Positions 1-64,000 of a stretch of 64,000 nucleotides of DNA are shown here, in pieces. How positions within the stretch are numbered: the first letter of the stretch is position 1; every line of letters starts with the position of its first letter. The notes under the pieces are model-generated. The model made no database searches, was not told the origin of the DNA, and was given only the letters and a program-made list of their open reading frames with translations. The stretch lies in IMG/VR virus record IMGVR_UViG_3300032116_000001, positions 1-64,000 of that record; one strand, 5' to 3'. Position numbers and translations under genes: made by a program.

Positions 1-27
1 GACCCTAAAACACTCCAGTTTTACTCT

Positions 28-507
28 GTGGATTTTGAAGATGACGACACATTGCGCACATTACAAGGCATCGGATCAGTTGTTGTCCGCACGCACCCGA
101 AAACTGAATTGATTTCTTTTTATTCTGATTTTCGAAACAGAGAAATGCAATATGCGCTCGGAGTTAAAATGCTCGGGGCTAATTTTGCCACGATCAGAGA
201 ACTAACTCCCAATTGCAGCTTTTTTGATGATGAATGTGCGTTCTATTTTCATGCCGAAAATCCAGATAAATTAGGAGATGTATATTTCCAAGAATATAGA
301 CGATATCACAATCTTAGAGACAATTTAGCACAAACATCAAAGCTCAGTCGAAAGAAAATCGAACAAGAACTCGTACATTTTGATTCTTACGAAGAATATC
401 GATCTTTTCGGGCTGGGGCAATTTACTTCGTGATCTTTAACATTTGCCGAAAGTATAATATGACTTTTGTGCAAATCCCTTCATGCAGGCTGGATCGAGC
501 TTTTTAA
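28..507 (+). CDS. hypothetical protein
   Basis: 159-aa ORF, same strand as its neighbours. Confidence 0.55.
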   Translation: MDFEDDDTLRTLQGIGSVVVRTHPKTELISFYSDFRNREMQYALGVKMLGANFATIRELTPNCSFFDDECAFYFHAENPDKLGDVYFQEYRRYHNLRDNLAQTSKLSRKKIEQELVHFDSYEEYRSFRAGAIYFVIFNICRKYNMTFVQIPSCRLDRAF

Positions 508-508
508 A

Positions 509-937
509 ATGCAGACATTTCTTCCATATCCTGATTTTAAGAAGAGCGCACAGTCACTCGACTATAGACGATTACAAAAACAGATTGTCGAGTGCCAGCA
601 GCTCCTTAACGCTCTCACGAGCCCCGATGCAAAAGGGTGGCGAAACCACCCAGCTGCACTTATGTGGAAAGGGCATGAAAAGGCACTTGCGCAATATGCC
701 GAAGCATGCTGGGATGAATGGAAAAATCGAGGATACGGCCCCGATCACAAATCCATTGTTAAAATTCGAGAAATAATGCGCGACTTTCAAACGACAGACG
801 AGATGCCCCGATGGATTGGAGATGAAAACTTTCATGCTTCTCATCGGGGAAATCTACTAAGAAAAGATTTGGCTTATTATAGCCAATACAACTGGACAGA
901 AAGCCCCGACCTGGAGTATATCTGGCCAACACCATAA
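509..937 (+). CDS. pyrimidine dimer DNA glycosylase/endonuclease V-like protein (MSMEG_6728 family)
   Basis: MQTFLPYPDF...LDYRRLQKQ...GWRNHPAALMWKGHE...HASHRGNLLRKD family signature. Confidence 0.85.
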   Translation: MQTFLPYPDFKKSAQSLDYRRLQKQIVECQQLLNALTSPDAKGWRNHPAALMWKGHEKALAQYAEACWDEWKNRGYGPDHKSIVKIREIMRDFQTTDEMPRWIGDENFHASHRGNLLRKDLAYYSQYNWTESPDLEYIWPTP

Positions 938-952
938 AAGAGAACAAACATA

Positions 953-1144
953 ATGACTGATAACGAACGACAAGAACTCGAACTCTTCCTTAAAGACATT
1001 GAAGTGCTTCAGGAAACTTTCACCACATTGCCCGATAAGATGCAAAGCAATATCGGCAAGGACATGACGATTCAGATGAACGATATTATGCGAGAGATCA
1101 AGCGACTCAGAGCAGAAACGCTTGTTGAACTTGGGTTGATTTAA
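953..1144 (+). CDS. hypothetical protein
   Basis: 63-aa ORF in operon-like spacing. Confidence 0.6.
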   Translation: MTDNERQELELFLKDIEVLQETFTTLPDKMQSNIGKDMTIQMNDIMREIKRLRAETLVELGLI

Positions 1145-1149
1145 TTGAC

Positions 1150-1509
1150 ATGACAGAGAAACAACAAATCAAACTTTTTCAAGAAATAGTCAAGATGGCA
1201 GCCAGTAATCCAACTGATCATGAATTGGGTGAGTCCGTTGCTGAGTTGTTAAAAAAGAATAACGCGCTCGAATGGTGGGACAAAAAAACCAACCGCACCA
1301 CATTCACCAAAGAAGAACAAGAGGTTATTCACGCAGTAAAAAGTGGTTGGCAGTTTTATCGAATGGATGGTAAAAACTGGTATTGGATGAATGATGTGGA
1401 AGACCCATGGACATGCCCGCGCATGCCGAATATAAGATATGTTTCTACGCGAATGATAAACAGGCTAAAAGCCTGCGGGCAGTTTCCCAAAAACTACAAA
1501 TTCGCTTAA
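1150..1509 (+). CDS. hypothetical protein
   Basis: 119-aa ORF. Confidence 0.65.
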   Translation: MTEKQQIKLFQEIVKMAASNPTDHELGESVAELLKKNNALEWWDKKTNRTTFTKEEQEVIHAVKSGWQFYRMDGKNWYWMNDVEDPWTCPRMPNIRYVSTRMINRLKACGQFPKNYKFA

Positions 1510-1524
1510 AAATCAATTCATATC

Positions 1525-1932
1525 ATGATCCTGTATCACATTAGCCATCAATACCTCGGGGAAAATCCAACTTTTTCCCCGAAAATCCCCGATCACCCAA
1601 TGCCAGGGGAAAATGAAACCATCCCTCGAATTTGCACGGCTCCAACAATCTCGGGATGTTATCTTGCAATTTTGTCAGATTTCTATCTGCTCGCCAAAGA
1701 AGGACAAGACATCCCCGAATATTTCGTCTATGCAACTGAAACTGACAAAGCTGTTTTCGCAGGGGAAAATGTCCCCGATTCCAACATAACAGGAGAACAC
1801 TGGATTAAGGAGCCAACACAATTTCATCTAATAGGCAAAGCACCTAGAATCAAAATCACAATGAAAAGATATGCCCAGAAACCATTTCTTAACCAACTCA
1901 GAAAAACCGTGGATGAAACGATCACTTTCTAA
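1525..1932 (+). CDS. hypothetical phage protein
   Basis: MILYHIS...ENETIPRICTAPTISGC...VPDSNITGEHW, a motif typical of phage hypothetical proteins. Confidence 0.7.
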   Translation: MILYHISHQYLGENPTFSPKIPDHPMPGENETIPRICTAPTISGCYLAILSDFYLLAKEGQDIPEYFVYATETDKAVFAGENVPDSNITGEHWIKEPTQFHLIGKAPRIKITMKRYAQKPFLNQLRKTVDETITF

Positions 1933-1973
1933 AAAATCCCCCTTTTCATAAACTCTGATCGGATATATAAATC

Positions 1974-2276
1974 ATGCCGAAATTCAAAGTTGATTTCATT
2001 GTTCAGAACTTTCCCGATCCCGACGAGTCCGCATACCTAGCGACAAGAGAAGCTGTTCGCAATCAGCTCAAACATACTAAGGTCAAAACTAGGCAATGGA
2101 ATAGGAGCACTACAACTATTGTCTATACAGAATTTTGTGATGATGCTGTGATCGGATATGAAGACTGGAAAGAAAAGTATCTCGAAAGCCTGATCGAAGA
2201 AGTCAAAGAAAAGGGAGTCGTGATCCGAAGTGTTGAGATCACTGCCACATCTTACGAATACATTATCCAAGACTGA
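1974..2276 (+). CDS. hypothetical protein, paralog of 2594..2902
   Basis: Directly follows the promoter motif; shares DDxVIGYxD...EKYL with 2594..2902. Confidence 0.75.
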   Translation: MPKFKVDFIVQNFPDPDESAYLATREAVRNQLKHTKVKTRQWNRSTTTIVYTEFCDDAVIGYEDWKEKYLESLIEEVKEKGVVIRSVEITATSYEYIIQD

Positions 2277-2283
2277 AAACACT

Positions 2284-2586
2284 ATGCCTAAAACTAACAC
2301 TCAAGAACTGCTTGATCAAATCGTAGAACAGTGCTTTAATCATCTAACCCCAGGTAAAAACATTCATCTTATCTACAGAGAAGGCAACCCAGTTCCATGG
2401 GAATTAAGAATTGATGATTTTGAAAGCTGGACACATTTGAAAAAAGGTATGTCTTTTATGGGAATGATGATGAAGGTAGCGCAAATTCTAGATTGCGAAA
2501 ATGGCGACCAAGAAGTATACAAGACTTATGGATGCCCCACTTGTGGCTGCGGCGACAAAGACATGTATACGCTTAAATTCTGGTGA
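2284..2586 (+). CDS. hypothetical protein with C-terminal CxxC
   Basis: ORF from ATG 2284; CPTCGC motif. Confidence 0.65.
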   Translation: MPKTNTQELLDQIVEQCFNHLTPGKNIHLIYREGNPVPWELRIDDFESWTHLKKGMSFMGMMMKVAQILDCENGDQEVYKTYGCPTCGCGDKDMYTLKFW

Positions 2587-2593
2587 AAACACT

Positions 2594-2902
2594 ATGCCGA
2601 AAATCAAAATTGAACTCCAAATTAAAGACTCGCAAAATCATACTAATCCGCCGCATGTCCTGATTAGAAATGTCTTTCGCGATCATATCAAGCACGCCAA
2701 GATTCAAACAAGAAACTGGAGGGCATATGCTCGATGGGGCTACTACTGGATGATTCTGAAATTCAATGATGATACAGTGATCGGATATGATGATTTTAAC
2801 GAAAAGTATCTCCGCGAAATTTTGGATGAAATCGAACAAAATGGTGTATGTGTCCCGAAGGCGGAAGTCACTGTCAAATCCAAAGAAACGATCACTTTCT
2901 AA
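2594..2902 (+). CDS. hypothetical protein, paralog of 1974..2276
   Basis: Sequence similarity to 1974..2276. Confidence 0.75.
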   Translation: MPKIKIELQIKDSQNHTNPPHVLIRNVFRDHIKHAKIQTRNWRAYARWGYYWMILKFNDDTVIGYDDFNEKYLREILDEIEQNGVCVPKAEVTVKSKETITF

Positions 2903-2943
2903 AAAATCCCCCTTTTCATAAACACTGATCGGATATATAAATC

Positions 2944-3609
2944 ATGAAAAACATTATTGACGTACATGGAAACAAAACCAGAGCCATTTATCATATCACC
3001 ATACGCGGAACTGGTGCATGGGCTCAAATTGATGTTAGATCAACTGGCCCTAAAGCGATCCCAGAATATACGATTGCAGTGGATGAGCCAGATCAATTAG
3101 TTAGTTGTATGACCAATGCGATTAATGCCGCAGAATTTCTAGTGCAGAAGGAAAGAGAAAAGGGTACGCTGTGCGCCAACATTTCGCCCAACAATACTTT
3201 CATTGCAATTGACAACACATACCTTCGGGGCATTGATGTGAATACTATCGTTGAAATTTTGGAAACAGACTTCATTCACGCATGGATTGAAAAAACAAAC
3301 AATAGACTGTCAGCTAACATTAAAGTCAATGTAGAAATGCCCATTTTAGAGTTGCTGGGTTGCACTACAATTGATTATCGCTTTGTGAGCAATAAACACA
3401 CCTCAATCCCTAAGCGCCGAATCAACTTCCCCGAAGGATTTATGTTGCGAGAAAACTCAATCGGAGACTGCAAATACTCTCTTGAAAATCTCACAAGAAC
3501 GAGCATGGACGGTTGCTATATTGCCGATCTGCAAATTCCAGATTGGATGATGCCTCTCGTTGACGCATTCATGGACGAAAACGCAGATTGGGTTAACAAT
3601 CATCCCTAA
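2944..3609 (+). CDS. hypothetical protein, paralog of 3958..4614
   Basis: Promoter motif; shares PxNTFIxID, ILELL and LxENxxGxxKYSL with 3958..4614. Confidence 0.75.
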   Translation: MKNIIDVHGNKTRAIYHITIRGTGAWAQIDVRSTGPKAIPEYTIAVDEPDQLVSCMTNAINAAEFLVQKEREKGTLCANISPNNTFIAIDNTYLRGIDVNTIVEILETDFIHAWIEKTNNRLSANIKVNVEMPILELLGCTTIDYRFVSNKHTSIPKRRINFPEGFMLRENSIGDCKYSLENLTRTSMDGCYIADLQIPDWMMPLVDAFMDENADWVNNHP

Positions 3610-3649
3610 AAATCCCCCATTTCACAAACCCCAATCGGATATATAAATC

Positions 3650-3958
3650 ATGCCAAAAGTTAACCTTACTGAACACGATACCACAATTCTTAGAGAAGCC
3701 AAAGCCTCCTTAGAACGACTTGCTGAAATGATCGGGCCAACTGGGTTTTACCCCATCAACTTGGCTAATCAAATCCAAGGTATCTTGGACAAAGCCGAAC
3801 AAACCAAGACCGCAACCCCCGAGCTGATCGAACTTGCCCGACAACAATACCAGCAAGAAGGATATGTTGAAATTGATGACAACGCGGAAGTTTCCGAAGG
3901 CAAAGATCAAGGCGTCTATGTGCAAGCATGGGTGTGGGTAGGCAAAGGAGAAGAATAA
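3650..3958 (+). CDS. hypothetical phage protein
   Basis: Promoter motif; EIDDNAEVS...GVYVQAWVWV. Confidence 0.75.
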   Translation: MPKVNLTEHDTTILREAKASLERLAEMIGPTGFYPINLANQIQGILDKAEQTKTATPELIELARQQYQQEGYVEIDDNAEVSEGKDQGVYVQAWVWVGKGEE

Positions 3959-4614
3959 TGGAAAACCATCTCGTTTACGGTGAAAAAGGAAAGACATATA
4001 GCATCACTTTGACTTTGCCTCGTCAAGATTGGCGATACGCTGACATTCACGTTGTTAATAACGCAAACTTACATCAACTGAATATGAACGTTGACCACAT
4101 AGCAGAGCTTTCCGAAAAACTGATGTACGCCGTGAGGGCAATGAATCTTGTTGCGCAAAAAACCAGAAATGAAGCTCGTGACGAAGTGGCGAATGAATGG
4201 CCCGAAATGACCCCATACAATACTTTTATTGATATTGATTACGATGAAGATATGACGGTCAAAATTCTGAGAGAGATTGAATATGAAACGATCAGCACAT
4301 TCGTCCCCGAATGGCAAGCAAAACATCAAGAAAAAACCATGGGATCAAGACAGATCAAGCTGGATCAAACTATTGATATTCTTGAACTTTTGGACTTTAA
4401 TAACCAAGAATATGAATGGGAGAGAGATGTGCCCCCTTATAAACGATCAGTAATGATCGGACCCAAAATCTATCTTCAAGAAAATGAAAAGGGGGAATAT
4501 AAGTATTCATTAGTTAAATTTGTCTGGGTAGGAGAGCGCTCAGTTAAAAATCTCCCTATTCAAAAATGGCTTATGCCGATCATTGATAAATTCATGAATG
4601 AAAACGCAAAGTAA
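3958..4614 (+). CDS. hypothetical protein, paralog of 2944..3609
   Basis: TAATG overlap with the upstream gene; paralogy. Confidence 0.75.
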   Translation: MENHLVYGEKGKTYSITLTLPRQDWRYADIHVVNNANLHQLNMNVDHIAELSEKLMYAVRAMNLVAQKTRNEARDEVANEWPEMTPYNTFIDIDYDEDMTVKILREIEYETISTFVPEWQAKHQEKTMGSRQIKLDQTIDILELLDFNNQEYEWERDVPPYKRSVMIGPKIYLQENEKGEYKYSLVKFVWVGERSVKNLPIQKWLMPIIDKFMNENAK

Positions 4615-4639
4615 ACAAAAAATCATAGCCATTTGAAGC

Positions 4640-4673
4640 AATCCCCGATCTGAATTATGATCGGGGATTTTTT
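4640..4673 (+). terminator. intrinsic terminator
   Basis: AATCCCCGATC-loop-GATCGGGGATT followed by a T-run. Confidence 0.7.
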
Positions 4674-4785
4674 ATGACTTTCTATCACGATCTTTTTTAT
4701 GACTTTCTATCACGATCTTTTTTATGACTTTCTATCACGATCTTTTTTATGACTTTCTATCACGATCTTTTTTATGACTTTCTAT
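4668..4785. repeat. 25-bp tandem repeat (TTTTTTATGACTTTCTATCACGATC) x4 plus a partial copy
   Basis: Identical head-to-tail units with no spacers. Confidence 0.95.
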
Positions 4786-4884
4786 GATCGGGTGCCACGG
4801 CGGGCTTATTTTCTAAAAAAATCCCCTTTTTTCATCTGCTCGATATACTATATAAACTACCTTTAATCAGGAATCCACCAGATA

Positions 4885-6984
4885 ATGATTACTAACCAAA
4901 CTAACAAGCCTGTTGAATCTCTTGGGGTTCAATCTGAAGCATTTTTCAACGTCAAGCAAGAAAACCTCGCGTTTATCTTTGGTATCCTCCGCAATAACCT
5001 TTACTCTGATAAGCCCCTGGCTATTCTGCGAGAGTATTCTGCTAATGCCAAGGATGCTCATGCTGAAAATGGTTGCCCTGAGCGACCGTTTGTCGTCACG
5101 ATGCCCACGGCCTTGTCTCCGAATCTTAGCATCCGAGACTTTGGCAAGGGTCTGAGCGAAGAACAAGTCTATAATATTTTTGCATCGTATGGTGCGTCAA
5201 CCAAGCGCGAAACCAATGACCAGATTGGGGGCTTTGGCATTGGCTCCAAGTCGGCTTTCTGTTATGTTAATGGTTTTACGATTGTTAGCATCTTTGAAGG
5301 CAAGAAGTCTACTTATCGTGCCTACATTGATGAAACCAATATCGGTAAAATCTCTCGAATGGGCGAGCCTACTGACACCGATGAAGAAAGTGGCCTTGAA
5401 ATCATTGTTGAAATCAAGCAAAATGATATTCACTCTTTTGTTGCGGCTGGAAAGTCTCTCTTTAAGCACTTCAATCCCAAGCCGATTATTGTTTCTTGCC
5501 GCGATTTGAGCGAGTATATTGCTAACTATCGTCAGGGTGAAGTCTTGATCGAAGGCTCTGATTGGAGCATTGTGAAGCGTCAAAACTATGGTTCTTCCGA
5601 GGCTTATTGTGTTATGGGAGATATTCGCTATCCCATTCAGATCAACAAGATCACTTCTGATCGTAAGGGCTGGGTTGATTCACTTTATGGTAGCACAATC
5701 AACATTGTCACTCCGATTGGGTCTGTGAAGATGAGCGCAAGCCGTGAATCACTTGAGTATGACGAGGTTACAATTGACTTTCTTAACAAGTCTGTCGAAC
5801 GAATCTATGCCGAAGCCTGCCAAATGGTGACGAATGAACTCAAGAATTGCAAGACTCTTTGGGAAGCGCGAATTTACCTCAAGGAAATGGACAAAATTTA
5901 CGGTAGCCTTAATGTTAAGGCTGAGTGGAATGGCGAACCTATTAAACTACCGCACGTCCATCTTGGGCCGAATGGTTCTGTTGGCGCGATTGAAGGTATT
6001 AGCCTTATTCGACGAGCAGAAAAGACCCGTAACGGGGACCTAAAGTGGTGCCGATGTGCTGATATTGTGCCTTCTAAGAATGTCATTATCTTTACGGACA
6101 ATGGCACGGTGAAGCGAAACACGCTCTTTTCGCGAATTAACAAGTACGTTGCTGACAACAACTTCGGGGGAACCTGCGTGCTTGCTCAATTCACTACGGC
6201 TGAGGCCCAGAAGGAGTTTGAGACTCACGAAGAAATCATCGGCGCGAATATCATTGATGTTGAAACCCTGGCTTATGTGCCTCCGATTCGTGCGAAGCGC
6301 ATTAGCACTGGTGCGCGTGATAAGCAAAAGTGTTCGGCTTTCACTTACAATGGCAAGACCTATGCCAGCGTGAAGTCTCAAGCCTGGGACCCCGTGGAAG
6401 TGGACCTTGTTAATGATGGCGGGGTTTATGTTTACATTGACAAATTCTTGCCAGTCGGTTTTAGTGGCTTTGGACACCTGAAAAAGATCATTGAAGCATT
6501 GGGAGAATTAACTAATGAAACGATCATTGTTCACGGGTTCCGCGCAATGAAGAAAACCGAAAACCTTGGAAGCAATTGGGTTAGCCTTGAGGACAAAATC
6601 AAGAGTGTTATGCAAGATTGGGCCGCTGATGAGCAAACTAGCATGATGGTTGCTTCAAACTACGTCCATGATGAAACGGAAAGAATTTTTGATTATATTC
6701 AAGCGCACCGTGACTTACTTGATGATTCAAGTGTCGCCGCTGAGTTTGTAGACTTTATCAGTGAGTTTCCGACTGTGGTTGATGAAAATGCTCTGGATAA
6801 TCTGAAATACCTGTCTAATTATTCTTGTGATTTTTACAATACGTCTGATGTGGATGAGCATCGGAGTAAGTATAATGAACTCAAGAAAAAGGTCTGGGAA
6901 ACTTATCCTATGCTGATATGCATTGCCCATAAGCATGAAGATCGGCGAGCTTTAGACTACATTGCTCTGGTGGACAAAAAGTAG
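4885..6984 (+). CDS. rIIA: rIIA-like protein (N-terminal GHKL/HATPase domain)
   Basis: NLYSDKPLAILREYSANAKDAH, RDFGKGLS, YGASTKR, GGFGIGSKS; adjacent to an rIIB-like gene. Confidence 0.85.
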   Translation: MITNQTNKPVESLGVQSEAFFNVKQENLAFIFGILRNNLYSDKPLAILREYSANAKDAHAENGCPERPFVVTMPTALSPNLSIRDFGKGLSEEQVYNIFASYGASTKRETNDQIGGFGIGSKSAFCYVNGFTIVSIFEGKKSTYRAYIDETNIGKISRMGEPTDTDEESGLEIIVEIKQNDIHSFVAAGKSLFKHFNPKPIIVSCRDLSEYIANYRQGEVLIEGSDWSIVKRQNYGSSEAYCVMGDIRYPIQINKITSDRKGWVDSLYGSTINIVTPIGSVKMSASRESLEYDEVTIDFLNKSVERIYAEACQMVTNELKNCKTLWEARIYLKEMDKIYGSLNVKAEWNGEPIKLPHVHLGPNGSVGAIEGISLIRRAEKTRNGDLKWCRCADIVPSKNVIIFTDNGTVKRNTLFSRINKYVADNNFGGTCVLAQFTTAEAQKEFETHEEIIGANIIDVETLAYVPPIRAKRISTGARDKQKCSAFTYNGKTYASVKSQAWDPVEVDLVNDGGVYVYIDKFLPVGFSGFGHLKKIIEALGELTNETIIVHGFRAMKKTENLGSNWVSLEDKIKSVMQDWAADEQTSMMVASNYVHDETERIFDYIQAHRDLLDDSSVAAEFVDFISEFPTVVDENALDNLKYLSNYSCDFYNTSDVDEHRSKYNELKKKVWETYPMLICIAHKHEDRRALDYIALVDKK

Positions 6985-7132
6985 TCTAGCATCGGGGAGC
7001 GGGCATAATGCCTGTCTCCCCATTTTTATGACTTTCTGCGATTATGCAGCACGATTAATCTTTTTTTAAAAAAATCCCCTTTTTTCGCAGAGAAACTTGC
7101 TATAATAAAGTATCGGAGACGTAGAATAAGTA

Positions 7133-8386
7133 ATGAAGATCACCGCATGTATTTACCAAACTGGCGATAGCCTCACAATCGCTTTTGACAATGGAAGTCC
7201 GCTGACTATCCATAGTTACGATGGCAATTTTAACAAGGCCGTTGAAGCCTATCGCAATGGGGATGTTGAAGAACTTTATAGTTTGATGAACATCCTCACA
7301 TCTATCGAAAAGATGAGCGAATCTATTGATGACATTAAGGTTGTCGGCAATAGCGTTTATTATCGTGATGAAGAAATCCACAACGTTATTGTTGATCGGA
7401 TTTTGGACTTCCGTAATAATGGCTTTGACATTAAGCCGCTTGCGCGAATGTTGTCCAAGCTGATGCTGAACCCCTCTCGCCGCGCCGTGGAAGAACTCTA
7501 CAAGTTCCTTGCCCACAAGAACCTTCCCGTCACCGATAATGGTAATTTTCTTGCCTATAAGGGCGTGACTTCGGATTATTGGAGCATTACGAGTGGTGAT
7601 GCCAAGCTGATTAAGGGGACGGTTGATGATGGAGGCCGTATCTACAATGGTGTCGGTGAAGAAATCCAAATGCACCGCAATAAGGTGGATGACAATAAGG
7701 ACAATCACTGTTCTTATGGCCTTCATGCTGGTAGCCTTGAATACGCTGATAACTTCCGTAGTTACGGCGGCTACGGCGGAAAGCTGATGATCGTGGAAAT
7801 TGACCCCGCTGATGTAGTGTCGATTCCTAGCGATTGTGGTTGCCAAAAGCTCCGAACTTGCCGCTATAAGGTTGTTGGCGAGTATGACGGACCTCTGACT
7901 CAGCCTCTGTACGAATCTAATTTTTCCACCGAAAATGACGATCTTTATGATGAAGATATTTTTGACGAAGATGATTGCAACGAAGGTGACTACGACTATA
8001 CTGAGCCCGAGGATTTTGACAATGAAGATGATTTAGGTGTCGTCACCGACCAGTGTGGGAATGTTCTTAATGATGGCGATGTTTGTCTGTCTGATGACGG
8101 CAAGTTGTACGCCTGGAATGAAAATAACAAGACGTTTGTTGACCTTGACGATTCTGAAAATGAGCTTGATAGCGCGATGTGGGAGAAGATGACCTATCTC
8201 GACCCCGATGCCCGAAATGATAGTGACTTTTTGGTACTGATTGATGGCATGATCTACGAGGACTCTTTCGGCAATAAACTCAAGTGGAATGAGACGGCTG
8301 ACTTGTTTGAATATGTCAATACAACGTCGTGGCCCAAGCCTACTTATCTTCAGGCAATTCGCAATAAGATTGTTCGCGTTCAGTGA
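7133..8386 (+). CDS. rIIB: rIIB-like protein with acidic C-terminal extension
   Basis: NPSRRAVEELYKFL, GNFLAYKGV, CSYGLHAGSLEYA, VEIDPADVVSIPSD, KLRTCRYKVV. Confidence 0.85.
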   Translation: MKITACIYQTGDSLTIAFDNGSPLTIHSYDGNFNKAVEAYRNGDVEELYSLMNILTSIEKMSESIDDIKVVGNSVYYRDEEIHNVIVDRILDFRNNGFDIKPLARMLSKLMLNPSRRAVEELYKFLAHKNLPVTDNGNFLAYKGVTSDYWSITSGDAKLIKGTVDDGGRIYNGVGEEIQMHRNKVDDNKDNHCSYGLHAGSLEYADNFRSYGGYGGKLMIVEIDPADVVSIPSDCGCQKLRTCRYKVVGEYDGPLTQPLYESNFSTENDDLYDEDIFDEDDCNEGDYDYTEPEDFDNEDDLGVVTDQCGNVLNDGDVCLSDDGKLYAWNENNKTFVDLDDSENELDSAMWEKMTYLDPDARNDSDFLVLIDGMIYEDSFGNKLKWNETADLFEYVNTTSWPKPTYLQAIRNKIVRVQ

Positions 8387-8400
8387 ACAATCAAATAAGA

Positions 8401-8430
8401 AGAAAGGCCCCTAAAAGGGGCCTTTCTTTA
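8401..8430 (+). terminator. intrinsic terminator after rIIB
   Basis: AGAAAGGCCCC-TAAAA-GGGGCCTTTCT-TT. Confidence 0.75.
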
Positions 8431-8463
8431 TGACTTTCTACGATTATGCGACAGCACAGCCGA

Positions 8464-8503
8464 TCACTCTCCAAGTCACTCTCCAAGTCACTCTCCAAGT
8501 CAC
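8464..8503. repeat. 12-bp tandem repeat TCACTCTCCAAG x3
   Basis: Read directly from the sequence. Confidence 0.9.
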
Positions 8504-8548
8504 CAAAAATCCCCTTTTTTCTGGCAAGCAACACAATATATAGAAGTA

Positions 8549-8848
8549 ATGAAAGTCCGAGTTTATCACAACCCCGATGATGTTTTTGATTTCACCAGCA
8601 TTGAAGATATGATCGCTGTTGCAGACGTTGAGTGTGATGATATTGAGCACGCAATGGAATTGACCATGAGTATTGATGACGATTGGTGGAAGAACAGCGG
8701 TGTGACCAAGTTATTTGAGGATGAAATTTGTCGCAGCACGAATGCTGGCGATGCGATTGTGAACTTGGATACTAATAAGATTCATGTTGTTGAGTTGCTT
8801 GGTTTTCGCACGATTGAATCTGACGTAATCTTTACGGGGAAGGAATAA
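8549..8848 (+). CDS. hypothetical protein
   Basis: Promoter motif upstream. Confidence 0.7.
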   Translation: MKVRVYHNPDDVFDFTSIEDMIAVADVECDDIEHAMELTMSIDDDWWKNSGVTKLFEDEICRSTNAGDAIVNLDTNKIHVVELLGFRTIESDVIFTGKE

Positions 8849-8850
8849 CA

Positions 8851-9066
8851 ATGCACGGTATTTTGTTGCTTGGTTTTTTAATGATCGGCTTTGTGGTCAT
8901 GGCTTGCGGCGTGACTGGTTGGATGATGGCTGGCGTGTTAAGTGACACTATTTTCAATGAGAAGTCCGAGATTGATTTTCATAAGCGAATGGCTTTGATC
9001 GGTTTTATGATTATGGTGCTTACTGTTCTTATTGACTGGGCAATTGGAGGGTTCCCATGGGCGTGA
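8851..9066 (+). CDS. small membrane protein (2 TM)
   Basis: Two hydrophobic segments. Confidence 0.65.
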   Translation: MHGILLLGFLMIGFVVMACGVTGWMMAGVLSDTIFNEKSEIDFHKRMALIGFMIMVLTVLIDWAIGGFPWA

Positions 9067-9389
9067 CACTTGAGTGTCGGTATTTGACCGAAGAGCGGAA
9101 GGGAGGATATGTAAATTTCATAAACGACAATTGTTTTATTTTTGCCAAGTTGCCAATTAATGATACTGGGATTGACGCGATTGGTAAAATGATTGTCCTT
9201 GAGGGTGATATCAGTAAGGTTGAAGAAGATCAACTTTTTGATTGGATCACAGGTGATATGGGAAGCCGAAAATATCACGAAGTGAAGTTTGTTGGGTCTT
9301 TTCAGCCAATTATCGAAGTAAAATACGAACCTTTGGAATTAGATCGGGTAAAAGAATATTTAAGTCTTTTGGAGAAAATCAATGGATAA
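9057..9389 (+). CDS. hypothetical protein, paralog of 9465..9839
   Basis: Shares VTLEC, GGY, GKMI and EVK motifs with 9465..9839. Confidence 0.7.
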   Translation: MGVTLECRYLTEERKGGYVNFINDNCFIFAKLPINDTGIDAIGKMIVLEGDISKVEEDQLFDWITGDMGSRKYHEVKFVGSFQPIIEVKYEPLELDRVKEYLSLLEKING

Positions 9390-9464
9390 TCTTGAAGCCA
9401 TGACAGATTCACAAACGAATATTTGTGATCGGAATTCTTGTTTTCTAACTGGCAGGAGTTTAAC

Positions 9465-9839
9465 ATGAGTGTAACGCTTGAGTGCAGTTTTCTGGATTTT
9501 GGTTATCGTCACCCACTGCGATTCGGTGTGTTGATGCTTGGCGGATATGCAAAATACATCGAGGGCAATTATTTTGTTTTTGTCAAGGTTCCTCCGCACA
9601 TTGGATGTGAATTTGTCGGGAAAATGATTAGTGAGTCGCATTTTCCTGATGATATAAGTAGCATGCGTGATGATGCTTTTCTTCGGTTGTTTAAGAACGA
9701 TGCAGTTAAAGGTGAGTTTCGCGAAGTAAAGGTTACATCATCATCATGGCGTCATCAAACTATCGAAGTTGACGATGAGCCAATGCATCCCGATAAGCTA
9801 AAAAAATTCATAAAATTATTAAAGGAAAGAAATGGATAA
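9465..9839 (+). CDS. hypothetical protein, paralog of 9057..9389
   Basis: AGGAG Shine-Dalgarno before ATG 9465; paralogy. Confidence 0.7.
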   Translation: MSVTLECSFLDFGYRHPLRFGVLMLGGYAKYIEGNYFVFVKVPPHIGCEFVGKMISESHFPDDISSMRDDAFLRLFKNDAVKGEFREVKVTSSSWRHQTIEVDDEPMHPDKLKKFIKLLKERNG

Positions 9840-10212
9840 GTACGAACATCTTGAAACCATGACCGCGGAAGAATTGCGCTTCAGAATCCACTATTTGGAA
9901 TCTGAGGTTGAAATGTTCCGTAGGCTTGGAAGAGACTTGCTTGAGCAGCGATTAAACTATCGTAGCTTAGTCAAGCATGCTATAGAAACGGGCGAATTAG
10001 ATGAACTGGAGCGGGCCTTGTATGAAACTCAGAGAGATGTTTCTGCTGACCCGCATGCTCATAAAGTGCTGCCAAATTCTCAATCGACTGTTTACACAGA
10101 CGAAAAAGTCACAGTTCAATGGGACCCCGCTTGTTTCAATTACATCAAAGTGTATTTGCCCAGTGAGTTTTCAAAAAAGAAAGTTCATGTTCGTGTTCGC
10201 GCTGTAGAATAA
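9832..10212 (+). CDS. hypothetical protein
   Basis: 126-aa ORF overlapping the previous stop. Confidence 0.65.
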   Translation: MDKYEHLETMTAEELRFRIHYLESEVEMFRRLGRDLLEQRLNYRSLVKHAIETGELDELERALYETQRDVSADPHAHKVLPNSQSTVYTDEKVTVQWDPACFNYIKVYLPSEFSKKKVHVRVRAVE

Positions 10213-10248
10213 TCCCCTATTTTTTCACTCTGAGTTGATATAAAAGAC

Positions 10249-10581
10249 ATGGAAGAACTTTTGTTTAAGCATTATGACTCTTTGCTCGGGGAAGAAAAGG
10301 CAAAGGAAGCTCGTGCTATGGGCAATACTGAAGAAGCTCGGGGCTGGCTGGCTTCCGCGATTATTCTTAATGTTGAGGCCACGGACATTCACGAAAGTGA
10401 GCATGGGGACCCGAAGCGTCCCGAAAAGCTATTAAGTGCAGCCAAGTTACTGTATGATATAAAAGAATGGCGTCATGCAGAGCGACTTGCTGCTGAAGGC
10501 ATTTCTTTGAATGCAGATAGGGACACGTTGGTATCGCTTCGCTCGTTGATGTTGGCGTGCCAAATTATGCTAGGGGATTAA
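10249..10581 (+). CDS. hypothetical helical protein
   Basis: Promoter motif upstream. Confidence 0.7.
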   Translation: MEELLFKHYDSLLGEEKAKEARAMGNTEEARGWLASAIILNVEATDIHESEHGDPKRPEKLLSAAKLLYDIKEWRHAERLAAEGISLNADRDTLVSLRSLMLACQIMLGD

Positions 10582-10585
10582 TCCA

Positions 10586-10927
10586 GTGGAAAAACAAAGA
10601 ATAAAGCACGATCTTGTTCAGATGGAGTGGGGCAATTATTATGGCAGAGAAGTCATCAAGAATGCTTTGAAAATTGTCAATGACCCCGATCAGGCTGCGA
10701 GGAAAGAGGCCTCATGTTGTGTTCGTTGTTATTATGTTACTCAAGTCGGCGGTGCAGCTATGACAACTTGGTATTGTGGCATTTGTGGAGCGAAGGACAT
10801 GCATGGTAGCACCAATACACCTTGTTTGTGCAAGGCGTGTGCGAAAGATAATGGATTGTGTTTTCGCTGCGGAGCGGACATGGAATTAAAGAATCGGAGA
10901 AAACAAAAATGGACGATAACGGACTGA
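10586..10927 (+). CDS. Cys-rich putative zinc-binding protein
   Basis: Four CxxC pairs. Confidence 0.7.
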   Translation: MEKQRIKHDLVQMEWGNYYGREVIKNALKIVNDPDQAARKEASCCVRCYYVTQVGGAAMTTWYCGICGAKDMHGSTNTPCLCKACAKDNGLCFRCGADMELKNRRKQKWTITD

Positions 10928-11221
10928 CATTAAAGTTTTTTACAGTCGGGCGGTTTTCCAAAGCTGCTTGGAATGAAATGGCAACTAAGTTTTTTGACCC
11001 TGGGGTTCAAACTACTATCCCGTCTTACACTCGCGCTGAGGCTTTGCGAACGAAAAAAAGAATGGCTAACAAGAAGATCAACATCATCAATGGTGATGGT
11101 GAAGTAGTTGAGTCTGTCAACTTATACGATCACGTTGTCGTCAGGAATGCCAAGGGTAAGATCGTAGGCTAAGCCACTAAAAAATCCCCTATAAAATCGT
11201 GGGGATTTTCCTATATAAATT

Positions 11222-11485
11222 ATGATTGTTCATCAGAGTTCTTATCGGGGGTGGGACATCGAGATTCGTGAAGTTGATGGTGGGTTTACTGCTGTTTTCT
11301 CGAACGAGTTTGTTGAGAGTTCTTTCCCCGAAGGTGTTCAAAGTGTCAGTATTGAAGACTGCGTTCGGAAGGCACAGCGTTGCATTGATGTGAACGACTA
11401 TCACGAGCCTCAGTATCGTTCTGCTTCTTATCGCGACGTTGAGCCTCCTGATATTGATGATTGGTTGATAGGTAAAGAAAAATGA
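11222..11485 (+). CDS. hypothetical protein
   Basis: Promoter motif upstream. Confidence 0.65.
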   Translation: MIVHQSSYRGWDIEIREVDGGFTAVFSNEFVESSFPEGVQSVSIEDCVRKAQRCIDVNDYHEPQYRSASYRDVEPPDIDDWLIGKEK

Positions 11486-11904
11486 AATGGTTTCCTCGAT
11501 TTGCATGGCTGAAGAAGAATGGATTCACTTACAGGCAGGTCGAGGAATTTTCTATTCCTTTGATTGATGATTGTGTGGCGAAATTGTGTGCAGCTACGGG
11601 CACTCCGATTGTCATCAGTAGTGTTTTACTGGGCGGTAAGTTAAGTGTTCGTGGCCGCTTGATTCGTCAAGTTAGGGTTGATGCTCGCGAGATTGATGGC
11701 TTTGATCGAGATACTCTGCCTCAGAGCGCGATCAAGTATTTCGATCAGTACGTGAATAGTGCTTCACAATCGGAGTTGCGTTACTCTGGCGAGTTTAATT
11801 GGGCTTTAATTGATTTGGATAATCGGACTGTTCAGCATATTCTTGGGCAATATGCTGAACATCTTCGCGTCCTTCATCCTGGTTGCGAGTTTATTGTAAT
11901 TTAA
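11482..11904 (+). CDS. hypothetical protein, related to the C-terminal half of 21692..22321
   Basis: ELRYSGEFNWALI vs EIRYSGDYNWSLL; HPGCEF vs YPGYDI. Confidence 0.7.
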   Translation: MKWFPRFAWLKKNGFTYRQVEEFSIPLIDDCVAKLCAATGTPIVISSVLLGGKLSVRGRLIRQVRVDAREIDGFDRDTLPQSAIKYFDQYVNSASQSELRYSGEFNWALIDLDNRTVQHILGQYAEHLRVLHPGCEFIVI

Positions 11905-12265
11905 CCGCGAGTCCTTGTTCAACTTCTTTTACATATCTATCAAAGAAGTTGGCTGTGATTCTTTTCATAATCGCAGGAGTGATTTCTTGTCCATGTGCCA
12001 CTGCGTTATAAATCTCTGGCAATTCATTGAAATCCTTTTCATACATACTTGGCATAACCATATCTTCCGCTGTCGCTGATTGAATAATATTCACAATAAT
12101 GATTGGGTTTCTTTCTATTTCGTCGATCAGAAAGCGATAAGCATGCTTTTTGATATGATATAGAACTTGAATATAGTCATCTTCCTGGATGTTGTCTGTG
12201 GAGAGGTCACAAATGGTTCCCCCGATCAATTTAACCAAAACTTCGCTCATTTGCTGCATTTGCAT
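11891..12265 (-). CDS. hypothetical protein
   Basis: Reverse-strand promoter-like motif at ~12283-12304 precedes the ATG. Confidence 0.6.
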   Translation of the reverse strand: MQMQQMSEVLVKLIGGTICDLSTDNIQEDDYIQVLYHIKKHAYRFLIDEIERNPIIIVNIIQSATAEDMVMPSMYEKDFNELPEIYNAVAHGQEITPAIMKRITANFFDRYVKEVEQGLAVKLQ

Positions 12266-12337
12266 TATGTATTTGTTTGTGACAGGAAAAATAGGGGATT
12301 TTTTGGAATACATAGTGGAGAGGACAGGAGAAGAACA

Positions 12338-13057
12338 ATGGCTCTTACAACTGCAAGTACATTTCAACCTATCGCTGAGGCCATTGGCGCAGCTGATCAC
12401 AACATACAGAGCACTTTAGACTTGGGTTCTGCCAGCAGCGCGGCGTCTAAGATTACAGATGCTCGCGAAGCGATTGGGGCTGAATCCCTTTTGGCAGCCG
12501 TGGCTGACTTTGACGACATGAACACTTATGAGACGTCGATGCGCACATTGGAAAAGGACTTGGTTACACGTGTTCAACCAGCCGTGGCTGCTGCGATCAC
12601 AGCGACACAAGTCTATTTCCTTGCGGAAACGGGCGCAAATTTTAGAGATTATTTTAATGCAACTACTAGTGGGAAAACATTTACATTTAACACGGACTTC
12701 AATCGATTCCGCACTGCCTGGCGCAGAGTAAGAAATGAAGAGTTAATCGTTCCCATTGGTAGTGTTACTCGATCTGCTGGTGTTTGGCCGACGTCCTTGA
12801 CCACCGAGCAAACATTCTCTTTGCCCAGTTTGCTTGAAGTTCGTGCTGGTAGTTTGATCGGGGCTGCTGCGATCACTCTGAATTTGACTTGTGTGCGTGC
12901 TGATGGGACAAATGATCTGATCGTTTTGAGCATCCCTGCCGCTACGCCCGATGGAACTCGCTTTTCTATTGGTGGGACGCAGAAATACACGAGTGTTACA
13001 ACGGTCACTGCAACTGGTGGCACGAACGCTGATGTGCTCGAAGTCTGGATTCGTTAA
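12338..13057 (+). CDS. putative virion structural protein (Ala/Thr-rich, beta-rich C-terminus)
   Basis: Strong AGGAG SD, MALTTAS start, composition typical of virion proteins, followed by a terminator-like hairpin. Confidence 0.55.
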   Translation: MALTTASTFQPIAEAIGAADHNIQSTLDLGSASSAASKITDAREAIGAESLLAAVADFDDMNTYETSMRTLEKDLVTRVQPAVAAAITATQVYFLAETGANFRDYFNATTSGKTFTFNTDFNRFRTAWRRVRNEELIVPIGSVTRSAGVWPTSLTTEQTFSLPSLLEVRAGSLIGAAAITLNLTCVRADGTNDLIVLSIPAATPDGTRFSIGGTQKYTSVTTVTATGGTNADVLEVWIR

Positions 13058-13153
13058 TTTTCTTGATCATGAGTCGATAGCAGAAGGGCGGAGATTTTCT
13101 CCGTCCTTTTTAATTTTCCCCTATTTTTCTAGGCTTTATTTGATATATAAAAC

Positions 13154-13429
13154 ATGAACGAAGTTTCAGAAAATCAAATTATCGTAGATTGTTATGTTTA
13201 TGAACAGGACCCTAATATGTGGTGTGTTCAGGGGCATCTGGTGACTGGAGGATTGTCTATGATGTTTACGGATGGTCTTGTAGACTGCACTGAGCATTTT
13301 GACGTGTATGTTGACCATTTGCGCACAATGGCCGAAAGCCTTGGAATCCCTTTTGTTCTTGAAAAAGATGCCGTAGAGATTCGGCAAGAACTGGAAGAAG
13401 AAGAAATGGGAGAAGAAAATCATGATTAA
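13154..13429 (+). CDS. hypothetical protein
   Basis: Promoter motif upstream. Confidence 0.7.
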   Translation: MNEVSENQIIVDCYVYEQDPNMWCVQGHLVTGGLSMMFTDGLVDCTEHFDVYVDHLRTMAESLGIPFVLEKDAVEIRQELEEEEMGEENHD

Positions 13430-13619
13430 GGTCGGGCAAGTTGTTTACAACCGTGACAAATCTGAGGTTGGTGTTACCACTGGTTCTGGTCGTCGTTGTC
13501 AATCAAGTGGATGTTCTGGGTTTTGGATTATGGTTCGGTGGGATGATGGGAAAGTCACATGGCCTTGTCTAAAAGGAATGAAATTTGACCCTGATGCGAA
13601 CTCTTGGCAAATTCTGTAA
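13422..13619 (+). CDS. small SH3-like hypothetical protein
   Basis: KVGQVVY...VRWDDGKVTWPC. Confidence 0.6.
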   Translation: MIKVGQVVYNRDKSEVGVTTGSGRRCQSSGCSGFWIMVRWDDGKVTWPCLKGMKFDPDANSWQIL

Positions 13620-13822
13620 AAAATCCCCTTTCTTCTTGATTGTGATCGGATATATAAAGTATGCGATTTAAGATTATTGATTTCAAGCCGTACTTCATTT
13701 TCGATGATGAAGATGAAGCCTATGGTTTTTACAATCGGATTCCCCGTTCTTTGCGGCGATTCTTCTTCTTTCAGTGTGTGGGCGGATATTACAACGCGGT
13801 GACGCTTCGCTACTAAGAAAAT

Positions 13823-14434
13823 ATGACTTACATTGTTAAGCCTTTGTGGGAAATCATGGTCCCCTATGTTATGGGCGATCATGATGGAACAAATCCTGAT
13901 TTACCGAAAAGAAATCGCAACATTCCCGTTCCCTATCATCAAGAATGGGATGAGTTTGTTCGCAATGTGACAGGCGGCTTAACGATTCATCGCGCTGCTC
14001 GTGGTCAGTGGGAAGATCGTGACGGAAAACTTTACAAGGAAATTATGATTCCTGTGCGGATTGCTTGCACACAAGAGCAGATCGCGGAAATCGCGGAATT
14101 TACAATTCAGCATTACAAGCAGAAGGCAGTTTTCGTTACCCTTGTTAGCGAAAAGACTCTGATCTTTTATGCCGATGGTGAAGCTCCTGAGCCAGACCCC
14201 AACACTATCGTTGCCGTGGCGTTTTACTGGGATGACTTGGAAGATATTGGTGGTTGGTGCTCCGATCTCAGTAAGGAAAGCCTCGATTATGAACGCAAAG
14301 AGTCCCCTGGCTTACGCTTCAAGCCCATCTATGCCAGCGATAAAGGACGATGGGAAAACGACATGGAAGATTGGACGTCAGATTGGATAAATGAGCTTTG
14401 CTCTCGTCCTTTTGTATTTGATAAAAATGATTAA
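13823..14434 (+). CDS. hypothetical phage protein
   Basis: LWEIMVP...WDEFVRNVTGGLTI...GQW...MIPVRIAC...HYKQKAV. Confidence 0.7.
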   Translation: MTYIVKPLWEIMVPYVMGDHDGTNPDLPKRNRNIPVPYHQEWDEFVRNVTGGLTIHRAARGQWEDRDGKLYKEIMIPVRIACTQEQIAEIAEFTIQHYKQKAVFVTLVSEKTLIFYADGEAPEPDPNTIVAVAFYWDDLEDIGGWCSDLSKESLDYERKESPGLRFKPIYASDKGRWENDMEDWTSDWINELCSRPFVFDKND

Positions 14435-14909
14435 GCCTCAGAAACCAAGTGCCCGATTAGGATGGATAGCGCCGAATGGTGATTGGTATCCATGCGCTTA
14501 TACTGCTCATCGACATTTAGCCTCGATCATTGGGCAGAATCTATTCCCAGACACATACTTTCATGACGAACTTCTTTTAGAGCAAAATGGATGGGTTTCT
14601 GTTCGATCTGGTGGCATGATTAGTAATGGCAAAATGATCACGCCCGATCAGATGAATACATTAAGGCTAATCGTGGAAGAATTTGAATACATGGAAAGTG
14701 AAAATCCTAATATAAGTTGGGATGAAGAACTCTGTCGTAATCCAGAACTATATTTTCGCGTCCGCTGTTTCACTATGCCAACAGAAGGCATGAAGGCCAG
14801 CTTTGCCAAAACACTACGATCACGATTTGATTACTTATCGGGGAATGATCATTCCTTGGTTGAAGAATCAAGATTGTCACGAAGAAATAACGTTCATCCA
14901 GGGGATTAA
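14427..14909 (+). CDS. hypothetical phage protein
   Basis: GWIAPNGDWYPC...H...LEQNGWV motif. Confidence 0.7.
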   Translation: MIKPQKPSARLGWIAPNGDWYPCAYTAHRHLASIIGQNLFPDTYFHDELLLEQNGWVSVRSGGMISNGKMITPDQMNTLRLIVEEFEYMESENPNISWDEELCRNPELYFRVRCFTMPTEGMKASFAKTLRSRFDYLSGNDHSLVEESRLSRRNNVHPGD

Positions 14910-14950
14910 AATATCCCCTTTCTTTTTGATTGTGATCGGATATATAAACC

Positions 14951-15310
14951 ATGGACTACAAGATCGAATTAAATGAATATTCTGGAATGCTTGTGGGGAA
15001 TAGATGGTACGAGATTGACATCTTCTATTTAAGCGGCGGATGTTTCGTAGTTGCCATTAACTTTTTGGGATTTTATTCAAAAGGAACAAAATTGTCTCAG
15101 CACGGCAAAAAAGAAGTTGTTAAGAAGGCTTGTGGCTCGGTCAATGATGTGAAAGATTTTGTTTTGGCACATTTTGAAATGGAACAATCCACACATGGTG
15201 GTGATGTTGAATTCACTGGGGCGATGATTGATAATGAAGTCCTGACCAAAAGCAAAATCCTTGGTTTTTCGCGGCGCGAAATTGTTATCCCTTCTGCGAG
15301 CTGCTGTTAA
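14951..15310 (+). CDS. hypothetical protein
   Basis: Promoter motif upstream. Confidence 0.65.
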   Translation: MDYKIELNEYSGMLVGNRWYEIDIFYLSGGCFVVAINFLGFYSKGTKLSQHGKKEVVKKACGSVNDVKDFVLAHFEMEQSTHGGDVEFTGAMIDNEVLTKSKILGFSRREIVIPSASCC

Positions 15311-16233
15311 CTTTTTTGATTATCATCATTAGGGTTGGGATCGGGGAAGTTTTCTTGATCTTGAACAAAGTCTCTCAAATCTTCGGTTCGATTAAACCAT
15401 CCTGGGTTTGCTTTGGCATGAGGTCTCGTCTTCAAATAGGCCTCTCGAAGATTCGTGATTTTAATTGCCAGCTCTTGGTCTTTTTCAGGTGTACTTGCGT
15501 ATTCCCACGTAAGTTTCATCGTTGCAGGCCCAAGAACGCCTGTTTGTGGAGCCCCGACAATTCTTTGAAGCAGCCTTATAGCCCTTGTTGTTCCCCCATG
15601 ATATCCCCAGTCGGCGAGGGCCACAGCAGTTCTTTCAGGAAGTTCATTTCCTCGAATGGGGTTCCAATACATCTTTTCCATAATTTTATGGGCTTCATTC
15701 GGGGTCATTTTTCTCACGCTTTGTCTTGGTAAATCCATCGAATCTCGCCATTGATTGTATGTGTTTTGTGTGACGCCCATGTTTGTGGCCCCGCCTGGGT
15801 CAGCGGATTTCTTTCTGTGGACAAATCCGCCTTCTGCTGGCAGCGTGAATTGTTTGAATTTTTTCAGATCGCCACGATTTGGTTTAACTTGTTTTGCTGG
15901 AGCTGGTTTAGTTGCTTGTTGTGGTGCAATAGGCTTGGATGTCTCTTTTCTGATCGGTTCTGGTGCTTTGGCTGCTGGCTGAACAAATTCTGTCGTGATC
16001 TTAACTGGTTCTCGATTTGAATCATAAGCGGGCGTCATTAATGCTTGGCCTGCAAGCATTGCTGGCACGCCGTACATCAGCGCTTTTGCAAATGGGTTTG
16101 TTCGTTTTTTTCTTGATTGAGCAAGTTTAACTGCGATGTCGTCAAGATAGTCAGCCTCTGTATAATGCCCGATATTATCAAGATGGCTGGCTATTCTATT
16201 CAGCTCTCCGATCATAGCAGTAACGTCTCTCAT
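15307..16233 (-). CDS. glycoside hydrolase family 108 lysozyme with PG-binding region and N-terminal leader
   Basis: EGGFVH...DPGGATNMGVTQ...YW...LQRIVGAPQTGVLGPAT...GWFNR. Confidence 0.85.
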   Translation of the reverse strand: MRDVTAMIGELNRIASHLDNIGHYTEADYLDDIAVKLAQSRKKRTNPFAKALMYGVPAMLAGQALMTPAYDSNREPVKITTEFVQPAAKAPEPIRKETSKPIAPQQATKPAPAKQVKPNRGDLKKFKQFTLPAEGGFVHRKKSADPGGATNMGVTQNTYNQWRDSMDLPRQSVRKMTPNEAHKIMEKMYWNPIRGNELPERTAVALADWGYHGGTTRAIRLLQRIVGAPQTGVLGPATMKLTWEYASTPEKDQELAIKITNLREAYLKTRPHAKANPGWFNRTEDLRDFVQDQENFPDPNPNDDNQKS

Positions 16234-16345
16234 ATTGGGCAATCTCCAGAACTTATATTTGGCGAAAATTCTGGCTCTCACCTTTGAGGCTAGACGACAT
16301 TTGAAAAATCCCTTATTTTCGAGGTTCTGATCGGATATATGAGCT

Positions 16346-16519
16346 ATGGACATTTTGCGTTCGCCTATGACTCTCAAACAAATCATTTCCATGTCTGAGA
16401 ATGATGAAAATGGCTACGTTCATGGAATTGTGCCCTTTTCGCTTGATGAAATCATGAACAACGATTTCGAGGGTATGATGGATTTGTTTTCGGAAAGACT
16501 CACTGCCACTGATCTTTAA
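16346..16519 (+). CDS. small hypothetical protein (possibly the 5' part of a frameshifted gene continuing in 16519..16794)
   Basis: Follows the promoter motif; MDILRSPMTL...ERLTATDL; TAATG overlap. Confidence 0.5.
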   Translation: MDILRSPMTLKQIISMSENDENGYVHGIVPFSLDEIMNNDFEGMMDLFSERLTATDL

Positions 16520-16794
16520 TGGATATTCATTACGAGGCTGTTGGCTTTGCTAATGGAATGATCTTGATTAAAGTTACTGGCGACCCTGAAACGATCATTG
16601 AGGGTGAATTTGGTCTAAAGGATGAGTTTCCCTACAATCTTCAACCTGGCGACGAGGTTACTTGGAACGACCCCGATGATGGCCTTTGCAGTGTCACAGG
16701 TATTATTTCTGAGATTGAGTGGAATGGCGACTCTGCAACAATCATGTTTACCTCTGGTCAAGAGATTGAAGTATTGGCAGGAGAGCTTTCGTGA
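16519..16794 (+). CDS. hypothetical protein (SH3-like C-terminus)
   Basis: LQPGDEVTWNDPD. Confidence 0.65.
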   Translation: MDIHYEAVGFANGMILIKVTGDPETIIEGEFGLKDEFPYNLQPGDEVTWNDPDDGLCSVTGIISEIEWNGDSATIMFTSGQEIEVLAGELS

Positions 16795-17321
16795 AGATTA
16801 CTAAGTTTGCAGACATTCCTCAATACACCCGAGGGGCAAATTACGCAGTTAATGTTCCCTGGAGCCACTTGGAACGTGCGCTTGAAGCTTACAATGAGGG
16901 ATGCACTAATCTTTATCTGGACCCTGATTTCCAACGCGGTCATGTCTGGTCACTTGATAAGAAGATTGCTTATGTTACATACATTCTTCGCGGTGGTCAA
17001 GGCAGTCGTGAAATTAAGTTCAATCATCCTAATTGGTCAAATAGTGTCAAAGGAGATATGGTTCTTGTTGACGGTAAACAAAGACTTGAGGCTGTTCGTG
17101 GATTTCTTAGAGATGAATTCCCAATTTATGGTAGCTTGTTCAGTGAATTTACTGATGAATTGCGAATCATGCGATGCGATTTTGTTTTCCAAGTGAATGA
17201 TTTGAAAACCAGAGAGGAAGTTTTACAATGGTATCTTGACTTGAATAGCGGTGGTGTTGTTCACACCGAAGAAGAGCTTAATCGAGTCAGAGAAATGCTT
17301 GAAAAGGAAAAGGGGAATTAA
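16791..17321 (+). CDS. DUF262 (ParB/GmrSD N-terminal-like) domain protein
   Basis: LDPDFQRGHVWS and LVDGKQRL motifs; LNSGG. Confidence 0.85.
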   Translation: MKITKFADIPQYTRGANYAVNVPWSHLERALEAYNEGCTNLYLDPDFQRGHVWSLDKKIAYVTYILRGGQGSREIKFNHPNWSNSVKGDMVLVDGKQRLEAVRGFLRDEFPIYGSLFSEFTDELRIMRCDFVFQVNDLKTREEVLQWYLDLNSGGVVHTEEELNRVREMLEKEKGN

Positions 17322-17361
17322 AAAATCCCCTTTTTCAGAATAATGATCGGATATAAGAAGC

Positions 17362-17709
17362 ATGAGTGAAGATTTTTTGAACGGTTTTGCTATCGGTGCT
17401 GTTGCGATTATAGTTATTTGGGTTTGCTCGGCAATTAAGGCGAGTATTCCAAAACCTACAAACATGGGGTGGCTCGATGGATCGGGTGATTGGATTGAGG
17501 TGGTTCGTATCGGTCACTCAGGAGTGACTGTGCGACATTGTGGGTATAATTCACGTAATTCACACTGGACATTTAGGCGCTGTGCAGAAGATGCTGGCTG
17601 GCCTCTTTCCAAGATGCTTGATTACCTGGGCCTTCCCGATGAAAAGACACTCAAGGAAGCTGACATGACCATGGGTGAATGGCTTTCACAAAAAAATAAA
17701 AATTCTTGA
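17362..17709 (+). CDS. membrane-anchored protein, paralog of 18211..18567
   Basis: N-terminal TM; CAxDAGW...LGLPDExxLKExxMTxGEWL shared. Confidence 0.75.
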   Translation: MSEDFLNGFAIGAVAIIVIWVCSAIKASIPKPTNMGWLDGSGDWIEVVRIGHSGVTVRHCGYNSRNSHWTFRRCAEDAGWPLSKMLDYLGLPDEKTLKEADMTMGEWLSQKNKNS

Positions 17710-17777
17710 AACTTTTCAAAGGTGATCGCCGTATAACAAAAGAACATACACAAAGCAAAAGCTTTAAGGACACAATT

Positions 17778-17846
17778 ATGACTCGCCGATATCTTTCACT
17801 GCTAGGACTCTTATCGCTTTCTCTTGAGAAAGCGGCGATTAGCTGA
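17778..17846 (+). CDS. Leu-rich leader peptide MTRRYLSLLGLLSLSLEKAAIS
   Basis: AAGGAC SD; 7 Leu codons in 22 aa; upstream of a terminator and two tRNA-Leu genes. Confidence 0.8.
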   Translation: MTRRYLSLLGLLSLSLEKAAIS

Positions 17847-17908
17847 TAGATTTTGCGATCAGTGTTTAATCCCCGATTTCTCTCAAGGAGTCGGGGATTT
17901 TTGTTTTT
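17815..17908 (+). promoter_or_regulatory. transcription attenuator (1:2, 2:3 and 3:4 terminator helices)
   Basis: 1:2 CGCTTTCT/AGAAAGCG; 2:3 GAGAAAGCGGCGATTA/TAATCCCCGATTTCTC; 3:4 AATCCCCGATTTC/GGAGTCGGGGATT followed by TTTGTTTTT. Confidence 0.8.
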
Positions 17909-17919
17909 GCGTTTCACAT

Positions 17920-18004
17920 ACCGCTCTGGAGTAGCCAAACTTGCTACAGGCAACAGTCTTAGAAACTGTCTCTTTTCTGGGTTGGAATCCCAGGGGCGGT
18001 ACCA
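17920..18004 (+). tRNA. tRNA-Leu (anticodon TAG), atypical
   Basis: ACCGCTC/GGGCGGT-ACCA; ACAGT-CTTAGAA-ACTGT; T-loop TTGGAAT. Confidence 0.75.
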
Positions 18005-18055
18005 ATATTGACAATAGAATAGAGGAAAGAGAAAATAGATTTTCGAGTGATAAAT

Positions 18056-18142
18056 GCGGACGTGGCGGAATTGGTTTACGCGCTACTTTGAGATGGTAGT
18101 CCCCGATTGGGGGTGTGGGTTCGAGTCCCACCGTCCGCACCA
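18056..18142 (+). tRNA. tRNA-Leu (GAG)
   Basis: Full cloverleaf, long variable arm, CCA. Confidence 0.95.
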
Positions 18143-18210
18143 AAAATCCCTCAAATTTTCGAGCCGCGATTGTATATATGAATTATGAATGATTTTCATG
18201 GGAGTGCTCT

Positions 18211-18567
18211 TTGTCTAGTTGGCTGATCGGGTTGATTATCACGTTCTTTGTGATTTATTTTTTCTTCGGGAGTCAAAACCTTGATGATGAAGAAGAAGAT
18301 TTAGAGTACTTACATTCTTGGAAAGATGGAAATGGCTTTACGACTAAAGTAATCCAAATCGGTCACGATAAGATCGTTGTAGAAAATTTTAGCAGAAAGC
18401 GCGGGCGAAAAGTTCGGGTGTGGACTGTTGAAGAATGCGCCAAAGACGCAGGATGGTCAGTTGAAAAGATGAGAGATCATCTTGGCCTTCCCGATGAAAG
18501 CGCTTTAAAAGAAGTTGAAATGACTCTTGGCGAGTGGCTTCACGAAAAGAATCAACATCAAAGATAG
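18211..18567 (+). CDS. membrane-anchored protein, paralog of 17362..17709
   Basis: Paralogy; start uncertain. Confidence 0.7.
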   Translation: MSSWLIGLIITFFVIYFFFGSQNLDDEEEDLEYLHSWKDGNGFTTKVIQIGHDKIVVENFSRKRGRKVRVWTVEECAKDAGWSVEKMRDHLGLPDESALKEVEMTLGEWLHEKNQHQR

Positions 18568-18621
18568 AACCGATCAGTAAAAAATCCCCTGTTTTCGTGG
18601 GGGATTTTTGATAGATAAAGC

Positions 18622-19747
18622 ATGGCAACACGAGGCTGGGAGCCCACAGACTACAATCCGAACATTATTCGTGATGTTTCTAATCGAACCATTGAAGAAT
18701 TTGAAAACGATATTCGATTTTCTCGTGACTGGGGCTTCGTACAAAGTTATGGCCTTGAAAGAGCTACTCAGCTTCTGGGTCGAGCCCCAGATACCCGAGC
18801 AGTTGAATTCTTTAATGAGTTCATGTCTCAGTATTCCCGAGCCGTCGAGCTTATGGAACAGCTAGGCATCAAAAAGAAGATTCTGAAAAAATTCAAGCGA
18901 TATCCGATTGCTCCTTGTCTTTATGCTGATTTGAATGAAGAATGTAATGATGTATTGACGGGATCGAAAATCGGTGGAATTCCTGACCAGCGCCAAGCTG
19001 GAAGTGCGCTGTCTTCAAGGCAATATTGTTAGTCGCATCAAGGCAGCTTGGCCCAAGGATTCAAATGGTAAATATATGATATTCGTTGGCCAAATCAAAG
19101 TGCCTGGACACATCGTCGCTCCCTGGGATTATATCATGGGCGAGAAAATAGACAAGTATGGAAATTATGATCGACCTCTTAATGGGTTTAGCCACGGGCA
19201 GAACATTTTTGAACAAGAGCATACTTATTTAATTTTTCGCAGTGCGCATGCACCAAATTTTGGAGACATGTTCGATTGTGCGATGGTGCATTCTCGCTTC
19301 GATGCCAATGAATCGGTAAAGGAAGATAAATATATTGAGGCTGTGAAAAAAGCTATTCCGCAGTATCGCCGAAGCAACATGGAAGACAATTGTCCAATTT
19401 GGAGTGATCGGTGTCACACGCTAACTGATTACCGAGTTAGCATGACGCTTGATTTAATTCGCGACTTTGAATGGGCAGGTGGGTTTGAAGGCAATGTATT
19501 TGATTACATAGATTCGTGGAGAGAACACTTCGGTTCTTATGGCACAATTCAAATTTTTGGCGATCCAAGATCACAACAGACCCCACAGCGATTTGCTGAA
19601 ACACGCACTGTTTACCGTCCTCGAATGATGCGCCCGTGGCTTGGAATGACAGACCTAAAGCACGATTACACTTGGCAATATAATTTTTGTCACGAAGGTT
19701 TTCTGAGTGAATCAATTATGGGCAAAGTTGATGGAAGCTGTACCTAA
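18622..19747 (+). pseudogene. probable single gene split by a frameshift (18622..19032 + 18974..19747)
   Basis: One promoter, two overlapping ORFs in different frames, no clear start signal for the second. Confidence 0.45.
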
Positions 19748-19791
19748 TTAAAAATCCCCTGTTTTTCATGGGGGATTTTGATATATAAGGC

Positions 19792-20193
19792 ATGGCTGAT
19801 TATTACACCCATTTTTCCTTTGTCGTTGACGTTAAGAATCGTGAACAAGCAGACGGTTTGAAGAAAATGCTCACCCAGGCCAAAAATGAAGAGCTAAATG
19901 AAGAAACTTTGTACACTCCTTGGAGTTGTGAAACTAAGGACGATTTAACTAGCTTTTGGTTTCACTCTGATGATTGTGGTCAGGTTGATCTTATTGTTGA
20001 CATTTTGGCTAAATGGCAAGAAGACTTCAATTACGATCAGCCCATTTGTTTTGAGTGGGCGAATACTTGTAGTAAGCCCAAACTGGATGCTTTTGGTGGT
20101 GGGTCAGTTCTGATTTACAAGGGCGAAGCTCATTACACGAACACTTTTGATTGGTTGACTAAAAAGAAAGCCGAACTTGGAATCGTTGACTGA
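19792..20193 (+). CDS. hypothetical phage protein
   Basis: Promoter motif; MADYYTHFS...FEWANTCSKPKLDAFGGG. Confidence 0.75.
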   Translation: MADYYTHFSFVVDVKNREQADGLKKMLTQAKNEELNEETLYTPWSCETKDDLTSFWFHSDDCGQVDLIVDILAKWQEDFNYDQPICFEWANTCSKPKLDAFGGGSVLIYKGEAHYTNTFDWLTKKKAELGIVD

Positions 20194-20240
20194 CTAAAAA
20201 ATCCCCTGTTTTTCAATAGGGGATTTGATATATCAATTGT

Positions 20241-20375
20241 GCCAAGAAGCACTTGAAGTGCAGTCTACGGATATGCCTTATTAGGGCATGTGATTACTGC
20301 GTAGGAAGGACAGGGTGTAATGAAGTACGGTCGCGACGAAAAGTTACATCGGGTTAAAATCCCAACTTGGCACCA
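20241..20375 (+). ncRNA. 135-nt tRNA-like RNA
   Basis: GCCAAG/CTTGGC-ACCA acceptor, D-like and T-like hairpins, elongated internal arms, own promoter. Confidence 0.6.
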
Positions 20376-20397
20376 AATTGAAAAATGAGAATCTAAT

Positions 20398-20698
20398 CGG
20401 GGCGTGGCGAAATGGCAGACGCAGGGGACTTATAAAATGAGCACTTGTTTGTGAAAGCTGCAAGTGAATGCAATCAAATTCGGTGAAACCTTAACAGTTA
20501 GGCTGATGGCAATACCGAGCCAAGCTAACTCAAAACAGAGTTAGAAGGTGTAGAGACTAGATGGTTGCTGCCTAAGTCGAAAGATATGGCAAAGGTATAG
20601 TCCAGACCACAAAATCCTTTGGGATCGTAGTGAAAGCTATAGTGGTATGAAAATCCCTTAGTAGCAATACTGTGTGGGTTCGAGTCCCACCGCCCCGA
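20398..20698 (+). tRNA. tRNA-Leu (TAA) interrupted by a group I intron
   Basis: Exons 20398-20431 and 20650-20698; joining them restores GGGGA-CTT^AAAA-TCCCT. Confidence 0.92.
20432..20649 (+). mobile_element. group I intron (tRNA-Leu UAA type, IC3-like), 218 nt, no ORF
   Basis: Inserted after the U of the anticodon, ends in G; P AAATTCGGTGAAA, Q AATACCGAGC, R GTAGAGACTAGATGG, S AAGGTATAGTCC. Confidence 0.9.
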
Positions 20699-20748
20699 TT
20701 AGGTTATATATTGATTACTAATGCGCTTTGTGTGCTTTTAGTATAAGA

Positions 20749-21246
20749 ATGTTTGTGTCACGTTTGCAAAAATATACCCTAGAGGAGATAAAAGAAATAA
20801 TATCTAAATCAAAATCTTATGCTGAAGTAATTCGATCTATTGGTTTAATTCCTGCTGGTGGAAATTACAAAACATTGCAAAGTTTTGTACATGAATACCG
20901 AATTGATACTTCGCATTTTCTGGGCTCAGCTTGGGGGCGAGGAAACCAATTGGATTATCTCCACAATAGCAATAGAAAATCATTAGAAGATGTTTTTTCG
21001 GGAAAAGTAGCTTATAAATCAAGCCATAAATTAAGGCTTCGGCTGATTAAAGAAGGATATTTTGAGCATAAATGCTATAAATGTGGACTAAAAGAGTGGC
21101 AAGGACACGAAATACCCTTGGAATTAGAGCATATAAATGGAGATCATTGTGATAACAGTCTCGAAAACCTCATTATTCTTTGCCCCAACTGTCATGCTCA
21201 AACAGAAACTTATGCTGGTAAAAACAAAAAAAGACGATTAGGTTAA
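20749..21246 (+). CDS. HNH homing endonuclease
   Basis: CYKCG...LELEHINGDHCDNSLENLIILCPNCH. Confidence 0.9.
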   Translation: MFVSRLQKYTLEEIKEIISKSKSYAEVIRSIGLIPAGGNYKTLQSFVHEYRIDTSHFLGSAWGRGNQLDYLHNSNRKSLEDVFSGKVAYKSSHKLRLRLIKEGYFEHKCYKCGLKEWQGHEIPLELEHINGDHCDNSLENLIILCPNCHAQTETYAGKNKKRRLG

Positions 21247-21286
21247 AAATCCCCTAAATTTTTCTTCAGATTTCGATAAATTAATT

Positions 21287-21535
21287 ATGATCGATGACAA
21301 AAGAACTTCAGAATGTGTTATTCTTCATATTGAAGTTGATGTTGAGTACCCTGAAGGAATGCATCTTGGGGTTGTTCTATCTGGTTTGCAAAACAATGCG
21401 AAAATTGCCATTACTGAACTTGATGACGATAGGGTCCAAATCACAGCAAATAGAATCACAGCAGTTGAACATTTTGTTACTGGAGAAATTTTAGAAGATT
21501 ACCAGTGGAAAAAGAAAAAAGAATCTCCTCGATAA
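21287..21535 (+). CDS. hypothetical protein
   Basis: Promoter-like motif upstream. Confidence 0.6.
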   Translation: MIDDKRTSECVILHIEVDVEYPEGMHLGVVLSGLQNNAKIAITELDDDRVQITANRITAVEHFVTGEILEDYQWKKKKESPR

Positions 21536-21539
21536 ATGT

Positions 21540-21623
21540 GCCGCAGTGGTGGAATGGTAGACACGGCAAGCTCAAACCTTGCTGCCGAAAGGCGTGAAGG
21601 TTCGAATCCTTTTTGCGGCACCA
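21540..21623 (+). tRNA. tRNA-Leu (CAA)
   Basis: Cloverleaf, GCAAG-CTCAAAC-CTTGC, CCA. Confidence 0.95.
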
Positions 21624-21691
21624 TATTTTCACATATGCATGACTATGTGAAAAATCCCCTGTTTTCTCTTTCTTGATCGGATATATAAATC

Positions 21692-22321
21692 ATGTTTAAT
21701 ATGAATGTGATTCTTTTCAAGAACAATTCTATCGAAGAAAATTATCTTTTCTCTGGTGAAAATTCTGAAGATGTTGCGAAAAAGGCAGAAAGCAAAATGA
21801 TTGAAATTCTTCGTTCAGAAATGTCTAACTTTGACGAATACACGTCGGAAGATATTGACAACATTTTGGAAGATGGATATGAATCCTTTGGAAATGGAGC
21901 GGTTTTTATTACGTGGCCTGACATTGTTGATGTTGATAAGGAGATTGATTCGGAAAATAATTTTGTTTTTCGTGGCACTATTGAATACTCCATCCCGCAC
22001 ATTGATTCAGAAGTAGTTCGCCTGTGCGCCGCACTAAATGAGCCCATTGAAGTTGGTCTACAGTGGGAATCACATTATCGCAATGGTAATGGCTACGCTG
22101 TCCGCGTTAATGCAGATATCTACTCAGTTGATGAAGAACTTGCTGCCGAGGAATTTAGTGATTATTGGGATTCAGGATGCGATGATGAAATTCGCTATTC
22201 TGGGGACTACAATTGGTCCCTTTTGGGCAAAGACTATAAAGAGGCCATCAGTATTCTCCAAAAGTATGTTGATGAGCAAAAGCGTCGTTACCCAGGCTAC
22301 GATATTAGAATTAGCAAATAA
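21692..22321 (+). CDS. hypothetical two-domain protein
   Basis: Promoter motif; C-terminal half resembles 11482..11904. Confidence 0.75.
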   Translation: MFNMNVILFKNNSIEENYLFSGENSEDVAKKAESKMIEILRSEMSNFDEYTSEDIDNILEDGYESFGNGAVFITWPDIVDVDKEIDSENNFVFRGTIEYSIPHIDSEVVRLCAALNEPIEVGLQWESHYRNGNGYAVRVNADIYSVDEELAAEEFSDYWDSGCDDEIRYSGDYNWSLLGKDYKEAISILQKYVDEQKRRYPGYDIRISK

Positions 22322-22358
22322 TCCCCTGTTTTCTCTTTCTTGATCGAATATATAAATC

Positions 22359-22781
22359 ATGACAATTGACGGAAAGTTGCTTAAAAGACTAATGTGTAGC
22401 AACGAGGCTTTTGATATTTTGGGTGACATCGTAAGTTGGAATTCTGGAGGTTGCTGGATTCTTGCCGAAGCTCTGCGCCGATTCATTGGCGATCAGGCTA
22501 CTATCGTGGCCATCGCTGATGATCGCTGCCAACACCAACATATTGTCGTGAAAGTGGGGAATTTGTATTATGACGCCGACGGAGAGTCGAACGAAGGGCG
22601 TCTGCTGCATCGCTGGATGGATTATGAACGACTCCGTAATCCTCGAATCGTAGGTTTTGATCCAGAACTGGCCGCTGATTTAGAAATTCCTTGCGAAGAA
22701 GAACTTGTAACGCAAGTCTATAACTTGCTGAACTCGCGTCTGAAAAATCCCCTTTTTTCACAATCGGGAGCGCATATATAA
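22359..22781 (+). CDS. hypothetical protein, possible papain/transglutaminase-like Cys-His-Asp fold
   Basis: GGCWILAEAL...HIVV...YYDADG. Confidence 0.55.
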   Translation: MTIDGKLLKRLMCSNEAFDILGDIVSWNSGGCWILAEALRRFIGDQATIVAIADDRCQHQHIVVKVGNLYYDADGESNEGRLLHRWMDYERLRNPRIVGFDPELAADLEIPCEEELVTQVYNLLNSRLKNPLFSQSGAHI

Positions 22782-22784
22782 ATC

Positions 22785-22991
22785 ATGGACCCATTTCTTT
22801 TTTATTCTACCTATTTTATCTTGGGACTTGGTTTTATGTTCGCATTGATGGCAATCGGAGCGCATCACTATACCAATGGCCCATCTCGTGAACAAGAACA
22901 AAAACAAAGAATCAAGTTTATTATTCTATCAGTGCTTTTAATAGCTAGTGCAATTTTTCTGGGCCGTTATGCTGCGGGTCTGCTTTTTTGA
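22785..22991 (+). CDS. small membrane protein
   Basis: Promoter motif; 2 TM. Confidence 0.7.
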   Translation: MDPFLFYSTYFILGLGFMFALMAIGAHHYTNGPSREQEQKQRIKFIILSVLLIASAIFLGRYAAGLLF

Positions 22992-23057
22992 TTTCATTCT
23001 CTTGAAATGGTTTTAAAAAATCCCCTTTTTTCAGAAAACCAAATCAATATAAAAAAT

Positions 23058-23378
23058 ATGCGAATTCGACCGCAATCCGACCCGAACAAGGAATATCTCA
23101 TCGACTTTTACTACCCGTATGGGAAGCAAGGACACAAGAAGAAGGGCACCAAGACTGTCTGCACTATCTCTGTCGGCCCTGTGGGTAGTCTCGACAAGGA
23201 CAAGACCGAAGTCTCGACCACTACCGTTCGCCGACATAGTACCGATCAGGACAATCTTGTCGTAGCTCGTAATTATGCACTGGCCAAGGCCCTATCCCCG
23301 ATTGAAGCTAGTGTCCGACAAGAGATTTGGGAACAGGCTCCGATTCGACGAGCAGACATTTCCCTGGAACTCGACTAA
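23058..23378 (+). CDS. hypothetical phage protein
   Basis: Promoter motif; followed by an inverted repeat at 23391-23426. Confidence 0.7.
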   Translation: MRIRPQSDPNKEYLIDFYYPYGKQGHKKKGTKTVCTISVGPVGSLDKDKTEVSTTTVRRHSTDQDNLVVARNYALAKALSPIEASVRQEIWEQAPIRRADISLELD

Positions 23379-23505
23379 ACTCCAAAAACATTCTCATTGA
23401 GGGAGAATTTAATCCCTCAATGAGAAAAAACAAAAAACTGCTAACAAAAAGCAGGTGATCGTCGTATAATAAGAGAAGAAACTGAAAAGCACAAAGAGCT
23501 ATATT

Positions 23506-23628
23506 ATGAATCATCTCTTATCGACGACAATATGTGGAACAACAGGAACCTCAACAAGAGGAATCCTTTCCCTTGGCGTTATCGGCAAGGATAGTGATTC
23601 TGATTCAGGAGAACCCATCGAATCGTAG
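23506..23628 (+). CDS. Gly/Ser/Thr-rich leader peptide (40 aa)
   Basis: MNHLLSTTICGTTGTSTRGILSLGVIGKDSDSDSGEPIES; run of GGA/ACA/TCA codons; upstream of a terminator and tRNA-Gly/Ser/Thr. Confidence 0.8.
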   Translation: MNHLLSTTICGTTGTSTRGILSLGVIGKDSDSDSGEPIES

Positions 23629-23689
23629 CTTTACTGTGATTACAGAACAAAGAGGCTCGATTCGATAAGATCGAGCCTCTTTTCTTTTT
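23617..23689 (+). promoter_or_regulatory. transcription attenuator (antiterminator overlapping the leader stop, plus terminator)
   Basis: 2:3 ATCGAATCG(T)AGCTTT/GAGGCTCGATTCGAT; 3:4 AAAGAGGCTCGAT/ATCGAGCCTCTTT followed by TCTTTTT. Confidence 0.8.
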
Positions 23690-23818
23690 AGATATGATGT
23701 CTGGGAAGAGAAAGATCGAATATTGAAAATTTCATACAGGTATAGATATAAAAGTGTTAGGGGGTGTTGGATCGATCTTTGATCGCAGGCCTCACCCCCT
23801 TGATCGAGACACATTTTC

Positions 23819-23892
23819 GCGAGATTGGTATATGGGTTGTGCCCTAGCCTTCCAAGCTAGAGAAAAGGGTTCGAATCCCTTATCTCGCTCCA
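23819..23892 (+). tRNA. tRNA-Gly (TCC)
   Basis: GCGAGAT/ATCTCGC-TCCA; CTAGC-CTTCCAA-GCTAG. Confidence 0.95.
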
Positions 23893-23943
23893 ATTTAAGA
23901 CACATTTCTTTGTGCTGCCAATGGGCAGCTTTCAAAAGAAAAC

Positions 23944-24030
23944 GGATGGGTGACAGAGCGATCTATTGTAGCGGTCTTGAAAACCGCCGTGCCAAAAGCA
24001 CCGTGGGTTTGAATCCCACCCCATCCTCCA
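23944..24030 (+). tRNA. tRNA-Ser (TGA)
   Basis: GGATGGG/CCCATCC-TCCA; long variable arm. Confidence 0.92.
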
Positions 24031-24128
24031 TTTTGTAACAAAATCATAAAATTCAAAGCAGGTGTAGCTCAGTGGTAGAGCGCCCGCCGCGAAGGTTGAT
24101 GGTTGCAATATCGATAAATAGATTATGT

Positions 24129-24545
24129 ATGGCAATAACAAAATACAAAGGAGCCGTCGGGCTAACTAATGTAATGGCCTGTCTTGTCAATCAAAAAGCA
24201 AAAATCTTTGTTCCAATAGACGAAGACTGTCAATATGACCTGGTGGTAGATTATCAAAATTATCTTTACAGAGTGCAAGTTAAATATGCTGAGGCAAAAA
24301 ATGGCAAGATCGTTGTAAAGACGCGCTCAACGAATAACTATTGTGAAATTCGTTATACTAAAGATCATTTTGACGTGATTGCTGTTTGGGACAATGTTGG
24401 CAAAAAAGCATATTTTATTTCATCGAATTTAATCACAGAAGGAATGACGGAAATGACCTTGAGATTAGATGCACCAAAAAACAATCAAACTAAAAACATA
24501 AGATTGGCTCGTAATTATGAGCAATTTAATGCTGCGGTCGCATAG
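24129..24545 (+). CDS. PD-(D/E)XK homing endonuclease (I-Ssp6803I/PDDEXK_5-like)
   Basis: YDLVVD...RVQVK...YTKDHFD...LRLDAPKNNQ. Confidence 0.85.
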   Translation: MAITKYKGAVGLTNVMACLVNQKAKIFVPIDEDCQYDLVVDYQNYLYRVQVKYAEAKNGKIVVKTRSTNNYCEIRYTKDHFDVIAVWDNVGKKAYFISSNLITEGMTEMTLRLDAPKNNQTKNIRLARNYEQFNAAVA

Positions 24546-24613
24546 TGGTCGATTGCACCTCTCTTGTAAAGAGGAACTCCACACCGTGGGTTCGAATCCC
24601 ACCCGTAGCTCCA
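24531..24613 (+). tRNA. tRNA-Thr (TGT)
   Basis: GCTGCGG/CCGTAGC-TCCA; CCTCT-CTTGTAA-AGAGG; overlaps the endonuclease stop. Confidence 0.9.
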
Positions 24614-24725
24614 TTTTTCGCACATATGTGTCAGGGGTTCGAATCCCCTCTCCTGCTTTGAGTTGAGTGATGATATCCGATCATAAAAAATCCCCCTTTT
24701 TCTCAATAGTGATCGGATATATAAA

Positions 24726-25325
24726 GTATTGCTGTGAGCTAAATCAATTGACACAGCATGATGAAACCAAAATCATCTAAAAACAATAAGGTGCTCCATA
24801 TACGTCTGGGAAAGATAAATTAGACGTGGACACACTGTGATGTGGACTAATCACAGCGCACTGGGGCATGTGTGCAAGCCCGAAAAGCCTATCTTTACTG
24901 ATATAGTTAAAGAGAAAGAGCAGAGAGTTAAGGCTTAAAATAAACTCCATGCGTTCGTAAGGATGAACTCAAAGACGAGTTCAGTTATGACTAGGATACG
25001 AGAGGAGGGAGGCAATGAGTTTCTCTCCTCTCCCCGACAAAGCGATTTCCGACTGCTCATCGGAGAAGTGATCTAGTAAAACACTCAGAAAAACACTAGC
25101 GTAGGAAATGCGTTAATCCCTGATTTTTTATCGGTTTTTAGAGACAAAAAACTGTTCGTATAGGGCTTGCGGTAAGCCTCTTGTTTTAGCTAGGTGATCC
25201 TGTATGTAAAAACCAAGCGGATGGAACAAATCAATTTGTTTTCGCGAGCAAATGATCCATTGACTTTGGGGAACAGCGTAAGAACGTTTCGCCATGAGGC
25301 TTTGAGCAAAGTCTCGTTCCCCAAA
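24726..25325 (+). ncRNA. large structured ncRNA (~600 nt), ROOL/GOLLD-like
   Basis: No + strand ORF of 60 aa or more, own promoter, many helices, located between tRNAs. Confidence 0.65.
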
Positions 25326-25339
25326 AATAAAAAGATTCT

Positions 25340-25416
25340 GGGTATGTAGTTCAGTTGGTTAGAGCACCTGCCTGTCACGCAGGAAGTCGCGAGTTCAAGT
25401 CTCGTCATATCCGCCA
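25340..25416 (+). tRNA. tRNA-Asp (GTC)
   Basis: Canonical cloverleaf, CCA. Confidence 0.97.
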
Positions 25417-25436
25417 AAATTTCCAAAGGAGACAAA

Positions 25437-25652
25437 ATGAATAGACAAATAGAAAGCCTCGATCATCTGGTGTCTCTTGGGCTACTGACATCATATGAGT
25501 TTGTAAACGTGTCAGCCAATAACATTGAGGGCGAGATTTCAGAACATCATAATTCTGATCGATTGAAACTCATATTCCCGAATGGGTTGGAAGTGAAGAT
25601 CACTGCGATCACAACAGGCATGGAAGAAGATGCTCTTTTGAGATTGGAATAA
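25437..25652 (+). CDS. hypothetical protein
   Basis: AAGGAG SD. Confidence 0.65.
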   Translation: MNRQIESLDHLVSLGLLTSYEFVNVSANNIEGEISEHHNSDRLKLIFPNGLEVKITAITTGMEEDALLRLE

Positions 25653-25692
25653 AAATCCCCCATTTTCAGAAGAGTGATCGGATATAAGAAGT

Positions 25693-25950
25693 ATGGAAGC
25701 AAAGATTTATCGCCAGGCTCATCCCCAGGATGAAAATCGTCTTTCTGTTGCCGCTGATATTTTTGCACGGCGGCACCGCCTTGAGATTTCTCACCACAGC
25801 GATTTGAACTACACTGATCTAACTGGGGCAAACAATTTGGCTTTCCTTTGGGAACGCGCAAAGTGCCGAGCATTACTTATGCCCTTGAAGATCAGTGAAA
25901 AGCATCAAATTTGGCTTGAGAACGACAAAATTGTTCTGACTCCTTACTGA
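25693..25950 (+). CDS. hypothetical protein
   Basis: Promoter motif upstream. Confidence 0.7.
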   Translation: MEAKIYRQAHPQDENRLSVAADIFARRHRLEISHHSDLNYTDLTGANNLAFLWERAKCRALLMPLKISEKHQIWLENDKIVLTPY

Positions 25951-26000
25951 CAATGGTCCCGCTTGGGAACACTATCGGCAAGACCAATCGTAGAACAAGT

Positions 26001-26291
26001 ATGAATAGTTCAGACAACATTCTTCAGGAACAAGAAATCGAAAGAATTCTCACGTCATTTATCCAATCGCGAAATCGACAAGAAAGAGAATGCTCATTGG
26101 AGGAATGCCAAGGGATTATTAATTGGGCAGCTGAAGTTATTGTGAATTACACAGCCTTGCAGCTTTTATTAAAAGGTCATGCGGAAATCGAAGATTTTGA
26201 TGGTGATGATGTTCGTCTCACCACTCCCGAAAACATTCAGTTTCATACTCCGCTGATGAATCAAATCGCGAGGCAAATTGAAGAACTTTAA
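26001..26291 (+). CDS. hypothetical protein
   Basis: 96-aa ORF. Confidence 0.6.
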   Translation: MNSSDNILQEQEIERILTSFIQSRNRQERECSLEECQGIINWAAEVIVNYTALQLLLKGHAEIEDFDGDDVRLTTPENIQFHTPLMNQIARQIEEL

Positions 26292-26488
26292 TAATTGATT
26301 TTCCAACGAAGCACCTTGGCAAGAGCTTTTTCTAACAGTTTTGGCTCCATGCCAAGAAGGACACGTGCCCTGAAACCACGTGTTAATGCTGAAAATATGG
26401 GGACAATCGGGAGAGACCGATAAAAAATCCCTCTTTTTTGGGGAATGAAATTCATATAAGAAATGTGAAGTGAAAGAAAAGTAAAAAG

Positions 26489-26634
26489 TTCGCCCGAATT
26501 AAATATCGGAACAATCCTTTCCTGAAGAGGTTTAGCACTAATTAGGATTAAAGACACTTGGAGTGGGAACTCTGTTTGAAAGAAGTAACATATACCCCGC
26601 AATGGTAACAGACCTACCACCGAGGCGAAAAATT
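26489..26634 (+). ncRNA. putative structured ncRNA, copy A (related to 50739..50906)
   Basis: Identical 22-nt and 19-nt end blocks shared with 50739..50906; the ends pair (TTCGCC/GGCGAA). Confidence 0.55.
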
Positions 26635-26801
26635 GCTAGATAAATGGAAATCTAGCTCAACGAGCACAGACACCTTGTAGCTAAAAGCGTCGCATGTGAG
26701 AGCCATTGCGGAAGTGGTGTGACAATCGGGAGAGACCGATAAAAAATCCCCTTTTTTCGAGGGATAAAACAATATAAAAGATATCAGTGCAGTGCGGAGT
26801 G

Positions 26802-26934
26802 ATAGCTACACGAAGCACCTGGAAAAGCTAACCAGAGACACTGTGATGCTACGGTGGTGTATAGAGCACAGCAGAACGAATTGACCTCGGTCATGCAGGG
26901 ACGCAGGAGGCGACTTCGCTCGCCCCGTAGCTAT
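26802..26934 (+). ncRNA. putative structured ncRNA upstream of the tRNA-Ser pair
   Basis: Closing helix ATAGCTAC/GTAGCTAT; internal hairpins; motif shared with 24806-24857. Confidence 0.5.
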
Positions 26935-26942
26935 AATTTTTC

Positions 26943-27030
26943 GGAGAGTAAACCAGTCAAGGATTGGGGCATCCTGGAAAGATGATCGGATGTGCGAACA
27001 TCTACGGGGCAGGTCCGTTGCTCTCCTCCA
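26943..27030 (+). tRNA. tRNA-Ser (GGA), atypical T-loop
   Basis: GGAGAGT/GCTCTCC-TCCA; CATC-CTGGAAA-GATG; long variable arm. Confidence 0.75.
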
Positions 27031-27047
27031 TTTTCATTCAAAAGAAC

Positions 27048-27133
27048 GGAACGTAATCCCGACAGGTGCTGGGCGATGTTTGCTAAACAATCGGCTTTGT
27101 AAAAGAAGTGGGGTTCGAGTCCTCTGCGTTCCT
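27048..27133 (+). tRNA. tRNA-Ser (GCT)
   Basis: GGAACGT/GCGTTCC; anticodon loop TTGCTAA; GGTTCGAGTCC; no encoded CCA. Confidence 0.75.
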
Positions 27134-27178
27134 AAAAAAATCCCCCTTTCTTTTTGTTCCTGGAGTGATATATAAAAC

Positions 27179-27379
27179 ATGAAAGATTTTGAAGACGTGG
27201 TTTTTGGAAGTTCCGATGAATGGAATGGGGCAGCTGGTATTGTGCCTGAGGACAAGTTTTACGTTTCTTATCCCGATTGTTCCATTCAGATTTGCGACAC
27301 CGAAGGAGAGTGTGCGGCAATTCAAAGAGAATTCCGTGTTATGCACCGCCGAAACCCGATCACTGGCGAAGCAACTTAA
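27179..27379 (+). CDS. hypothetical protein
   Basis: Promoter motif upstream. Confidence 0.7.
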   Translation: MKDFEDVVFGSSDEWNGAAGIVPEDKFYVSYPDCSIQICDTEGECAAIQREFRVMHRRNPITGEAT

Positions 27380-27419
27380 AAATCCCCTTTCTTTCGTGGC
27401 CTAATCGGATATATAAGAT

Positions 27420-27602
27420 ATGGAACGAGACTACCAAGTTGATATTAGTGCCACGGCTGTGGTGCGAACCTGTGTTGAAGTTCGGGCTTCCAGCCCCGAA
27501 GAGGCCGTAGGCTTGGCCATCGAAGTTGCTGAAAGCGGCAACGTGATCTGGAAGTATGACGGCGTAAACGATGGGACTATGATCGTTTTTAACGTGGAAT
27601 AA
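27420..27602 (+). CDS. small hypothetical protein (VxAxSxEEA motif)
   Basis: Promoter motif; VEVRASSPEEAV. Confidence 0.7.
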   Translation: MERDYQVDISATAVVRTCVEVRASSPEEAVGLAIEVAESGNVIWKYDGVNDGTMIVFNVE

Positions 27603-27643
27603 AAAATCCCCTTTTTGTTCACAAGCAAAATCATATAAAAGAC

Positions 27644-27994
27644 ATGGGAAACACATCTTACAAACCCACGCTCGGATTCTATATCACTTTTGGTATTTTG
27701 AATCTTGTCACTTCGATTTTTTCAGGCTACGCCGTCTCGACTCTCTGGGAATGGTTTGTTGTTCCCCTTGGGGTTCCTAGCATCGGGCTTTTTCATGCGA
27801 TTGGGCTCGTTGTCTTGGGGACTGTGTTCACGATGGGAATCACCCAAGTTCTTGCGATTCTTAACATGAACACTAGCGAGAATGTTTCACCAGAAGAGAG
27901 TTACACTCGTTTGAATGTTGTCCTCGGGTTTGTTGGCATTATGCTTCCCGCAATTGCTCTTGGCTCGGGATACATCTGCAAGATTTTGATGTAA
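27644..27994 (+). CDS. membrane protein, paralog of 28819..29187
   Basis: LWxWFxxPxG...xFxAI shared; 3 TM. Confidence 0.75.
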   Translation: MGNTSYKPTLGFYITFGILNLVTSIFSGYAVSTLWEWFVVPLGVPSIGLFHAIGLVVLGTVFTMGITQVLAILNMNTSENVSPEESYTRLNVVLGFVGIMLPAIALGSGYICKILM

Positions 27995-28039
27995 AACATT
28001 ATCCAGGGGGAGTAATTCCCCCTGGAAGCGAGCATAAAC

Positions 28040-28306
28040 ATGAAATTCAAAGTTTGCAACATTCAACATGGCGAAGAAGATTTTTGTGTCATGGTGTCTA
28101 TTCATCAAGACCCGATCAGTGATCTGACCGTAGTGCAATGCTTGGATTATGATATTGCTTCACAAGGCAAAACCGAAGAAGCTGCGATGATTCGATTTGA
28201 GCGATGTTTTATTGTCGCTATCGAAGCCTTTGAAAAATACGGCGTGAACTTTCGAGAAAGTCTTGCTGAAGCTCCGCCCGAATACTGGAAAGGCTGCCCG
28301 ATTTAA
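28040..28306 (+). CDS. HicB-like N-terminal domain protein
   Basis: QCLDYDIASQGKTEEAA resembles the HicB xxGxTxEEA motif. Confidence 0.5.
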   Translation: MKFKVCNIQHGEEDFCVMVSIHQDPISDLTVVQCLDYDIASQGKTEEAAMIRFERCFIVAIEAFEKYGVNFRESLAEAPPEYWKGCPI

Positions 28307-28381
28307 GCTGATATGGCGCAGTGGTAGCGCATCTCCTTGGTAAGGAGAAGGCCGCGAGTTCAAATCTCGCTATCAGCTCCA
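28307..28381 (+). tRNA. tRNA-Thr (GGT)
   Basis: Canonical cloverleaf, CCA. Confidence 0.97.
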
Positions 28382-28423
28382 AAAAATCCCCCATTTTCTA
28401 AACTCTTATCGGATATATAAGAT

Positions 28424-28765
28424 ATGAGCAATTACATCAAGAAGGCAGATGAAATTTACAAAGCAATCGAAGACCTGAGCCGAAATGACGATGGAGTTGA
28501 ACGATTTAAGAAAGCCGAAGAAGATGATCTGATTGACGTTGAGGTTTATGGCAAGGACTTTCGTCACGCAAAGCATGGTGAAGGATGCTATGTTCTGCAA
28601 ATCACGATTTGCGATAAGGATTATTGCGCCGTTTGGTTCAACACTGTTGGCGGCGATTGGATTGAAATCAATCACTATGAATTTTCCGAATGGCGTCAGC
28701 TATACAAGAAGTATATTTCCAACACTTCTAATGATATTTTGGGCGATGATTTGGTGACCAATTGA
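28424..28765 (+). CDS. hypothetical protein
   Basis: Promoter motif upstream. Confidence 0.7.
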   Translation: MSNYIKKADEIYKAIEDLSRNDDGVERFKKAEEDDLIDVEVYGKDFRHAKHGEGCYVLQITICDKDYCAVWFNTVGGDWIEINHYEFSEWRQLYKKYISNTSNDILGDDLVTN

Positions 28766-28818
28766 AAATCGGGTAAAAAAATCCCCTTTTTTCATTCAAT
28801 CAGAATCATATAAGAAAT

Positions 28819-29187
28819 ATGGGTAATGATCCTGTAGTAATCAAAGTTCGGGCGTCGGCCTTTTTCGGATTTCTTTTCATGTCTGTTTTGGTGGGCATCT
28901 ATCGAGCCTTCGTACTGACTCAAATTTGGCTTTGGTTTGCCACCCCTCATGGAGCCACGCCTTTGACGATCTTCCAGGCTATTGTGATTATGCTTGTAAC
29001 CTCACTTCTGTCATATTCCAAGTCATTGTCAAATACTCAATATAAAGTCGAAGAAAAGACTGAGACTAAGCCGAATGAAAAGTTCAATGATTTTGTGAGT
29101 ATTCTTTACAGCAATCTCAACTCTTCCCTAGTGTTGATCACGTTCGTTTACATCACTTGTTTCGCCATCTACAAACTGGCCCCCTAA
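28819..29187 (+). CDS. membrane protein, paralog of 27644..27994
   Basis: Promoter motif; paralogy. Confidence 0.75.
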   Translation: MGNDPVVIKVRASAFFGFLFMSVLVGIYRAFVLTQIWLWFATPHGATPLTIFQAIVIMLVTSLLSYSKSLSNTQYKVEEKTETKPNEKFNDFVSILYSNLNSSLVLITFVYITCFAIYKLAP

Positions 29188-29235
29188 AAGATTTGTCCCC
29201 TGTAAACCAGGGGGCAAACTCCCCATAATATCACC

Positions 29236-29496
29236 ATGAATTCAGAAACCGAAAAGCAAGAAAGTATTCTTGTCGTGAAAGATCACAAGACGCTCAGAAA
29301 TCATCCCGTGCCCGTGCTGAAAGCCTGGTTGAATAGATTTGTTGAGAATGGAGATCAAGTGACAATCAAACAAGTGGACGATGACATTCTATTTACTTGT
29401 CCTAATCGATCACTTGAATTTTATGTTCTTAAACTTTGTGATGTGATCGATGAATTTGGATTTGCAAAAACACTCTTCCCCGAGGACACGATCTAA
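29236..29496 (+). CDS. hypothetical protein
   Basis: 86-aa ORF. Confidence 0.6.
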   Translation: MNSETEKQESILVVKDHKTLRNHPVPVLKAWLNRFVENGDQVTIKQVDDDILFTCPNRSLEFYVLKLCDVIDEFGFAKTLFPEDTI

Positions 29497-29540
29497 AAAA
29501 TCCCCCTTTTTTGCACGACGAAACAGATATATAAAAAGTA

Positions 29541-29735
29541 ATGGTAATTTTCAACAAAGGTGATCGAGTTCAAATCTCCGCAAAAGAATCCACTTCCGTG
29601 GATGAATGGGGTAGAATCTCCTCGACTGGAACCGTGGAAAGCAACATCCCAGACCAAAATGGCGAAATCTTAGTGCATGCTGATGGCCTTTTGGCTATGA
29701 TTAGTGTTCTGCCTACAGAATTGACGAAAATCTAA
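29541..29735 (+). CDS. small SH3-like protein
   Basis: FNKGDRVQI...GTV...ELTKI. Confidence 0.6.
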   Translation: MVIFNKGDRVQISAKESTSVDEWGRISSTGTVESNIPDQNGEILVHADGLLAMISVLPTELTKI

Positions 29736-29753
29736 AACAACGTAAAACACCTT

Positions 29754-29831
29754 GGGGGTGTAGCTTAGTTGGACTAAAGCAAACCGCTCATAACGGTTAG
29801 ATCGTGGGATCGTAGCCCACCGCCCCCACCA
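29754..29831 (+). tRNA. tRNA with CAT anticodon (Ile2 or elongator Met)
   Basis: G1-C72 paired, AACCG-CTCATAA-CGGTT, atypical T-loop ATCGTAG. Confidence 0.85.
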
Positions 29832-29873
29832 AATTTCCCCTTTTTTCACCCGATCAGAATCATATAATAGATA

Positions 29874-30353
29874 ATGAACATCTCAGTTAGAAACGCAAAG
29901 GTTGACGCACATAATTCCCAGGAAACTCTGTGCTTTTCGGCGCAAATAACCATTGATGACAAACTTGCTTTTTATGCCGAAAACAATGGCACTGGCGGAA
30001 CTAATACTTATTATCTCAACACTGATGAAGATCAATCCGCACAATTCCTTGAAGATGCAGAGGAATTTGCTAAGAATCTAACTGGAGAAAATTTTGAAGC
30101 ACTGGATTTGCTGATCGGGTCACTGGTAAGCGCATACACAACCGCGAACGAAAAGATTGACACGACCATTTTTATGATCGAAGATTCACAAGTTTACACC
30201 GTGGATTTTGGAAAGAATCTTACCCTGTTGGATATTGTAGGCTTTGTTAAAGACAATCCCAACGCAAAGGTTCTGAATATGCTGAATTTTTCAGACGCAG
30301 TTCGCGAAATCGCCCTGGCAGATTTGAAGAACCAGGATTTTTCCCAAGTTTAA
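29874..30353 (+). CDS. hypothetical phage protein
   Basis: SQETLCFSA...AENNGTGG. Confidence 0.75.
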   Translation: MNISVRNAKVDAHNSQETLCFSAQITIDDKLAFYAENNGTGGTNTYYLNTDEDQSAQFLEDAEEFAKNLTGENFEALDLLIGSLVSAYTTANEKIDTTIFMIEDSQVYTVDFGKNLTLLDIVGFVKDNPNAKVLNMLNFSDAVREIALADLKNQDFSQV

Positions 30354-30398
30354 GAGAAAAATCCCCTAAGTTTTGGAAATCAAAAGGATATATAAAAC

Positions 30399-30980
30399 AT
30401 GAACCAGCTGCTTTCGGAAGAAGAACAACAAGATCGCGCAAGCTTCTTGAAGAAACAAAAGTTATCTCAAATCAAGACAATCGCGATCATTATGGTGATC
30501 GTGTTCACTGGAATCTGGGGCACGACTAGTATCATCAAGAACCATCAAAACATGATTGCACAACAAAAAGCCGCGCAAGAACGACAAGCAAAGAAAGATC
30601 AAGAAGCTGCACGGCTCGCAGAACAATCGAAGGCTGAACAAGATTTTATCGAATCCTATAAAGGACGACTTGAAGCATGGGAGAACATTCTCGGCAATGA
30701 CAACCCCATTAAGGGCTGGCCCGTGCGCCGACGAGAATACATCATTCAAGACATTGCCAATAAAGAAGCAGAGATCACAAATATCTTGAGCAAAATTGGT
30801 TCAGCCACAACTAGGACTGAACACAATAACGGAAACACATCGCTTGCTTACAACGTAGAACAGATGAGCGAACTGCAAAGTCAACTCAAAAAGGCTGAAT
30901 ACGAGCTTTATCTACTGAATACAGAACTCCGCCGCGATGAATACTTTGAAGGACGAATCGCTGGATACGATCTAAAATGA
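30399..30980 (+). CDS. membrane-anchored coiled-coil protein
   Basis: One TM followed by a Q/E/K-rich helix. Confidence 0.75.
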   Translation: MNQLLSEEEQQDRASFLKKQKLSQIKTIAIIMVIVFTGIWGTTSIIKNHQNMIAQQKAAQERQAKKDQEAARLAEQSKAEQDFIESYKGRLEAWENILGNDNPIKGWPVRRREYIIQDIANKEAEITNILSKIGSATTRTEHNNGNTSLAYNVEQMSELQSQLKKAEYELYLLNTELRRDEYFEGRIAGYDLK

Positions 30981-31083
30981 TTAGCTTTTTCTATGTCATG
31001 TCGTTTGTAACGATCATAGCCATTGTTCTGATCGTAGCGTGGATTAAAGAAGTGATTCATCACTTCAAAAAGTAAAACAAAAT

Positions 31084-31159
31084 GCCCCAGTAGCTCAGTG
31101 GATAGAGCAGCGGCCTTCTAAGCCGTTTGTCGGAGGTTCGAGTCCTCTCTGGGGCACCA
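31084..31159 (+). tRNA. tRNA-Arg (TCT)
   Basis: Canonical cloverleaf, CCA. Confidence 0.97.
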
Positions 31160-31202
31160 AATTTTCCCCTTATTTCAAAACACTTTTATACTATATCAAA
31201 GT

Positions 31203-31913
31203 ATGAAGCTCTACACCACGCAACCAATTGAAGTGTGGAACAAACTCCAAGAACAAAAGATTCTGATCGCAGATGCGATGCTGGGAGAACACATCGATCA
31301 AGAATACGCAGAAAAGAATGGGTTTTCTATCGAAGATGATAGCTTCTATGCCGCCTATTCGTGGATGAAAGAGCAAATGGAACATCGAATTCCAGGCTAC
31401 CAAGGTAACTGGCCGTGGTGGGCATGGACGCATAAAATTGACATCCGATCAGAACGACATCTGTACCCAAAGGGAGAAGAATTTGTTATGATCGAACTCG
31501 AAATCCCCGATGAGAAAGTATTATGTTCTTGCTTCCAGGGATGGCACTCCGTTTTGAATCGACGCTATCTAGCGAAAACTATGATCGAAGAAGCCAAAGC
31601 CGATCAAGAATGGATGGAGATTACGAACATGGACACAGACCCCGAGAAACCCAAAATCTCACTCTACCAATTACGAAAGTATGCCAAGGGCGAAGAACCA
31701 TGGCCCGAAACAATCGAAGATTCCCCCGAAAAAGCACGAAAGAAGCAAGAATATAAAGAAAAGCAAAAACGAACATGGGAAAATATCTTCGACATTGAAT
31801 GGATGAAGAAATCACAGTACGAAGGCGGGGACCAGATTCAAGCCTGCTTTGAAGAACTAAACATCAACCAAGTCATCAAAGCAAAGATGTTCAAAGGGGC
31901 GCGAAAGTCATAA
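31203..31913 (+). CDS. DUF3841 domain protein
   Basis: LYTTQ...AYSWMKEQM...WPWWAW...ELEIPDEKVLCS..WHSVLN...WENIFD...IQA. Confidence 0.8.
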   Translation: MKLYTTQPIEVWNKLQEQKILIADAMLGEHIDQEYAEKNGFSIEDDSFYAAYSWMKEQMEHRIPGYQGNWPWWAWTHKIDIRSERHLYPKGEEFVMIELEIPDEKVLCSCFQGWHSVLNRRYLAKTMIEEAKADQEWMEITNMDTDPEKPKISLYQLRKYAKGEEPWPETIEDSPEKARKKQEYKEKQKRTWENIFDIEWMKKSQYEGGDQIQACFEELNINQVIKAKMFKGARKS

Positions 31914-31953
31914 AAATCCCCCTTTTGTTTACGATCAAATTCATATAATAGAT

Positions 31954-32163
31954 ATGAACGATTCAAATCGCTTTGAAGTAATCAGCTCAGGTCCATACAA
32001 TTTGAAGATTGTTGCGCAAACTATGACTGAGTGCATGGATATGATTCGACGAAACTCTGACATGGTGGACTTCTGGGCAGTTTTAGACCATTCTACGAAA
32101 ACCGTGGTCGCTTTAAGCCAGGACTGGAAAGTCTTGCCAACATTCAAACCCGCAGTAAACTAA
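31954..32163 (+). CDS. hypothetical protein
   Basis: Promoter motif upstream. Confidence 0.6.
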   Translation: MNDSNRFEVISSGPYNLKIVAQTMTECMDMIRRNSDMVDFWAVLDHSTKTVVALSQDWKVLPTFKPAVN

Positions 32164-33443
32164 TGAAAGAATCTCGATATATTTTCGCTGACGTGAGCGC
32201 GAATAATAACAAGTTTTGGAACATCAAAATTGAACCAAACTTCACGGTCGTAACTTCGTGGGGCCGAGTCGGAGATAACGCACAATCAAAGGAATTTCCC
32301 CACGGAAGCCTTGCAGACGCAGAAAAGTTCTTCGATAGGAAATGCCGCGAAAAGGAACGAAAAGGATACGTTAAGCAAAGAGTTCTGATCGGAGAATACA
32401 CCACGCAAGATAACACTTCGCTTGCGTCAGTTGCCAAACAACAAATCAACACAAATAGCCCCGAATTAGATGAACTAATTGCCTTCCTGACTAAAGCAAA
32501 CGTTCATAACATTCTAACAGCAACAGCTATGGAATACGACACTTCAAAGGGAGTTTTTACAACGCCCCTCGGAGTTGTCACGAACGATGCCATTCAAGAT
32601 GCACGAAGCATCTTGGCATCAATGGGCCTTCTTGTGCATAATCAAGATTGGAACTCCCCCGATTGGAATTCGCTCTTGTCTATGTACCTTACTGCCATCC
32701 CTCAAAAGATTGGACGCAGAAAGCCAGACCCAAGAGAACTCTTCCCGAGCCTTCAAGCTATTCAAAATCAAAGCAAAATTCTTGACGACCTGGAAGCATC
32801 ATTCCAATCTGTCGTGAGCGCACCACTGACGCAGAAAGGGGATGACACAAACACGCCACAAGTGTTTGATGTGAAATTGCATCTTGTAGACGATCAAAGC
32901 ATAATTCGACGAATCAAAAACAAATACGACTCCACACGAAAGACCATGCACGCATCATATCATCTGGGGGTGAAACGAGTCTTTTCTGTCGAAATTAACG
33001 CGATGGCAAAGGCATATGGTGATCGGGGAAAGAACGTCGGCAACGTGATGGAACTCTGGCATGGGACACGAGCGGGGAACCTTTTGAGCATCCTTAAAGG
33101 CGGACTGCAAGTCCCACCCGCATCGAGCCCTCATGTGACGGGGAGAATGTTCGGGGATGGATTGTATTTTTCAGATCAGTCCACGAAAAGCCTCAATTAT
33201 GCCTATGGAGCAGCACCAGGACAAAGAGGAGGAATTGAATCGTCCACGTTCATGTTTCTCGCAGATGTAGCAATGGGACGCCCATTTGTCCCAACGTCCT
33301 ATACACGACCGTCAAAGTACCCCGTGCAAGGACATGATTCAATATTTGCAAAAGCAGGACAATCAGGCGTACACAATAATGAAATGATCGTATACACCAC
33401 CGATCAATGCAACCTCACCTACCTGGTTGAATTCGGAAACTAA
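32163..33443 (+). CDS. WGR-domain poly(ADP-ribose) polymerase (PARP)
   Basis: WGRVG; helical regulatory domain; LWHGT, GRMFGDGLYF, KSLNY, NEMIVY (H-Y-E triad). Confidence 0.92.
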   Translation: MKESRYIFADVSANNNKFWNIKIEPNFTVVTSWGRVGDNAQSKEFPHGSLADAEKFFDRKCREKERKGYVKQRVLIGEYTTQDNTSLASVAKQQINTNSPELDELIAFLTKANVHNILTATAMEYDTSKGVFTTPLGVVTNDAIQDARSILASMGLLVHNQDWNSPDWNSLLSMYLTAIPQKIGRRKPDPRELFPSLQAIQNQSKILDDLEASFQSVVSAPLTQKGDDTNTPQVFDVKLHLVDDQSIIRRIKNKYDSTRKTMHASYHLGVKRVFSVEINAMAKAYGDRGKNVGNVMELWHGTRAGNLLSILKGGLQVPPASSPHVTGRMFGDGLYFSDQSTKSLNYAYGAAPGQRGGIESSTFMFLADVAMGRPFVPTSYTRPSKYPVQGHDSIFAKAGQSGVHNNEMIVYTTDQCNLTYLVEFGN

Positions 33444-33492
33444 AAAAATCCCCCGTTATCAAAAGGGGGATTTGATATAATAAAATACCACA

Positions 33493-33786
33493 ATGACCGT
33501 TAAACAAGCATTTGAAAAGGCCTTTGGACCAATCCCCGAAGGGGCTACTTGCCATATCGGGTGCCGCGACATGTACAAGAACATCGAAGTGGACGCTTGC
33601 TATCGCCACATTGGTGAGACGTTCTTTTTGAACGTTCATAACAAGTTTGTTAGGTTCTGCGACCATTTTGCGTTTGGACCCGACATTAGCCACCGACCCG
33701 CGTCAGCGTTCCTCGGCTTCTTTGGGGGTGAGTATGATCGTGTGGTCGAAGAATGGATCGAATCTCAAAACGAAAAGCATAACTAA
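33493..33786 (+). CDS. hypothetical protein
   Basis: Promoter-like motif upstream. Confidence 0.65.
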   Translation: MTVKQAFEKAFGPIPEGATCHIGCRDMYKNIEVDACYRHIGETFFLNVHNKFVRFCDHFAFGPDISHRPASAFLGFFGGEYDRVVEEWIESQNEKHN

Positions 33787-33831
33787 AAAAAATCCCCCTT
33801 TTTTCAAAAGGGGATTGAATATATAGAAGAG

Positions 33832-34506
33832 ATGAGCATTTCTCAATCGCAAACCAATAGCATCAAGAACATCGTAAACGAGCTTGTGAAGAAGGGGACT
33901 TCCTTCACCGCCCATGACATCACCCTGATTATGCGCGGCTCTGGCAATGACGTTACGCATAATTCCGTCAAGCCCGTTGTGCATGATTATATGCAGAGCG
34001 TAGGAAAGTATTCCAGTAAGCTGCGCACCTTCGGCCTCGCCGTGTTCGGCACGCTCGTCGCCATCCGCGCCATTGTCTATGGCCCGACTTCCACGGACAT
34101 TGCCAATTATGACCCGAATTCCATTCGGAATATTCTTGCCAATAATCAGGCACCCGTGACCTCCAACACGAATCAGCCCACGACTAGTTCTGCTCGTGGA
34201 ACTAAGACCACCAACACTCAAAACAAGGGAGTGATTAAGGTGGGTAGTGGTGGCCGTGTCCGCGTCCCGACCAAGTATGTAAACGCCCTTGGAGTGAACT
34301 GGCAAGGCAAGGAAGTTGGACCTTACGTTTACTACTCGAAAACCAGTGACGGCTTTATCGTCGCCAAGAATGACCAAGGTCAAGGATGGAAGTCCATCAC
34401 CGTCGATCAATACGGAAACGTTCTGCTCCGAACCAATCTCAACGTAAGTAACTTTACGATTGAACAAGTTGGCTCCGACAAGATTGAAATTCGCGCAAGT
34501 CAATAA
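33832..34506 (+). CDS. putative DNA-binding protein with AbrB/MraZ-like C-terminal repeats
   Basis: KVGSGGRVRVPTKY and TVDQYGNVLL. Confidence 0.5.
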   Translation: MSISQSQTNSIKNIVNELVKKGTSFTAHDITLIMRGSGNDVTHNSVKPVVHDYMQSVGKYSSKLRTFGLAVFGTLVAIRAIVYGPTSTDIANYDPNSIRNILANNQAPVTSNTNQPTTSSARGTKTTNTQNKGVIKVGSGGRVRVPTKYVNALGVNWQGKEVGPYVYYSKTSDGFIVAKNDQGQGWKSITVDQYGNVLLRTNLNVSNFTIEQVGSDKIEIRASQ

Positions 34507-34682
34507 ACTGACTTAACACAATCGGCTATAGGCGGAAGTGATTTTATCACTTCCGCTTTTCTTTTATGAACACGATTTTTTATGACTTTATATCATGATC
34601 TTTTTTATGACTTTCTATGATCGGGTGGCACGATTATAATAAAAATCCCCTTTCTTTTGTGGTCCAATCGGATATATAAATT

Positions 34683-35264
34683 GTGATTAATATCAGTAAT
34701 TTCCGCGGTCCTATCGTCCAAATCGAACTTCGCCAGGGGAGTCTTTTGGAAGCAAAAGACTTAGACATCATTGTTAATGCTGCGAACTGTAAGATGCGCG
34801 GTGGCGGAGGATTAGACGGCGCGGTTCATGATGCTGCAGGCCCTAACCTTCTTGAAAAGCTGAAAGAACTTGCCCCCTACGGCAGCCCGACTTCCCATCC
34901 CGTTGTTACAGATGGCTTTGAAACTGGATTTAAGAAAATCATTCACACTCCTGGTCCTGTGTGGGCTGATGGTGTTTCAGGCGAGCGCATTGCACTTCGG
35001 GCAACATATGATTATGCTCTTGATGCCGCTAATGCGATCTGCAAAAACAAGAATTATAAATCAGTGGGGTTTGGTTCTATTAGCACAGGAATCTTTGGAT
35101 TTCCTCTTGACCTTGCAATGCCCATCGCTCTTGGTGCCGTATCTGAATGGGTGCGGGTTGCGCAAAATGTTTATTTCAACAAAATTGTCTTTGTGATGTA
35201 CGGGGAAGAAGAATACAACAAGTATAAAACAGCTTTTGACGCTATTAAAGCGTGGAACCCGTAA
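34683..35264 (+). CDS. macrodomain ADP-ribose hydrolase (MacroD/YmdB-like)
   Basis: IVNAAN..MRGGGGLDGAVHDAAG, IIHTPGP, ISTGIFGFP. Confidence 0.92.
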   Translation: MINISNFRGPIVQIELRQGSLLEAKDLDIIVNAANCKMRGGGGLDGAVHDAAGPNLLEKLKELAPYGSPTSHPVVTDGFETGFKKIIHTPGPVWADGVSGERIALRATYDYALDAANAICKNKNYKSVGFGSISTGIFGFPLDLAMPIALGAVSEWVRVAQNVYFNKIVFVMYGEEEYNKYKTAFDAIKAWNP

Positions 35265-35412
35265 AATATCGCCAAAATCAAAAGAACTCTAATATGGGTT
35301 CTTTTGATTTTATAACGCTCTTCCATCGTGACGCATAAAAATAGAAAGTCATAAAAATCCCCGATTTTCGAGCGAAAACCTACTATAATAATTAAGGAAA
35401 ATCGAGGAAACA

Positions 35413-35961
35413 ATGAAAACCCTGAGTGAATGGAAATCTTTCCTGAAGACAAATCCCTGCATGAACTCTCGATTTGCCAAGGCACGAGAAGAATGTCCCG
35501 ATTTAATTAACAAAGAATTAAATCAATTGCCTGTCCCACCATTGGATTTGATTTTCGAGGCTGTAAGTCGTGCGTCTTGCGATCCAAACTTTGATCCTTA
35601 CGAGCCTTTCGAGGCCCTTTTGCACGAAGACCCGATGCGGCGCATGCGGGCACTTTCAGAGGTTAACATGCGCATGGATCATATTTACACTCTGGTTCAC
35701 AAAACACATTGTCGAGGATGCTTAGCGAGAGGCAATTTTGAATACATTTGGCAAATCATCAAGCATTACTGCCCCGATCACGATATTGACTGGCCCGACA
35801 TTGAATATAAAAAATTCTCATTGAGTGATTATGTTCGTGACGTAACTAAAACGCTTAATAGTCGCATGTGTTACGATATTGGCTGCATGGATTCCATGAG
35901 TGAAGATTATGGTCGAGAAGGCAAAGCGCAGCTTTTGCCACATGTGCTTGACGAGGGATAA
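35413..35961 (+). CDS. hypothetical protein
   Basis: 182-aa ORF with GAGG SD. Confidence 0.7.
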   Translation: MKTLSEWKSFLKTNPCMNSRFAKAREECPDLINKELNQLPVPPLDLIFEAVSRASCDPNFDPYEPFEALLHEDPMRRMRALSEVNMRMDHIYTLVHKTHCRGCLARGNFEYIWQIIKHYCPDHDIDWPDIEYKKFSLSDYVRDVTKTLNSRMCYDIGCMDSMSEDYGREGKAQLLPHVLDEG

Positions 35962-36002
35962 AAATCCCCTTATTTTCGAGGTTCTGATCGGATATATAAG
36001 CC

Positions 36003-36251
36003 ATGAAGTCTTGTGATTTCGAGCTTAGTGGCCAGTTATTGATCGACGAAAATCTTGCCCCCCAACACGATTTTGAAGGAAAGTGCTTTGGATTCAAGCT
36101 GCCTGATGGTCGTATTGTTCGAATGGTAATGGCCTTGGAGATTGAAAACCCAGACACGGGGAATTTCGAGTATTTTTCTGATTGTTCCAAGATGGAATCC
36201 ATCGGGATGACTCTTCTCGATTACTTTAAGTCTAATTTTACTTTGATCTGA
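36003..36251 (+). CDS. hypothetical protein
   Basis: Promoter motif upstream. Confidence 0.7.
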   Translation: MKSCDFELSGQLLIDENLAPQHDFEGKCFGFKLPDGRIVRMVMALEIENPDTGNFEYFSDCSKMESIGMTLLDYFKSNFTLI

Positions 36252-36268
36252 AGTGGAGAAGAATAAAA

Positions 36269-36658
36269 ATGTCTAAGTGGACCAAAGAAATTCCGACGGA
36301 ACCTGGGTATTATTGGTTCTACGGATGGTTTGAAAAAAACAGCTCTTACTACAAAAAAGACGGAAGTATGTATTTTGTCGAGGTTAGTAAAGCGGCAAAT
36401 TCTCTTGTCTTCGTAACGAAAGGTACGTTTCTTTATCCCACAATGGCCCTTGGACAATGGTCTAAAGCTGATGTCCCCGATGTGCCCGATCTTGGTCCGC
36501 ATTTTTATGAGGGTTGTGAAGCATTGTTGATTGAAGATCAAGAGCGCCATATAGTCGCAAAAATAGATGCCCCCACCACCCGTGTGAAAACCCACCCGAT
36601 TGGTGTTGACCCAATTCATGCGGTGTGGCGGGCAATGGATGATCTTGAATTCATCTAA
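36269..36658 (+). CDS. hypothetical phage protein (WTxExPTEPGxYW)
   Basis: Common phage N-terminal motif. Confidence 0.7.
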   Translation: MSKWTKEIPTEPGYYWFYGWFEKNSSYYKKDGSMYFVEVSKAANSLVFVTKGTFLYPTMALGQWSKADVPDVPDLGPHFYEGCEALLIEDQERHIVAKIDAPTTRVKTHPIGVDPIHAVWRAMDDLEFI

Positions 36659-36989
36659 AAATCCCCTTTCTATCGTTGCAGAAAATAATATAAAACCGAG
36701 GATACACATTTTGATTTCAAAGCAACAAGCACTTGATTATAATACGAAAGAGTCTTTATTGATGCGTTACATTGATTCAAAGATTCTTCTCTATCGCGGT
36801 CGTATATTAGAGTTTTCGGTTGAGGGTCATTCTCAAGAATTGCTTGATAAGTTGATGCCATTGTATCAAGAAAATGGGTGGGATATCAAGCAAATTAATC
36901 GAAAAAAGACAGGTGGACACAGCAAACATCGGTATTGGCGCGTAAAATAATCCCCCATTTTCCATAGCCGAAAATAATATAAAAAGAAC

Positions 36990-37065
36990 GGGTCAGTAGC
37001 TCAGCAGGTAGAGCAGCGGTCTTTTAAACCGCGGGTCGTGGGTTCGAGTCCCACCTGGCCCACCA
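36990..37065 (+). tRNA. tRNA-Lys (TTT)
   Basis: Canonical cloverleaf, CCA. Confidence 0.97.
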
Positions 37066-37081
37066 AATTTCCATCACTCTC

Positions 37082-37306
37082 ATGAACATATATTCAACCA
37101 GCGCAGAAGAAATCGTTTCGGCGATTGTCAAGCAGCAAAAGAACAAGCCGACATTTGTGCATGTTCAAGGTGATGACAGTTATGAATTTTACATGACTGA
37201 TGCCAATGTGTTCCTGTGCTACGATTGGAATATTAACAAGGAATTTAAGGTCGAAACGATTGAAGAACTGATCGACGAAATCAATCGACTCAAGTCGTAC
37301 ACCTAA
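37082..37306 (+). CDS. hypothetical protein
   Basis: 74-aa ORF. Confidence 0.6.
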   Translation: MNIYSTSAEEIVSAIVKQQKNKPTFVHVQGDDSYEFYMTDANVFLCYDWNINKEFKVETIEELIDEINRLKSYT

Positions 37307-37351
37307 TTTTCCCCCGTTTTTACACGATCAGAATCAATATATAAAGGTATC

Positions 37352-38260
37352 ATGGACGAATCGCAGATCATCTTTTATTCTGTTTTTCTGGGGTTGATTT
37401 TCTTGAGCATTGCGATTTACGCATTGTGCCAACACCTAGACAAGAAAAAGAAAGTAGAAAGAGTAGAGCTTTATTCATTTATCAAAACTGGTCTGGCACA
37501 GACGGTTGATATCAAAGTGTTTTTTTCTACAATTGAAACAATGGCTCATAAGCAGCGCTGGAGTTGTTATCAGGTATCTAGGGCGATTGCTGAAGTTACT
37601 TGCACTTCGATGCTTAATAAACCAATAGGATCAGCATTATTTTCCTGGATTGATATACCCCGCTTTGCTGTGTGGTATGCAGTAAATGTTTTTGCCAGCG
37701 AAAACACAAGAAAAATGGCATGCATCAATCCACTTACTGCAATTGACTACGCTCTATATGTTGACAAAATGCCTCACCACACAACCAGATCAGCAGCATG
37801 TAGACTAGGCGTTGTCCCGAACTATCTCGAAGCCCCATACAATACTTTTTTTGCTATTGATCGCAGCTTTGGTTACACTAATGTTGAAAAACAACATAAT
37901 TATAGTTTGCCTTGGAAGGTTTTAGTGTCATCTGGCAGGTTCGCAATAGATTATGCATTAAAGGTTGATAAATCCCCCAACGAAGAAACTAGAGAGGCGG
38001 CATGCAGGCATTTTGTAACGGCGATGGAGTATGCTATTCAGATTGATCGAGGTCCTAATGAAAAAACTCGGAAGGCCTGTTGTGAAGATGCACGCTGCGC
38101 CTTTGAATATGCTTTTAATATAGATAAGTCGGCGCATCCTGATACGTATAGATCAGTTTGCGGTTTGCAGCTCCATCACGGCCTTGTTAGGTGGAAGCAT
38201 GTTAAATTCAATGATTTAGTTAGACAATATGAAGCTTCGTTGGGTAAACCAAAGATTTAA
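37352..38260 (+). CDS. membrane-anchored helical-repeat protein
   Basis: N-terminal TM; ~25-aa repeats AxxYAxxVDKxPxxxTRxAAC x4-5. Confidence 0.75.
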   Translation: MDESQIIFYSVFLGLIFLSIAIYALCQHLDKKKKVERVELYSFIKTGLAQTVDIKVFFSTIETMAHKQRWSCYQVSRAIAEVTCTSMLNKPIGSALFSWIDIPRFAVWYAVNVFASENTRKMACINPLTAIDYALYVDKMPHHTTRSAACRLGVVPNYLEAPYNTFFAIDRSFGYTNVEKQHNYSLPWKVLVSSGRFAIDYALKVDKSPNEETREAACRHFVTAMEYAIQIDRGPNEKTRKACCEDARCAFEYAFNIDKSAHPDTYRSVCGLQLHHGLVRWKHVKFNDLVRQYEASLGKPKI

Positions 38261-38305
38261 CTTAATTTTCCCCGTTTTTGCACGATCAGAATCAATATAT
38301 AAAGT

Positions 38306-38633
38306 ATGAGCAAAATCACAATTGGAATCTACAAGTCCGATGGCACTCTACTTGGTTACAAGGCAAGCCCCAAGTGGACACTCACTTCTGACAAAAGTGA
38401 TGCCGAACGCTACGTTTACAATCCAAGCGGGGATGGTTACAATTACAACATTGAGAAAGTGTTCCATATTGTCACGCGCAATCATGGGGCCTCTAAATTT
38501 CGTTTTCGATGAAATCTTCAACATACTAAAGTCTCACAAAGGTTTGAGAATCGGATATGAGTTTGAGGATTCTGACGAGCCTGTAATCACACACATGATT
38601 GAAAGCTCGGGTGTCTACCAAATTTCCCCTTAA
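38306..38633 (+). pseudogene. frameshifted paralog of 38663..38992
   Basis: Extra C at ~38483 (CGCAATCATGGG vs CGCAATATGGG in the paralog). Confidence 0.75.
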
Positions 38634-38662
38634 TTTCTAAAAAGCAATCAATATATAAAGCA

Positions 38663-38992
38663 ATGAAGGACACAATTGCTATTGGCATTTACCACTCTGA
38701 CGGAAAACTTCTCGGATACAAAGTAGACACGTTTTGGTCACTTTCTCAAGACAAAGCTGATGCCAAGCCTCACATTTTTGATGAAAAAGGAGAAATCCCC
38801 GATAATATTATTGGTAATCTAAGTCAGATTGTCACGCGCAATATGGGTCCTCTAGCCTTCTTCTCCGCAGAAACCGTGAACAAGATCAGTTCTCATAAGG
38901 GTCTCCGAGTGGGCTATGAACAAGATGGCTCCGACAAGCCTGTGATCACACACATGATCGAGGCTACAGGGGTTCATAAAATTTCCCCTTAA
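38663..38992 (+). CDS. hypothetical protein
   Basis: Intact paralog; promoter motif upstream. Confidence 0.75.
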   Translation: MKDTIAIGIYHSDGKLLGYKVDTFWSLSQDKADAKPHIFDEKGEIPDNIIGNLSQIVTRNMGPLAFFSAETVNKISSHKGLRVGYEQDGSDKPVITHMIEATGVHKISP

Positions 38993-39020
38993 TTCCAAAC
39001 AAAACTCCCTATATAAAGAC

Positions 39021-39917
39021 ATGAGTAGAGTAAAGAGAGTTATTGATAATGGTCTGGTATCGAAAAACTCAGTGCCAAAGCACTTCCCCGATTCGATTCA
39101 ATACGAGACGATCATGGGAAGTGTGGCCTACGGAGTGTCTTCTGATACGTCGGATATGGATATTTATGGATTTTGTATCCCGCCCAAGCACATTGTCTTT
39201 CCTCACTTAGCGGGACATATCCCTGGCTTTGGTCAACAGCCTGAGAAATTCGAGCAATGGTCGGTGCATCATATCAAAGATGAAGAAAAAAATACCGAGT
39301 ACGATTTTTGCATTTACAATATCGTCAAGTATTTTAGTTTGGTTATGGAAAACAATCCCAACATGGTGGATTCTCTTTTCACTCCACAAAACGCGATTTT
39401 GCACTGCTCTCCAATCGCTCAAATGGTGCGTGACGAACGTCATATCTTCTTGCATAAGGGAGCGTGGCACAAGTTCAAGGGCTATGCCTACTCGCAGATG
39501 CACAAAATTCGATCAAAGGAGGCTCCGCAAGGCAAGCGAAAAGAGCTGGTGGAACAGTTTGGATTCGACGTGAAGTTTGCTTATCATGTTGTAAGATTGA
39601 TTGACGAAGTTGAGCAAATTCTTGTTGAGGGCACTCTTGATCTTCAAAGAAATCGAGAACAGCTTAAATCTATTCGGAGAGGTGAATGGACTTTAGAGGA
39701 AATCGAGGAATACTTTACTCGTCGAGAAAAAGAACTTGAGCTGGCTTATGCTAACTCAAAGCTGCCTCACACGCCCGATGAAAAGCGAATCCGCCAGCTT
39801 TTGATGAATTGCCTTGAGCATCATTACGGAAACCTATCAGACGCCGTAGTGGATGTTGACGCGGCCACGAGAACACTTCAGCAAGTTGCGCATCTAATTC
39901 GACAAGGGGGATTCTAA
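39021..39917 (+). CDS. DNA polymerase beta-superfamily nucleotidyltransferase (YcgL-like)
   Basis: GSVAYGVSSDTSDMDIYG; NPNMVDSL; DVKFAYHVVRL. Confidence 0.88.
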   Translation: MSRVKRVIDNGLVSKNSVPKHFPDSIQYETIMGSVAYGVSSDTSDMDIYGFCIPPKHIVFPHLAGHIPGFGQQPEKFEQWSVHHIKDEEKNTEYDFCIYNIVKYFSLVMENNPNMVDSLFTPQNAILHCSPIAQMVRDERHIFLHKGAWHKFKGYAYSQMHKIRSKEAPQGKRKELVEQFGFDVKFAYHVVRLIDEVEQILVEGTLDLQRNREQLKSIRRGEWTLEEIEEYFTRREKELELAYANSKLPHTPDEKRIRQLLMNCLEHHYGNLSDAVVDVDAATRTLQQVAHLIRQGGF

Positions 39918-39957
39918 AAATCCCCCGTTTTTTCTTTTTTGATCAATATATAATTCC

Positions 39958-40308
39958 GTGAGCATCAACAGATTGCAGCTATCACCATCGGTTCTCGAAA
40001 AGCTCGATTCTCTAATTAATCGAGCTAAGGAAATTGAGAAGAACGCTCCTGATGACTATGACGAAAATGGAGTCATCATTGATTTTTTGGGAGACAACAC
40101 AAAGACCAAGGCCCAATCAGCGATCAGTTTTTTCCGCGATTCTATTACAGAACGAGCAACACGCCTTTCTGAAAATCTTGTTGAAGCTATTGAGCAACAG
40201 GTTCCGCAATTACCAGATCATCCTCTTGAAGCCTTTGATATCGCGAATCAACCCAAAAGCCCAATGAGAAACATGATGATTCGGAATGAAATTGATCTTC
40301 TTGATTGA
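39958..40308 (+). CDS. hypothetical protein
   Basis: GTG start after the promoter motif. Confidence 0.65.
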   Translation: MSINRLQLSPSVLEKLDSLINRAKEIEKNAPDDYDENGVIIDFLGDNTKTKAQSAISFFRDSITERATRLSENLVEAIEQQVPQLPDHPLEAFDIANQPKSPMRNMMIRNEIDLLD

Positions 40309-40351
40309 TAAAATTCCCCTTTGTTTTTGAATCCAATCGGATATATAAGAA

Positions 40352-40708
40352 GTGAAGTTCAATCAAGAAGCGCCTGGTGAATTTGTTTCGTCCTGTGGCA
40401 ATTGGTGCATTCAAGCATCCAATTCTAAGTTCCGCGCATTTAAGGTTTTCACTCAAATCAACCTTGGGCCTTTTGACACTTTTGAATTAGCAGTCGCGGG
40501 CATCGGCGATTATGACCCCAGCACTTGCAGCCGCGATGAAGAATTCGATGTTGATGACCGTGTGCAAGTTCCCGCGCCCGTAGAGGGCGATTTGCACAAT
40601 CATGAATTTGTTGGTACAATTGTGGGTTTTCGTGAAGATTATGCCCAGGTCGAAGATATGGAAGGTAATGTTTTCGATATTGAACCATGCAGACTCGAAA
40701 AGATTTAG
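40352..40708 (+). CDS. hypothetical protein (SH3-like C-terminus)
   Basis: GTG start after the promoter motif. Confidence 0.7.
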   Translation: MKFNQEAPGEFVSSCGNWCIQASNSKFRAFKVFTQINLGPFDTFELAVAGIGDYDPSTCSRDEEFDVDDRVQVPAPVEGDLHNHEFVGTIVGFREDYAQVEDMEGNVFDIEPCRLEKI

Positions 40709-40753
40709 TCAAAAAATCCCCTTAGTTCATGGTGCAAAAATCATATATTAAGG

Positions 40754-41065
40754 GTGGACAAGCGAGAACCCAGTAACCTTTTTGACGCTTTTAGCATTTG
40801 TGCAGAAATTATTAAGCAAATGCTAGCAGGACGTTCGACTGCCGAAATCATCGACAGCATTGACGTGAATGAAGAACATCTTGCCAACATTGCCGCCGAC
40901 ATGATTGTTGTTTGTGGGTTGAATAATGATTTGGCGATGGTTCTTAATGATGGAGAAACTTACACAAACATCTCAGGGTGTTCTATTCGGCAAATGACCG
41001 AAGAGTTTGACGAAGATGGGGAGTTCGTTGAAGATACGTTCGGTGACCCTATCATCGTAATGTGA
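40754..41065 (+). CDS. hypothetical protein
   Basis: GTG start after the promoter motif. Confidence 0.65.
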   Translation: MDKREPSNLFDAFSICAEIIKQMLAGRSTAEIIDSIDVNEEHLANIAADMIVVCGLNNDLAMVLNDGETYTNISGCSIRQMTEEFDEDGEFVEDTFGDPIIVM

Positions 41066-41188
41066 GTAAATTGACAGGAAACTAATCGGGGCAATGAAGC
41101 CCTGATTTTTTATAACTTTCTACGATTGTGCGGCACGATCATTATAAAAATCCCCCTTATTAATCGGCTCAATTTACTATAATGATAT

Positions 41189-41527
41189 ATGTACCACGTA
41201 GACGATTGCGTTATCGGAAAAGAAATTGCAAGTCAGGCTGAATATCATATCAATGTTTATGACTATGACGTTCGGTTATGTTCCGATGGCTGTTGCATTG
41301 AGGCGCGGACGGCAGCTGAACTTTGGAGCAACGACTGTAAAACTTTTCTAACCGAAGATGTGGATGGGTTTTGCAATAGTGGCGAGGCCGCTCAGAAGGT
41401 AATCAATTTGGCCAAGGCGCGTGGCCTCAATGTTCATCGAGGTAATACGGCGATCTATGTGGACGGCGATAGAGATTGTTCTAACGAATTGATTTACGGA
41501 TTGAAAAAATTTCCCCTAGATTACTGA
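41189..41527 (+). CDS. hypothetical protein
   Basis: Promoter-like motif upstream. Confidence 0.65.
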   Translation: MYHVDDCVIGKEIASQAEYHINVYDYDVRLCSDGCCIEARTAAELWSNDCKTFLTEDVDGFCNSGEAAQKVINLAKARGLNVHRGNTAIYVDGDRDCSNELIYGLKKFPLDY

Positions 41528-41551
41528 GACAAGAGGCATATATAAACTACC

Positions 41552-42292
41552 ATGACAATCGAACACGATAACATCGAAGAGCGAGTTGGAAAGGGAACTT
41601 TAATTCGTATTTCCAAGCTGCTTACCATGGCGAAGGATAAGCGCACGAACGAGAATGAAGCCCATAGCGCTATGCAATCGGCTCTTGCGCTTTTGTCTCG
41701 GTATAACATTACGGCTTCTGATGTTGAGAATTCGGGCATTTTCGAGGAAGCAGTGGGTTCTGAATCTTTTAATCCAACTGAAAATCGAAATCACTCCACA
41801 TGGCGATCCCAGCTAATCAATTCCATCGCAAGCACTCACTTCTGTCATGTCTATCGACGAAACGGGGGCGAGTTTATTCTGACTGGTAAGGAAACTAATC
41901 GTGCCGCCGCGATGATGCTTTTTCAGTATCTTTCCGTCGTGATTGAAGAAAATGCCCTTCAGGCTGTCCGCGAATACGACGGATGGGAATCGAAAAAGAC
42001 TTATGGCAATGCCTATCGGCTTGGAATGGTGACTCGAATTAATGAACGACTTATTGACCAAAAGCGCCAAATTATTCAAGAGGCTTCATCCAATAACACT
42101 GAAATTGTTGCTGTCAATCCTTATGAACAGGCCGAAAAAGAAAATCAAGCCTATGTCAAATCGAAGGGCGTAAAACTGTCGTCACACGCCTCAAGCAGTA
42201 ATCTTGGAAGTGGCGCGGGTTGGCATCGAGGGCGCAAAGATGGCGAGCGCGTTGGGCTTACCGCTGGGCGAGCACTAGGATATAAAAAGTGA
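41552..42292 (+). CDS. DUF2786 domain protein
   Basis: RISKLLTMA...NENEAHSAMQSALALLSRYNI; AYRLGMV; GWHRGRKDG. Confidence 0.8.
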   Translation: MTIEHDNIEERVGKGTLIRISKLLTMAKDKRTNENEAHSAMQSALALLSRYNITASDVENSGIFEEAVGSESFNPTENRNHSTWRSQLINSIASTHFCHVYRRNGGEFILTGKETNRAAAMMLFQYLSVVIEENALQAVREYDGWESKKTYGNAYRLGMVTRINERLIDQKRQIIQEASSNNTEIVAVNPYEQAEKENQAYVKSKGVKLSSHASSSNLGSGAGWHRGRKDGERVGLTAGRALGYKK

Positions 42293-42717
42293 GAGATACG
42301 CAAAAAGCCAAATTTTACAAATTCGAGGACTATATCATCAAGCGATTCCTCCAAAAAGAACTACATGATGGACTTGAATTTCGAGAAATCGAAGGGCTTG
42401 TTGGAAGAATCTGCCATTCTTATAATGTCCGCCCGCCAAAGATAAAGGTCGGTCGGCAGAATTCGAGCAAAGCCTACTACAAAACGATTGACCATAGTAT
42501 CACGCTTCCGCCATGGGCTCAGAGAACATGGACGGTAGTCCATGAAACAGCTCATGCAATTACTTATGGGAAAGGATATAAGGACCCTGGGCACGATGGT
42601 GATTTTGTTGGAGTATGGGTAGAGCTTTTTTCAAGAATGTATGACATCCCCAAGGAAACTCTTGAGTCGGAAGTTAAGCTGGCGGGATTGAGATATGTCA
42701 AATTTTCCCCCAAATAA
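42289..42717 (+). CDS. SprT-like HExxH zinc metallopeptidase
   Basis: ITLPPWA...VVHETAH...GHDGDF. Confidence 0.75.
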   Translation: MRDTQKAKFYKFEDYIIKRFLQKELHDGLEFREIEGLVGRICHSYNVRPPKIKVGRQNSSKAYYKTIDHSITLPPWAQRTWTVVHETAHAITYGKGYKDPGHDGDFVGVWVELFSRMYDIPKETLESEVKLAGLRYVKFSPK

Positions 42718-42742
42718 ATCAGAAAGAAATCATATATAAGAC

Positions 42743-42958
42743 ATGAACACCAAGCAAAATCAGGTCGCAGATGACATTTATAATCGGCTTTCCAGTTCCG
42801 CGCCTGGGTTTTATCGATATTGGTCTGATACGGTTGACCGATCAGTGGCCCAAGCACTAATCAAAAAGGGACCATTTTTCAGTTACGGCAATTCTTGGCG
42901 ATTCAAGGCCGAAAGTCTCGGGGCTGGAATGTATCGTGTCAAGATCATTGAAGCCTAG
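42743..42958 (+). CDS. hypothetical protein
   Basis: Promoter motif upstream. Confidence 0.65.
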   Translation: MNTKQNQVADDIYNRLSSSAPGFYRYWSDTVDRSVAQALIKKGPFFSYGNSWRFKAESLGAGMYRVKIIEA

Positions 42959-43029
42959 TCCCGATCAGGCCATCTTCATAAAAATCCCTTATTTTTATCG
43001 TTTCGATTCGATATAAAAAGGGAGGCTAA

Positions 43030-43482
43030 ATGATTACCCTTTTCAAGTTCGAGACCGAAGATGACGGCACGATTATCATTCCGATGGAGAAAATCGGAGT
43101 CACTATCAAGGACCTACAAGATGCCTTCAAGGAGGCAAAAGAACACGCCCAAGACGAATATGATGTAGAGCTGACCAAAGACACGATTTTCACAGTCGAA
43201 GAAGTCCACGGCCTGAAAGATTTTCTTGAGAAATACACTCTAATCGAGCGTCCGACGGCGAAGGCTGGCAAACCGTTCTCTAAAGCCGTTTTTGACCCTG
43301 ATTTGCATACCCTTCCCGAAGTTGCAGACCAGAACCAAGTCTGGACCTGGACCGATTGTGATGATGGCGGAAGTTATCTGATTCAAGGATACCATCATGC
43401 CAATCGCTTGGGCTATATCTTTACTGAAAACAAAGATGGAGAACCAGTGCCGATTGATGGAAACTCCTACTTTGTAGACTAG
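43030..43482 (+). CDS. hypothetical phage protein
   Basis: GGAGG SD; VWT...GYHHANRLGY. Confidence 0.7.
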   Translation: MITLFKFETEDDGTIIIPMEKIGVTIKDLQDAFKEAKEHAQDEYDVELTKDTIFTVEEVHGLKDFLEKYTLIERPTAKAGKPFSKAVFDPDLHTLPEVADQNQVWTWTDCDDGGSYLIQGYHHANRLGYIFTENKDGEPVPIDGNSYFVD

Positions 43483-43850
43483 GTGACTGGGAACAAGAAA
43501 GGGGGAAGTAACTCCCTCTTTCTTTATGACTTTCCGTGATTATGCGCCACGATCATTAAAAATCCCCTATATCTTATATTCCAATCGGATATATAAGATA
43601 TAATGAAAACCAAACATGTTTTTCGAGTTTACCCCAAGAATGCAACATCTTCCGAGGATGCTTTGGTAATTGAGAAAACCATAAGCCCGAAATCTGTCCT
43701 TCGAGTAATGGGAAACCTTCTTGGCAAGTATAATGCTTCAGAAGTGGCTTTATTGAAATCCGAGGACAAATAAGACTTTTTTAACAAAAAGTCCCAAAAT
43801 CATAGGACGATTTTGTTTTTTGATCGTATAATAGATAAGGACACTTTATT

Positions 43851-43943
43851 ATGAAGACCCACACCACATCAAATACGAATATGGTCTTCACCCGACGCAA
43901 TTCCGCGACGGGCGTCCAACAACGCTGTCGGCGTTCCGCTTAA
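43851..43943 (+). CDS. Gln/Arg/Cys leader peptide MKTHTTSNTNMVFTRRNSATGVQQRCRRSA
   Basis: AAGGAC SD; CAA CAA CGC TGT CGG CGT codon run; upstream of tRNA-Gln x2, tRNA-Arg x2 and tRNA-Cys. Confidence 0.75.
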   Translation: MKTHTTSNTNMVFTRRNSATGVQQRCRRSA

Positions 43944-44032
43944 GTCGGGCTGACACGTTACCACCTGCAAGTAACTTCTTTTTCGAAGAATTAGCCCGCT
44001 CTCTGAGCGAGACGTCGATTATCATCTCGTGC

Positions 44033-44106
44033 TCGGGGATCGTCTAGAGGCAGGACTCTGGTCTCTGGAACCAGAAGCGGTGGTTCGAATCCATCTCTCC
44101 GAGCCA
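44033..44106 (+). tRNA. tRNA-Gln (CTG)
   Basis: TCGGGGA/TCTCCGA-GCCA; CTGGT-CTCTGGA-ACCAG. Confidence 0.93.
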
Positions 44107-44113
44107 GCTTCAC

Positions 44114-44199
44114 TGGGTCTTAGGCGAATTGGTAGAGCCGCCTGTCTTTGGAACAGGACTCCTGAAAAGGTGGAGGTTCGAATCCTCCCGACCCAGCCA
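44114..44199 (+). tRNA. tRNA-Gln (TTG) with enlarged variable arm
   Basis: CCTGT-CTTTGGA-ACAGG; GCCA end. Confidence 0.88.
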
Positions 44200-44271
44200 A
44201 TTAAAGGCTTTATGCATTTTGAAAAAATAATTAAAAAAGGCTTTCTTAACAGAAGTACATAATTAAAACGA

Positions 44272-45057
44272 GTGATTCAAACTTCCAATAAGAAAACAAG
44301 AGTAAAGCGCAGTCGAATTTGGACGATGCCTAAAGACGAGTTCGCTCAACTAGTGGCCTCAAGTCAAACTTATGTCGAAATTCTCCGAGCCATTAACTAC
44401 ACCATACGAGGAGGAGCTTTTCGAATTTTAAAAGAACGAATTGCGACAGAAATGATCGACGATTCACATATATTAAAGAATGGAAGGCAAACCATTTATG
44501 CCCATAGATTCAATACTCGGTCAGATGACGATATATTTTGCGAAAATTCTACATACAATAGTGGCCCTGCCCTGAAAAAGAGAATGATTAAGCTAGGCTT
44601 ACCTGAAGAATGCACAAAATGTGGGCTTGGTGCAACATGGAATGATGAACCTCTATCTCTGCAAGTAGACCATATCAATGGGGTGCGCAACGATAACAGA
44701 TTAGAGAATTTGAGGCTTCTGTGCCCAAATTGTCATTCTCAAACCGAAAATTTTGCTGGCAGAAAGTTGAACGCAAAAAACAAATCATGTCCAGAATGCT
44801 GCGCTAAGATCAGTGGATACCGTAAAGATCAGAGATGCCAATCTTGTGCCAATAAGATCAGGTCTAGAGAAATGCAACTAATATCAAAACCATCAAAAGA
44901 CGAGCTTCAAGATATGTTGTGGAAAATGCCCGCGACTAGGATTGCTAAGATATACAATGTGTCCGATAAAACAGTTGGTAATTGGGCTAAATCCTACAAA
45001 ATTGACAAACCGAGCCGTGGACACTGGGTCAAAAAAAATACTCCCCCCCCCTTGTAG
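44272..45057 (+). CDS. HNH homing endonuclease with C-terminal zinc-finger/HTH
   Basis: LQVDHINGVRNDNRLENLRLLCPNCHSQT; ATRIAKIYNVSDKTVGNW. Confidence 0.9.
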   Translation: MIQTSNKKTRVKRSRIWTMPKDEFAQLVASSQTYVEILRAINYTIRGGAFRILKERIATEMIDDSHILKNGRQTIYAHRFNTRSDDDIFCENSTYNSGPALKKRMIKLGLPEECTKCGLGATWNDEPLSLQVDHINGVRNDNRLENLRLLCPNCHSQTENFAGRKLNAKNKSCPECCAKISGYRKDQRCQSCANKIRSREMQLISKPSKDELQDMLWKMPATRIAKIYNVSDKTVGNWAKSYKIDKPSRGHWVKKNTPPPL

Positions 45058-45123
45058 CTTAATGGATAGAGCGCAGCACTTCGGATGCTGATGTTATGGG
45101 TTCGAGTCCTATCGAGGGGGCCA
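45048..45123 (+). tRNA. tRNA-Arg (TCG)
   Basis: CAGCA-CTTCGGA-TGCTG; overlaps the HNH stop. Confidence 0.9.
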
Positions 45124-45134
45124 AAATTTAAAAC

Positions 45135-45210
45135 ACGCCTGTAGCTCAGTGGATAGAGCATCAGCTTGCGGAGCTGAGGGTCGGAGGTTCGAACCCTCTC
45201 AGGCGTGCCA
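45135..45210 (+). tRNA. tRNA-Arg (GCG)
   Basis: TCAGC-TTGCGGA-GCTGA; GCCA end. Confidence 0.92.
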
Positions 45211-45216
45211 ATATAC

Positions 45217-45291
45217 GGCCACGTACCCAAATGGTTAAGGGCTCCCTCTGCAAAAGGGATGTTGCGAGTTCGATTCTCGCCGTGGCCTCCA
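45217..45291 (+). tRNA. tRNA-Cys (GCA)
   Basis: GGCCACG/CGTGGCC-TCCA; U73 discriminator. Confidence 0.95.
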
Positions 45292-45335
45292 AAAATCCCC
45301 TATATTTTTGTCACAATCGGATATATAGTTAGAGA

Positions 45336-45902
45336 ATGACCCAGATTCAAATCGAAGCCGCGAAGCAAATGAAAAAGGCCTGCTATCGGAGTCGCGGGAC
45401 CTTAATCAAAGCAATTCTGGCTTATGTCGAATACCTGATGCGATGTTCGGATTGCCCGCGCAATTGGCCCAAGCACAATCAAGTGAACGTTTCTGCCGAA
45501 ACTCTAAAGTCTCTTGCGTGGCTTTACGGCAATTATCATACTGCGGTTTTAGGACAGAAGTTAAACAACCTTCAGTTTTGGATTGAAGAAAGTGGTCGTC
45601 AAATCCCGAGCGAATCTATCGAAGACTATCATGTAAACTCTCTTGACAATAGGATGCTTACCCGAAGAGAGATTTGGGCTGGTGAGATTTTGAGTCACTT
45701 GGTTTTTGCGATTGTCTTTCCCGAAGAAATGGCTCAGACGGGGCTGACTGCTGATGGAATGAATCAAAGATTCGCGGAACTTGATTATGATTTTAACTTG
45801 GTGCTTGAAGATGCTTCAGAAGGCTACGGGACGATTTGCGCATGGATGTCTAAATCAACATCGGTTGAAGTCTTGCGAGACATCTGGCACTTAAACAAGT
45901 AA
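45336..45902 (+). CDS. hypothetical protein
   Basis: Promoter motif; terminator at 45910-45942. Confidence 0.7.
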   Translation: MTQIQIEAAKQMKKACYRSRGTLIKAILAYVEYLMRCSDCPRNWPKHNQVNVSAETLKSLAWLYGNYHTAVLGQKLNNLQFWIEESGRQIPSESIEDYHVNSLDNRMLTRREIWAGEILSHLVFAIVFPEEMAQTGLTADGMNQRFAELDYDFNLVLEDASEGYGTICAWMSKSTSVEVLRDIWHLNK

Positions 45903-46021
45903 GTTGATAAAAATACCCCTGTCCACCAAGGGGTATTTTTTATTACTTTCTACGATTATGGTTCACGATCATTATAAAAAATCCCCTGTTTTCGAGAAAT
46001 CAAAACAATATATAAAATAGA

Positions 46022-46261
46022 ATGTTGATTCAAGTGTATGACAGTCTTGACGGCAATTATGTCGGCGGCATCTACAAAGTCACTCGCAATGATGGCGGAG
46101 ACCAATCGCAACACCAATTCATTGATGCTTGGGCTCGTGCTGTGGAACAAGCGAAAAGCATTGGAGAGGATTGGGGAGAAGATGACATTTTCGAGGCTCT
46201 GAAAGAGTTTGGTTGGGAAGTCGTGCTTCCAGCCATTGACATTTTGCCAGTACAATACTAA
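46022..46261 (+). CDS. hypothetical protein
   Basis: Promoter motif upstream. Confidence 0.65.
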   Translation: MLIQVYDSLDGNYVGGIYKVTRNDGGDQSQHQFIDAWARAVEQAKSIGEDWGEDDIFEALKEFGWEVVLPAIDILPVQY

Positions 46262-46262
46262 A

Positions 46263-46592
46263 ATGACCGCAAAACAAGCAAAAGAAATTCAACAAGAAGT
46301 CATTGTGAAGCAAAACAATGATAACGCAAGCATCATCGACAATCTTCTTGAAAAGGGTATTTTTAAGAAGATTGAAGACGCGGCTAGGGATGGTAGAAAT
46401 TCAACTCGTATTGGGCGTCCTTACCACGATACTGGTTTTGAAACTCCAGAATTCCGTTGTGGCGACTTTAGCCTAAATTATGTTTTGGGCTTCATTGACA
46501 ACAATGCGATGCGCGAGATTATCATTCAAAAACTCAAAAACCTGGGATATACTGTGTCTGTTGAGGCCTCTAGTTTGATAATTGAGTGGTAA
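46263..46592 (+). CDS. hypothetical phage protein
   Basis: IEDAARDGRN...LKNLGYTV...IEW. Confidence 0.7.
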   Translation: MTAKQAKEIQQEVIVKQNNDNASIIDNLLEKGIFKKIEDAARDGRNSTRIGRPYHDTGFETPEFRCGDFSLNYVLGFIDNNAMREIIIQKLKNLGYTVSVEASSLIIEW

Positions 46593-46640
46593 AAATCCTT
46601 TCTTTTCATTGATGCAATCGGATATATGATTTAGGTCACG

Positions 46641-46925
46641 ATGAGAAACGAAGACGCCTCTAGCATTAATTTTGACATTGATAAGCCCTTTCATGTATTT
46701 ATTTGCGATGGATGTCGGGAGGCTGGCCCGTATACTCAATATGGCATAAGTCATCTTGACGCTGCTGGTCGCTTTGCAGAACGATGGAACAAGAATCTTA
46801 TGTCATGCTCTAAATCGCATTATGGCTATGGGAAACAATGGGAGGAAGCCCCCCGTAAACCTGAACAGTACGCAAACCATCACTATTTCCAAGACGAGCG
46901 AGGCAACAAACTCTTGATTATCTAA
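46641..46925 (+). CDS. hypothetical protein (Lar-like CxxC...WN motif)
   Basis: CDGCREAGP...AERWN. Confidence 0.55.
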   Translation: MRNEDASSINFDIDKPFHVFICDGCREAGPYTQYGISHLDAAGRFAERWNKNLMSCSKSHYGYGKQWEEAPRKPEQYANHHYFQDERGNKLLII

Positions 46926-47019
46926 CCAAGAGTTTGTTGCAATATAATTATTTTTCACGACAAAATGATCGTGCCGCATAACCATAGAAAGTTATAAAAA
47001 AGAAGGGGGCAGTGCCCCC

Positions 47020-47706
47020 TTAGTGTTTGAGAAAAGCAATATCTTTCTTATGCTTGGGATTGAAGCACAGACGACAGGCCGCGCAATTTGTTTTCTTATC
47101 ACTTCCTTTATGAAGTGCCAAGTCATAAGGGCAAAGAGTCGTATTATCGTCCTGGTCTGCAATCGTATCAATGACTTGCGCGGTTCGGAATCCGTTATCC
47201 TTCGCAATCTTGCGCTCAATCGGAGACTCTACAGAGGCCACAATATGTAGGTTTTCGGGGAAACTTCCCTTGGCATAACTGAAGCCCGCCGCAATCATAC
47301 AACGCACGTCATGAGTATACGTCCATACCGTCACGTCGGGATTCTGCTTGCACCATTCAATAACTTCCGTTAGATACGGCACGTCTAGCGCATGAACACC
47401 GTTCCCGTCAGAAGTAAAGAAGTCGCCAGAAGTATGCAAACGAACCAATCTGGCACCTTTTGAAGTCAGGCGGTCAAGGTCATCATGCCGCGCCGCAGAC
47501 TTTTTTTGTTGCTGATTTACAAGAAACTTCCGAGTGTAACACCCTCCGCCCTTACTCGGCAAGTGAGGACAGGTGCCAGGACAGGTGCCTTCACCCTTGC
47601 CAGCATCCCCGACAGGGCGATAAGTCGTCGCCACCTTATTGAGTTTATCCTTGGGGTCGCTCAGTTTGGAGTTCTGCGACCAAGGAGAAATCAAAGTCGT
47701 GTTCAT
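47020..47706 (-). CDS. gene product 88-like (radical-SAM-related Fe-S) protein
   Basis: NSKL; TCPGTCP...CY; VRLHTSGDF; WTYT; CP...CAACRLC...IAFLKH. Confidence 0.75.
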   Translation of the reverse strand: MNTTLISPWSQNSKLSDPKDKLNKVATTYRPVGDAGKGEGTCPGTCPHLPSKGGGCYTRKFLVNQQQKKSAARHDDLDRLTSKGARLVRLHTSGDFFTSDGNGVHALDVPYLTEVIEWCKQNPDVTVWTYTHDVRCMIAAGFSYAKGSFPENLHIVASVESPIERKIAKDNGFRTAQVIDTIADQDDNTTLCPYDLALHKGSDKKTNCAACRLCFNPKHKKDIAFLKH

Positions 47707-47823
47707 GCTTTATATATCCGATTGTGCTACGGCAGAAAGGGGATTTTTTATGACTTTCTAAGGTTATGTGCCACGATCATAAAAAATCCCTTGCTTTTTG
47801 TGTTTCAAGCGGATATATAAGAT

Positions 47824-48300
47824 ATGTTGATTTTGCCTAAGTTTCACAGCCGATTTGGTGATAAGGGTTTTGCACGCACGCTAGGCAGGCTTATCAGATT
47901 TTATTTTTGGCCTGTTGCCTTTTTTGTCATTTCTCTTGTCTGCCGATTTCAGACTAACCATCATGCAGCGTTTATCTTTAGTGTAGCCACACTGGGAGTG
48001 GTAATCGTTCTGTGCGTTTTATCGGGGTTCGTTGCAAAACTTTCTGAGTCAAGCAATGAACAAGTAGATGCTTTTTGGGCTTTTCTTTCGCATACGGCAA
48101 AGGGCATTTCTGTTGGGTTTTCGCTTTCTGTTTTGAGTTTCATCTTGTGCGTGGCAAGCGTTGTAATTTATAACACCCAAGTCAATGACTTGGTGTCTAT
48201 AACTCTATCGTCTCTTATCGTGGCAAATCTTGTGGTAATGGGCTCTATCGTAAAAGAAACCTTTGAAGACATCGTGCTTGCTTTTAGGGAGCAAAAATAA
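47824..48300 (+). CDS. multi-pass membrane protein
   Basis: 4 TM; promoter motif. Confidence 0.7.
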   Translation: MLILPKFHSRFGDKGFARTLGRLIRFYFWPVAFFVISLVCRFQTNHHAAFIFSVATLGVVIVLCVLSGFVAKLSESSNEQVDAFWAFLSHTAKGISVGFSLSVLSFILCVASVVIYNTQVNDLVSITLSSLIVANLVVMGSIVKETFEDIVLAFREQK

Positions 48301-48394
48301 TGCGACACTATATCATTTTTATGACTTTCTACGATTGTGTGGCACGATCATAAAAAATCCCCCTAATAAAGCTGAGTAATCGGATATATAATGT

Positions 48395-48474
48395 GGGGCA
48401 AATAGCTCAGTAAAGACATATGGGAATGTAACAGTAGAGGTTTCCGCGTATGTTCAAATCCTGTTGCTCCACCA
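48395..48474 (+). ncRNA. tRNA-Ala-like mini RNA lacking an anticodon arm
   Basis: GGGGCAA/TTGCTCC-ACCA with G3:U70; own promoter. Confidence 0.55.
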
Positions 48475-48515
48475 AAAATCCCCTATATTTTCCGCGTTCA
48501 TGCCATATATAAACT

Positions 48516-48698
48516 ATGGCAAAATACACTGTCACCTGCTACAATCCTCACTGCGGCCAAAATGGTCAAGTCATCAATAAAATTGACGTTGACGAGGCTA
48601 ACGAAAATCTACTCGTAGAAAACTTTGGTCAAGGAGGAGAAGATGAAGAAGATTTTTGTGAAGAGTGCGGAATGTTAGGGGTTTTGGAAGAAGCCTAA
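48516..48698 (+). CDS. small Cys-containing protein
   Basis: Promoter motif; CxxxxC...CxxC. Confidence 0.65.
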   Translation: MAKYTVTCYNPHCGQNGQVINKIDVDEANENLLVENFGQGGEDEEDFCEECGMLGVLEEA

Positions 48699-48737
48699 AA
48701 CCATTTTTTGAGGAAAAAATCGAAGGAGAAAATCGAA

Positions 48738-49055
48738 GTGAACAACCAAACCGTAACAATCCCGCAGGTGGGCATGGGAGCCACTCAATGCGTCGGCTCT
48801 GACCGACGAGCGTATACAGTCGTTGAAATTATCAATGACCGAAAAATTGTCCTCCAGCGAGACAAGGTAAAGCGCATCGACTCGAACGGTTTTAGCACAG
48901 AACAAAAGTACTCTTATGAACCAAACCCCAATGGTCACGAAGTTGTTGTGACTTTACGCAAGAATGGACGATGGTGCGAGGTTGGAGAGGCCATCGACAA
49001 CGGAGTTCAATATGTAGTTGGGCATCGAAAAGAATACGACGACCCGCACTTCTAA
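48738..49055 (+). CDS. hypothetical phage protein
   Basis: AGGAG SD with GTG start; PQVGMGAT...SDRRAYTV...YDDPHF. Confidence 0.7.
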   Translation: MNNQTVTIPQVGMGATQCVGSDRRAYTVVEIINDRKIVLQRDKVKRIDSNGFSTEQKYSYEPNPNGHEVVVTLRKNGRWCEVGEAIDNGVQYVVGHRKEYDDPHF

Positions 49056-49192
49056 AACAAAAGCAAAAGACAATGGTATCTAAGAAAATGATGCCATTGT
49101 CTTTTGCGAAAAAATCGAAAAATCGTGGCACACAATCGCAGAAAGTCATAAAAAATCCCTTATCTTTGAGATTCTAATCGGATATATAAATT

Positions 49193-49405
49193 ATGAAGAA
49201 GTTTCTCCTTTTCGCTGGCGAATATACTCCCGAGGGAGGAATGAAAGATTTTCAGGCCTCTGATGACAATGTCGATGCTCTTTACAGAATTTTGTCTTAC
49301 GAAATGGTCAAGCATGATTGGCGATGGTGGCATATTGTTGATAGAGACACTATGAACATTGTTTCAGACAGCAAGTTCCCCGAAGATGGTCCGACCCGAG
49401 TGTAA
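49193..49405 (+). CDS. hypothetical protein, paralog of 49407..49604
   Basis: MKKFLLFAG...WWHIV shared. Confidence 0.75.
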   Translation: MKKFLLFAGEYTPEGGMKDFQASDDNVDALYRILSYEMVKHDWRWWHIVDRDTMNIVSDSKFPEDGPTRV

Positions 49406-49406
49406 A

Positions 49407-49604
49407 ATGAAGAAGTTTCTCCTTTTCGCTGGCTCTTTCCCAAATGAGGGGCAAGGCTGGCGAGATTATAAGTTCACAGCAGATACGATAGGGGAGGTTC
49501 ACGCCTTCCTTGCCAACTACATGGTAAACGAAATGGTGGGCTGGTGGCATATTGTATCTGCGGAAACGATGGAAATTGTAGATAATAACAAGCCGATTCA
49601 TTGA
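49407..49604 (+). CDS. hypothetical protein, paralog of 49193..49405
   Basis: Paralogy. Confidence 0.75.
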   Translation: MKKFLLFAGSFPNEGQGWRDYKFTADTIGEVHAFLANYMVNEMVGWWHIVSAETMEIVDNNKPIH

Positions 49605-49723
49605 TAAGGGCAATTCGTTGAAAAGCGAAAAGTCCTTTTTTCACGCCTTAATGATCGTGCCGCACAATCGTAGAAAGTCATAAAAAATGGGGGCCAATCC
49701 CCCATTTTTTATCTTAGTCCTTT

Positions 49724-50599
49724 TTAGGCCGTCGCCAGTTCTTTCTTTGCTTCCAGGCTCTTGGCCTTGCCTCGGCCCATAATGAAGTTTGCGGCTTTCC
49801 CCGCAAGTCCTGCGGCCTGCACGACCATTTTGGGGTCGTCATTCAGAACCTTGAGCCAGCCCTGAATATAGGCCTGGGTGTTCTCGGTGTCATTGTCGAT
49901 GCCGATTTCTTGGCAGAGAAAGGCGGCTGTGAGTTCTGCTACCAGTTCCTCGCGGCTGTAACCTTCCTTGTCAAGCGTTGAGATTTGCATGACTTCGGGT
50001 CGAGCCAATCGGGATTCGTGGCCCGTCGCGTGACCAAGTTCATGGAATAAGGTCGCGTAATAGGCTTCGGAACTGACAAAAGATTCGATAATAGGCATTT
50101 GGACCCAATCGCCATAAGGCGAATAACAGGCACGATTTCCACCGTGACGAATCTCAGGCACCAGCGGCATTTCTTGGACCACTTCCTCACAACGTTCGAT
50201 GCGGCGATTGTCTTTCAGTTCCTCAATCGGCGGCAGGTCGAGCCCTTCGGTTTGCTCCACATTGAAAACATAAAATTGCTTCAATACGGGGTAGGAACCT
50301 GTCTTGCCAGTCTTATCATCCTCATAACTCACCTGCTTCCAGAACACAATCGGTGTGCCCTTCTCGCCCTTCTTGATTCGCCCGCCCATCTTGTTGATTT
50401 GATTGCAAGTCATCCAGCGCGGGTCGGCAAAGGTAGACATTGACAAAAGCAGAAGGTTGAGCCCGCTATACTTGGTTCCGCTACTGGGGTTGCAGGGTCG
50501 AATCACCGACCAGGGTCGCTTCCAAGCAACGTTTCCGCTCTTTAGGCCCTCGATGATGGTGTTGGTTACGATTTCGTAGACTTCGGACTTCTTCTTCAT
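49724..50599 (-). CDS. ardC: ArdC-like antirestriction protein (ssDNA-binding + zincin-like)
   Basis: WKRPW, YSGLN, IKKGEKG, VFNVEQ, YYATLFHELGHATGH, YSREELVAEL, AYIQGW. Confidence 0.92.
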   Translation of the reverse strand: MKKKSEVYEIVTNTIIEGLKSGNVAWKRPWSVIRPCNPSSGTKYSGLNLLLLSMSTFADPRWMTCNQINKMGGRIKKGEKGTPIVFWKQVSYEDDKTGKTGSYPVLKQFYVFNVEQTEGLDLPPIEELKDNRRIERCEEVVQEMPLVPEIRHGGNRACYSPYGDWVQMPIIESFVSSEAYYATLFHELGHATGHESRLARPEVMQISTLDKEGYSREELVAELTAAFLCQEIGIDNDTENTQAYIQGWLKVLNDDPKMVVQAAGLAGKAANFIMGRGKAKSLEAKKELATA

Positions 50600-50738
50600 T
50601 AGTCTGCCTCTCTTTATATATCCGATTAGACTACGATAGAAAGGGGATTTTTTATGGCTTTCTGAGATTATGGGCCACGATCATTAAAAATCCCCTTTTC
50701 AAGTAAATTCATATAATATAATAGAAAGAAAGGCAAAA

Positions 50739-50906
50739 TTCGCCCGAATTAAATATCGGATTAATGAAGCGAACACATGAATAAATCATGTGGTGACATT
50801 GAAAATAAAGAGGCCGTAAAGATAAGACTTGGCATCCAAGTCAATGCCGTGAAGCCAAGGGCCAACGACATCTGGTGGAGCCTTACCACCACCGAGGCGA
50901 AAAATT
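50739..50906 (+). ncRNA. putative structured ncRNA, copy B (related to 26489..26634)
   Basis: Shared end blocks with copy A. Confidence 0.55.
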
Positions 50907-50960
50907 ACTTGACAATCGGAAAAATCCCCCTTTTCCACTAACACAATCGGATATATAAGC

Positions 50961-51064
50961 AGGTGTCCAGGGGGCGGTGAAAGTCCGCAAGGCGGCTGCA
51001 GAGTCATGAATCTGCAGTGCGGCTGGTTTCCTCTGCGCTTGCGCAAGACCACCCTGGCGAGCCT
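50961..51064 (+). ncRNA. GC-rich structured RNA / 5' leader
   Basis: CCAGGG/CCCTGG, GCGG/CCGC, CTGCAGA/TCTGCAG and TGCGC/GCGCA helices directly after a promoter. Confidence 0.5.
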
Positions 51065-51079
51065 TCACAAGAGAGAAAT

Positions 51080-51292
51080 ATGCACGAGTTTGGTATAACT
51101 TTCCAAAACATCCATGGCGAAACATATGACAGCCCCGAATATGTTGGTCTTACGCTGCCGTTTCGCCCAAATGTTGGTGATGAAATCCTGATTGTGGGGG
51201 CAGGAGGAAAATCCTACAGAGTCTTGAAAGTTGAATATTGCGCTGGGCCATCGTTTGGTGACTTTCTTCTCACCGTCGAACCCGTGGTGTAA
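51080..51292 (+). CDS. hypothetical protein
   Basis: LPFRPNVGDEI. Confidence 0.6.
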   Translation: MHEFGITFQNIHGETYDSPEYVGLTLPFRPNVGDEILIVGAGGKSYRVLKVEYCAGPSFGDFLLTVEPVV

Positions 51293-51333
51293 AAAATCCC
51301 CTATATCTTTTCATCACAAAAGATATAACAAGT

Positions 51334-51570
51334 ATGCTGGAACAGCTGACTCTTGAACATCACGGCGACTTTCATTGCGTGCGTGAGTTTTGGGATTGTG
51401 AATGTGATGATGATTACATTCGGGGCAATGATGACCACAAGTGCGAAAAGTGCGGCATTGAACGCGATGATGCGCCAAACTCTCGACTGACCGAAGTGAT
51501 TGAACGCTATCCCGATTTGGAGAACGTTCCCTGGGTCATTGACCAAGCGTCCAAGAGCTTCATTCACTAA
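51334..51570 (+). CDS. small zinc-binding protein
   Basis: FWDCEC...CEKCG...PNSR. Confidence 0.7.
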   Translation: MLEQLTLEHHGDFHCVREFWDCECDDDYIRGNDDHKCEKCGIERDDAPNSRLTEVIERYPDLENVPWVIDQASKSFIH

Positions 51571-51665
51571 AGGTTCAAACAAAAAAGAGGGCATTGCCCT
51601 CTTTTTTATAACTTTCCATGATTATGGGCCACGATCATTAAAAATGGAAACAAAAAAATGAGACC

Positions 51666-51848
51666 CTATAAGGGCCTCTCGGAGATTTCTTTCTTCCATT
51701 CGGTAATGGTTCGATACCATCCTGGGTACGTATCGGTTTTCCATCCGCCTTGGTATCTAAAGATATTACAAACCGCCACCCAGCCGTGACCATTGTGATA
51801 GCCAATTTGCTTCGAGCCGTCTGACAAAACCGTGGTTTGGATTCTCAT
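51666..51848 (-). CDS. hypothetical protein
   Basis: Coupled to 51845..52057. Confidence 0.55.
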   Translation of the reverse strand: MRIQTTVLSDGSKQIGYHNGHGWVAVCNIFRYQGGWKTDTYPGWYRTITEWKKEISERPL

Positions 51849-52057
51849 TGCGACTTTGCATTGCTGCGAACTTGGCAGCAGTGACAGGGAAAAAACATGT
51901 TATTCACCAAAATCATAAGAATGGCGACATTAAGCCAATCTTGAGTATCAAGTGGAATGCCCAGCGAGAAAACAGAATTACACAGCACAAGAAGAGCCAA
52001 CGGGATGAGAGTGATTGTGTTATTGATGATATTGTTCTTGATGGTCGAAAAACTCAC
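51845..52057 (-). CDS. small membrane protein
   Basis: Reverse promoter motif, GTG start. Confidence 0.65.
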   Translation of the reverse strand: MSFSTIKNNIINNTITLIPLALLVLCNSVFSLGIPLDTQDWLNVAILMILVNNMFFPCHCCQVRSNAKSQ

Positions 52058-52146
52058 ACTTTATATATCCGATTAGACCACGAAAAACAAGGGATTTTTC
52101 AATAATCGTGACACATAATCTCAGAAAGTTATAAAAAATCCGCTTC

Positions 52147-52587
52147 CTAAAAGGAAACGGATTTGAGTGTGTCTAGTATGGCTTCGTTCGATTTGATTTC
52201 GGCTTCCATTTCTTTAAGTCTTTGTTTAGCCCGAGGTATCGAATCCGATAAACGCCTAATTCTATCCTTTCTCCACTTTTCAAGATTCCCCCGCAAAATG
52301 TCATTGTCCAAAATCGCTTTCACCACCAAGTCCTGAAGTTCTTGAGGCACTTGAAACGACTGGCGTCCAGGTCCATGTTTATTGGGCTCCCATCCTTTGA
52401 AACGCCATTCACCGTTATCAAAAGTTGCGCTAATAACATGGCTCATTTGCCTAAAGTGAATAATAGGGGCATTTGAAAGAAGAGTTCCATAACCGACTTC
52501 AAACTGATTGTTATAGTGTCCTTCACCCATGAAACACACCCCATATTTGCCCAAATCACCTTGGTGGTTATAACATCTTGTGTTCAC
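52147..52587 (-). CDS. hypothetical protein
   Basis: Reverse promoter motif. Confidence 0.7.
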   Translation of the reverse strand: MNTRCYNHQGDLGKYGVCFMGEGHYNNQFEVGYGTLLSNAPIIHFRQMSHVISATFDNGEWRFKGWEPNKHGPGRQSFQVPQELQDLVVKAILDNDILRGNLEKWRKDRIRRLSDSIPRAKQRLKEMEAEIKSNEAILDTLKSVSF

Positions 52588-52627
52588 ACTTTATATATCC
52601 GATTAGGCCATGAAAAACAAGGGATTT

Positions 52628-52972
52628 TTATCGAACCCAGTGAATTGCCACGGTTCGCTCACCCTGTTGAAGCCCCAGCCCGTGAACACTTGGCTTGCTT
52701 ACAGCAATTTCACGCGCTTCCTCGAAAGTCTTAGTTACTAGGTCGCCAGTCAAATCATAAATGGCACTCCACGCTTCTGCATCTTGCTCAGACGCGAAAG
52801 TAGCCAAAAGACCAACCGTCATAGGGTCTGGCGCAGGAGTCGTTGCATTTACAGCCGCAAAACGACCACTACCAAGTGAAATCATCACTACAGCATCGGG
52901 GAAAGATTCATCCCCGCCAAGAACATCATTGACTTCAATGTCCAAATCACTCAGAATATCTTCGAGGGGCAC
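52628..52972 (-). CDS. hypothetical protein
   Basis: Reverse promoter motif. Confidence 0.7.
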   Translation of the reverse strand: MPLEDILSDLDIEVNDVLGGDESFPDAVVMISLGSGRFAAVNATTPAPDPMTVGLLATFASEQDAEAWSAIYDLTGDLVTKTFEEAREIAVSKPSVHGLGLQQGERTVAIHWVR

Positions 52973-53646
52973 CCTTTATATATCCGATTAGAACAAGAAA
53001 AACAAGGGATTTTTATGACTTTCTACAATCATGTGCCACACCCAAAGAACACACCAAAATCTCGGATGGAGCGAACACACTTTTGTGCGCCGCTCAAGCC
53101 GAGAAACATACAGAAAACAGAAAATGCCAGAATACTTAGATGCTACATGGTTTTGTTCTCCTCGATGGTGTTTCGCATATTGATTTGATTTTCCTTCGAG
53201 TTTAGAGCTGTTGCCAACTCTTCTTTATATATCCGATTAGAGCCATGCAAAAAGGGGATTTTTTATATAATGATCGTATCACATAATCTCGGAAAGTCAT
53301 AAAGAAAGGCCCCATTTTAGGGGCCTTGTTTTCTTAGACGCTAGTCGTCATAATCGTCATTCCGACGTTCTTTTCCTCGGCGGCGAGACCAATTTAGGTC
53401 CTCACGAGCATGCTTCCCCGCCTTTTCTTTCTTTCTCTTGTTTTTGATGTCTTTGGGCACTAGCCCCCAGTGTTTTTCTGGCCAATCCGAGTTTCGGTTG
53501 GGATTCATCATTACCCTCCTTTTTATATATCCGATTGAAACCATTCAAAAAGGGGATTTTTATAATGATCGTGGCGCATAATCGCAGAAAGTTATAAAGA
53601 AAGGGGCATTAGCCCCTAGTCTTTACTTATGCCCCAGAAGGCAACT

Positions 53647-53841
53647 TCACTTAGCCGTCGGCTTGAGATAAAACATTCCGTCAGTGGCGTCCACACGTTC
53701 AAGAGGTAATTGTTCAGTCACCCCAAGTGACTCCGCAAAACCAAGAAGCGAATAATACGCACTTTCCACCACGCCCATGTCGTTGTCAAGAAGCTCATTG
53801 AAGAGTAGAAGGAATTGCTTTTGTATGAGTCCCTTATTCAC
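53647..53841 (-). CDS. hypothetical protein
   Basis: Reverse promoter motif. Confidence 0.65.
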   Translation of the reverse strand: MNKGLIQKQFLLLFNELLDNDMGVVESAYYSLLGFAESLGVTEQLPLERVDATDGMFYLKPTAK

Positions 53842-53881
53842 TCTTTATATATCCGATTAGAACACGAAAGAAAAGGGATTT

Positions 53882-54277
53882 TTATGAAGCCCACTCGAAG
53901 CGATTCCGCTCAATATGATTCTGAAACACGCGGACAACGGCATCAATGTCCGTGAGTTTTTCATACTCCATATGAGTGTTGAGGCCACCACGGTAGTCCT
54001 TTTGCCCCTTAACGCATCGATAGTAGAACTCAGGTCGCGGAATGCTTCCACCCAGGTGAACATAAAGATTGTCCGAGTGCAAAATCACTTCACCAAGACA
54101 AGCCACGCCAGCCTTGTTTGAGCGAATAGAATACTGCCCGTCTCTCAGGCCAAGACCGTGAGCAATTTCTTCAAGATACTGCTTTGCAAGACGATGAAAA
54201 GTTCGCTTAGCCCTATCATTATAGCCACTATGGGTGGAAGCGATATGAGCCATCATCCTAATGTCTTTAACGTCCAT
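53882..54277 (-). CDS. hypothetical protein of mobile elements
   Basis: IRSNKAGVACLGEVILHSDNLYV...YYRCVKGQKDY. Confidence 0.7.
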   Translation of the reverse strand: MDVKDIRMMAHIASTHSGYNDRAKRTFHRLAKQYLEEIAHGLGLRDGQYSIRSNKAGVACLGEVILHSDNLYVHLGGSIPRPEFYYRCVKGQKDYRGGLNTHMEYEKLTDIDAVVRVFQNHIERNRFEWAS

Positions 54278-54408
54278 GGTTTGTTCCTACATTATATATC
54301 TGATTGAAATACAAAAGAAAAGGGATTTTTTATAATGATCGTGGCGCATAATCTCAGAAAGTTATAAAGAAAGCCCCGTTTTCAGGGGCATTTCTTTGAA
54401 GTCAGTTA

Positions 54409-54870
54409 TTAGAACCCAAAAGACGGGGTTTTCAGCAAGGTGGGCAGTTCTTGAATCGGCACCAACTTCACCTTCCCGTTGGTCTTTTGGTGGACCAAAT
54501 CCGCCCACTTTTCATCCAAGTGCGTGTTAGCGTTGTAAACGATGAGCCCGCCGTCGTAATTCCCGATAATGCTCATCAATCGGGCCACATTGTTCTTCAC
54601 CATAGACCCGATGTAAAGTTGCTGGGTGGCGAAGATTTCAACGGCAATTTTCTTGCCGTTAGTCACCACTTCAAGGTCAATGGTGTGTTCAAATCCAGGC
54701 CGCTCAACGACCGCTTGCGGAACAACCATACCCTTTCCAACGACGGCCTCGAAGGCCTGTTGGACAACAAGTTCGAGCTGAGAGTGCTCGTTGCTGGTGG
54801 AGCGGAAAAGCTTTAGGGGCCAATTGTCGGGGATTTGAAGAAGGGCGACGATGGTTGCAATCTCAGTCAT
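54409..54870 (-). CDS. possible PD-(D/E)XK nuclease-fold protein
   Basis: TIDLEV...KIAVEIF; GAGG SD; reverse promoter. Confidence 0.5.
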   Translation of the reverse strand: MTEIATIVALLQIPDNWPLKLFRSTSNEHSQLELVVQQAFEAVVGKGMVVPQAVVERPGFEHTIDLEVVTNGKKIAVEIFATQQLYIGSMVKNNVARLMSIIGNYDGGLIVYNANTHLDEKWADLVHQKTNGKVKLVPIQELPTLLKTPSFGF

Positions 54871-55275
54871 GATTGTTTTCCTCTCCTTATATATCAGATT
54901 GGGCTACGAAAGAAAGAGGATTTTTTATGACTTTCTGCGATTGTGTGACACAATTCAATGCAAGCCAAATATAAACAAAATCCCTGGCCACGGAGCCTCA
55001 TGCTCATGCGCGACCAGGGTGCCGTCAGTTTTTGGATAATCTCTATACTGTTTGCAACCAATATAGAACCACGTAATCGCGTCCTGAGACTGACCGTTGC
55101 ATTTTCACGCTCTGCAACTAGAGGGGAAGCGGATACTCTTTGGTGTGCAGTCCACTTCTCAGCACTAGCGAGGTTGAGGCCTCGTTCTTCTTATATATCC
55201 GATTAGGCCAATGTAAAAAGGGGATTGTTTATAAAAAAACCCCCGCATTTTCAAACACAATCGGATATATAAAAT

Positions 55276-55674
55276 ATGACCGAAGTCTTTGGACAGACCA
55301 CAGTCGCCGAGGCACTGCACTCGTCAGTTCACGAAGTCGCAAATCTCATTCTTGACAAAGGTTACCAAATCTTTACAGCTGACTGCCGCCCCGACATTCA
55401 CTTCGCATGGCCCAATCGTGACTTTTACTTCACTGACGGGAAGCGCGTTGGATATTGCCAGTATGACAATCTCAATGGACTTGTATTTTGTCAAGTGTTG
55501 AAGGGTCATGGGTTTGGGAATGTCTACGATTATAAAAGCCCCCTGAGCGATTTAGTAGAAAAGACCCTAAACGAAATGCATGAACGACAATATCAAGACT
55601 TTGCAGAGTTTTTGGAATACAGAAAGCAAATTGGTGTACTGTATGAAGTGAAGTCTTTTGAAGTGAAGTTGTAA
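55276..55674 (+). CDS. hypothetical protein
   Basis: Promoter motif upstream. Confidence 0.7.
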   Translation: MTEVFGQTTVAEALHSSVHEVANLILDKGYQIFTADCRPDIHFAWPNRDFYFTDGKRVGYCQYDNLNGLVFCQVLKGHGFGNVYDYKSPLSDLVEKTLNEMHERQYQDFAEFLEYRKQIGVLYEVKSFEVKL

Positions 55675-55771
55675 ATCTCAGGGGCAAAATAAGCCCTTGA
55701 TATTTACTTTTATAACCAAAATGATCGTGCCACACAATCGTAGAAAGTTATAAAAAAGACTAGGGCAAGCC

Positions 55772-55960
55772 CTAGTCCAAATCCTCAAGAAGTTCAGCGT
55801 CGCCTTCATCCATCTCGTTGTCAGAATACCATCGAGAAAATGGGATACTGGCTTTGAAATCTTCCCATGCTTGCCCCAATTCATCTGCTGAATTTACAGA
55901 GAATGATGCCGTATAAGCGGCACTACTGTCTTTATCACAAGCCCGAAAGATTCCAGTCAT
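55772..55960 (-). CDS. hypothetical protein
   Basis: Reverse promoter motif. Confidence 0.65.
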   Translation of the reverse strand: MTGIFRACDKDSSAAYTASFSVNSADELGQAWEDFKASIPFSRWYSDNEMDEGDAELLEDLD

Positions 55961-56000
55961 GCCTTATATATCCGATTGGGACAAAACAAACGGGGGATTT

Positions 56001-56396
56001 TTAGATTTGACTCTCTCGAACAGGAATCCAGTTCTTTTGACGTTCAACTCTTTGGCCAAACTTACCAACCGTGGAAATCAACTCACGAAGTGAAGCGTAT
56101 CCCTTCTCTCGCTCATTGCCCTCGACAATCCCGTAAAACAGGAAGTCATGAGCCTCGGACTGGCGGGCAGTCGAATCTTCGGGGTGAATCATCACACCAT
56201 TTTCGTCCACGGGGCTGCCCTCGATTATAAACCATCGCCAAGTAGGAGCAACAAAGAACAGTTTCAAAACCACCATCGGATTCGGATTCGAGTCTTGAGA
56301 GTAGAGCGGAGGAAGAATGTCCAAAATCTCATCGGGGAGCAAGTGAGAAGCCTGCTTCATGAGTTCAGAGTAGGAAAGTTCAGCGGTGGTGGACAT
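56001..56396 (-). CDS. DUF2958 domain protein
   Basis: LPPLYSQ...VVLKLF...WRWFIIE...FYGIV.G.E.E.GY.SL.EL...VER. Confidence 0.8.
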   Translation of the reverse strand: MSTTAELSYSELMKQASHLLPDEILDILPPLYSQDSNPNPMVVLKLFFVAPTWRWFIIEGSPVDENGVMIHPEDSTARQSEAHDFLFYGIVEGNEREKGYASLRELISTVGKFGQRVERQKNWIPVRESQI

Positions 56397-56451
56397 TTTC
56401 TGTTAACCTCTGTCTTATATATCCGATTAGAATACGAAAGAAAGGGGTTTT

Positions 56452-56676
56452 TTATAATGAGCTTGGCCTATACTCACGGACCACAGGTGCATCATAGACA
56501 TCGTTGGAAATGTCACTCTGAAGGTCACCACAATCCATTATTTTGCTGCACTTATCAAAAAAAGATTTATCAATGCTTTCACCAAGAAGTTCAGCACACA
56601 AAGCCGCGACCTGAAAGTTGTATTCGCTCGGAACACCAGATTCAGCCATGAGCTTTAGGTTTCGCATTTTATCCAT
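56452..56676 (-). CDS. hypothetical protein
   Basis: Reverse promoter motif. Confidence 0.65.
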   Translation of the reverse strand: MDKMRNLKLMAESGVPSEYNFQVAALCAELLGESIDKSFFDKCSKIMDCGDLQSDISNDVYDAPVVREYRPSSL

Positions 56677-57152
56677 ATTTTCATATATCCGATTAGAACA
56701 CGAAAAACAAGGGTTTTTTTATAATGATCGTGTCACACAATCGTAGAAAGCCATAAAGAAAAAGACCCGTCCATCCATGACGGGCCTTTCTTCCTCTTCT
56801 TTTTGTACTTGTATTTTTTTATTCTGGATTTTTGATAGAGTGTGACTTGGGAAACCCAAACAAGATACAAATGAAAATGGTTAATTACTCCATCCTCATA
56901 ATCTCTTGCATCTGATATACGCCCATCGTATACTTCGACACCGCTAAGTTTCAAGACAACGCGCCCGCCTTGCAAGGGACTCGAACCCAAGCTTCGATGT
57001 TAAACGTTTCTCAGATTGTGAAACTTAATTCACTATCACACTCTTCTTTATATATCCGATTAGAGCCATGCAAAAAGGGGATTTTTTAATGATCGTGGCG
57101 CACAATCGTAGAAAGTCATAAAAAAGACGGATGCTCATATTGAGCATCCAAT

Positions 57153-57353
57153 TTAGAGTCTGCGGTATACCGTTACCCCATTGCGATTATGAGACTTCAT
57201 ATAGCCTAGATTTTCCAGTTTTTCAAGTCTCTCAGCCAAAATCACATCATCAAAAGACACTTTAAGGGACAATTGATAGAGCGTTTTTCGCTCGTTGGTG
57301 CCACCGAATTGTCTCAGAATGGCATGGTCGTATGCGGTCAGATTCTTATCCAT
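57153..57353 (-). CDS. small winged-helix protein
   Basis: LTAYDHAIL...LEKLENLGYM...VYR. Confidence 0.6.
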   Translation of the reverse strand: MDKNLTAYDHAILRQFGGTNERKTLYQLSLKVSFDDVILAERLEKLENLGYMKSHNRNGVTVYRRL

Positions 57354-57571
57354 TAGGACACTCGCTCAAGCCGAATCACACCCGCATCATCGAGTTGCAT
57401 AAGTGCTGGGCAAACGACGTAAGACCTATTGCAGTAATAGCCGTCAGCAGGAAATGCAACACAATCCCCATGAACATCATGGTTTTGTTCGCGCCAAGGC
57501 ATCATATCCATGCCTTTCAGAAGTTCCTTGATGGCTTGCTTGAGAATGTCATTTTCTTCTTGAACCGTCAT
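57353..57571 (-). CDS. hypothetical protein
   Basis: Reverse promoter motif. Confidence 0.65.
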   Translation of the reverse strand: MTVQEENDILKQAIKELLKGMDMMPWREQNHDVHGDCVAFPADGYYCNRSYVVCPALMQLDDAGVIRLERVS

Positions 57572-57923
57572 ATCTTATATATCCGATTAGACCACGAAAG
57601 AAAGGGGATTTTTAATCAACGGCGTAAACAGAAAAGTTTAGCCCCAACAAATAATTGTTGGGGCTAACGACATGCCTATCTTGTCTTGGTTTTTGAGTTT
57701 TCAGTTACACTTTCTTTCTCATGCTGGTAAGGTTCGTCCAGCTACTATAAGGGCTACAGGGCCTGGTCATCGAGCACAATCTGAGTCTCGCGCTTTCCTC
57801 AGTCTTGTTACTTTATATATCCGATTAGAGCCATGCAAAAAGGGGATTTTTTAATGATCGTGCCACATGATCACGGAAAGTCATAAAGAAAGACAGATAA
57901 CTTGTATCTGCCTTTCCAAGTTT

Positions 57924-58328
57924 TCAATCCCCGATGGAGTAGTATTGTTTGAACACCACTACTTGAATGTTCGCCATTATGCAGTGAACAGAAATGTCCC
58001 CGCCCTGCCATGCATTGCCAATGTCATAAAGAACATTTGCAAGTTCGGAGTTTTCAAGCCCAGCCGTGGTGAAGAGATTGTATCTGACCGCACTGTAAGA
58101 CGCATTGCCCCAGGCCTCTTCAACATTTTGGATTCGATTGAACGCATTGTCGCTTGAAATGTCAATCCAAAGCCGCTCTCCATTTGACAAATCGGCGATA
58201 TAGTATTCTCCCCGATTGGTTACAACCTTGCGAATGGCATGATTCAGAAAGTGTTCGCCCGACCGCGTGGGAAGGATTTTTTCAGGCTGAGTAGGATACT
58301 CGGCTGTGATTGTGGGGACTTTGATCAT
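57924..58328 (-). CDS. hypothetical protein
   Basis: Reverse promoter motif. Confidence 0.65.
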   Translation of the reverse strand: MIKVPTITAEYPTQPEKILPTRSGEHFLNHAIRKVVTNRGEYYIADLSNGERLWIDISSDNAFNRIQNVEEAWGNASYSAVRYNLFTTAGLENSELANVLYDIGNAWQGGDISVHCIMANIQVVVFKQYYSIGD

Positions 58329-58470
58329 CTTGACTTTCCACCTAGTTTATATATCCGATTAGAATACAAAAGACAAGGGATTTTTTTAATGATCGTGCCA
58401 CATAAAAACAGAAAGCCATAAAAAATCCCCTTTCTGCATGGCTCCAATCGAATATATAAAGAGAGGAACA

Positions 58471-58953
58471 ATGACTACTGAACAAGTCGCCGCCGCCCTC
58501 GCCACCAAGCGCAAGGGAACAATATTCACCCTTCGCGTTGCACGTCCCGCCAAACTTCGCGCTGGTTCGCGAGATATGGATATTGTCAAGGCTTCCGTTA
58601 TGCAAGGCATGGCGAACACTGACTATGCCAGCCGTGGCCCCGTTCGCGAAGCCGTGGCCCTGGGAGAACGTGATGCCCCTGCCCTGCCCAAGCATATTGA
58701 AAAGACATTCACGGAAAACGACGTGAAGTTTTGGAAAGGCCACAATGGCGAAATCTACTTGCCCGTTTGCCTTACGGGGAATCATGCCGAAGTCACCTGG
58801 CTTCAGGATGGCGAGGAAGTCAGCCTGGACGAAATCAAGGACCATCTGCTTGCTTCCGAATATGCAAGCCGCACCGATAAGGATGACCTTGCAGAACGCG
58901 GCCAAGTGCCCTTTATCGGCGTAAATGTCAAGCACATCGAATCGGTAAACTAA
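58471..58953 (+). CDS. hypothetical phage protein
   Basis: Promoter plus GAGG SD; terminator at 58970-58993. Confidence 0.75.
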   Translation: MTTEQVAAALATKRKGTIFTLRVARPAKLRAGSRDMDIVKASVMQGMANTDYASRGPVREAVALGERDAPALPKHIEKTFTENDVKFWKGHNGEIYLPVCLTGNHAEVTWLQDGEEVSLDEIKDHLLASEYASRTDKDDLAERGQVPFIGVNVKHIESVN

Positions 58954-59068
58954 GCCAGACCATAAAGACTAGGGGCGCAAGCCCCTTTCTTTATAACTTT
59001 CTATGATTGTGTGCCACGATCATTATAAAAATCCCCTTTCTTTTGTGTTCTAATCGGATATATAAAAC

Positions 59069-59176
59069 ATGAACAAAGGATTTACGCTCCCAGAACTTGT
59101 TTTCCTCATGCTTGGAGTTATTATCTTTGTCATCTTGACCCTTGCTGCTATTTACATCGGGATGCGAGTCTTTTGA
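59069..59176 (+). CDS. 35-aa type IV prepilin-like peptide
   Basis: MNKG|FTLPELVFLMLGVIIFVILTLAAIYIGMRVF directly after the promoter motif. Confidence 0.7.
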   Translation: MNKGFTLPELVFLMLGVIIFVILTLAAIYIGMRVF

Positions 59177-59502
59177 TGCCAGAAGTTATCAATGCAGAAA
59201 AATGGCTAAAGGCACCCAATAGACAGGGTAAATGGCTTTGCCTGACCGTGGGCTTCCAAAATTACGACCCACAAACAATCCGAGATTACGATGTCAATAA
59301 TGAACGTGATGGCGCAAGGGTGGTCAAAGCCGATTTCATCTACGTCCATTGGGCATATGACCAAAAGACCAAATCAAAGATTTTGCTCCAGGTGTATGCA
59401 CCGTTCACTTCCCGATGCCCGTCTATGCCACTGCCCGAAGATACCGATGCGGTAAAGTATTTCTATATCGGGCCTTTTGAACTTCCTTTTGACCAGCGAT
59501 AA
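59173..59502 (+). CDS. hypothetical protein
   Basis: Overlaps the stop of the pilin-like ORF (ATG at 59176 also possible). Confidence 0.6.
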   Translation: MMPEVINAEKWLKAPNRQGKWLCLTVGFQNYDPQTIRDYDVNNERDGARVVKADFIYVHWAYDQKTKSKILLQVYAPFTSRCPSMPLPEDTDAVKYFYIGPFELPFDQR

Positions 59503-59964
59503 AAATCCCCTGTATTTTCAAACACAATCGGATATATAAGATATGCAGAACGTAGAAGGAACAAACACCTGGGTGGGCGAGACTGTGCCAATGCAGTTCG
59601 GACGCATGGCTGATGAATGTGGCGAACCGATTGACCATACCGCTGTCACTATCGTTGTCCCCGATTGCCTTGAACACAAAAATGTTCGCATCACCATTGA
59701 AGTCATTGAATGATGGGCAGGCAGTGACCACAATAAAAATCCCCCGTTTCTTATAAGGCAAAACCATATATAAGAGGAGGGGGCAAAAACCCCTACCCAC
59801 ATCCGACCACCAAGACCCTGTACCACGATCAACAACGATGATGATTATGATCGGGCACCCATGTGTCATGATCGCTGCTATAGTAGAGGGGGGGGTACTA
59901 AAACTTTTAGGTACCATAAGGAAGCGGTACGCCACCCCGTCATTTTTTCGATCATGCCAAAAAA

Positions 59965-60225
59965 ATGGCCCCGATAGTTTCCCCGATCATAACTAATATT
60001 GTAGTTTACCCGATAGTTTTCTCGATCATAACCGATCAGAATCCACCCCGATAGTTTTCCCGATCATCTCGCCAGAGTAAGAAAAATAATTTGCGCTTAC
60101 TTTGCCCCCTATGATTATTTTTGTGATAGCAGGGGGGGTGGTAAAATTTTCGAGTAAGGTATCCCCCACCATTTCGGGAATCTTTCTATATATGTATATA
60201 ATTCTTTTCCCCGATCATAATTCTG
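59965..60225. repeat. iteron-like direct repeats CCCGATAGTTT(T)CCCGATCAT
   Basis: Copies near 59969, 60009 and 60046, and a partial copy at 60209. Confidence 0.7.
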
Positions 60226-60438
60226 ATAGTGTATGGGGGGTATTGAAATTTTTCTTAAGGTATCCCTGGTGGGGCCTTGAGTATACGTGAGGAGATTAGA
60301 GTGTTTATTCTCCTCATTTTTTGATGCGAATAACTACGCTATTCGCATCAAGATATTTTGGGCTTTTAAAATGGCTTGTCCATTTTAAAATTTGTTTGCG
60401 ATAAAAATGGTTTTCTTTTCGTAGTATTGTTTGTAGTT

Positions 60439-60975
60439 ATGTTTAAAATAGAAAGTCATTTATCTAAGTTGGCCGAGCATTTTTCTCGGCGCGTTCACAG
60501 TGAGACGGGCTGCACTTATGATGGTGTTGCTTATGACAAGCATTTGGATCATGTTTATGAAGTTTATTATAGATATTCTTATTTGCTTGATGATTCTGTT
60601 AAGACTTTCGTAGAGTGTGGAATTTGGCTTCATGATGTGATGGAAGACTGTCGTATTTCTTACGAGGAGTTATCTATTATGTTTGGTGTTGAAGTTGCTG
60701 ATTTGGTGTATGCGTTGACGAATGAGTTGGGTAAAACTCGATCTGATATTGTGAAGCGTACATATCCGAAAATCCGCGATCATGGTGATTTGGCTATTTT
60801 CGTAAAGCTTTGTGATCGTATTGCGAATACAGAGGCTTCTTTACGTGATGGTAATGAAAAGTACCGATCATTATATTTTCTTGAGTATTTTTATTTTAAG
60901 CAAGCTTTAAAGACTGATGCTTGGGATATCATGTGGCTACATTTGGATTCTTTGCATACGAGGCTTTGCGAATAA
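60439..60975 (+). CDS. HD-domain hydrolase, (p)ppGpp hydrolase/Mesh1-like
   Basis: H...Y..HL, WLHDVMED, VADLVYALT, VKLCDRIAN. Confidence 0.85.
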   Translation: MFKIESHLSKLAEHFSRRVHSETGCTYDGVAYDKHLDHVYEVYYRYSYLLDDSVKTFVECGIWLHDVMEDCRISYEELSIMFGVEVADLVYALTNELGKTRSDIVKRTYPKIRDHGDLAIFVKLCDRIANTEASLRDGNEKYRSLYFLEYFYFKQALKTDAWDIMWLHLDSLHTRLCE

Positions 60976-60978
60976 TTT

Positions 60979-61524
60979 ATGCGTTATTTTTTTGACACTG
61001 AGTTTTTCGAAGACGGCAAGACTATTGATTTAATTTCCATTGGTGTTGTTGCTGAAGATGGCCGCACCTTTTACGCAATTTCTTCTGAATTTGATGTTGA
61101 TCGTGTATTAGATGATCCGTGGATGCGCGATCATGTTTGGTCTTTTATCAAGGATGATTACGAGCATGGAAATACTTTAAGCCGCGAGGAAATAGCTGTT
61201 AAGTTTTTAGATTTCGTTGCTCCTCACCATCACTGGGATATTTTGCATATGAATATTCTGCCATTTGATTCCCCTTATGATTCGGAGTTATGGGGATATT
61301 ACTGTGCTTATGATTGGGTGGCTGTTCGCCAACTATATGGCAAGATGATTAACGGTCCACGAGGATTACCTCATTATTGCAATGATATTATGCAATATCG
61401 CGGCAAGTTGGGTGAGATTGCTTTGCCTCGCATACCCGAAAAGGATCGGCATCATGCTTTAGCAGATGCTGAAGAAGTAAAGCTGATGTTCGAATATTTG
61501 CGTGAAATTGAGGCGAATAAATAA
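60979..61524 (+). CDS. DEDDh 3'-5' exoribonuclease, Rv2179c-like
   Basis: MRYFFDTEF...LISIGVVAEDGRTFYA...AYDWV...HHALADA. Confidence 0.88.
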   Translation: MRYFFDTEFFEDGKTIDLISIGVVAEDGRTFYAISSEFDVDRVLDDPWMRDHVWSFIKDDYEHGNTLSREEIAVKFLDFVAPHHHWDILHMNILPFDSPYDSELWGYYCAYDWVAVRQLYGKMINGPRGLPHYCNDIMQYRGKLGEIALPRIPEKDRHHALADAEEVKLMFEYLREIEANK

Positions 61525-61544
61525 GTTAAAATCTTCAAGAGAAT

Positions 61545-61991
61545 TTATTTATTTCTCTTGAAGATTTTCTTCCACCACGGTTGTGGATCATCAATTTTTG
61601 GTTTTGTGTTTTGTATAGGATCGGGGAATTTTGGATGAAAGATTTGTCTTTCATTTTCGATCATTGTTGCGTTATTAATTTGGTTAATCGCCCAGTTTGC
61701 TTTTTGTATGAGAAAGTCTTCAACTTTTGTTTTTTCTCTTTTTCTCTTACCCATTTCATCGATCATTTTAAAGTATGCTTCTTCGGCTTCTTCTGGCGTT
61801 GCGTTTGGAGAAATTCCTAATACATAGAATGGATTTTCTATAACTTGTGCCAATCTTTTCATTACATCCGTGGATGCTGTTTTAATAGCAAGTTGTTTTG
61901 TAATTTCGTCGGCCAATTTATAAAGCCCCATTGAATCCGCGATTTGTGCGAGTTCACAGTATTCATTTATAGAATTCAATGGGTTCATCAT
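61545..61991 (-). CDS. protein with N-terminal AQ-leader and degenerate J-domain
   Basis: NPFYVLGISPNATPEEAEEAY but no HPD. Confidence 0.65.
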   Translation of the reverse strand: MMNPLNSINEYCELAQIADSMGLYKLADEITKQLAIKTASTDVMKRLAQVIENPFYVLGISPNATPEEAEEAYFKMIDEMGKRKREKTKVEDFLIQKANWAINQINNATMIENERQIFHPKFPDPIQNTKPKIDDPQPWWKKIFKRNK

Positions 61992-62521
61992 TACTGTCGA
62001 TTTTGGAGCGCCTTTTGGCTAGCAATTTGTGCATCAAATGCGCTAAGTGTTTTGATACCAAATTCGAGTGATTGTTTGCTTGATTTCAGATGTTGTTCAA
62101 GCGCGGCTCTTGTTTCTGATACGTTCTTGCCTTTTCTTGTGATCGCGTCGAATGCCCAGCCAAGATATCTTTTAATAAGTTCATTTTCTGGAGTAGTGGC
62201 TTGTGCTGGTTGCTGTGCATTGGGATTTTGCATAAAGTTCTGCAAAGACTGAGGGGCTTGTACATTTGCTGGCAATGTGTATACGGGACTGGCTAGAGCA
62301 GGAGTTTGAGGAATATTCACCGATCTTAAATCAACTGGTGCCAATGGATTGTAGGAATTTTGCTGTGGCATTTGTTGTGTAAACGGCATGGGGCTAAATT
62401 GCGCCACTCTTTTCATAACATCCGTGACTACATCTGCTTCTTTGGTCATATTTTGATTATCGAGATCAGATGCGATCCCTGCCAGAGTTTCGAGAATATC
62501 TTTGTTTTCCATTTTTATCAC
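61991..62521 (-). CDS. hypothetical protein with N-terminal AQ-leader
   Basis: LAGIASDLDNQNMTKEADVVTDVMKRVAQ. Confidence 0.7.
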   Translation of the reverse strand: MIKMENKDILETLAGIASDLDNQNMTKEADVVTDVMKRVAQFSPMPFTQQMPQQNSYNPLAPVDLRSVNIPQTPALASPVYTLPANVQAPQSLQNFMQNPNAQQPAQATTPENELIKRYLGWAFDAITRKGKNVSETRAALEQHLKSSKQSLEFGIKTLSAFDAQIASQKALQNRQ

Positions 62522-62548
62522 CGTGGAGAAGTTATTATATATTTTCTT

Positions 62549-63859
62549 TTATTGATTATGAATCCCTTCTTTATTTGGTCTTCCGATAGAATAATATTCA
62601 TATCCGATTCGTTTCATTTCTTCTTCTTCGAACATATTTCTTCCGTCAAAAATCCGCGGATTTCTCATTTTCTGTTTAATTTCGCGCCATTTAATGTCTT
62701 TGAATTCTTTCCATTCTGTAATGATCAGTATCGCGTCTGTGTTTTCGGCTAGTTCTTCGATAGTGTTAGTCCATTGCACATTCGTTAATATTTTTTCAGC
62801 ATTATGTTTGGCCACGGGATCATATACTTTAACGATGGCTCCTTCCTTGACAAGTTTTTGAATAATTGGAATTGACCTAGCGTCTCTCATATCATCAGTA
62901 TCGGGTTTAAATGCAACTCCGAGCACTCCGATAATTTTGTCATTGACTCCATTGAGATTCGTTTGAATTTTTTGGATAAATTCTTTAGGCATTTGTTCAT
63001 TAATTTCTTTAGTTGCTTTAAGCATTTTGAAATCATATCCGATTTGATCGGCGATATGGATAAGTGCGCTTGTATCTTTCCCGAAGCAGCTTCCACCCCA
63101 TCCTATTCCAGCCCCGAGGAATTTATCTCCGATTCTATGATCGAGTCCCATTCCTCTTGCCACTTCTTTTACATCGGCCCCGACTTGTTCGCATATTTGT
63201 GCAATGGCGTTGATAAAGCTAATTTTCGTGGCGAGGAATGCGTTTGATGCATATTTAATCATTTCGGCGCTAATTGTATCTGTGAGGAAAACTTGTGTTT
63301 GTAGTTCTTGATATGCTTCGATCAATTTCTCCGCGGTTTTCCAGTTATCTGTTCCGATCACGATTCTATCTCCATTCATAGCGTCATGGATTGCGCATCC
63401 TTCTCTAAGGAATTCTGGATTACTTACGACATCGAATGTTGTTGGAAATTTTTGATATTTTTGAATAATTTCTTTGACTCTATGTGCTGTTCCAGGGGGT
63501 ACTGTGGATTTATTCACCACGATGATATGTTCTCTCATGGACTCTCCGATTTCTTTCGCAACATTATCAATATATTGCAGATCGGGGCTGCCGTCTTCTT
63601 TTTCTGGAGTTCCCACGCACACAAAGACAATTTCGCCCCAGTTTGCGGCTTGTTCCACCGTGTTTCCGTAGAATATTTGTGCTTTAGCGTCTTCGATCAT
63701 ATCTTGGAGTTCTGGCTCATAGATAGGGCATTCTCCATTTTTGAGTTTTTTAATTTTTTCTGGATCACTATCTACGCACATAACATCGTGCCCGATGTTT
63801 GCCATGATTGCTGTTTGCACGAGTCCCACATATCCTGCTCCGATCACGCTAATTCTCAT
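62549..63859 (-). CDS. ugd: UDP-glucose 6-dehydrogenase
   Basis: GAGYVG, VCVGTP, NKSTVPPG, SNPEFLREG, KYASNAFLA, GGSCFGKD, AFKPDTDDMRD, DGRN. Confidence 0.96.
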   Translation of the reverse strand: MRISVIGAGYVGLVQTAIMANIGHDVMCVDSDPEKIKKLKNGECPIYEPELQDMIEDAKAQIFYGNTVEQAANWGEIVFVCVGTPEKEDGSPDLQYIDNVAKEIGESMREHIIVVNKSTVPPGTAHRVKEIIQKYQKFPTTFDVVSNPEFLREGCAIHDAMNGDRIVIGTDNWKTAEKLIEAYQELQTQVFLTDTISAEMIKYASNAFLATKISFINAIAQICEQVGADVKEVARGMGLDHRIGDKFLGAGIGWGGSCFGKDTSALIHIADQIGYDFKMLKATKEINEQMPKEFIQKIQTNLNGVNDKIIGVLGVAFKPDTDDMRDARSIPIIQKLVKEGAIVKVYDPVAKHNAEKILTNVQWTNTIEELAENTDAILIITEWKEFKDIKWREIKQKMRNPRIFDGRNMFEEEEMKRIGYEYYSIGRPNKEGIHNQ

Positions 63860-64000
63860 ATTTACTACTTATACCTTATAATTGCTTATTTTTCCTAATT
63901 GATTATCGTATTACATTTAGTTATGGACATGAAAACATTTATTAGTGAGTTGTCTGATGGCGAGGCTCTTTTTATTGATGGTTTTGACAATGCTTTATTG

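What the first reader, a model, noticed from the sequence alone, without database searches (positions are those of the whole stretch)
26802..26934. Small structured RNA sharing a module with the large ncRNA
Closed by ATAGCTAC/GTAGCTAT. It contains CTGG(A)AAAG(C)TAA-CCAGA...ACACTGTGATG...CACAGC, closely matching CTGG(G)AAAG(A)TAA-ATTAGA...ACACTGTGATG...CACAGC at 24806-24857 of the large RNA. This suggests a reusable tertiary or protein-binding module, or a minimal version of the large RNA. It is transcribed just ahead of two tRNA-Ser genes.
Basis: seen in the sequence. Interest (0 to 1): 0.6.

Follow-up and report, generated by a model that had tools for sequence, protein, structure and literature searches.

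The report
Orphan leader RNA before serine tRNAs
A 133-base non-coding stretch whose ends can pair lies between an early promoter and two unusual serine tRNA genes of a 379-kb freshwater phage; it probably yields a small leader RNA, but its likeness to the nearby large RNA is statistically weak and no related phage has it.

Summary
The sequence facts hold. ATAGCTAC (26802-26809) and GTAGCTAT (26927-26934) are a perfect inverted repeat. The words CTGG.AAAG.TAA and GA.ACACTGTGATG...CACAGC occur in both the small element and the large RNA. Two serine tRNA genes follow, of the 8/4 cloverleaf type that ARAGORN missed.

The "shared module" is weak by unbiased tests:
- Local alignment against 1,222-2,440 same-genome windows gives p 0.003-0.07.
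- A covariance model built from the small copy scores the large copy at 7.2 bits (E 4.4 in the window).
- The proposed CUGUG/CACAG helix has about 0 probability in the small RNA.

Two post-hoc observations favour a real, smaller shared element. A third CUGUG...CACAGC hairpin lies at the 5' end of the large RNA (p about 0.002). ACUGUGAU also occurs in a third early non-coding unit.

I found no homologue in phage, viral, metagenome or prokaryote collections. Two related phages keep both tRNAs but have tRNA-Ser(CGA) in the small element's place. Metatranscriptome contigs cover the large RNA but not the small one.

Best reading: a lineage-specific leader RNA of a tRNA operon, comparable in context to T4 RNAC/RNAD. 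Its function is unknown.

The parts
26742..26780 (+). Early promoter-like motif: AAAAATCCCCTTTTTT, a spacer, then ATATAAAAG
   Evidence: One of 58 copies in the genome, 50 of them in the window; 0.44 expected by chance. Related phages have the same architecture with a different upstream box.
26783..26801 (+). Predicted transcript start (about 26783) and a 19-nt 5' tail containing CAGTGCAGTG
   Evidence: ATC here aligns with the ATG that follows the same box in the mRNA units. This is inferred, not mapped. The tail can pair with CACUG of the shared word.
26802..26809 (+). 5' arm of the closing helix, ATAGCTAC
   Evidence: Pair probability is about 1.0 for the element alone, 0.49 with the 5' tail, and 0 in a fold of the whole 356-nt transcript.
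26819..26835 (+). Hairpin 1: CUGG/CCAG with loop AAAAGCUAA
   Evidence: Pair probability 0.95-0.98 in every context. Its counterpart in the large RNA is UCUGG/UUAGA with loop GAAAGAUAAA.
26835..26848 (+). Shared word GAGACACTGTGATG (13 of 14 identical to 24829-24842)
26839..26856 (+). Thermodynamically preferred hairpin CACUGUG/UACGGUG
Evidence: Pair probability 0.77-0.95.
26841..26872 (+).
   Evidence: Third copy of the CTGTG...CACAGC pattern. Predicted probability about 0.
26882..26893 (+). Hairpin UGAC/GUCA
   Evidence: Minimum-free-energy fold.
26906..26926 (+). 3' hairpin of 7 bp with one bulge, directly next to the 3' closing arm
   Evidence: Pair probability about 0.85. It has no T-loop consensus (read from the sequence).
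26927..26934 (+). 3' arm of the closing helix, GTAGCTAT
   Evidence: Overlaps CCGTAGC (26925-26931), which can instead pair with GCTACGG at 26848-26854.
26943..27030 (+). tRNA-Ser(GGA), 8/4 cloverleaf with long variable arm; CCA encoded
   Evidence: Homologues in L108 (E 1e-10) and L123 (E 3e-17). All 27 pairs of the 8/4 structure hold in the three phages, 4 of them with compensatory changes. Missed by ARAGORN and by the Rfam tRNA models.
27048..27133 (+). tRNA-Ser(GCU), 8/4 type
   Evidence: Rfam tRNA-Sec model 35.6 bits, E 1e-4. Homologues in L108 and L123.
24803..24857 (+). Counterpart words in the large RNA: the hairpin with loop GAAAGAUAAA, and the hairpin CUGUGAU/AUCACAG
24731..24757 (+). 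Extra GCUGUG-15 nt-CACAGC hairpin at the 5' end of the large RNA
   Evidence: it is also in the minimum-free-energy fold.
24728..25288 (+). Large non-coding RNA, the partner in the comparison
   Evidence: Promoter motif at 24686. RNA-library contigs cover 24738-25217, 24738-25278 and <=24650-25288 at depth 33-61, while the neighbouring ORFs have none. Fold z-score -3.49. No Rfam family.

Best explanation
The element is the leader domain of an early RNA-only operon: promoter, then about 158 nt of leader, then tRNA-Ser(GGA), then tRNA-Ser(GCU).

Transcription probably starts near 26783. Host RNase P cutting at the 5' end of the first tRNA (26943) would free the leader. Its ends can lock in an 8-bp helix that abuts a 7-bp 3' hairpin, so it may persist as a small stable RNA, as RNAC and RNAD of the T4 tRNA cluster do.

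It is specific to this phage lineage. With the 5' domain of the abundant 560-nt RNA 2 kb upstream it shares an A-rich-loop hairpin and the word ACACUGUGAUG, which begins a CUGUG...CACAGC hairpin. I take these to be remnants of a duplication of promoter-proximal RNA sequence, possibly kept as a common recognition site for one nuclease or RNA-binding protein that handles these tRNA-linked early transcripts.

Shown: the sequence features, the promoter motif, the two tRNAs and their conservation, and the presence of the large RNA in RNA libraries. Inferred: transcription start, processing, stability, any factor binding, and any function.
For: - Non-coding: there is no credible ORF. The frame from the predicted start begins with ATC and is only 33 codons long (read).
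- Promoter: the motif lies directly upstream, like 57 others. The same motif in front of the large RNA fits RNA contigs that begin at 24738 in two runs.
- The next promoter motif is at 27136, right after the second tRNA, so leader and tRNAs form one unit.
- The tRNAs are real and conserved.
- The closing helix and hairpin 1 are stable for the element alone.
- One RNA contig coming from upstream ends at 26794, 8 nt before the helix. This is a single contig at depth 3.6, so only a hint.
- Shared element: the 11-mer is unique to the two RNAs. A third CTGTG...CACAGC hairpin lies in the large RNA, against 2 other copies in 758 kb of strand sequence. ACTGTGAT is at background frequency in the genome (12 copies, 11.6 expected), yet 3 copies fall in three early non-coding units at 23.6-26.9 kb.
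- Duplication of early non-coding sequence does happen in this genome: 26402-26439 matches 26721-26757 at 97%, and the RNA at 26464-26740 has a paralogue at 50724-50922.
Against: - No RNA evidence for the small element: none of four metatranscriptome assemblies covers 26800-27143. Contigs rarely hold RNAs this short, and the tRNAs there are uncovered too.
- Folding is barely better than shuffles (z -1.7 to -2.05). The closing helix competes with GCUACGG/CCGUAGC and vanishes in a fold of the whole transcript.
- The similarity to the large RNA is marginal (p 0.003-0.07; covariance-model E 4.4).
- The enrichment arguments are post hoc.
- No homologue anywhere, so no covariation.
- In related phages the slot holds tRNA-Ser(CGA) instead, so the element is dispensable for the tRNA pair.
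Confidence: 0.35

Rival explanations
1. An inert transcribed spacer. The stretch is only the 5' leader that RNase P removes and the cell degrades. The closing repeat and the likeness to the large RNA are chance.
For: Alignment p 0.003-0.07; covariance-model E 4.4; no BLAST hit. Fold z only -1.7 to -2.05. 8-bp inverted repeats are common by chance. Not conserved in L108 or L123. No RNA contig covers it.
Against: A 158-nt leader is long for a tRNA operon. The three CTGTG...CACAGC hairpins and the unique 11-mer cluster in 0.7 kb of a 379-kb genome. The other long leader in this region, the large RNA in front of tRNA-Asp, is clearly an abundant RNA.
Confidence: 0.3
2. A cis-acting control or processing element. 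Two nearly isoenergetic folds (terminal helix, or GCUACGG/CCGUAGC plus tail/CACUG pairing) would set how the downstream tRNAs are matured, or make the polymerase resist termination, as promoter-proximal two-hairpin RNAs do in lambdoid phages (from my own knowledge).
For: Mutually exclusive helices share the 3' strand. The closing helix has probability 0.49 with the tail present. The position is promoter-proximal in both RNAs.
Against: No ligand-binding or known regulatory family matches. No terminator is evident between the leader and the tRNAs. Alternative pairings of this size are common in random sequence. The relatives express the same tRNAs without it.
Confidence: 0.1
3. A trans-acting partner of the large RNA, or of a shared protein. 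The common hairpins would let the small RNA join the same complex as the 560-nt RNA.
For: Shared words and hairpin 1. A third CUGUG hairpin. The large RNA is abundant.
Against: Same statistical weakness as above. No significant small-large complementarity (z -0.8). No conservation.
Confidence: 0.1
4. A decayed or remodelled tRNA. The slot in front of tRNA-Ser(GGA) holds tRNA-Ser(CGA) in two related phages, and the element has a terminal helix plus four hairpins, like a long-arm tRNA.
For: Synteny in L108 (4344-4434) and L123 (5584-5670). Five-helix layout.
Against: No hit to Rfam tRNA or tRNA-Sec at E<=10 in a 166-nt search, and none by ARAGORN. No T-loop or D-loop consensus. nhmmer finds no likeness to the relatives' loci. 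The phage has its own tRNA-Ser(CGA) at 313113.
Confidence: 0.05

Closest known systems
Phage T4 small stable RNAs RNAC (species 1, 139 nt) and RNAD (species 2, 119 nt)
   Same: Similar size (133 nt core). Encoded inside a phage tRNA gene cluster and transcribed with the tRNAs. No known role (PMC3014915; T4 annotation).
   Different: In T4 they lie downstream of the last tRNA, not upstream. RNAC carries a canonical T-arm next to its terminal helix; this element does not. No sequence likeness: RNAD against the small element p 0.03-0.17, RNAC p about 1. Accumulation is shown for the T4 RNAs (both annotated 'small, stable RNA'), not here.
5' leaders of bacterial and phage tRNA precursors removed by RNase P
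   Same: Position between a promoter and the first tRNA. Expected release by RNase P.
   Different: Much longer than usual (my own knowledge) and able to close on itself. Shares words with another RNA of the phage.
GOLLD and ROOL large RNAs (relevant to the partner RNA)
   Same: Large, structured, often in phages or prophages and next to tRNAs, possibly co-transcribed with them (PMC5737381). The 560-nt RNA here sits directly before tRNA-Asp and is abundant in lake RNA libraries.
   Different: No match to either Rfam model even at E<=10. The small element is a quarter of their size.
(8/4) tRNA-Ser of phages (Mukai et al., PMC5389517), for the two downstream genes
   Same: 8-bp acceptor and 4-bp T stem, long variable arm, serine anticodons, found in phage tRNA clusters.
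   Different: This concerns the neighbouring genes, not the small element, which is not a tRNA by any test.

Membership tests
Any Rfam 15 family | Covariance-model match at or near the gathering score | tested here: not met
   No match on 26780-26945 at E<=10. None in the 2.8-kb or whole-window scans.
tRNA / tRNA-like (including the 8/4 and tRNA-Sec types) | Cloverleaf with T-loop and D-loop consensus, detected by tRNA models | tested here: not met
   ARAGORN finds nothing. Rfam tRNA and tRNA-Sec give no hit. The 3' hairpin loop CUUCGC is not a T-loop (read from the sequence).
T4 RNAC/RNAD-like stable RNAs of tRNA clusters | Encoded in a phage tRNA cluster and co-transcribed with tRNAs | tested here: met
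   Promoter at 26742, tRNAs at 26943 and 27048, next promoter at 27136. Co-transcription is inferred from this layout.
T4 RNAC/RNAD-like stable RNAs of tRNA clusters | Accumulates as a discrete stable RNA | tested here: inconclusive
   No contig over 26800-27143 in four RNA-library assemblies. Contigs cannot show short RNAs or their ends.
T4 RNAC/RNAD-like stable RNAs of tRNA clusters | Sequence or structure homology to the T4 RNAs | tested here: not met
   Empirical p 0.03-1. RNAC has a T-arm that this element lacks.
   p 0.0025-0.07. Covariance-model E 4.4 in 64 kb and 0.012 in 172 nt. Post-hoc enrichment of CTGTG...CACAGC, p about 0.002.
   Hairpin 1 is predicted in both. Hairpin 2 is predicted in the large RNA only; in the small RNA a different hairpin wins (p 0.94 against about 0).
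   The pattern occurs only in 100%-identical copies of this phage in metagenomes. None in viral contigs. Only chance hits in prokaryote genomes. No covariance-model hit in 250 kb of related phages. The relatives lack both RNAs, so this shows orphan status, not loss of a module.
GOLLD / ROOL (for the partner RNA) | Match to RF models of these families | tested here: not met
   No hit at E<=10 on 24715-25338.

The most novel reading that the evidence does not exclude
The small RNA and the abundant 560-nt RNA belong to one modular RNA system of this phage. The A-rich-loop hairpin plus the CUGUG...CACAGC hairpin would be a docking unit through which the small RNA, or a common phage protein, joins the large RNA in a complex that acts on the tRNAs made from the same transcripts. 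That would be a mixed-size relative of the RNA-only assemblies formed by ROOL and GOLLD.
Probability: 0.07. Interest if true: 0.7.

Novelty: new member of a known kind. Interest (0 to 1): 0.3.

Why it matters
On its own this is a candidate orphan small RNA with no function attached, so it matters little. Its value lies in context. This widespread freshwater jumbo phage packs its early region with RNA-only units behind one promoter type: a 560-nt RNA that is abundant in lake metatranscriptomes, a conserved RNA of about 270 nt present in two copies, a strongly folded 440-nt stretch, an intron-bearing tRNA, and 8/4 serine tRNAs. If the short shared hairpins prove to be a common recognition site, the small RNA would be the simplest handle for finding the factor that binds the large RNA. 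It would also be a second example, after T4 RNAC/RNAD, of tRNA-cluster small RNAs whose purpose has stayed unknown for decades.

Tried and rejected
- **Rfam:** whole window at gathering score; the 2.8-kb, 624-nt and 166-nt stretches at E<=10. Nothing for either RNA.
- **BLAST against 50,697 phage records:** only the tRNA-Asp matches.
- **Pattern scans for the module:** viral contigs, none. Metagenome contigs, only this phage plus 3 chance hits in coding-like sequence. Prokaryote genomes, 9 scattered chance hits without the hairpin context.
- **Flanking small proteins as anchors:** no relatives. Contigs holding P0001 are 100% identical, so they give no variation.
- **Portal-based relatives (55-75% identity):** their tRNA regions have neither the promoter motif nor any nhmmer hit.
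- **PARP-based relatives** gave syntenic loci, but nhmmer and the covariance model find no small-RNA or large-RNA homologue.
- **Scans for more tRNA-Ser(GGA) homologues in viral contigs:** none.
- **Two-copy module model:** MAFFT misaligned hairpin 1 and cmsearch aligned only hairpin 2, so I did not build a two-copy model.
- **Small-large, small-tRNA duplex energy:** no better than shuffles.
- **Likeness to T4 RNAD** (shared CACAGCAGAA): p 0.03-0.17, taken as chance.
- **Other readings rejected:** LexA-type operator (spacings of 14, 17 and 23 nt instead of 8); a MITE-like insertion (no target duplication); a leaderless ORF from ATC (33 codons, no AUG). All three were read from the sequence.
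- **ACACUGUGA in the related phage L108** (1427) is the stem of a terminator-like hairpin with loop UGUGAGCAG, shared with L123 (5300-5330). It has a different context and I did not treat it as homologous.

Full report
**Setting.** The window is the first 64 kb of a 378,848-bp virus record (40.6% G+C, estimated complete). The same sequence occurs in many freshwater metagenomes at 100% identity. The early region carries 50 of the genome's 58 copies of AAAAATCCCCnTTT followed about 20 nt later by (GATCGG)ATATATAA, where 0.44 copies are expected by chance. In most units an ATG follows the second box within a few bases. Related phages found through the PARP-like protein have the same layout with another upstream box, AAACTTTCCCcCTGATTT...CTATAnnGAnC(A/G)TG. 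I therefore read the motif as the lineage's early promoter.

**The observation.**
- The inverted repeat ATAGCTAC/GTAGCTAT lies at exactly 26802-26809 and 26927-26934.
- ACACTGTGATG occurs nowhere else in the genome on either strand. In both places GGnAAAGnTAA, which has only four copies in the genome, lies 12-19 nt upstream.

**Is it more than chance?** Generic tests give a modest answer.
- I scored the small element against every 613-nt window of the same genome, both strands, under nine scoring schemes. Between 0.25% and 7% of windows score at least as high as the large RNA. With 1,000 dinucleotide shuffles, 17 reach the observed score.
- BLAST with short words finds no small-large match at E<=1.
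- A covariance model built from the small copy alone (two hairpins, model R1) gives the large copy 7.2 bits. That is E 4.4 in the window, behind twelve other places, and E 0.012 when only 172 nt are searched.
- An 8-bp inverted repeat at this distance is expected over a hundred times in 64 kb (my arithmetic). Both arms are built round the palindrome TAGCTA.
- The 3' arm has a rival partner: CCGTAGC (26925-26931) with GCTACGG (26848-26854).

**Structure.**
- Alone, the element folds as a terminal helix enclosing several hairpins, at -42.6 kcal/mol (z -2.05; z -1.74 with short flanks).
- The terminal helix has probability about 1 for the element alone, 0.49 when the predicted 5' tail is added, and 0 when the whole leader-tRNA-tRNA transcript is folded. 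Thermodynamic folding of tRNA precursors is unreliable, so the last figure carries little weight.
- Hairpin 1 (CUGG/CCAG, loop AAAAGCUAA) is robust (0.95-0.98). It has a true counterpart in the large RNA (UCUGG/UUAGA, loop GAAAGAUAAA).
In the small RNA it has probability about 0, because CACUGUG pairs with the nearby UACGGUG (0.94).

**Two post-hoc observations support a smaller shared element.**
- CTGTG-N(4-25)-CACAGC occurs three times in the two RNAs: 24732 at the very 5' end of the large RNA, 24835, and 26841. It occurs only twice elsewhere in 758 kb of strand sequence; one of those two (353496) lies in an ORF on the other strand, the other was not examined. Shuffles give 2.2 copies per genome. 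Given a pattern defined from two copies, a third copy inside the same 0.7 kb has a chance of about 0.002.
- ACTGTGAT is at background frequency in the genome (12 copies, 11.6 expected). Three of the copies fall in three early non-coding units at 23633, 24834 and 26840.
- Weakly collinear words (GUGA.GCUA, G..GC.CC, CUGG.AAAG.UAA, AGA, GA.ACACUGUGAUG, CACAGC) run through the first roughly 135 nt of the large RNA and the first roughly 90 nt of the small transcript.
- Duplication of early non-coding sequence is documented in this genome.

**What follows the element.**
- ARAGORN sees no tRNA there. Rfam's tRNA-Sec model matches 27047-27133 (35.6 bits).
- nhmmer finds homologues of both downstream stretches in two related phages, L108 and L123.
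- For the first gene, an 8/4 cloverleaf with a long variable arm is kept in all 80 pair cells across the three phages. Four pairs show compensatory changes, including the outer T-stem pair (A-U to G-C), which decides for 8/4 over 9/3.
- The anticodons are GGA and GCU. Such (8/4) tRNA-Ser genes are known from phage tRNA clusters (PMC5389517).
- The next promoter motif starts at 27136, so the leader and the two tRNAs form one unit.

**Homologues of the small element.** I found none.
- There are no hits in isolated phages, in viral contigs, or in prokaryote genomes, where the 9 hits are chance.
- In JGI metagenomes the pattern occurs only in identical copies of this phage.
- In L108 (PARP 70% identical) the slot before tRNA-Ser(GGA) holds a 3D-domain gene and tRNA-Ser(CGA). 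In L123 (59%) it holds tRNA-Ser(CGA) and a 116-nt stretch with its own sigma-70-like promoter.
- The phage keeps its own tRNA-Ser(CGA) at 313113.
- Neither Rfam nor ARAGORN sees any tRNA character in the element, so a decayed tRNA is unlikely.
- The large RNA has no detectable homologue in these relatives either. By contrast, the RNA at 26464-26740 does.

**Expression.**
- Four lake RNA-library assemblies were laid on 24650-27200. Contigs at depth 33-61 cover the large RNA, beginning at 24738 in two runs and ending at 25217-25288. The ORFs at 25437-26291 have none.
- Low-depth contigs cover 26486-26794.
- Nothing covers 26800-27143, including the tRNAs. Contigs do not hold short RNAs well, so this says little. 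One contig ends at 26794, just before the closing helix.

**Comparison with known systems.**
- The nearest precedent in context is T4 RNAC and RNAD: 139 and 119 nt, in the tRNA cluster, roles unknown.
- They lie after the tRNAs, not before. RNAC has a canonical T-arm. There is no significant sequence likeness.
- GOLLD and ROOL share with the large partner RNA the habit of lying next to tRNAs in phages, but their models do not match.

**Verdict.** This is a real, non-coding stretch that is almost certainly transcribed and can close on itself. It is best described as the leader RNA of an 8/4 tRNA-Ser operon, and it is specific to this phage. Its tie to the large RNA rests on one robust hairpin, one unique 11-mer and a recurring short hairpin. 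That is suggestive of common descent or a common binding site, but not established. No function can be assigned.

Noticed in passing
window 24728-25288 (+): A non-coding RNA of about 560 nt between an early promoter and tRNA-Asp. RNA-library contigs cover it at depth 33-61 in three lake metatranscriptomes while the neighbouring ORFs are bare. Fold z-score -3.49. No Rfam family and no homologue in related phages.
   Followed up: partly
window 26464-26740 and 50724-50922 (+); L108 about 3440-3580; L123 2209-2424: A second non-coding RNA family (TTCGCCCGAAT..AAATATCGGA...ACCACCGAGGCGAAAAAT, whose ends can pair). It is present twice in this phage and conserved in two related phages, with low-depth RNA contigs over the first copy.
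   Followed up: partly
window 23379-23818 (+): A 440-nt gene-free stretch before tRNA-Gly that folds far better than shuffles (z -8.15). It has a long perfect hairpin, a TATAAT-like box and a classic terminator hairpin. It contains CGUAGCUUUACUGUGAUUACAGAAC, which echoes words of the small RNA.
   Followed up: partly
window, 50 sites (e.g. 1932, 27136, 28382); L108, L111, L114, L116: Start codons sit only a few bases after the -10-like box of the repeated early promoter motif (ATG here, often GTG in relatives). This suggests leaderless or nearly leaderless early mRNAs across the phage lineage.
   Followed up: partly
window about 20399-20697 (+): A group I intron (Rfam 58.2 bits, 20421-20624) appears to interrupt the anticodon loop of a tRNA-Leu(UAA) gene. 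The flanks read as tRNA halves with a T-arm at 20674-20690. ARAGORN does not call it.
   Followed up: partly
G000 294065-294422; 294691-294763 and 294784-294858: The phage encodes a tmRNA (tag AENNFAFAA) and two tRNAs with anticodon CUA, which reads the TAG stop codon. I did not check whether TAG is recoded in late genes.
   Followed up: no
window 50965-51080 (+): A G+C-rich leader of about 115 nt (GGUGUCCAGGGGGCGGUGAAAGUCCGCAAGGCGG...) lies between an early promoter and an ORF that starts near 51081. It looks like a structured cis-regulatory leader but has no Rfam match at gathering score.
   Followed up: no
L123 4013-5360 (+); L108 1250-1560: The related phage L123 has a 1.3-kb gene-free stretch behind a sigma-70-like promoter (TTGACA-17-TAGAAT). 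It shares a 53-nt block (E 1e-10) and a terminator-like hairpin with loop UGUGAGCAG and covarying stems with an RNA of about 300 nt in L108. No Rfam family, and absent from this phage.
   Followed up: partly
L123 3215-4012: tRNA-Ser(UGA) is followed by a minus-strand ORF of about 680 nt and then a second copy of the tRNA 3' end. It looks like a homing-endonuclease insertion with a target duplication.
   Followed up: no
window 32163-33443 and 39021-39917 (+): A PARP-like protein (WGR, regulatory and catalytic domains) and an RlaP nucleotidyltransferase of RNA-repair systems are conserved and syntenic in all related phages fetched (68-70% and about 80% identity).
   Followed up: partly
window 24614-24660 (+): Directly after tRNA-Thr(UGU) there is a T-arm-like remnant (GGGGTTCGAATCCCC) without a full tRNA. 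L108 has a full extra tRNA-like gene in the matching place, 1129-1201.
   Followed up: no

What the first reader, a model, noticed from the sequence alone, without database searches (positions are those of the whole stretch)
32163..35264. Phage ADP-ribosylation writer and eraser: WGR-PARP near a macrodomain
A PARP with WGR, helical regulatory and catalytic domains and an intact H-Y-E triad (the eukaryotic PARP1-3-type, DNA-break-activated layout) lies 1.2 kb from a MacroD-type hydrolase. Inference: reversible ADP-ribosylation for host takeover or phage DNA end protection. The macrodomain might also reverse defence ADP-ribosylation (e.g. DarT/CmdT-type).
Basis: partly seen in the sequence, partly recalled or inferred. 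Interest (0 to 1): 0.6.

Follow-up and report, generated by a model that had tools for sequence, protein, structure and literature searches.

The report
Phage PARP with conserved DNA-binding partner
A 379-kb freshwater jumbo phage carries an intact PARP-type ADP-ribose polymerase and a MacroD-type hydrolase 1.2 kb away, but the gene that travels with this PARP across phages and bacteria is an unnamed DNA-binding protein lying between them, and the macrodomain is a recent local insertion.

Summary
Window 32163-33443 encodes a 426-aa WGR / helical-regulatory / catalytic PARP whose H300-Y335-E407 triad aligns with PARP1. Window 34683-35264 encodes a MacroD/YmdB-type macrodomain with both signature motifs.

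The "writer plus eraser" reading is only partly supported:
- The macrodomain and a 182-aa ORF form a ~1.5 kb insertion seen only in this phage and one near-identical contig.
- The closest PARP relatives (65-70% identity) lack it at this site.
- A strong terminator (34530-34558) separates it from the PARP unit.
- The genome has no PARG or ARH.
- Macrodomains occur in about 56% of jumbo phages, so sharing a genome means little.

The conserved partner is the 224-aa ORF at 33832-34506, which has no family name. Its model (pLDDT 87) shows a winged helix plus an AbrB/MraZ-like domain. It lies beside this PARP clade in about 40 viral and bacterial loci. In 201 genomes of one phylum it tracks PARP almost perfectly (12 both, 1+1 discordant, 187 neither; p = 3e-17).

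The upstream DUF3841 gene appears to have an ADP-ribosyltransferase fold. That linkage is limited to the window's close clade.

Phage PARPs are already recorded in the literature. I found no description of the partner.

The parts
31203..31913 (+). DUF3841 protein (236 aa) with a predicted ADP-ribosyltransferase-like fold. It is the conserved upstream neighbour of PARP only in the window's close clade.
   Evidence: Pfam PF12952, E 6e-19. Present directly upstream of PARP in L007, L010, L013 and the sister contig. AF2 model pLDDT 76. 14 of the top 16 VIA matches are ART-fold proteins (CC0527, TreX, DarT, pertussis S1, LT-A, Scabin, Tpt1), Z 5.0-6.9; Foldseek also puts DarT first at E 0.11. Found in only 3 of 49 other PARP-bearing viral records.
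31954..32163 (+). 69-aa ORF of unknown function. By the ORF coordinates its stop codon ends at 32163, the base where the PARP ATG begins.
   Evidence: coordinates. A 69-aa gene is called at the same place in the sister contig. No family found.
32163..33443 (+). PARP, 426 aa. WGR at 32184-32378, helical regulatory domain at 32460-32795, ART catalytic domain at 32907-33434. H300 at 33060-33062, Y335 at 33165-33167, E407 at 33381-33383.
   Evidence: (phrog_23333).
33493..33786 (+). 97-aa Cys/His-rich ORF of unknown function, specific to this lineage.
   Evidence: No family. An iterated HMM finds it only in the window. The sister contig calls a 104-aa gene at this position.
33832..34506 (+). Conserved PARP partner (P0004, 224 aa). 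N-terminal winged-helix domain (aa ~4-88), a low-complexity linker, and a C-terminal tandem AbrB/SpoVT (MraZ-like) domain (aa ~130-224). Predicted to bind DNA.
   Evidence: No Pfam, PHROG, NCBIfam or PADLOC family. AF2 pLDDT 87. MraZ: Foldseek prob 1.0, E 0.011; VIA Z 7.3, rmsd 2.5 over 85 residues. wHTH Z 7.6. Weak MazE/AbrB Pfam hits in 4 of 37 members. AbrB/SpoVT are the top sub-threshold PDB profile hits. Linkage to PARP.
34530..34558 (+). Intrinsic-terminator-like hairpin (13-bp stem, T tail) after the partner gene. It marks the likely end of the PARP transcription unit.
   Evidence: An exact TATAAT hexamer follows at about 34634, upstream of the macro start (read from the sequence).
34683..35264 (+). 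MacroD/YmdB-type macrodomain (193 aa, GTG start). Motifs N35-x6-G-G-L-D45 and G-I-F-G are present.
   Evidence: It is an insertion relative to L007, L010 and L013.
35413..35961 (+). 182-aa ORF of unknown function, inserted together with the macrodomain.
   Evidence: No counterpart in L007, L010 or L013. Present after the macrodomain in the sister contig. No family and no PDB match.
39021..39917 (+). RlaP-family nucleotidyltransferase (RNA-repair associated). It is the conserved downstream boundary of the variable slot.
   Evidence: Pfam PF10127, E 2e-18; phrog_388. About 80% identical in L007 and L010.

Best explanation
The core of this locus is a two-gene unit: a compact WGR-HD-ART PARP followed by a dedicated DNA-binding partner (winged helix plus AbrB/MraZ-like domain).

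Inferred mechanism. The WGR domain senses DNA breaks or ends. This releases the autoinhibitory helical domain, and the H-Y-E catalytic domain uses NAD+ to ADP-ribosylate itself, the partner, other DNA-bound proteins or DNA ends, most likely as chains. The partner either tethers the enzyme to DNA, serves as its substrate, or restrains and regulates it.

The unit sits in the early/accessory, tRNA-rich arm of a jumbo phage, downstream of rIIA/rIIB. It belongs to a cassette that has moved repeatedly between bacteria and phages.

The MacroD-type macrodomain, with its 182-aa neighbour, is a later lineage-specific insertion behind a terminator. It is probably an independent mono-ADP-ribose / O-acetyl-ADP-ribose hydrolase. 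It may trim the last ADP-ribose left by the PARP or remove host-imposed ADP-ribose, but it is not an obligate part of the PARP system.

Shown: domain content, intact catalytic residues, synteny, co-occurrence statistics, predicted folds. Inferred: DNA-dependent activation, polymer synthesis, targets, the partner's role, and the macrodomain's substrates.
For: PARP domains and triad. Enzymes of the same architecture (HaPARP, CdPARP) make PAR in vitro, and HaPARP needs DNA for activation (PMC4245714 and PMC8120803).

Partner linkage:
- The iterated HMM finds the partner directly downstream of PARP, on the same strand, in 22 distinct viral and about 17 bacterial loci.
- With the N-domain HMM, every hit at E <= 2e-10 among 20,115 flank ORFs lies beside a PARP.
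- In 201 genomes of one phylum: PARP 13, partner 13, both 12, Fisher p = 2.6e-17. The genes are adjacent in 10 of the 12.
- 21 of 49 PARP-bearing bacterial genomes have exactly one copy, all of them in the nearer PARP clade.

Partner fold.

Macrodomain as an insertion behind a terminator.

Nucleic-acid repair or replication genes recur near PARP: RlaP here; DNA ligase and RlaP in L046; tRNA nucleotidyltransferase and DNA ligase in Cellulophaga phi17:2; clamp loader in L030.

PARP tree: the window clade lies inside a supported mixed clade of 20 bacterial and 16 viral rows, and the tree needs at least 7 virus/bacterium label switches.
Against: - There is no biochemical or expression evidence. 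No RNA run holds the locus.
- H-Y-E is necessary but not sufficient for polymer synthesis (PARP3 is a mono-transferase; my own knowledge).
- The partner fold matches are middling (Z about 7; Foldseek E 0.01).
- The co-fold test of PARP with the partner's N-domain gave no verdict, so physical binding is unsupported.
- The partner is absent from the more distant PARP clades, including every cultured PARP phage examined, so PARP can work without it.
- Divergent macrodomains lie within 2 kb of PARP-partner pairs in two other lineages (L030, L046), so some functional tie between macrodomain and PARP cannot be excluded.
- Some 'viral' and 'bacterial' labels describe the same DNA (L050 = L112). This weakens the transfer count.
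Confidence: 0.55

Rival explanations
1. Dedicated writer/eraser pair. The PARP modifies host or phage targets, and the neighbouring macrodomain reverses exactly those marks to give a reversible switch.
For: Both genes are intact and 1.2 kb apart on one strand. The arrangement is stable in 20 runs from 12 studies. Divergent macrodomains lie within 2 kb of PARP-partner pairs in L030 and L046. 16 of 18 PARP phages of 300 kb or more have a macrodomain somewhere; this tally of mine combines, with the binomial test. MacroD enzymes remove Glu/Asp-linked and phosphate-linked mono-ADP-ribose, which PARP1-3 produce (my own knowledge).
Against: The macrodomain is absent from the syntenic slot of the nearest PARP relatives. 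A terminator lies between the genes. The macrodomain's nearest non-sister relative is a bacterial chromosomal gene at 49% identity. 11 of 16 complete records is not above the 56% base rate, and genome size confounds the 300-kb figure. No PARG or ARH is present to remove chains. In cultured PARP phages the macrodomain is 200 kb or more away or absent.
Confidence: 0.2
2. The macrodomain is a counter-defence or housekeeping enzyme unrelated to the PARP. It would strip ADP-ribose placed by host defence transferases on phage DNA, RNA or proteins, or degrade O-acetyl-ADP-ribose, ADP-ribose-1''-phosphate or ADP-ribose-derived signals.
For: It lies in a variable accessory slot of the early region as its own cassette. 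Macrodomains occur in 56% of jumbo phages irrespective of PARP (PMC9503650). Phage-encoded antitoxin-like hydrolases that neutralise DarT defences are documented (PMC11825919, PMC11481870; titles and abstracts).
Against: It is MacroD/YmdB-type. The best PDB and NCBIfam hits are YmdB, MACROD2 and DR_2288, not DarG, and no PADLOC model matches. The genome has no KptA/Tpt1, so the RNA-repair route that yields ADP-ribose-1''-phosphate is not evident.
Confidence: 0.35
3. PARP plus partner is a toxin-antitoxin-like or abortive-infection / superinfection-exclusion module. PARP would be a DNA-end-triggered NAD+-consuming toxin, and the AbrB/MazE-fold partner would be its repressor or neutraliser.
For: The AbrB/MazE fold is typical of antitoxins. 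The distribution is sporadic: 13 of 201 genomes in a phylum. The cassette has been exchanged repeatedly between phages and bacteria. It is a tight two-gene cassette.
Against: The gene order (enzyme first) is atypical for type II systems. No PADLOC hit. PARP already carries its own autoinhibitory domain. No interaction was supported (no verdict). Many PARP clades lack the partner.
Confidence: 0.25
4. The macrodomain serves the upstream DUF3841 ART-like protein rather than the PARP, as a DarT/DarG-like pair split by the PARP unit.
For: The DUF3841 model's best matches are ART-fold proteins, including DarT. Both genes are in the locus. G003 also has both, though far apart.
Against: The close relatives keep DUF3841 without any macrodomain nearby. 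The fold scores are modest, and the catalytic residues are unassigned. The macrodomain is not DarG-type.
Confidence: 0.08

Closest known systems
Bacterial WGR-HD-ART PARPs (Herpetosiphon aurantiacus PARP, Clostridioides difficile CD160 PARP) and the PARP2/PARP3 catalytic core
   Same: The same three-domain order, the H-Y-E triad, the WGR motif, and a size of about 430 aa. More than 1,900 homologues at E <= 1e-10, many of them 47-53% identical proteins from Armatimonadota, Blastocatellia and other bacterial MAGs.
   Different: It is encoded by a jumbo phage. It belongs to a sub-clade that carries a dedicated downstream DNA-binding partner. No zinc fingers, BRCT or N-terminal tail. Activity is untested.
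PARPs already annotated in phages (Xanthomonas XacN1 and Xoo-sp13, Stenotrophomonas RAS14 and CM1, Klebsiella FBKp34, Cellulophaga phi4:1 and phi17:2, Aeromonas Aeh1)
   Same: The same family and architecture. They were noted in surveys as rare phage PARPs of unknown role (PMC4245714, PMC7824862, PMC9503650).
   Different: Only 26-38% identical. Their downstream genes are not partner-family members. In the five cultured genomes searched (XacN1, Xoo-sp13, RAS14, FBKp34, phi17:2) a macrodomain is 200 kb or more away or absent.
MacroD-type macrodomains (E. coli YmdB, human MACROD1/2, D. radiodurans DR_2288)
   Same: E 1e-27 to 1e-29 over the full domain. The N-x6-GG[VLI]-D and G-[VIA]-[YF]-G motifs are present (the motif definition is from my own knowledge).
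   Different: Phage-borne, at most about 49% identical to any non-sister homologue, and below the NCBIfam equivalog cut-offs.
MraZ and AbrB/SpoVT/MazE swapped-hairpin DNA-binding proteins
   Same: The partner's C-terminal half matches MraZ, a single chain with two AbrB-like repeats. There are weak MazE/AbrB sequence signals.
   Different: It is fused to a distinct N-terminal winged-helix domain, and that domain is the part that tracks PARP. In some Armatimonadota the same N-domain heads a protein of about 1,270 aa instead.
DarT-DarG ADP-ribosylation toxin-antitoxin systems
   Same: An ART-fold protein (DUF3841, with DarT among its best fold matches) and a macrodomain occur in one locus.
   Different: The macrodomain is MacroD-type, not DarG-type. 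The genes are not adjacent. No PADLOC match. Close relatives have DUF3841 without a macrodomain.

Membership tests
PARP / ARTD clade 1 (PARP1-3-like, DNA-dependent) | ART catalytic domain of the PARP family | tested here: met
   PF00644: 96.5 bits against a cut-off of 26.7. PARP1 catalytic-domain structures match at E 1e-22.
PARP / ARTD clade 1 (PARP1-3-like, DNA-dependent) | H-Y-E catalytic triad and NAD+-site residues | tested here: met
   H300, Y335 and E407 align with the LWHGSR, GIYFAD and NEYIVY motifs of PARP1. The K-S-x-N-Y motif is kept as TKSLNY. The triad is invariant in 26 homologues.
PARP / ARTD clade 1 (PARP1-3-like, DNA-dependent) | Helical regulatory (HD / PARP_reg) domain preceding the ART domain | tested here: met
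   PF02877: 31.2 bits against a cut-off of 26.8, aa 100-211, covering profile positions 5-110 of 135.
PARP / ARTD clade 1 (PARP1-3-like, DNA-dependent) | WGR domain with its W-G-R motif | tested here: met
   PF05406, E 5.8e-17. SWGRVG is present. G34 and R35 are invariant, and W33 is kept in at least 90% of homologues.
PARP / ARTD clade 1 (PARP1-3-like, DNA-dependent) | DNA-break-stimulated synthesis of poly(ADP-ribose) | not testable with these tools
   This needs an enzyme assay. It is shown only for HaPARP and CdPARP in the literature.
PARP1 proper | N-terminal zinc fingers and BRCT domain | tested here: not met
   The protein starts with WGR at residue 8, and no other Pfam domain is found.
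MacroD-type macrodomain hydrolase | Macro fold, with closest similarity to YmdB / MacroD1/2 | tested here: met
   PF01661: 94 bits. Top PDB hits are DR_2288, YmdB and MACROD2.
MacroD-type macrodomain hydrolase | Signature motifs N-x6-GG[VLI]-D and G-[VIA]-[YF]-G | tested here: met
   N35...G42-G43-L44-D45 and G-I-F-G, read from the translation and aligned with YmdB. The motif definition is recalled from the macrodomain literature, not from a tool.
MacroD-type macrodomain hydrolase | Hydrolysis of mono-ADP-ribose esters or O-acetyl-ADP-ribose | not testable with these tools
   This needs an enzyme assay.
PARG / ARH poly(ADP-ribose) erasers | Presence of a PARG-type or ARH-type hydrolase in the genome | tested here: not met
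   PF10021 and PF03747 give no match in the 378,848-bp record. The eukaryotic-type PARG model PF05028 was not searched.
DarT-DarG toxin-antitoxin | Adjacent DarT-family ART and DarG-type macrodomain recognised by defence-system models | tested here: not met
   No PADLOC match for any of the eight locus proteins. The macrodomain's best hits are MacroD-type. DUF3841 and the macrodomain are 2.8 kb apart, with the PARP unit between them.
AbrB / SpoVT / MazE / MraZ superfamily (partner, C-terminal half) | Swapped-hairpin beta-barrel fold with a family sequence signature | tested here: inconclusive
   MraZ is the top Foldseek hit (prob 1.0, E 0.011) and scores VIA Z 7.3 over 85 residues. Only 4 of 37 members give weak Pfam hits. 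PDB profile hits to AbrB are E 0.09-0.15.
ADP-ribosyltransferase superfamily (DUF3841 protein) | ART split-beta-sheet fold with a catalytic H-Y-E or R-S-E type triad | tested here: inconclusive
   Fold: 14 of the top 16 VIA matches are ARTs, Z 5.0-6.9, on a model with pLDDT 76. Catalytic residues are not assigned. The invariant R82/R85, S109 and E217/E218 are only candidates.

The most novel reading that the evidence does not exclude
The PARP and the unnamed winged-helix / AbrB-like protein form an undescribed mobile two-component ADP-ribosylation system, shared by jumbo phages and several bacterial phyla. In it, a DNA-end-sensing PARP acts on, or is governed by, a dedicated DNA-binding partner, serving as a defence, counter-defence or DNA-end-protection device. 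In this phage lineage it has gained a second ART-fold enzyme (DUF3841) and a MacroD hydrolase, which would make a small ADP-ribosylation island.
Probability: 0.35. Interest if true: 0.7.

Novelty: new variant of a known kind. Interest (0 to 1): 0.5.

Why it matters
Prokaryotic and phage PARPs have been catalogued for more than a decade, yet no physiological role, target or partner has been assigned to them. A partner gene that co-occurs with PARP almost one-to-one gives a concrete handle: two proteins to co-express, one predicted DNA-binding activity to test, and a phenotype to look for in bacteria and phages. It also corrects an attractive but weak inference. A macrodomain close to a PARP in a jumbo phage is not in itself evidence of a writer/eraser circuit, because more than half of jumbo phages carry macrodomains. 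If the DUF3841 fold assignment holds, a Pfam family of unknown function joins the ADP-ribosyltransferase superfamily.

Tried and rejected
- **Co-fold test.** PARP with the partner's N-domain (aa 1-110) gave no verdict: score 0.00, controls not run. It is not evidence either way.
- **My own MacroD HMM.** It found no macrodomain in 139 PARP loci, but it was too narrow. The Pfam model later found divergent macrodomains near PARP in L030 and L046, so I do not use the zero.
- **blastp clustering of neighbours.** Shadow ORFs overlapping the conserved PARP gene dominated the result, which gave no further conserved neighbour.
- **Control sets.** A set anchored on rIIA returned one locus. The RlaP-anchored set gave 19 records, only 4 of them complete and PARP-negative. 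That is too few, so I took the base rate from PMC9503650.
- **Phage classification.** Terminase_6C and Gp23 Pfam models found nothing in the genome, so the phage's taxonomic placement is left open. Megablast found only tRNA-sized matches to known phages.
- **DUF3841.** No paper in the library mentions it. The word-based search found only 3 proteins, and the PDB profile search found nothing.
- **Atlas.** The feature search gave no usable hit for the partner.
- **Papers.** The Aravind 2015 ART review (PMC6126934) is not held. No supplement is held for PMC7824862.
- **Other ADP-ribose and NAD+ genes.** No NAPRTase/NadV, KptA or NADAR in the genome. NMNAT, NadR, Sir2 and Nudix were not searched.
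- **Not used.** Read laying, because there is no RNA holder and contigs cannot show transcripts.

Full report
**What is there**

The window is the first 64 kb of a 378,848-bp IMG/VR virus record that CheckV rates complete. It opens with rIIA and rIIB homologues (4885-8386). It then runs through a long stretch of short, mostly + strand ORFs interspersed with 15 tRNA genes, an arrangement that resembles the early/accessory region of large T4-like myoviruses. Megablast finds no close cultured relative. The 4-kb locus itself recurs almost letter for letter in 20 public runs from 12 studies (2017-2025), labelled freshwater and 'fungus' metagenomes. None of them is RNA.

**The PARP**

ORF 32163-33443 encodes 426 residues with three Pfam domains, all above their curated cut-offs:
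- WGR, aa 8-72
- PARP_reg, aa 100-211
- PARP catalytic, aa 249-424

The best solved relative is the human PARP1 WGR-catalytic construct (E 1.9e-23). The alignment puts H300, Y335 and E407 on PARP1's LWHGSR, GIYFAD and NEYIVY motifs, and the K-S-x-N-Y nicotinamide-site motif is kept. In 26 homologues the triad and G34-R35 of the WGR motif are invariant. There are no zinc fingers and no BRCT, so the layout is that of the PARP2/3 core and of the bacterial enzymes HaPARP and CdPARP. According to the literature these make poly(ADP-ribose) in vitro, and HaPARP needs DNA for activation (PMC4245714, PMC8120803). The word-based protein search returned 1,931 relatives at E <= 1e-10, mostly proteins of about 430 aa from metagenomes and bacterial MAGs.

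**The macrodomain**

ORF 34683-35264 (GTG start) is a full macrodomain (Pfam 94 bits). It is closest to D. radiodurans DR_2288, E. coli YmdB and human MACROD2. It carries N35-x6-GGLD45 and GIFG, which I recall as the MacroD-type signatures. The one correction is that two ORFs (97 and 224 aa) lie between the two genes.

**Does the macrodomain belong to the PARP?**

*(i) Nearest relatives.*
- PARPs 65-70% identical lie on contigs L007, L010 and L013. These keep the order DUF3841 - PARP - a 208-224-aa protein - a few small ORFs - RlaP, and have no macrodomain within 10 kb.
- ORF-by-ORF comparison shows counterparts for window ORFs 29206-33443 and 36003-39917. There are none for the 97-aa ORF, the macrodomain or the 182-aa ORF after it.
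- Only one contig, whose macrodomain is 88% identical, has the window's arrangement.
- The next macrodomain relative is 49% identical and sits among SecA and ABC-transporter genes in a bacterium.
- So the macrodomain plus the 182-aa ORF is a ~1.5-kb insertion into a variable slot.

*(ii) Transcription signals.* A 13-bp-stem hairpin with a T tail lies at 34530-34558, directly after the 224-aa gene. An exact TATAAT follows before the macrodomain. These are pattern matches, not proof, but they argue for separate units.

*(iii) Wider co-occurrence.*
- Among 49 other PARP-bearing IMG/VR records, 19 have a Pfam macrodomain somewhere, including 11 of the 16 that are at least 90% complete. It lies within 10 kb of the PARP in only L030 and L046, plus a sub-threshold hit in L031.
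- Of five cultured PARP phages, three have a macrodomain 200 kb or more from the PARP and two have none.
- A survey of 21,191 viral proteomes reports macrodomains in 56% of jumbo and 40% of medium-sized phages (PMC9503650). Against that rate, 11 of 16 is unremarkable (p = 0.22).
- My tally for phages of 300 kb or more is 16 of 18 (p = 0.003). Genome size confounds this figure, and my own control set was too small to help.

The genome also has no bacterial-type PARG, ARH, NADAR, KptA or NAPRTase. If the PARP makes chains, the phage encodes no obvious chain-degrading enzyme. At least one bacterial macrodomain has been reported to act as a poly-ADP-ribosylhydrolase (PMC6397177, title seen), so this is not absolute.

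**The conserved partner**

The 224-aa ORF at 33832-34506 has no hit in Pfam, PHROGs, NCBIfam or PADLOC. Linkage to PARP is strong:
- An HMM iterated from it over six-frame ORFs of all fetched PARP loci found homologues next to PARP in 22 distinct viral loci and about 17 bacterial ones. The bacterial hosts include Armatimonadota, Blastocatellia, Chthonomonadales, Omnitrophota, Planctomycetota and Kofleriaceae. The homologue usually starts within 50 bases of the PARP stop on the same strand.
- With an HMM of the N-terminal 100 residues, scores are bimodal. Every hit at E <= 2e-10 among 20,115 flank ORFs lies by a PARP, and the next best is E 0.04.
- In whole genomes, 21 of 49 PARP-bearing bacteria have exactly one copy. 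All 21 are in the nearer PARP clade, and several copies are unlinked to the PARP.
- In 201 genomes sampled across the phylum of one of these bacteria, PARP (above cut-off) occurs in 13 and the partner in 13. Both occur in 12, one alone in 1 each, and neither in 187 (Fisher p = 2.6e-17). The genes are adjacent in 10 of the 12.
- In five of those genomes only the N-domain matches, at the head of an open frame of about 1,270-1,340 aa. That frame is followed by a SWIM zinc-finger protein. The N-domain is therefore the PARP-linked module.

The AlphaFold2 model (pLDDT 87) shows three parts:
- A winged helix at aa 4-88 (VIA Z 7.6 to BrxR; also Fur and PadR).
- A disordered linker.
- A beta-rich domain at aa 130-224. 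MraZ, a single chain with two AbrB-like repeats, is its top Foldseek hit (prob 1.0, E 0.011) and scores VIA Z 7.3, rmsd 2.5 over 85 residues.

Weak sequence signals agree with this fold. MazE/SpoVT-AbrB or AbrB-like Pfam hits occur in 4 of 37 members, and AbrB and SpoVT are the top sub-threshold PDB profile hits. I read the protein as a DNA-binding partner. The fold evidence is moderate, and the linkage evidence is strong.

**DUF3841**

The gene directly upstream of the PARP (31203-31913) is a DUF3841 member.
- It precedes the PARP in all close relatives, but occurs in only 3 of 49 other PARP-bearing viral records and never adjacent.
- Its model (pLDDT 76, shallow alignment) matches almost only ADP-ribosyltransferase-fold proteins. 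CC0527, TreX, DarT, pertussis toxin S1, PltA, LT-A, Scabin, TreTu and Tpt1 fill 14 of the top 16 VIA places out of 48,161 chains, at Z 5.0-6.9. Foldseek also ranks DarT first, at E 0.11.
- Each score is modest, but the agreement among them is notable. The catalytic residues are not assigned.

**Evolutionary setting**

In a FastTree of 116 full-length PARPs, the window groups with L007, L010 and L013 (support 100). This group lies inside a supported clade of 20 bacterial and 16 viral rows, nearly all of which have the partner. The tree needs at least 7 switches between 'viral' and 'bacterial' labels.

Caveats: this is a quick method on an unrooted tree, and some records are the same DNA filed under both labels (L050 = L112).

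Neighbouring genes in other phages repeatedly concern nucleic-acid ends:
- DNA ligase and RlaP in L046
- tRNA nucleotidyltransferase and DNA ligase in Cellulophaga phi17:2
- Clamp loader and dUTPase in L030
- RlaP in the window

**Interpretation**

The best-supported reading is a PARP-plus-partner unit that responds to DNA ends. The macrodomain is an independently acquired accessory hydrolase. The main open alternatives are whether the unit serves host takeover, protection or repair of phage DNA ends, or a toxin-antitoxin-like conflict function. None can be decided in silico.

A co-fold test of PARP with the partner's N-domain gave no verdict, so I make no claim of direct binding.

**Novelty**

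Phage PARPs are on record as rare and uncharacterised (PMC4245714; PMC7824862, which cites the XacN1 protein; PMC9503650). The PARP and the macrodomain are therefore new members of known kinds. I found no paper in the held library describing the partner family or its link to PARP. That absence covers only this library.

**Limits**

- Flank analyses cover plus or minus 10 kb.
- Many viral records are fragments.
- The viral and bacterial loci were found through PARP-derived peptide patterns, so they sample the family unevenly.
- Promoter and terminator calls are consensus matches.
- There is no expression or biochemical evidence.

Noticed in passing
window 31203-31913: A DUF3841 protein whose predicted structure matches almost only ADP-ribosyltransferase-fold proteins (DarT, pertussis S1, LT-A, Tpt1, CC0527). 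This suggests that a Pfam family of unknown function belongs to the ART superfamily.
   Followed up: partly
L145:2426-6208 (-) and L146:3868-7737 (+): In several Armatimonadota the PARP is followed by a protein of about 1,260-1,290 aa with no Pfam match. Its N-terminus is the partner's winged-helix domain. A SWIM zinc-finger protein of about 590 aa comes next, and in L146 a thioredoxin-like gene sits between PARP and the large protein. This may be a larger version of the PARP system.
   Followed up: partly
L010:13591-15299: The RlaP reading frame, intact in the window (39021-39917), is split into two pieces in a relative, with a 191-aa ORF between them. This could be an intron or homing-element insertion, or a disrupted gene.
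   Followed up: no
window 18056-45291: 15 tRNA genes are scattered through the accessory region. An HNH endonuclease gene (44272-45057) is wedged between tRNA-Gln and a tRNA-Arg/Arg/Cys cluster.
   Followed up: no
window 4885-8386; 49724-50599 (-); 62549-63859 (-): rIIA and rIIB homologues at the start of the record, an anti-restriction protein family member (phrog_7245), and a UDP-glucose dehydrogenase.
   Followed up: no
G000:C1:257010-257870 (outside the window; L003:1033-1893): A second, weak macrodomain-like ORF of 287 aa. It scores 23.2 bits in the genome scan and 21.4 bits as a protein, against a cut-off of 22.
   Followed up: partly
L050 vs L112; L036 vs L123: An identical PARP appears in an IMG/VR 'viral' contig and a Pyrinomonadaceae MAG, and a near-identical one in a 373-kb viral record and a Treponema MAG. 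The same DNA is filed as both virus and bacterium, so counts of phage-bacterium transfers are uncertain.
   Followed up: no
L030:12876-13403 and L046:7804-8265: Divergent macrodomains (25-32 bits) lie within 2 kb of PARP-partner pairs in two unrelated phage lineages. Proximity of macrodomain and PARP has therefore arisen more than once, though rarely.
   Followed up: partly
window 31203-35264: The whole locus recurs near-identically in 20 sequencing runs from 12 studies (2017-2025), labelled freshwater and 'fungus' metagenomes. This suggests the phage is widespread and stable. No RNA run holds it.
   Followed up: no

What the first reader, a model, noticed from the sequence alone, without database searches (positions are those of the whole stretch)
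41107..59030. Second dispersed ~40-bp element TTTTATGACTTTCTACGATTATGNGNCACGATCATTA between terminators and promoters
About 25 copies by eye, e.g. 7023, 8427, 41107, 43523, 45938, 47746, 48317, 50650, 51603 and 58990, with reversed copies at 46965, 49650, 53270, 53565, 54335, 55721, 56724, 57088, 57855 and 58390. They become dense at 46-59 kb, exactly where cassettes switch orientation repeatedly. They are too long and conserved for UP elements. They could be recombination sites (integron-like cassette boundaries) or binding sites for a phage regulator or DNA-entry protein.
Basis: partly seen in the sequence, partly recalled or inferred. Interest (0 to 1): 0.65.

Follow-up and report, generated by a model that had tools for sequence, protein, structure and literature searches.

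The report
Conserved spacer element between phage gene units
A 36-base DNA element sits in the gap between almost every pair of neighbouring early gene units in an uncultured freshwater giant phage and is conserved in its relatives, so it is probably a protein-binding boundary site, though its function has not been tested.

Summary
The window is the first 64 kb of a 378.8-kb jumbo-phage record. It holds 26 full copies of element E, which consists of TTTATGACTTTCT, ACGATTRTG, three variable bases (NGN) and CACGATCATTA. It also holds two tandem arrays of a 25-bp short form. All copies lie in the first 59 kb, and none is expected by chance.

E is the middle module of a composite junction: intrinsic terminator, E, then a phage-specific promoter (P1) that fires at or next to the start codon. 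The T-run at E's left end is always fused to a terminator T-tract or to a reversed P1 box. The distance from E to the next feature varies. There is one E per junction in tandem, convergent and divergent arrangements, and E occurs in both orientations.

Relatives with 40-45% rIIA identity carry a recognisable E homologue at the same junctions. A more distant relative has an unrelated palindrome there.

I found no integrase, resolvase or Y1 transposase, no hairpin covariation and no promoter-like two-block structure.

A 97%-identical relative lacks cassettes that E/P1 repeats bound in this phage, and the tandem array varies in copy number between samples.

Best reading: E is a protein-binding boundary or shut-off site in a junction resembling the PeSL cassettes of T4-type phages. 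Its repetition also drives cassette shuffling.

The parts
4671..4806 (+). Tandem array of five 25-bp short-form E units (left half joined directly to CACGATC) plus one variant unit. It lies after the terminator at about 4640-4670 and upstream of the rIIA-like gene.
   Evidence: Copy number is 5 in the window and in L142 but 2 in L141 and L143, a 75-bp difference.
7025..7060 (+). E copy at a terminator-E-promoter junction between the rIIA-like and rIIB genes.
   Evidence: Orthologous E copies occur in L144, L146, L147 and L148.
8427..8462 (+). E copy after the rIIB terminator. Its right half is diverged and is followed by three copies of a 12-bp repeat.
34555..34639 (+). Two short-form units followed by one full E (34604-34639), then a P1 promoter at 34668.
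35320..35355 (-). E copy inverted relative to the flanking + strand units (terminator of the Macro gene, inverted E, promoter). Its right half is partly degenerate.
41109..41144 (+). E copy at a terminator-E-promoter junction (terminator at 41084-41107).
43523..43558 (+). E copy at a terminator-E-P1 junction.
45939..45974 (+). E copy at a terminator-E-promoter junction.
46963..46998 (-). E copy between two convergent terminators, with no promoter beside it.
47747..47782 (+). E copy between divergent P1 promoters. It is the left direct repeat flanking the 158-aa cassette.
48318..48353 (+). E copy that forms the right direct repeat of the 158-aa cassette, 571 bp from the copy at 47747. It is followed by a P1 promoter and a tRNA-like RNA.
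49117..49152 (-). E copy inverted relative to the flanking + strand units. Its left half abuts the box of P1 at 49178, and its right half is degenerate.
49649..49684 (-). E copy after the ArdC terminator at a convergent junction.
50651..50686 (+). E copy between divergent promoters.
51605..51640 (+). E copy between convergent terminators.
52100..52135 (-). E copy at a terminator-E-P1 junction.
53012..53047 (+). E copy inverted relative to the flanking - strand units, with a degenerate right half.
53268..53303 (-). E copy at a terminator-E-P1 junction. Its E-P1 block is about 90% identical over 86-92 bp to those at 57122 and 57887.
53563..53598 (-). E copy at a terminator-E-P1 junction.
54333..54368 (-). 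E copy at a terminator-E-P1 junction.
54924..54959 (+). E copy inverted relative to the flanking - strand units, with a degenerate right half.
55719..55754 (-). E copy between convergent terminators.
56722..56757 (-). E copy at a terminator-E-P1 junction.
57087..57122 (-). E copy at a terminator-E-P1 junction.
57852..57887 (-). E copy at a terminator-E-P1 junction.
58387..58422 (-). E copy between divergent P1 promoters.
58990..59025 (+). E copy at a terminator-E-P1 junction (terminator at 58971-58986).
57048..57150 (-). Example of a complete composite junction, read on the - strand: terminator hairpin 57150-57128, T-run fused to E 57122-57087, A-tract and CCCC box 57085-57077, then the -10-like block 57059-57048.

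Best explanation
E is a cis-acting DNA site that occupies the untranscribed gap at nearly every boundary between early transcription units of this jumbo phage. It is the middle module of a composite junction: intrinsic terminator, E, then phage-specific promoter P1.

The most likely mechanism (inferred, not shown) is that a phage-encoded, sequence-specific DNA-binding protein shared by the clade binds E. Bound at the unit boundaries, it would act as an insulator or shut-off site. It would block RNA polymerase that reads through a terminator and/or occlude the adjacent P1 upstream region. Mycobacteriophage repressors act in this dual way at operators and 'stoperators'.

Because E plus P1 form about 75-bp repeats dispersed in both orientations, they also supply homology for gain, loss and shuffling of the small cassettes, as described for the PeSL cassettes of T4-type phages.

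Shown:
- the anatomy of the junctions
- the restriction of E to one region of the genome
- conservation of E in relatives
- variation in tandem-array copy number
- cassette differences between close relatives, at the level of gene calls

Inferred:
- that a protein binds E
- what that protein does
For: 1. **Real and restricted.** There are 26 full copies and 2 arrays with 85% column identity, none expected by chance, and all lie in the first 59 kb of 378.8 kb.
2. **Autonomous module.** Spacing inside E is fixed (left block to right block, 25 bp). The distance from E to the P1 box varies by 13-18 bp here and by 7-40 bp in relatives. P1 also occurs without E, directly after stop codons.
3. **One E per junction, in all four junction types.** The counts are terminator|promoter about 17, terminator|reversed terminator 4, reversed promoter|promoter 3, and reversed promoter|reversed terminator 4. 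In tandem junctions E is forward about 17 times and inverted 4 times. A function that does not depend on orientation fits a bound protein better than a promoter or a terminator.
4. **Selection.** Phages with only 40-45% rIIA identity and 46-55% GC keep a homologous element (consensus CCTTTCCAGTTTCAGGGGGCAC). It has the same register after the T-run, sits at the three orthologous junctions around rIIA/rIIB, and shares invariant positions with E. A relative's variable region has 17 copies in 14.5 kb with the same four junction types.
5. **Lineage-specific consensus.** Each lineage has its own consensus shared by all its copies, as expected if the sites co-evolve with a trans-acting factor.
6. 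**A different element in the same slot.** A more distant relative (rIIA 36% identical, canonical sigma-70-type promoters) has an unrelated quasi-palindrome of about 70 bp in the same slot, in both orientations.
7. **Recombination by-product.** The tandem array has 5 or 2 copies in different samples. The 97%-identical relative lacks the 158-aa cassette flanked by E-P1 repeats that lie 571 bp apart in this phage; the net shift is 579 bp. It also differs by about 1 kb at window positions about 54277-55276. Three E-P1 blocks are about 90% identical over about 90 bp.
Against: - No binding protein has been identified. Ten conserved neighbouring proteins gave no significant Pfam match, DNA-binding or otherwise, and a protein-atlas search of the conserved 239-aa neighbour gave no lead.
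- No RNA data exist for this phage, so neither read-through nor shut-off can be seen.
- A roadblock is not needed at divergent junctions, and a promoter operator is not needed at convergent ones. One protein would have to do both jobs, or an architectural or topological role would have to be assumed.
- Strong terminators at 13-24 kb have no E.
- A lineage-specific consensus could also come from gene conversion among copies, without any trans-acting factor.
Confidence: 0.4

Rival explanations
1. E has no function of its own beyond being repeated. It persists as the homology tract through which cassettes are exchanged, in pure PeSL-type modular shuffling by general recombination.
For: - Cassette-level differences from a 97%-identical relative fall at E/P1-bounded segments.
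- The tandem array varies in copy number.
- E-P1 blocks are homogenised.
- Cassette order is shuffled, and only 8 of 27 genes are shared with the relative's variable region.
- The left and right contexts of E assort roughly independently.
- PeSL provides a precedent (PMC2839356, PMC4122927).
Against: - Homology alone does not explain why orthologous copies keep invariant positions and an exact register after the T-run across phages whose proteins are 40-45% identical.
- P1 alone would already supply about 48 repeats.
- In the rIIB-to-239-aa-gene interval, gene gains and losses do not fall at E.
Confidence: 0.2
2. E is part of the terminator. It would be a downstream DNA element that raises termination efficiency, either directly on RNA polymerase or through a termination factor.
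For: - E's T-run is fused to the terminator T-tract, 3-5 nt after the stem, in 21 of 28 loci here and in all 14 copies examined around rIIA/rIIB in relatives.
- E also follows terminators at convergent junctions that have no promoter.
- In the 40-60 kb region nearly all strong terminators carry E.
Against: - Seven of 28 loci here, and 5 of 17 in L159, have a reversed promoter and not a terminator on the left side of E.
- In 4 tandem junctions here and 4 in L159, E is inverted relative to the incoming transcription.
- Terminators at 13-24 kb lack E.
Confidence: 0.12
3. E is an upstream activating or UP-like site for the adjacent P1 promoter, bound by the RNA polymerase alpha subunit or by an activator.
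For: - Either end of E abuts the A-tract and CCCC box of a P1 in 24 of 28 loci. The reversed left half (GAAAGTCAT followed by the A-tract) recurs at fixed distance in front of 7 P1 copies.
- Fragments resembling the right half lie before a few other P1 copies.
Against: - More than 20 P1 copies have no E and sit directly on the preceding stop codon.
- Spacing in the forward orientation varies over half a helical turn or more.
- Four loci here and several in relatives have no promoter on either side.
Confidence: 0.1
4. E is itself a promoter for one of the three phage sigma-like factors or for an unrecognised phage RNA polymerase. It would give a second temporal class of transcripts into the same genes.
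For: - Contiguous conserved blocks of 22-36 bp resemble single-subunit polymerase promoters.
- The phage encodes three Sigma70_r2-containing ORFs.
- E is co-oriented with the downstream gene in about 17 loci.
Against: - Eight of 28 copies point into a convergent terminator, with no gene downstream.
- There is no two-block structure with a variable spacer, and no -10-like block is shared with relatives.
- No copy lies in the other 320 kb of the record, where middle and late genes lie.
- No RNA polymerase was found. PF00562 gave no match. PF00940 gave no match, but that search had no positive control. PHROGs scans of the ten largest ORFs found none.
- The N4-like hairpin is not under selection.
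Confidence: 0.08
5. E is a selfish miniature repeat, like REP elements or MITEs, that inserts into AT-rich intergenic spacers. Alternatively it is the site of an integron-like site-specific recombinase.
For: - The ends of E are imperfect inverted repeats (TTTTTATGA and TCATTAAAAA).
- Copies are dispersed in both orientations, and arrays exist.
Against: - No tyrosine integrase, serine recombinase or Y1 (RAYT-type) transposase is present in the record.
- There is no covariation in the palindrome.
- Orthologous positions are conserved across the clade.
- E is absent from 185,579 bacterial species genomes apart from 5 single matches, all in unrelated sequence. I estimate that about 4 such matches are expected by chance.
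- E is absent from other IMG/VR contigs.
Confidence: 0.08

Closest known systems
PeSL (promoter-early stem-loop) cassettes of T4-type phages (Arbiol et al. 2010, PMC2839356; Comeau et al. 2014, PMC4122927)
   Same: - Both are small composite terminator/promoter motifs repeated in the intergenic gaps of variable regions full of small orphan genes.
- In both, each cassette carries its own early promoter.
- In both, insertions and deletions between close relatives are bounded by the motifs.
- Neither system has a dedicated recombinase.
   Different: - PeSLs consist of a stem-loop, an AT-rich tract and a sigma-70-type promoter. The junction here has an extra module of about 36 bp with a strongly conserved sequence, fused to the terminator T-run.
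- That module also stands alone at convergent junctions and is conserved in relatives.
- The promoter here is not sigma-70-like: it has a CCCC box and GATATATAA, with the start codon 3 nt downstream.
- The phage is not T4-like; it has a DnaE-type polymerase.
Operator/stoperator sites of Cluster A mycobacteriophage repressors, for example L5 gp71 (PMC9283540)
   Same: - Both are asymmetric sites present in more than 20 copies in short intergenic spaces of a phage genome.
- Both lie next to promoters and at the ends of units.
- The proposed action is the same: block initiation and elongation.
   Different: - Stoperators are 13-mers spread over the whole genome of temperate phages. They are strictly co-oriented with transcription and have a known repressor.
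- E is 36 bp and confined to one region of about 55 kb in a phage with no integrase.
- E's orientation is only biased (about 17:4), and no binding protein is known.
REP/BIME extragenic repeats of enterobacteria (from my own knowledge, not from a tool result)
   Same: Both are dispersed elements of about 35-40 bp with imperfect dyad symmetry, found at the 3' ends of units and between convergent genes in both orientations. A protein-binding or topological role has been proposed for REP/BIME elements.
   Different: - REPs are transcribed and lie upstream of or inside terminators, and they are linked to RAYT transposases.
- E lies after the T-run, its dyad is not under selection, and no Y1 transposase is present.
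Integron attC sites
   Same: Both are repeated elements at the 3' boundary of small gene cassettes.
   Different: - There is no IntI-type integrase.
- There is no conserved folded structure.
- The cassettes have their own promoters and terminators and lie in both orientations.

Membership tests
PeSL-type composite regulatory cassette | A stem-loop terminator lies directly beside an early promoter in intergenic gaps. | tested here: met
   Terminator-like sites number 60 against 19.6 expected in 40.5-60.4 kb. They lie immediately upstream of E and P1.
PeSL-type composite regulatory cassette | The promoter is of sigma-70 type (TTGACA-N17-TATAAT or a close variant). | tested here: not met
   Sigma-70-like sites are not enriched (37 against 34.7 expected). 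P1 has a CCCC box 24 nt upstream of TCGGATATATAA in 43 of 48 copies.
PeSL-type composite regulatory cassette | The motifs are concentrated in variable regions of small orphan genes. | tested here: met
   All E and P1 copies lie in the first 60 kb. Only 8 of 27 genes are shared with the relative's region, and their order is shuffled.
PeSL-type composite regulatory cassette | Insertions and deletions between close relatives are bounded by the motifs. | tested here: inconclusive
   Gene calls of the 97%-identical relative lack the 158-aa cassette, which E-P1 repeats 571 bp apart flank in this phage; the net shift is 579 bp. The relative also differs by about 1 kb at another E/P1-bounded segment. 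No DNA of that contig was available. A third deletion is an HNH endonuclease gene and is not bounded by E.
PeSL-type composite regulatory cassette | Mini-circles form by exchange between neighbouring motifs. | not testable with these tools
   Raw-read runs did not contain the phage, and Logan contigs break at the repeats.
Integron attC / cassette array | A tyrosine (IntI-type) recombinase is present. | tested here: not met
   PF00589 gave no match in the record, while the control matched in 14 of 14 genomes. PF00239 also gave none. About 42 kb of the genome is missing from the record.
Integron attC / cassette array | The site is an imperfect palindrome maintained as a folded structure. | tested here: not met
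   The 7-bp stem shows no excess over shuffles (185 of 500 shuffles reach it). The middle pair is unpaired in 15 of 25 copies.
Stoperator-type repressor sites | Many asymmetric sites lie in short intergenic spaces, at promoters and between genes. | tested here: met
Stoperator-type repressor sites | Site orientation is strictly tied to the direction of transcription. | tested here: inconclusive
   In tandem junctions E is forward about 17 times and inverted 4 times. In L159 the counts are 7 forward and 4 inverted.
Stoperator-type repressor sites | A cognate DNA-binding repressor exists. | not testable with these tools
   Ten conserved neighbouring proteins gave no significant Pfam match.
UP element | An A/T-rich tract lies at a fixed position (-40 to -60) relative to the core promoter. 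| tested here: not met
   Spacing is variable. E is present at junctions without a promoter.
N4-type hairpin promoter | A conserved hairpin with a 5-7 bp stem and 3-nt loop is read by a giant virion RNA polymerase. | tested here: not met
   The hairpin-like dyad exists in the consensus but is not under selection and is absent in relatives. PHROGs scans of the ten largest ORFs found no polymerase.
REP/RAYT system | A Y1 (RAYT-type) transposase is present. | tested here: not met
   PF01797 gave no match, while the control matched in 6 genomes.

The most novel reading that the evidence does not exclude
E and its lineage-specific counterparts are the operators of a so-far-undescribed regulatory layer in a clade of widespread freshwater jumbo phages. 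A phage protein would bind once per inter-unit gap and insulate or silence the whole early cassette region, making a lytic-phage counterpart of the stoperator network. Alternatively, E is the target of a cassette-exchange system whose recombinase belongs to no known family.
Probability: 0.2. Interest if true: 0.8.

Novelty: new variant of a known kind. Interest (0 to 1): 0.6.

Why it matters
PeSL-type junctions in T4-type phages are explained as a terminator plus a promoter whose repetition permits shuffling. This case has a third module under clear purifying selection. It is fused to the terminator T-run, works in either orientation, is present once per boundary, and is replaced by a different conserved element in a more distant relative.

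This suggests that boundaries between early units in these giant phages are actively organised by a bound factor, not just passively repeated. If so, it would reveal a way in which large phages insulate or switch off dozens of densely packed, strongly promoted cassettes.

The phage appears nearly identical in at least 14 freshwater studies from 2017 to 2025, so environmental material for testing exists. The element also gives a precise marker for following cassette turnover in natural populations.

Tried and rejected
**Searches for relatives**
- Close phage relatives: megablast of 46-54 kb against INPHARED found nothing. tblastn with the polymerase and with rIIA found only hits of 36% identity or less.
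- E pattern in IMG/VR: 2 matches, both in unrelated sequence and taken as chance. The P1 14-mer gave only single hits per contig, also taken as chance.
- E pattern in 185,579 species genomes: 5 matches, all in unrelated sequence and in line with my chance estimate of about 4.
- The search for related loci with the GP88-like protein found nothing in IMG/VR. With the 97% ArdC variant in JGI metagenomes it returned only this phage itself.
- The DNA of the 97%-identical relative was never obtained; its sample file was too large.

**Reads**
- No RNA run holds the phage.
- The two raw-read runs had no reads of the phage.
- Logan contigs end at the identical P1/E repeats. The 'joints' listed are cross-matches of other copies. 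This gives no evidence for or against inversions.

**Strain comparison**
- Five contigs from different samples are 100% identical over 20.9 kb, so they give no polymorphism data.
- The only divergent patch, at window 100-1255, is not next to E.

**Readings of E that were rejected**
- Hairpin, cruciform or N4-like promoter: no covariation.
- Sigma-54, sigma-28, ECF and sigma-70 promoters, checked by eye on the alignments: no consistent second block, and the key positions vary.
- The mini-ORF starting at the ATG inside E: the ATG is absent in 9 of 25 aligned copies here and in most relatives.

**Other negative results**
- Rfam at permissive threshold on 40-60 kb found nothing beyond tRNAs.
- Trans-acting factor: Pfam on 10 conserved neighbours and a protein-atlas search of the 239-aa conserved protein gave nothing.
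- The genome search could not open the relative's ENA record.
- The large representative-protein search, structure prediction and complex prediction were not used, because no claim here rests on them.

Full report
**What the window is**

The window is bases 1-64000 of a 378,848-bp virus record.
- The record encodes a DnaE-type DNA polymerase, a ribonucleotide reductase, a large terminase, a portal protein, topoisomerase II and large structural proteins with Ig-like domains.
- It also has three ORFs with a Sigma70_r2 domain, at about 109, 112 and 302 kb.
- No RNA polymerase was found. PF00562 gave no match. PF00940 gave no match, but that search had no positive control. PHROGs scans of the ten largest ORFs found none.
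- No isolated phage is close. Polymerase identity is 36% or less and rIIA identity about 30% or less.
- Genes 4885-6984 and 7133-8386 are the rIIA-like and rIIB genes.
- The phage is common. The same 6 kb is held at 0.99 of sampled words by runs from 14 freshwater studies dated 2017-2025. Five contigs from different samples are 100% identical to the window over 20.9 kb.
- One ENA contig of 420,993 bp extends at least 25.8 kb upstream of window base 1. The record's start is therefore arbitrary, and about 42 kb may be missing.

**The observation**

The element, here called E, is real.
- Its left half matches 19 times with up to 3 mismatches, against 0.00 expected.
- Relaxed scans give 26 full copies, a tandem array of five 25-bp short forms at 4671-4806, a second small array at 34555-34603, and one fragment.
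- An ungapped alignment of 25 copies has 85% column identity. Invariant columns are T1-T5, C8-C12, T18, G22, A27 and C28.
- No true copy lies beyond 59 kb in the record.
- No true copy lies in the 7 kb upstream of the window start.

**The neighbouring promoter, P1**

A second motif recurs 48 times in the window. It consists of an A-tract, AATCCCC, a variable spacer and then TCGGATATATAA.
- In 43 of the 48 copies the box starts exactly 24 nt before TCGG.
- In 45 of 48 the first base after the motif is a purine.
- In 30 of 48 an ATG or GTG follows exactly 3 nt after the motif.
- A few copies carry TATAAT at the same register.
- One copy is followed after 3 nt by a tRNA-like RNA with an encoded CCA end.

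Taken together, the bipartite shape, the fixed spacer, the back-to-back divergent pairs and the position after terminators make P1 a promoter. It would give leaderless or nearly leaderless mRNAs. This is inference; no RNA data are available.

Classical sigma-70 sites are not enriched (37 against 34.7 expected), whereas terminator-like sites are (60 against 19.6).

P1 often sits directly on the preceding stop codon with no terminator and no E. P1 therefore does not need E.

**Anatomy of the junctions**

- Spacing inside E is fixed, and box-to-(-10) spacing is fixed at 27. The distance from E to the box varies from 13 to 18.
- The T-run at E's left end is always fused to something:
  - in 21 loci, to the T-tract of an intrinsic terminator, 3-5 nt after the stem;
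  - in 7 loci, to the A-tract of a P1 box pointing the other way.
- On the right of E there is a P1 in about 20 loci, or a terminator of a unit coming from the other side in 8.
- All four combinations occur, in about the numbers expected if left and right contexts were independent:

| Left of E | Right of E | Loci |
|---|---|---|
| terminator | promoter | about 17 |
| terminator | reversed terminator | 4 |
| reversed promoter | promoter | 3 |
| reversed promoter | reversed terminator | 4 |

- There is one E per junction. All four convergent junctions have one, and three of four divergent junctions have one.
- In tandem junctions E is forward about 17 times and inverted 4 times. In the inverted cases its right half is degenerate.
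- Nearly all strong terminators in 40-60 kb carry E. The few in 13-24 kb do not.

**Relatives**

A protein search with rIIA found a 97%-identical variant and a group at 40-45% identity. Four of the 40-45% group were fetched with their DNA context: L144, L146, L147 and L148, with GC of 46-55%.
- All four share the gene order around rIIA/rIIB.
- All four have, right after the terminator T-run at the three orthologous junctions, an element with consensus CCTTTCCAGTTTCAGGGGGCAC.
- That element aligns to E without gaps. It shares the T-run, CTTTC, A14, T18, G22, G24 and CAC.
- Their P1 equivalent has a different box (AAAACTTTCCCCCTGAT) and a CCTATAT block a few bases before the ATG.
- Two of them also have the element at a convergent junction with no promoter.

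The variable region of one relative (L159; ArdC 59% identical) has 17 copies in 14.5 kb. It shows the same four junction types and the same fusion of the left end to a T-run.

A more distant phage (L169; rIIA 36% identical; canonical TTGACA/TATAAT promoters and Shine-Dalgarno leaders) has a different element in the same slot. It is a quasi-palindrome of about 70 bp and occurs in both orientations.

A conserved element between terminator and early promoter is therefore a trait of the wider group. E is the version found in this lineage.

**What E is not**

- **Not a folded site.** The 7-bp dyad inside E shows no covariation: 185 of 500 shuffles reach the observed pairing. Its middle pair is broken in 15 of 25 copies, and relatives lack it.
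- **Not integron-like or REP-like.** No tyrosine integrase, serine recombinase or Y1 transposase is present.
- **Probably not a promoter.** Eight of 28 copies point into a convergent terminator. There is no two-block structure, and there are no copies in front of the other 320 kb of genes.
- **Not an UP element.** Spacing is variable, and some junctions have no promoter.
- **Not borrowed from a host genome**.
- **Not in the literature.** No paper in the library holds the left-half or P1 strings; the few matches to the right-half string are in unrelated papers.

**Recombination**

- The short-form array upstream of rIIA has 5 units in the window and in L142 but 2 units in L141 and L143.
- The gene calls of the contig carrying the 97% ArdC variant differ from this phage in three ways:
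  1. The 158-aa gene at window 47824-48300 is absent. The net shift is 579 bp. The E copies at 47747 and 48318, and their P1 copies, are direct repeats 571 bp apart.
  2. About 1 kb more DNA, with other genes, lies at window positions about 54277-55276, a segment bounded by E and P1 copies.
  3. The HNH endonuclease gene at 44272-45057 is absent.
- These comparisons rest on gene calls. The DNA itself could not be fetched.
- Three E-P1 blocks are about 90% identical over about 90 bp.
- Against the 59% relative, only 8 of 27 genes are shared, and their order and some orientations differ.
- In the conserved rIIB-to-239-aa-gene interval, the gene gains and losses do not fall at E.
- This matches the PeSL picture of shuffling by exchange between repeated regulatory junctions (PMC2839356, PMC4122927).

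**Mechanism**

The features that need explaining are these:
- sequence conservation under selection across the clade
- one copy per inter-unit gap, whatever the directions of the two units
- tolerance of inversion
- fusion to a T-run but loose spacing on the other side
- restriction to the cassette region that uses P1

A site for a sequence-specific DNA-binding protein fits these features best. It would act as a boundary, either as a roadblock to read-through or by occluding the adjacent P1 upstream region. This resembles the operator/stoperator duality of mycobacteriophage repressors (PMC9283540). An architectural or topological role is an alternative.

I put about 0.4 on 'protein-binding boundary or regulatory site', and less on any specific action. 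The recombination role is a demonstrated-by-analogy by-product, not the reason for conservation. The rival explanations and their weights are listed separately.

**Limits**

- There are no RNA data and no informative reads.
- No binding protein has been identified.
- The host is unknown.
- Junction types were classified from motif scans, Prodigal-type gene calls returned by the look-ups, and my own reading. A few gene calls in the 51.6-52.1, 55.0-55.2 and 57.7-57.9 kb segments appear wrong.

Noticed in passing
window, 48 sites, e.g. 47783-47823, 52587-52628(-), 59028-59068: Promoter-like motif P1: an A-tract, AATCCCC, a spacer and TCGGATATATAA. The start codon lies exactly 3 nt downstream in 30 of 48 copies, and a purine is the first base after the motif in 45 of 48. 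This implies leaderless or nearly leaderless early mRNAs and a non-sigma-70 -35 region. Relatives use a different box (AAAACTTTCCCCCTGAT) with the same geometry.
   Followed up: partly
window 48395-48473 (+): A tRNA-like RNA starts 3 nt after a P1 motif. It has a GGGGCAA/TTGCTCC acceptor stem, D- and T-arm-like sequences and an encoded CCA, with an odd long middle part. ARAGORN and Rfam did not call it.
   Followed up: partly
window 57630-57812(-), 53047-53224(-), 54959-55190(-): Three P1-driven segments of 180-230 nt contain no convincing ORF. Two end in strong hairpins (MFE z-scores -3.2 and -2.3) and may be small RNAs or very small ORFs. Gene calls on the opposite strand there look spurious.
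   Followed up: partly
window 20421-20624 (+): A group I intron matches Rfam RF00028 at 58 bits, above the gathering score.
   Followed up: no
window 18056-45291: There are fifteen tRNA genes, all on the + strand. They include clusters at 23.8-25.4 kb and 44.0-45.3 kb. The HNH endonuclease gene at 44272-45057 sits between tRNA genes and is absent from the 97%-identical relative.
   Followed up: partly
window 32163-33443 and 34683-35264: A WGR-PARP-type poly(ADP-ribose) polymerase gene lies near a Macro-domain gene. Together they could write and erase ADP-ribosylation in the early region.
   Followed up: no
window 8465-8505: Three tandem copies of a 12-bp unit (CACTCTCCAAGT) lie directly after the E copy that follows rIIB.
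   Followed up: no
window 100-1255; record start: This is the only stretch that differs from other assemblies (78 mismatches in about 1.2 kb). Other assemblies continue at least 25.8 kb upstream, and one contig is 420,993 bp long. The 378.8-kb record is therefore probably incomplete or has a chimeric end.
   Followed up: partly
whole window; runs X1-X20: The phage is nearly identical (0.99 of sampled words, and 100% over 20.9 kb in five contigs) in at least 14 freshwater studies from 2017 to 2025. This is unusually low diversity for an environmental phage.
   Followed up: partly
L169:5308-15688: A more distant relative (rIIA 36% identical) has a quasi-palindrome of about 70 bp between terminator and sigma-70-type promoter at 7 junctions. 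Its outer arms are ATTAACA/TGTTAAT and its inner arms are CTAAAAAATTC/GAATTTTTTAG. It occurs in both orientations.
   Followed up: partly
L144:4440-4500 and similar sites: In relatives the P1 box can double as the 3' arm plus T-run of a terminator hairpin, when an inverted copy of the box lies just upstream. Terminator and promoter then overlap.
   Followed up: no
L159:5736-6404 and 7662-8330: Two GP88-family paralogues lie in opposite orientation in the relative's variable region, whereas this phage has one (47020-47706). This points to an inverted duplication of a cassette.
   Followed up: no
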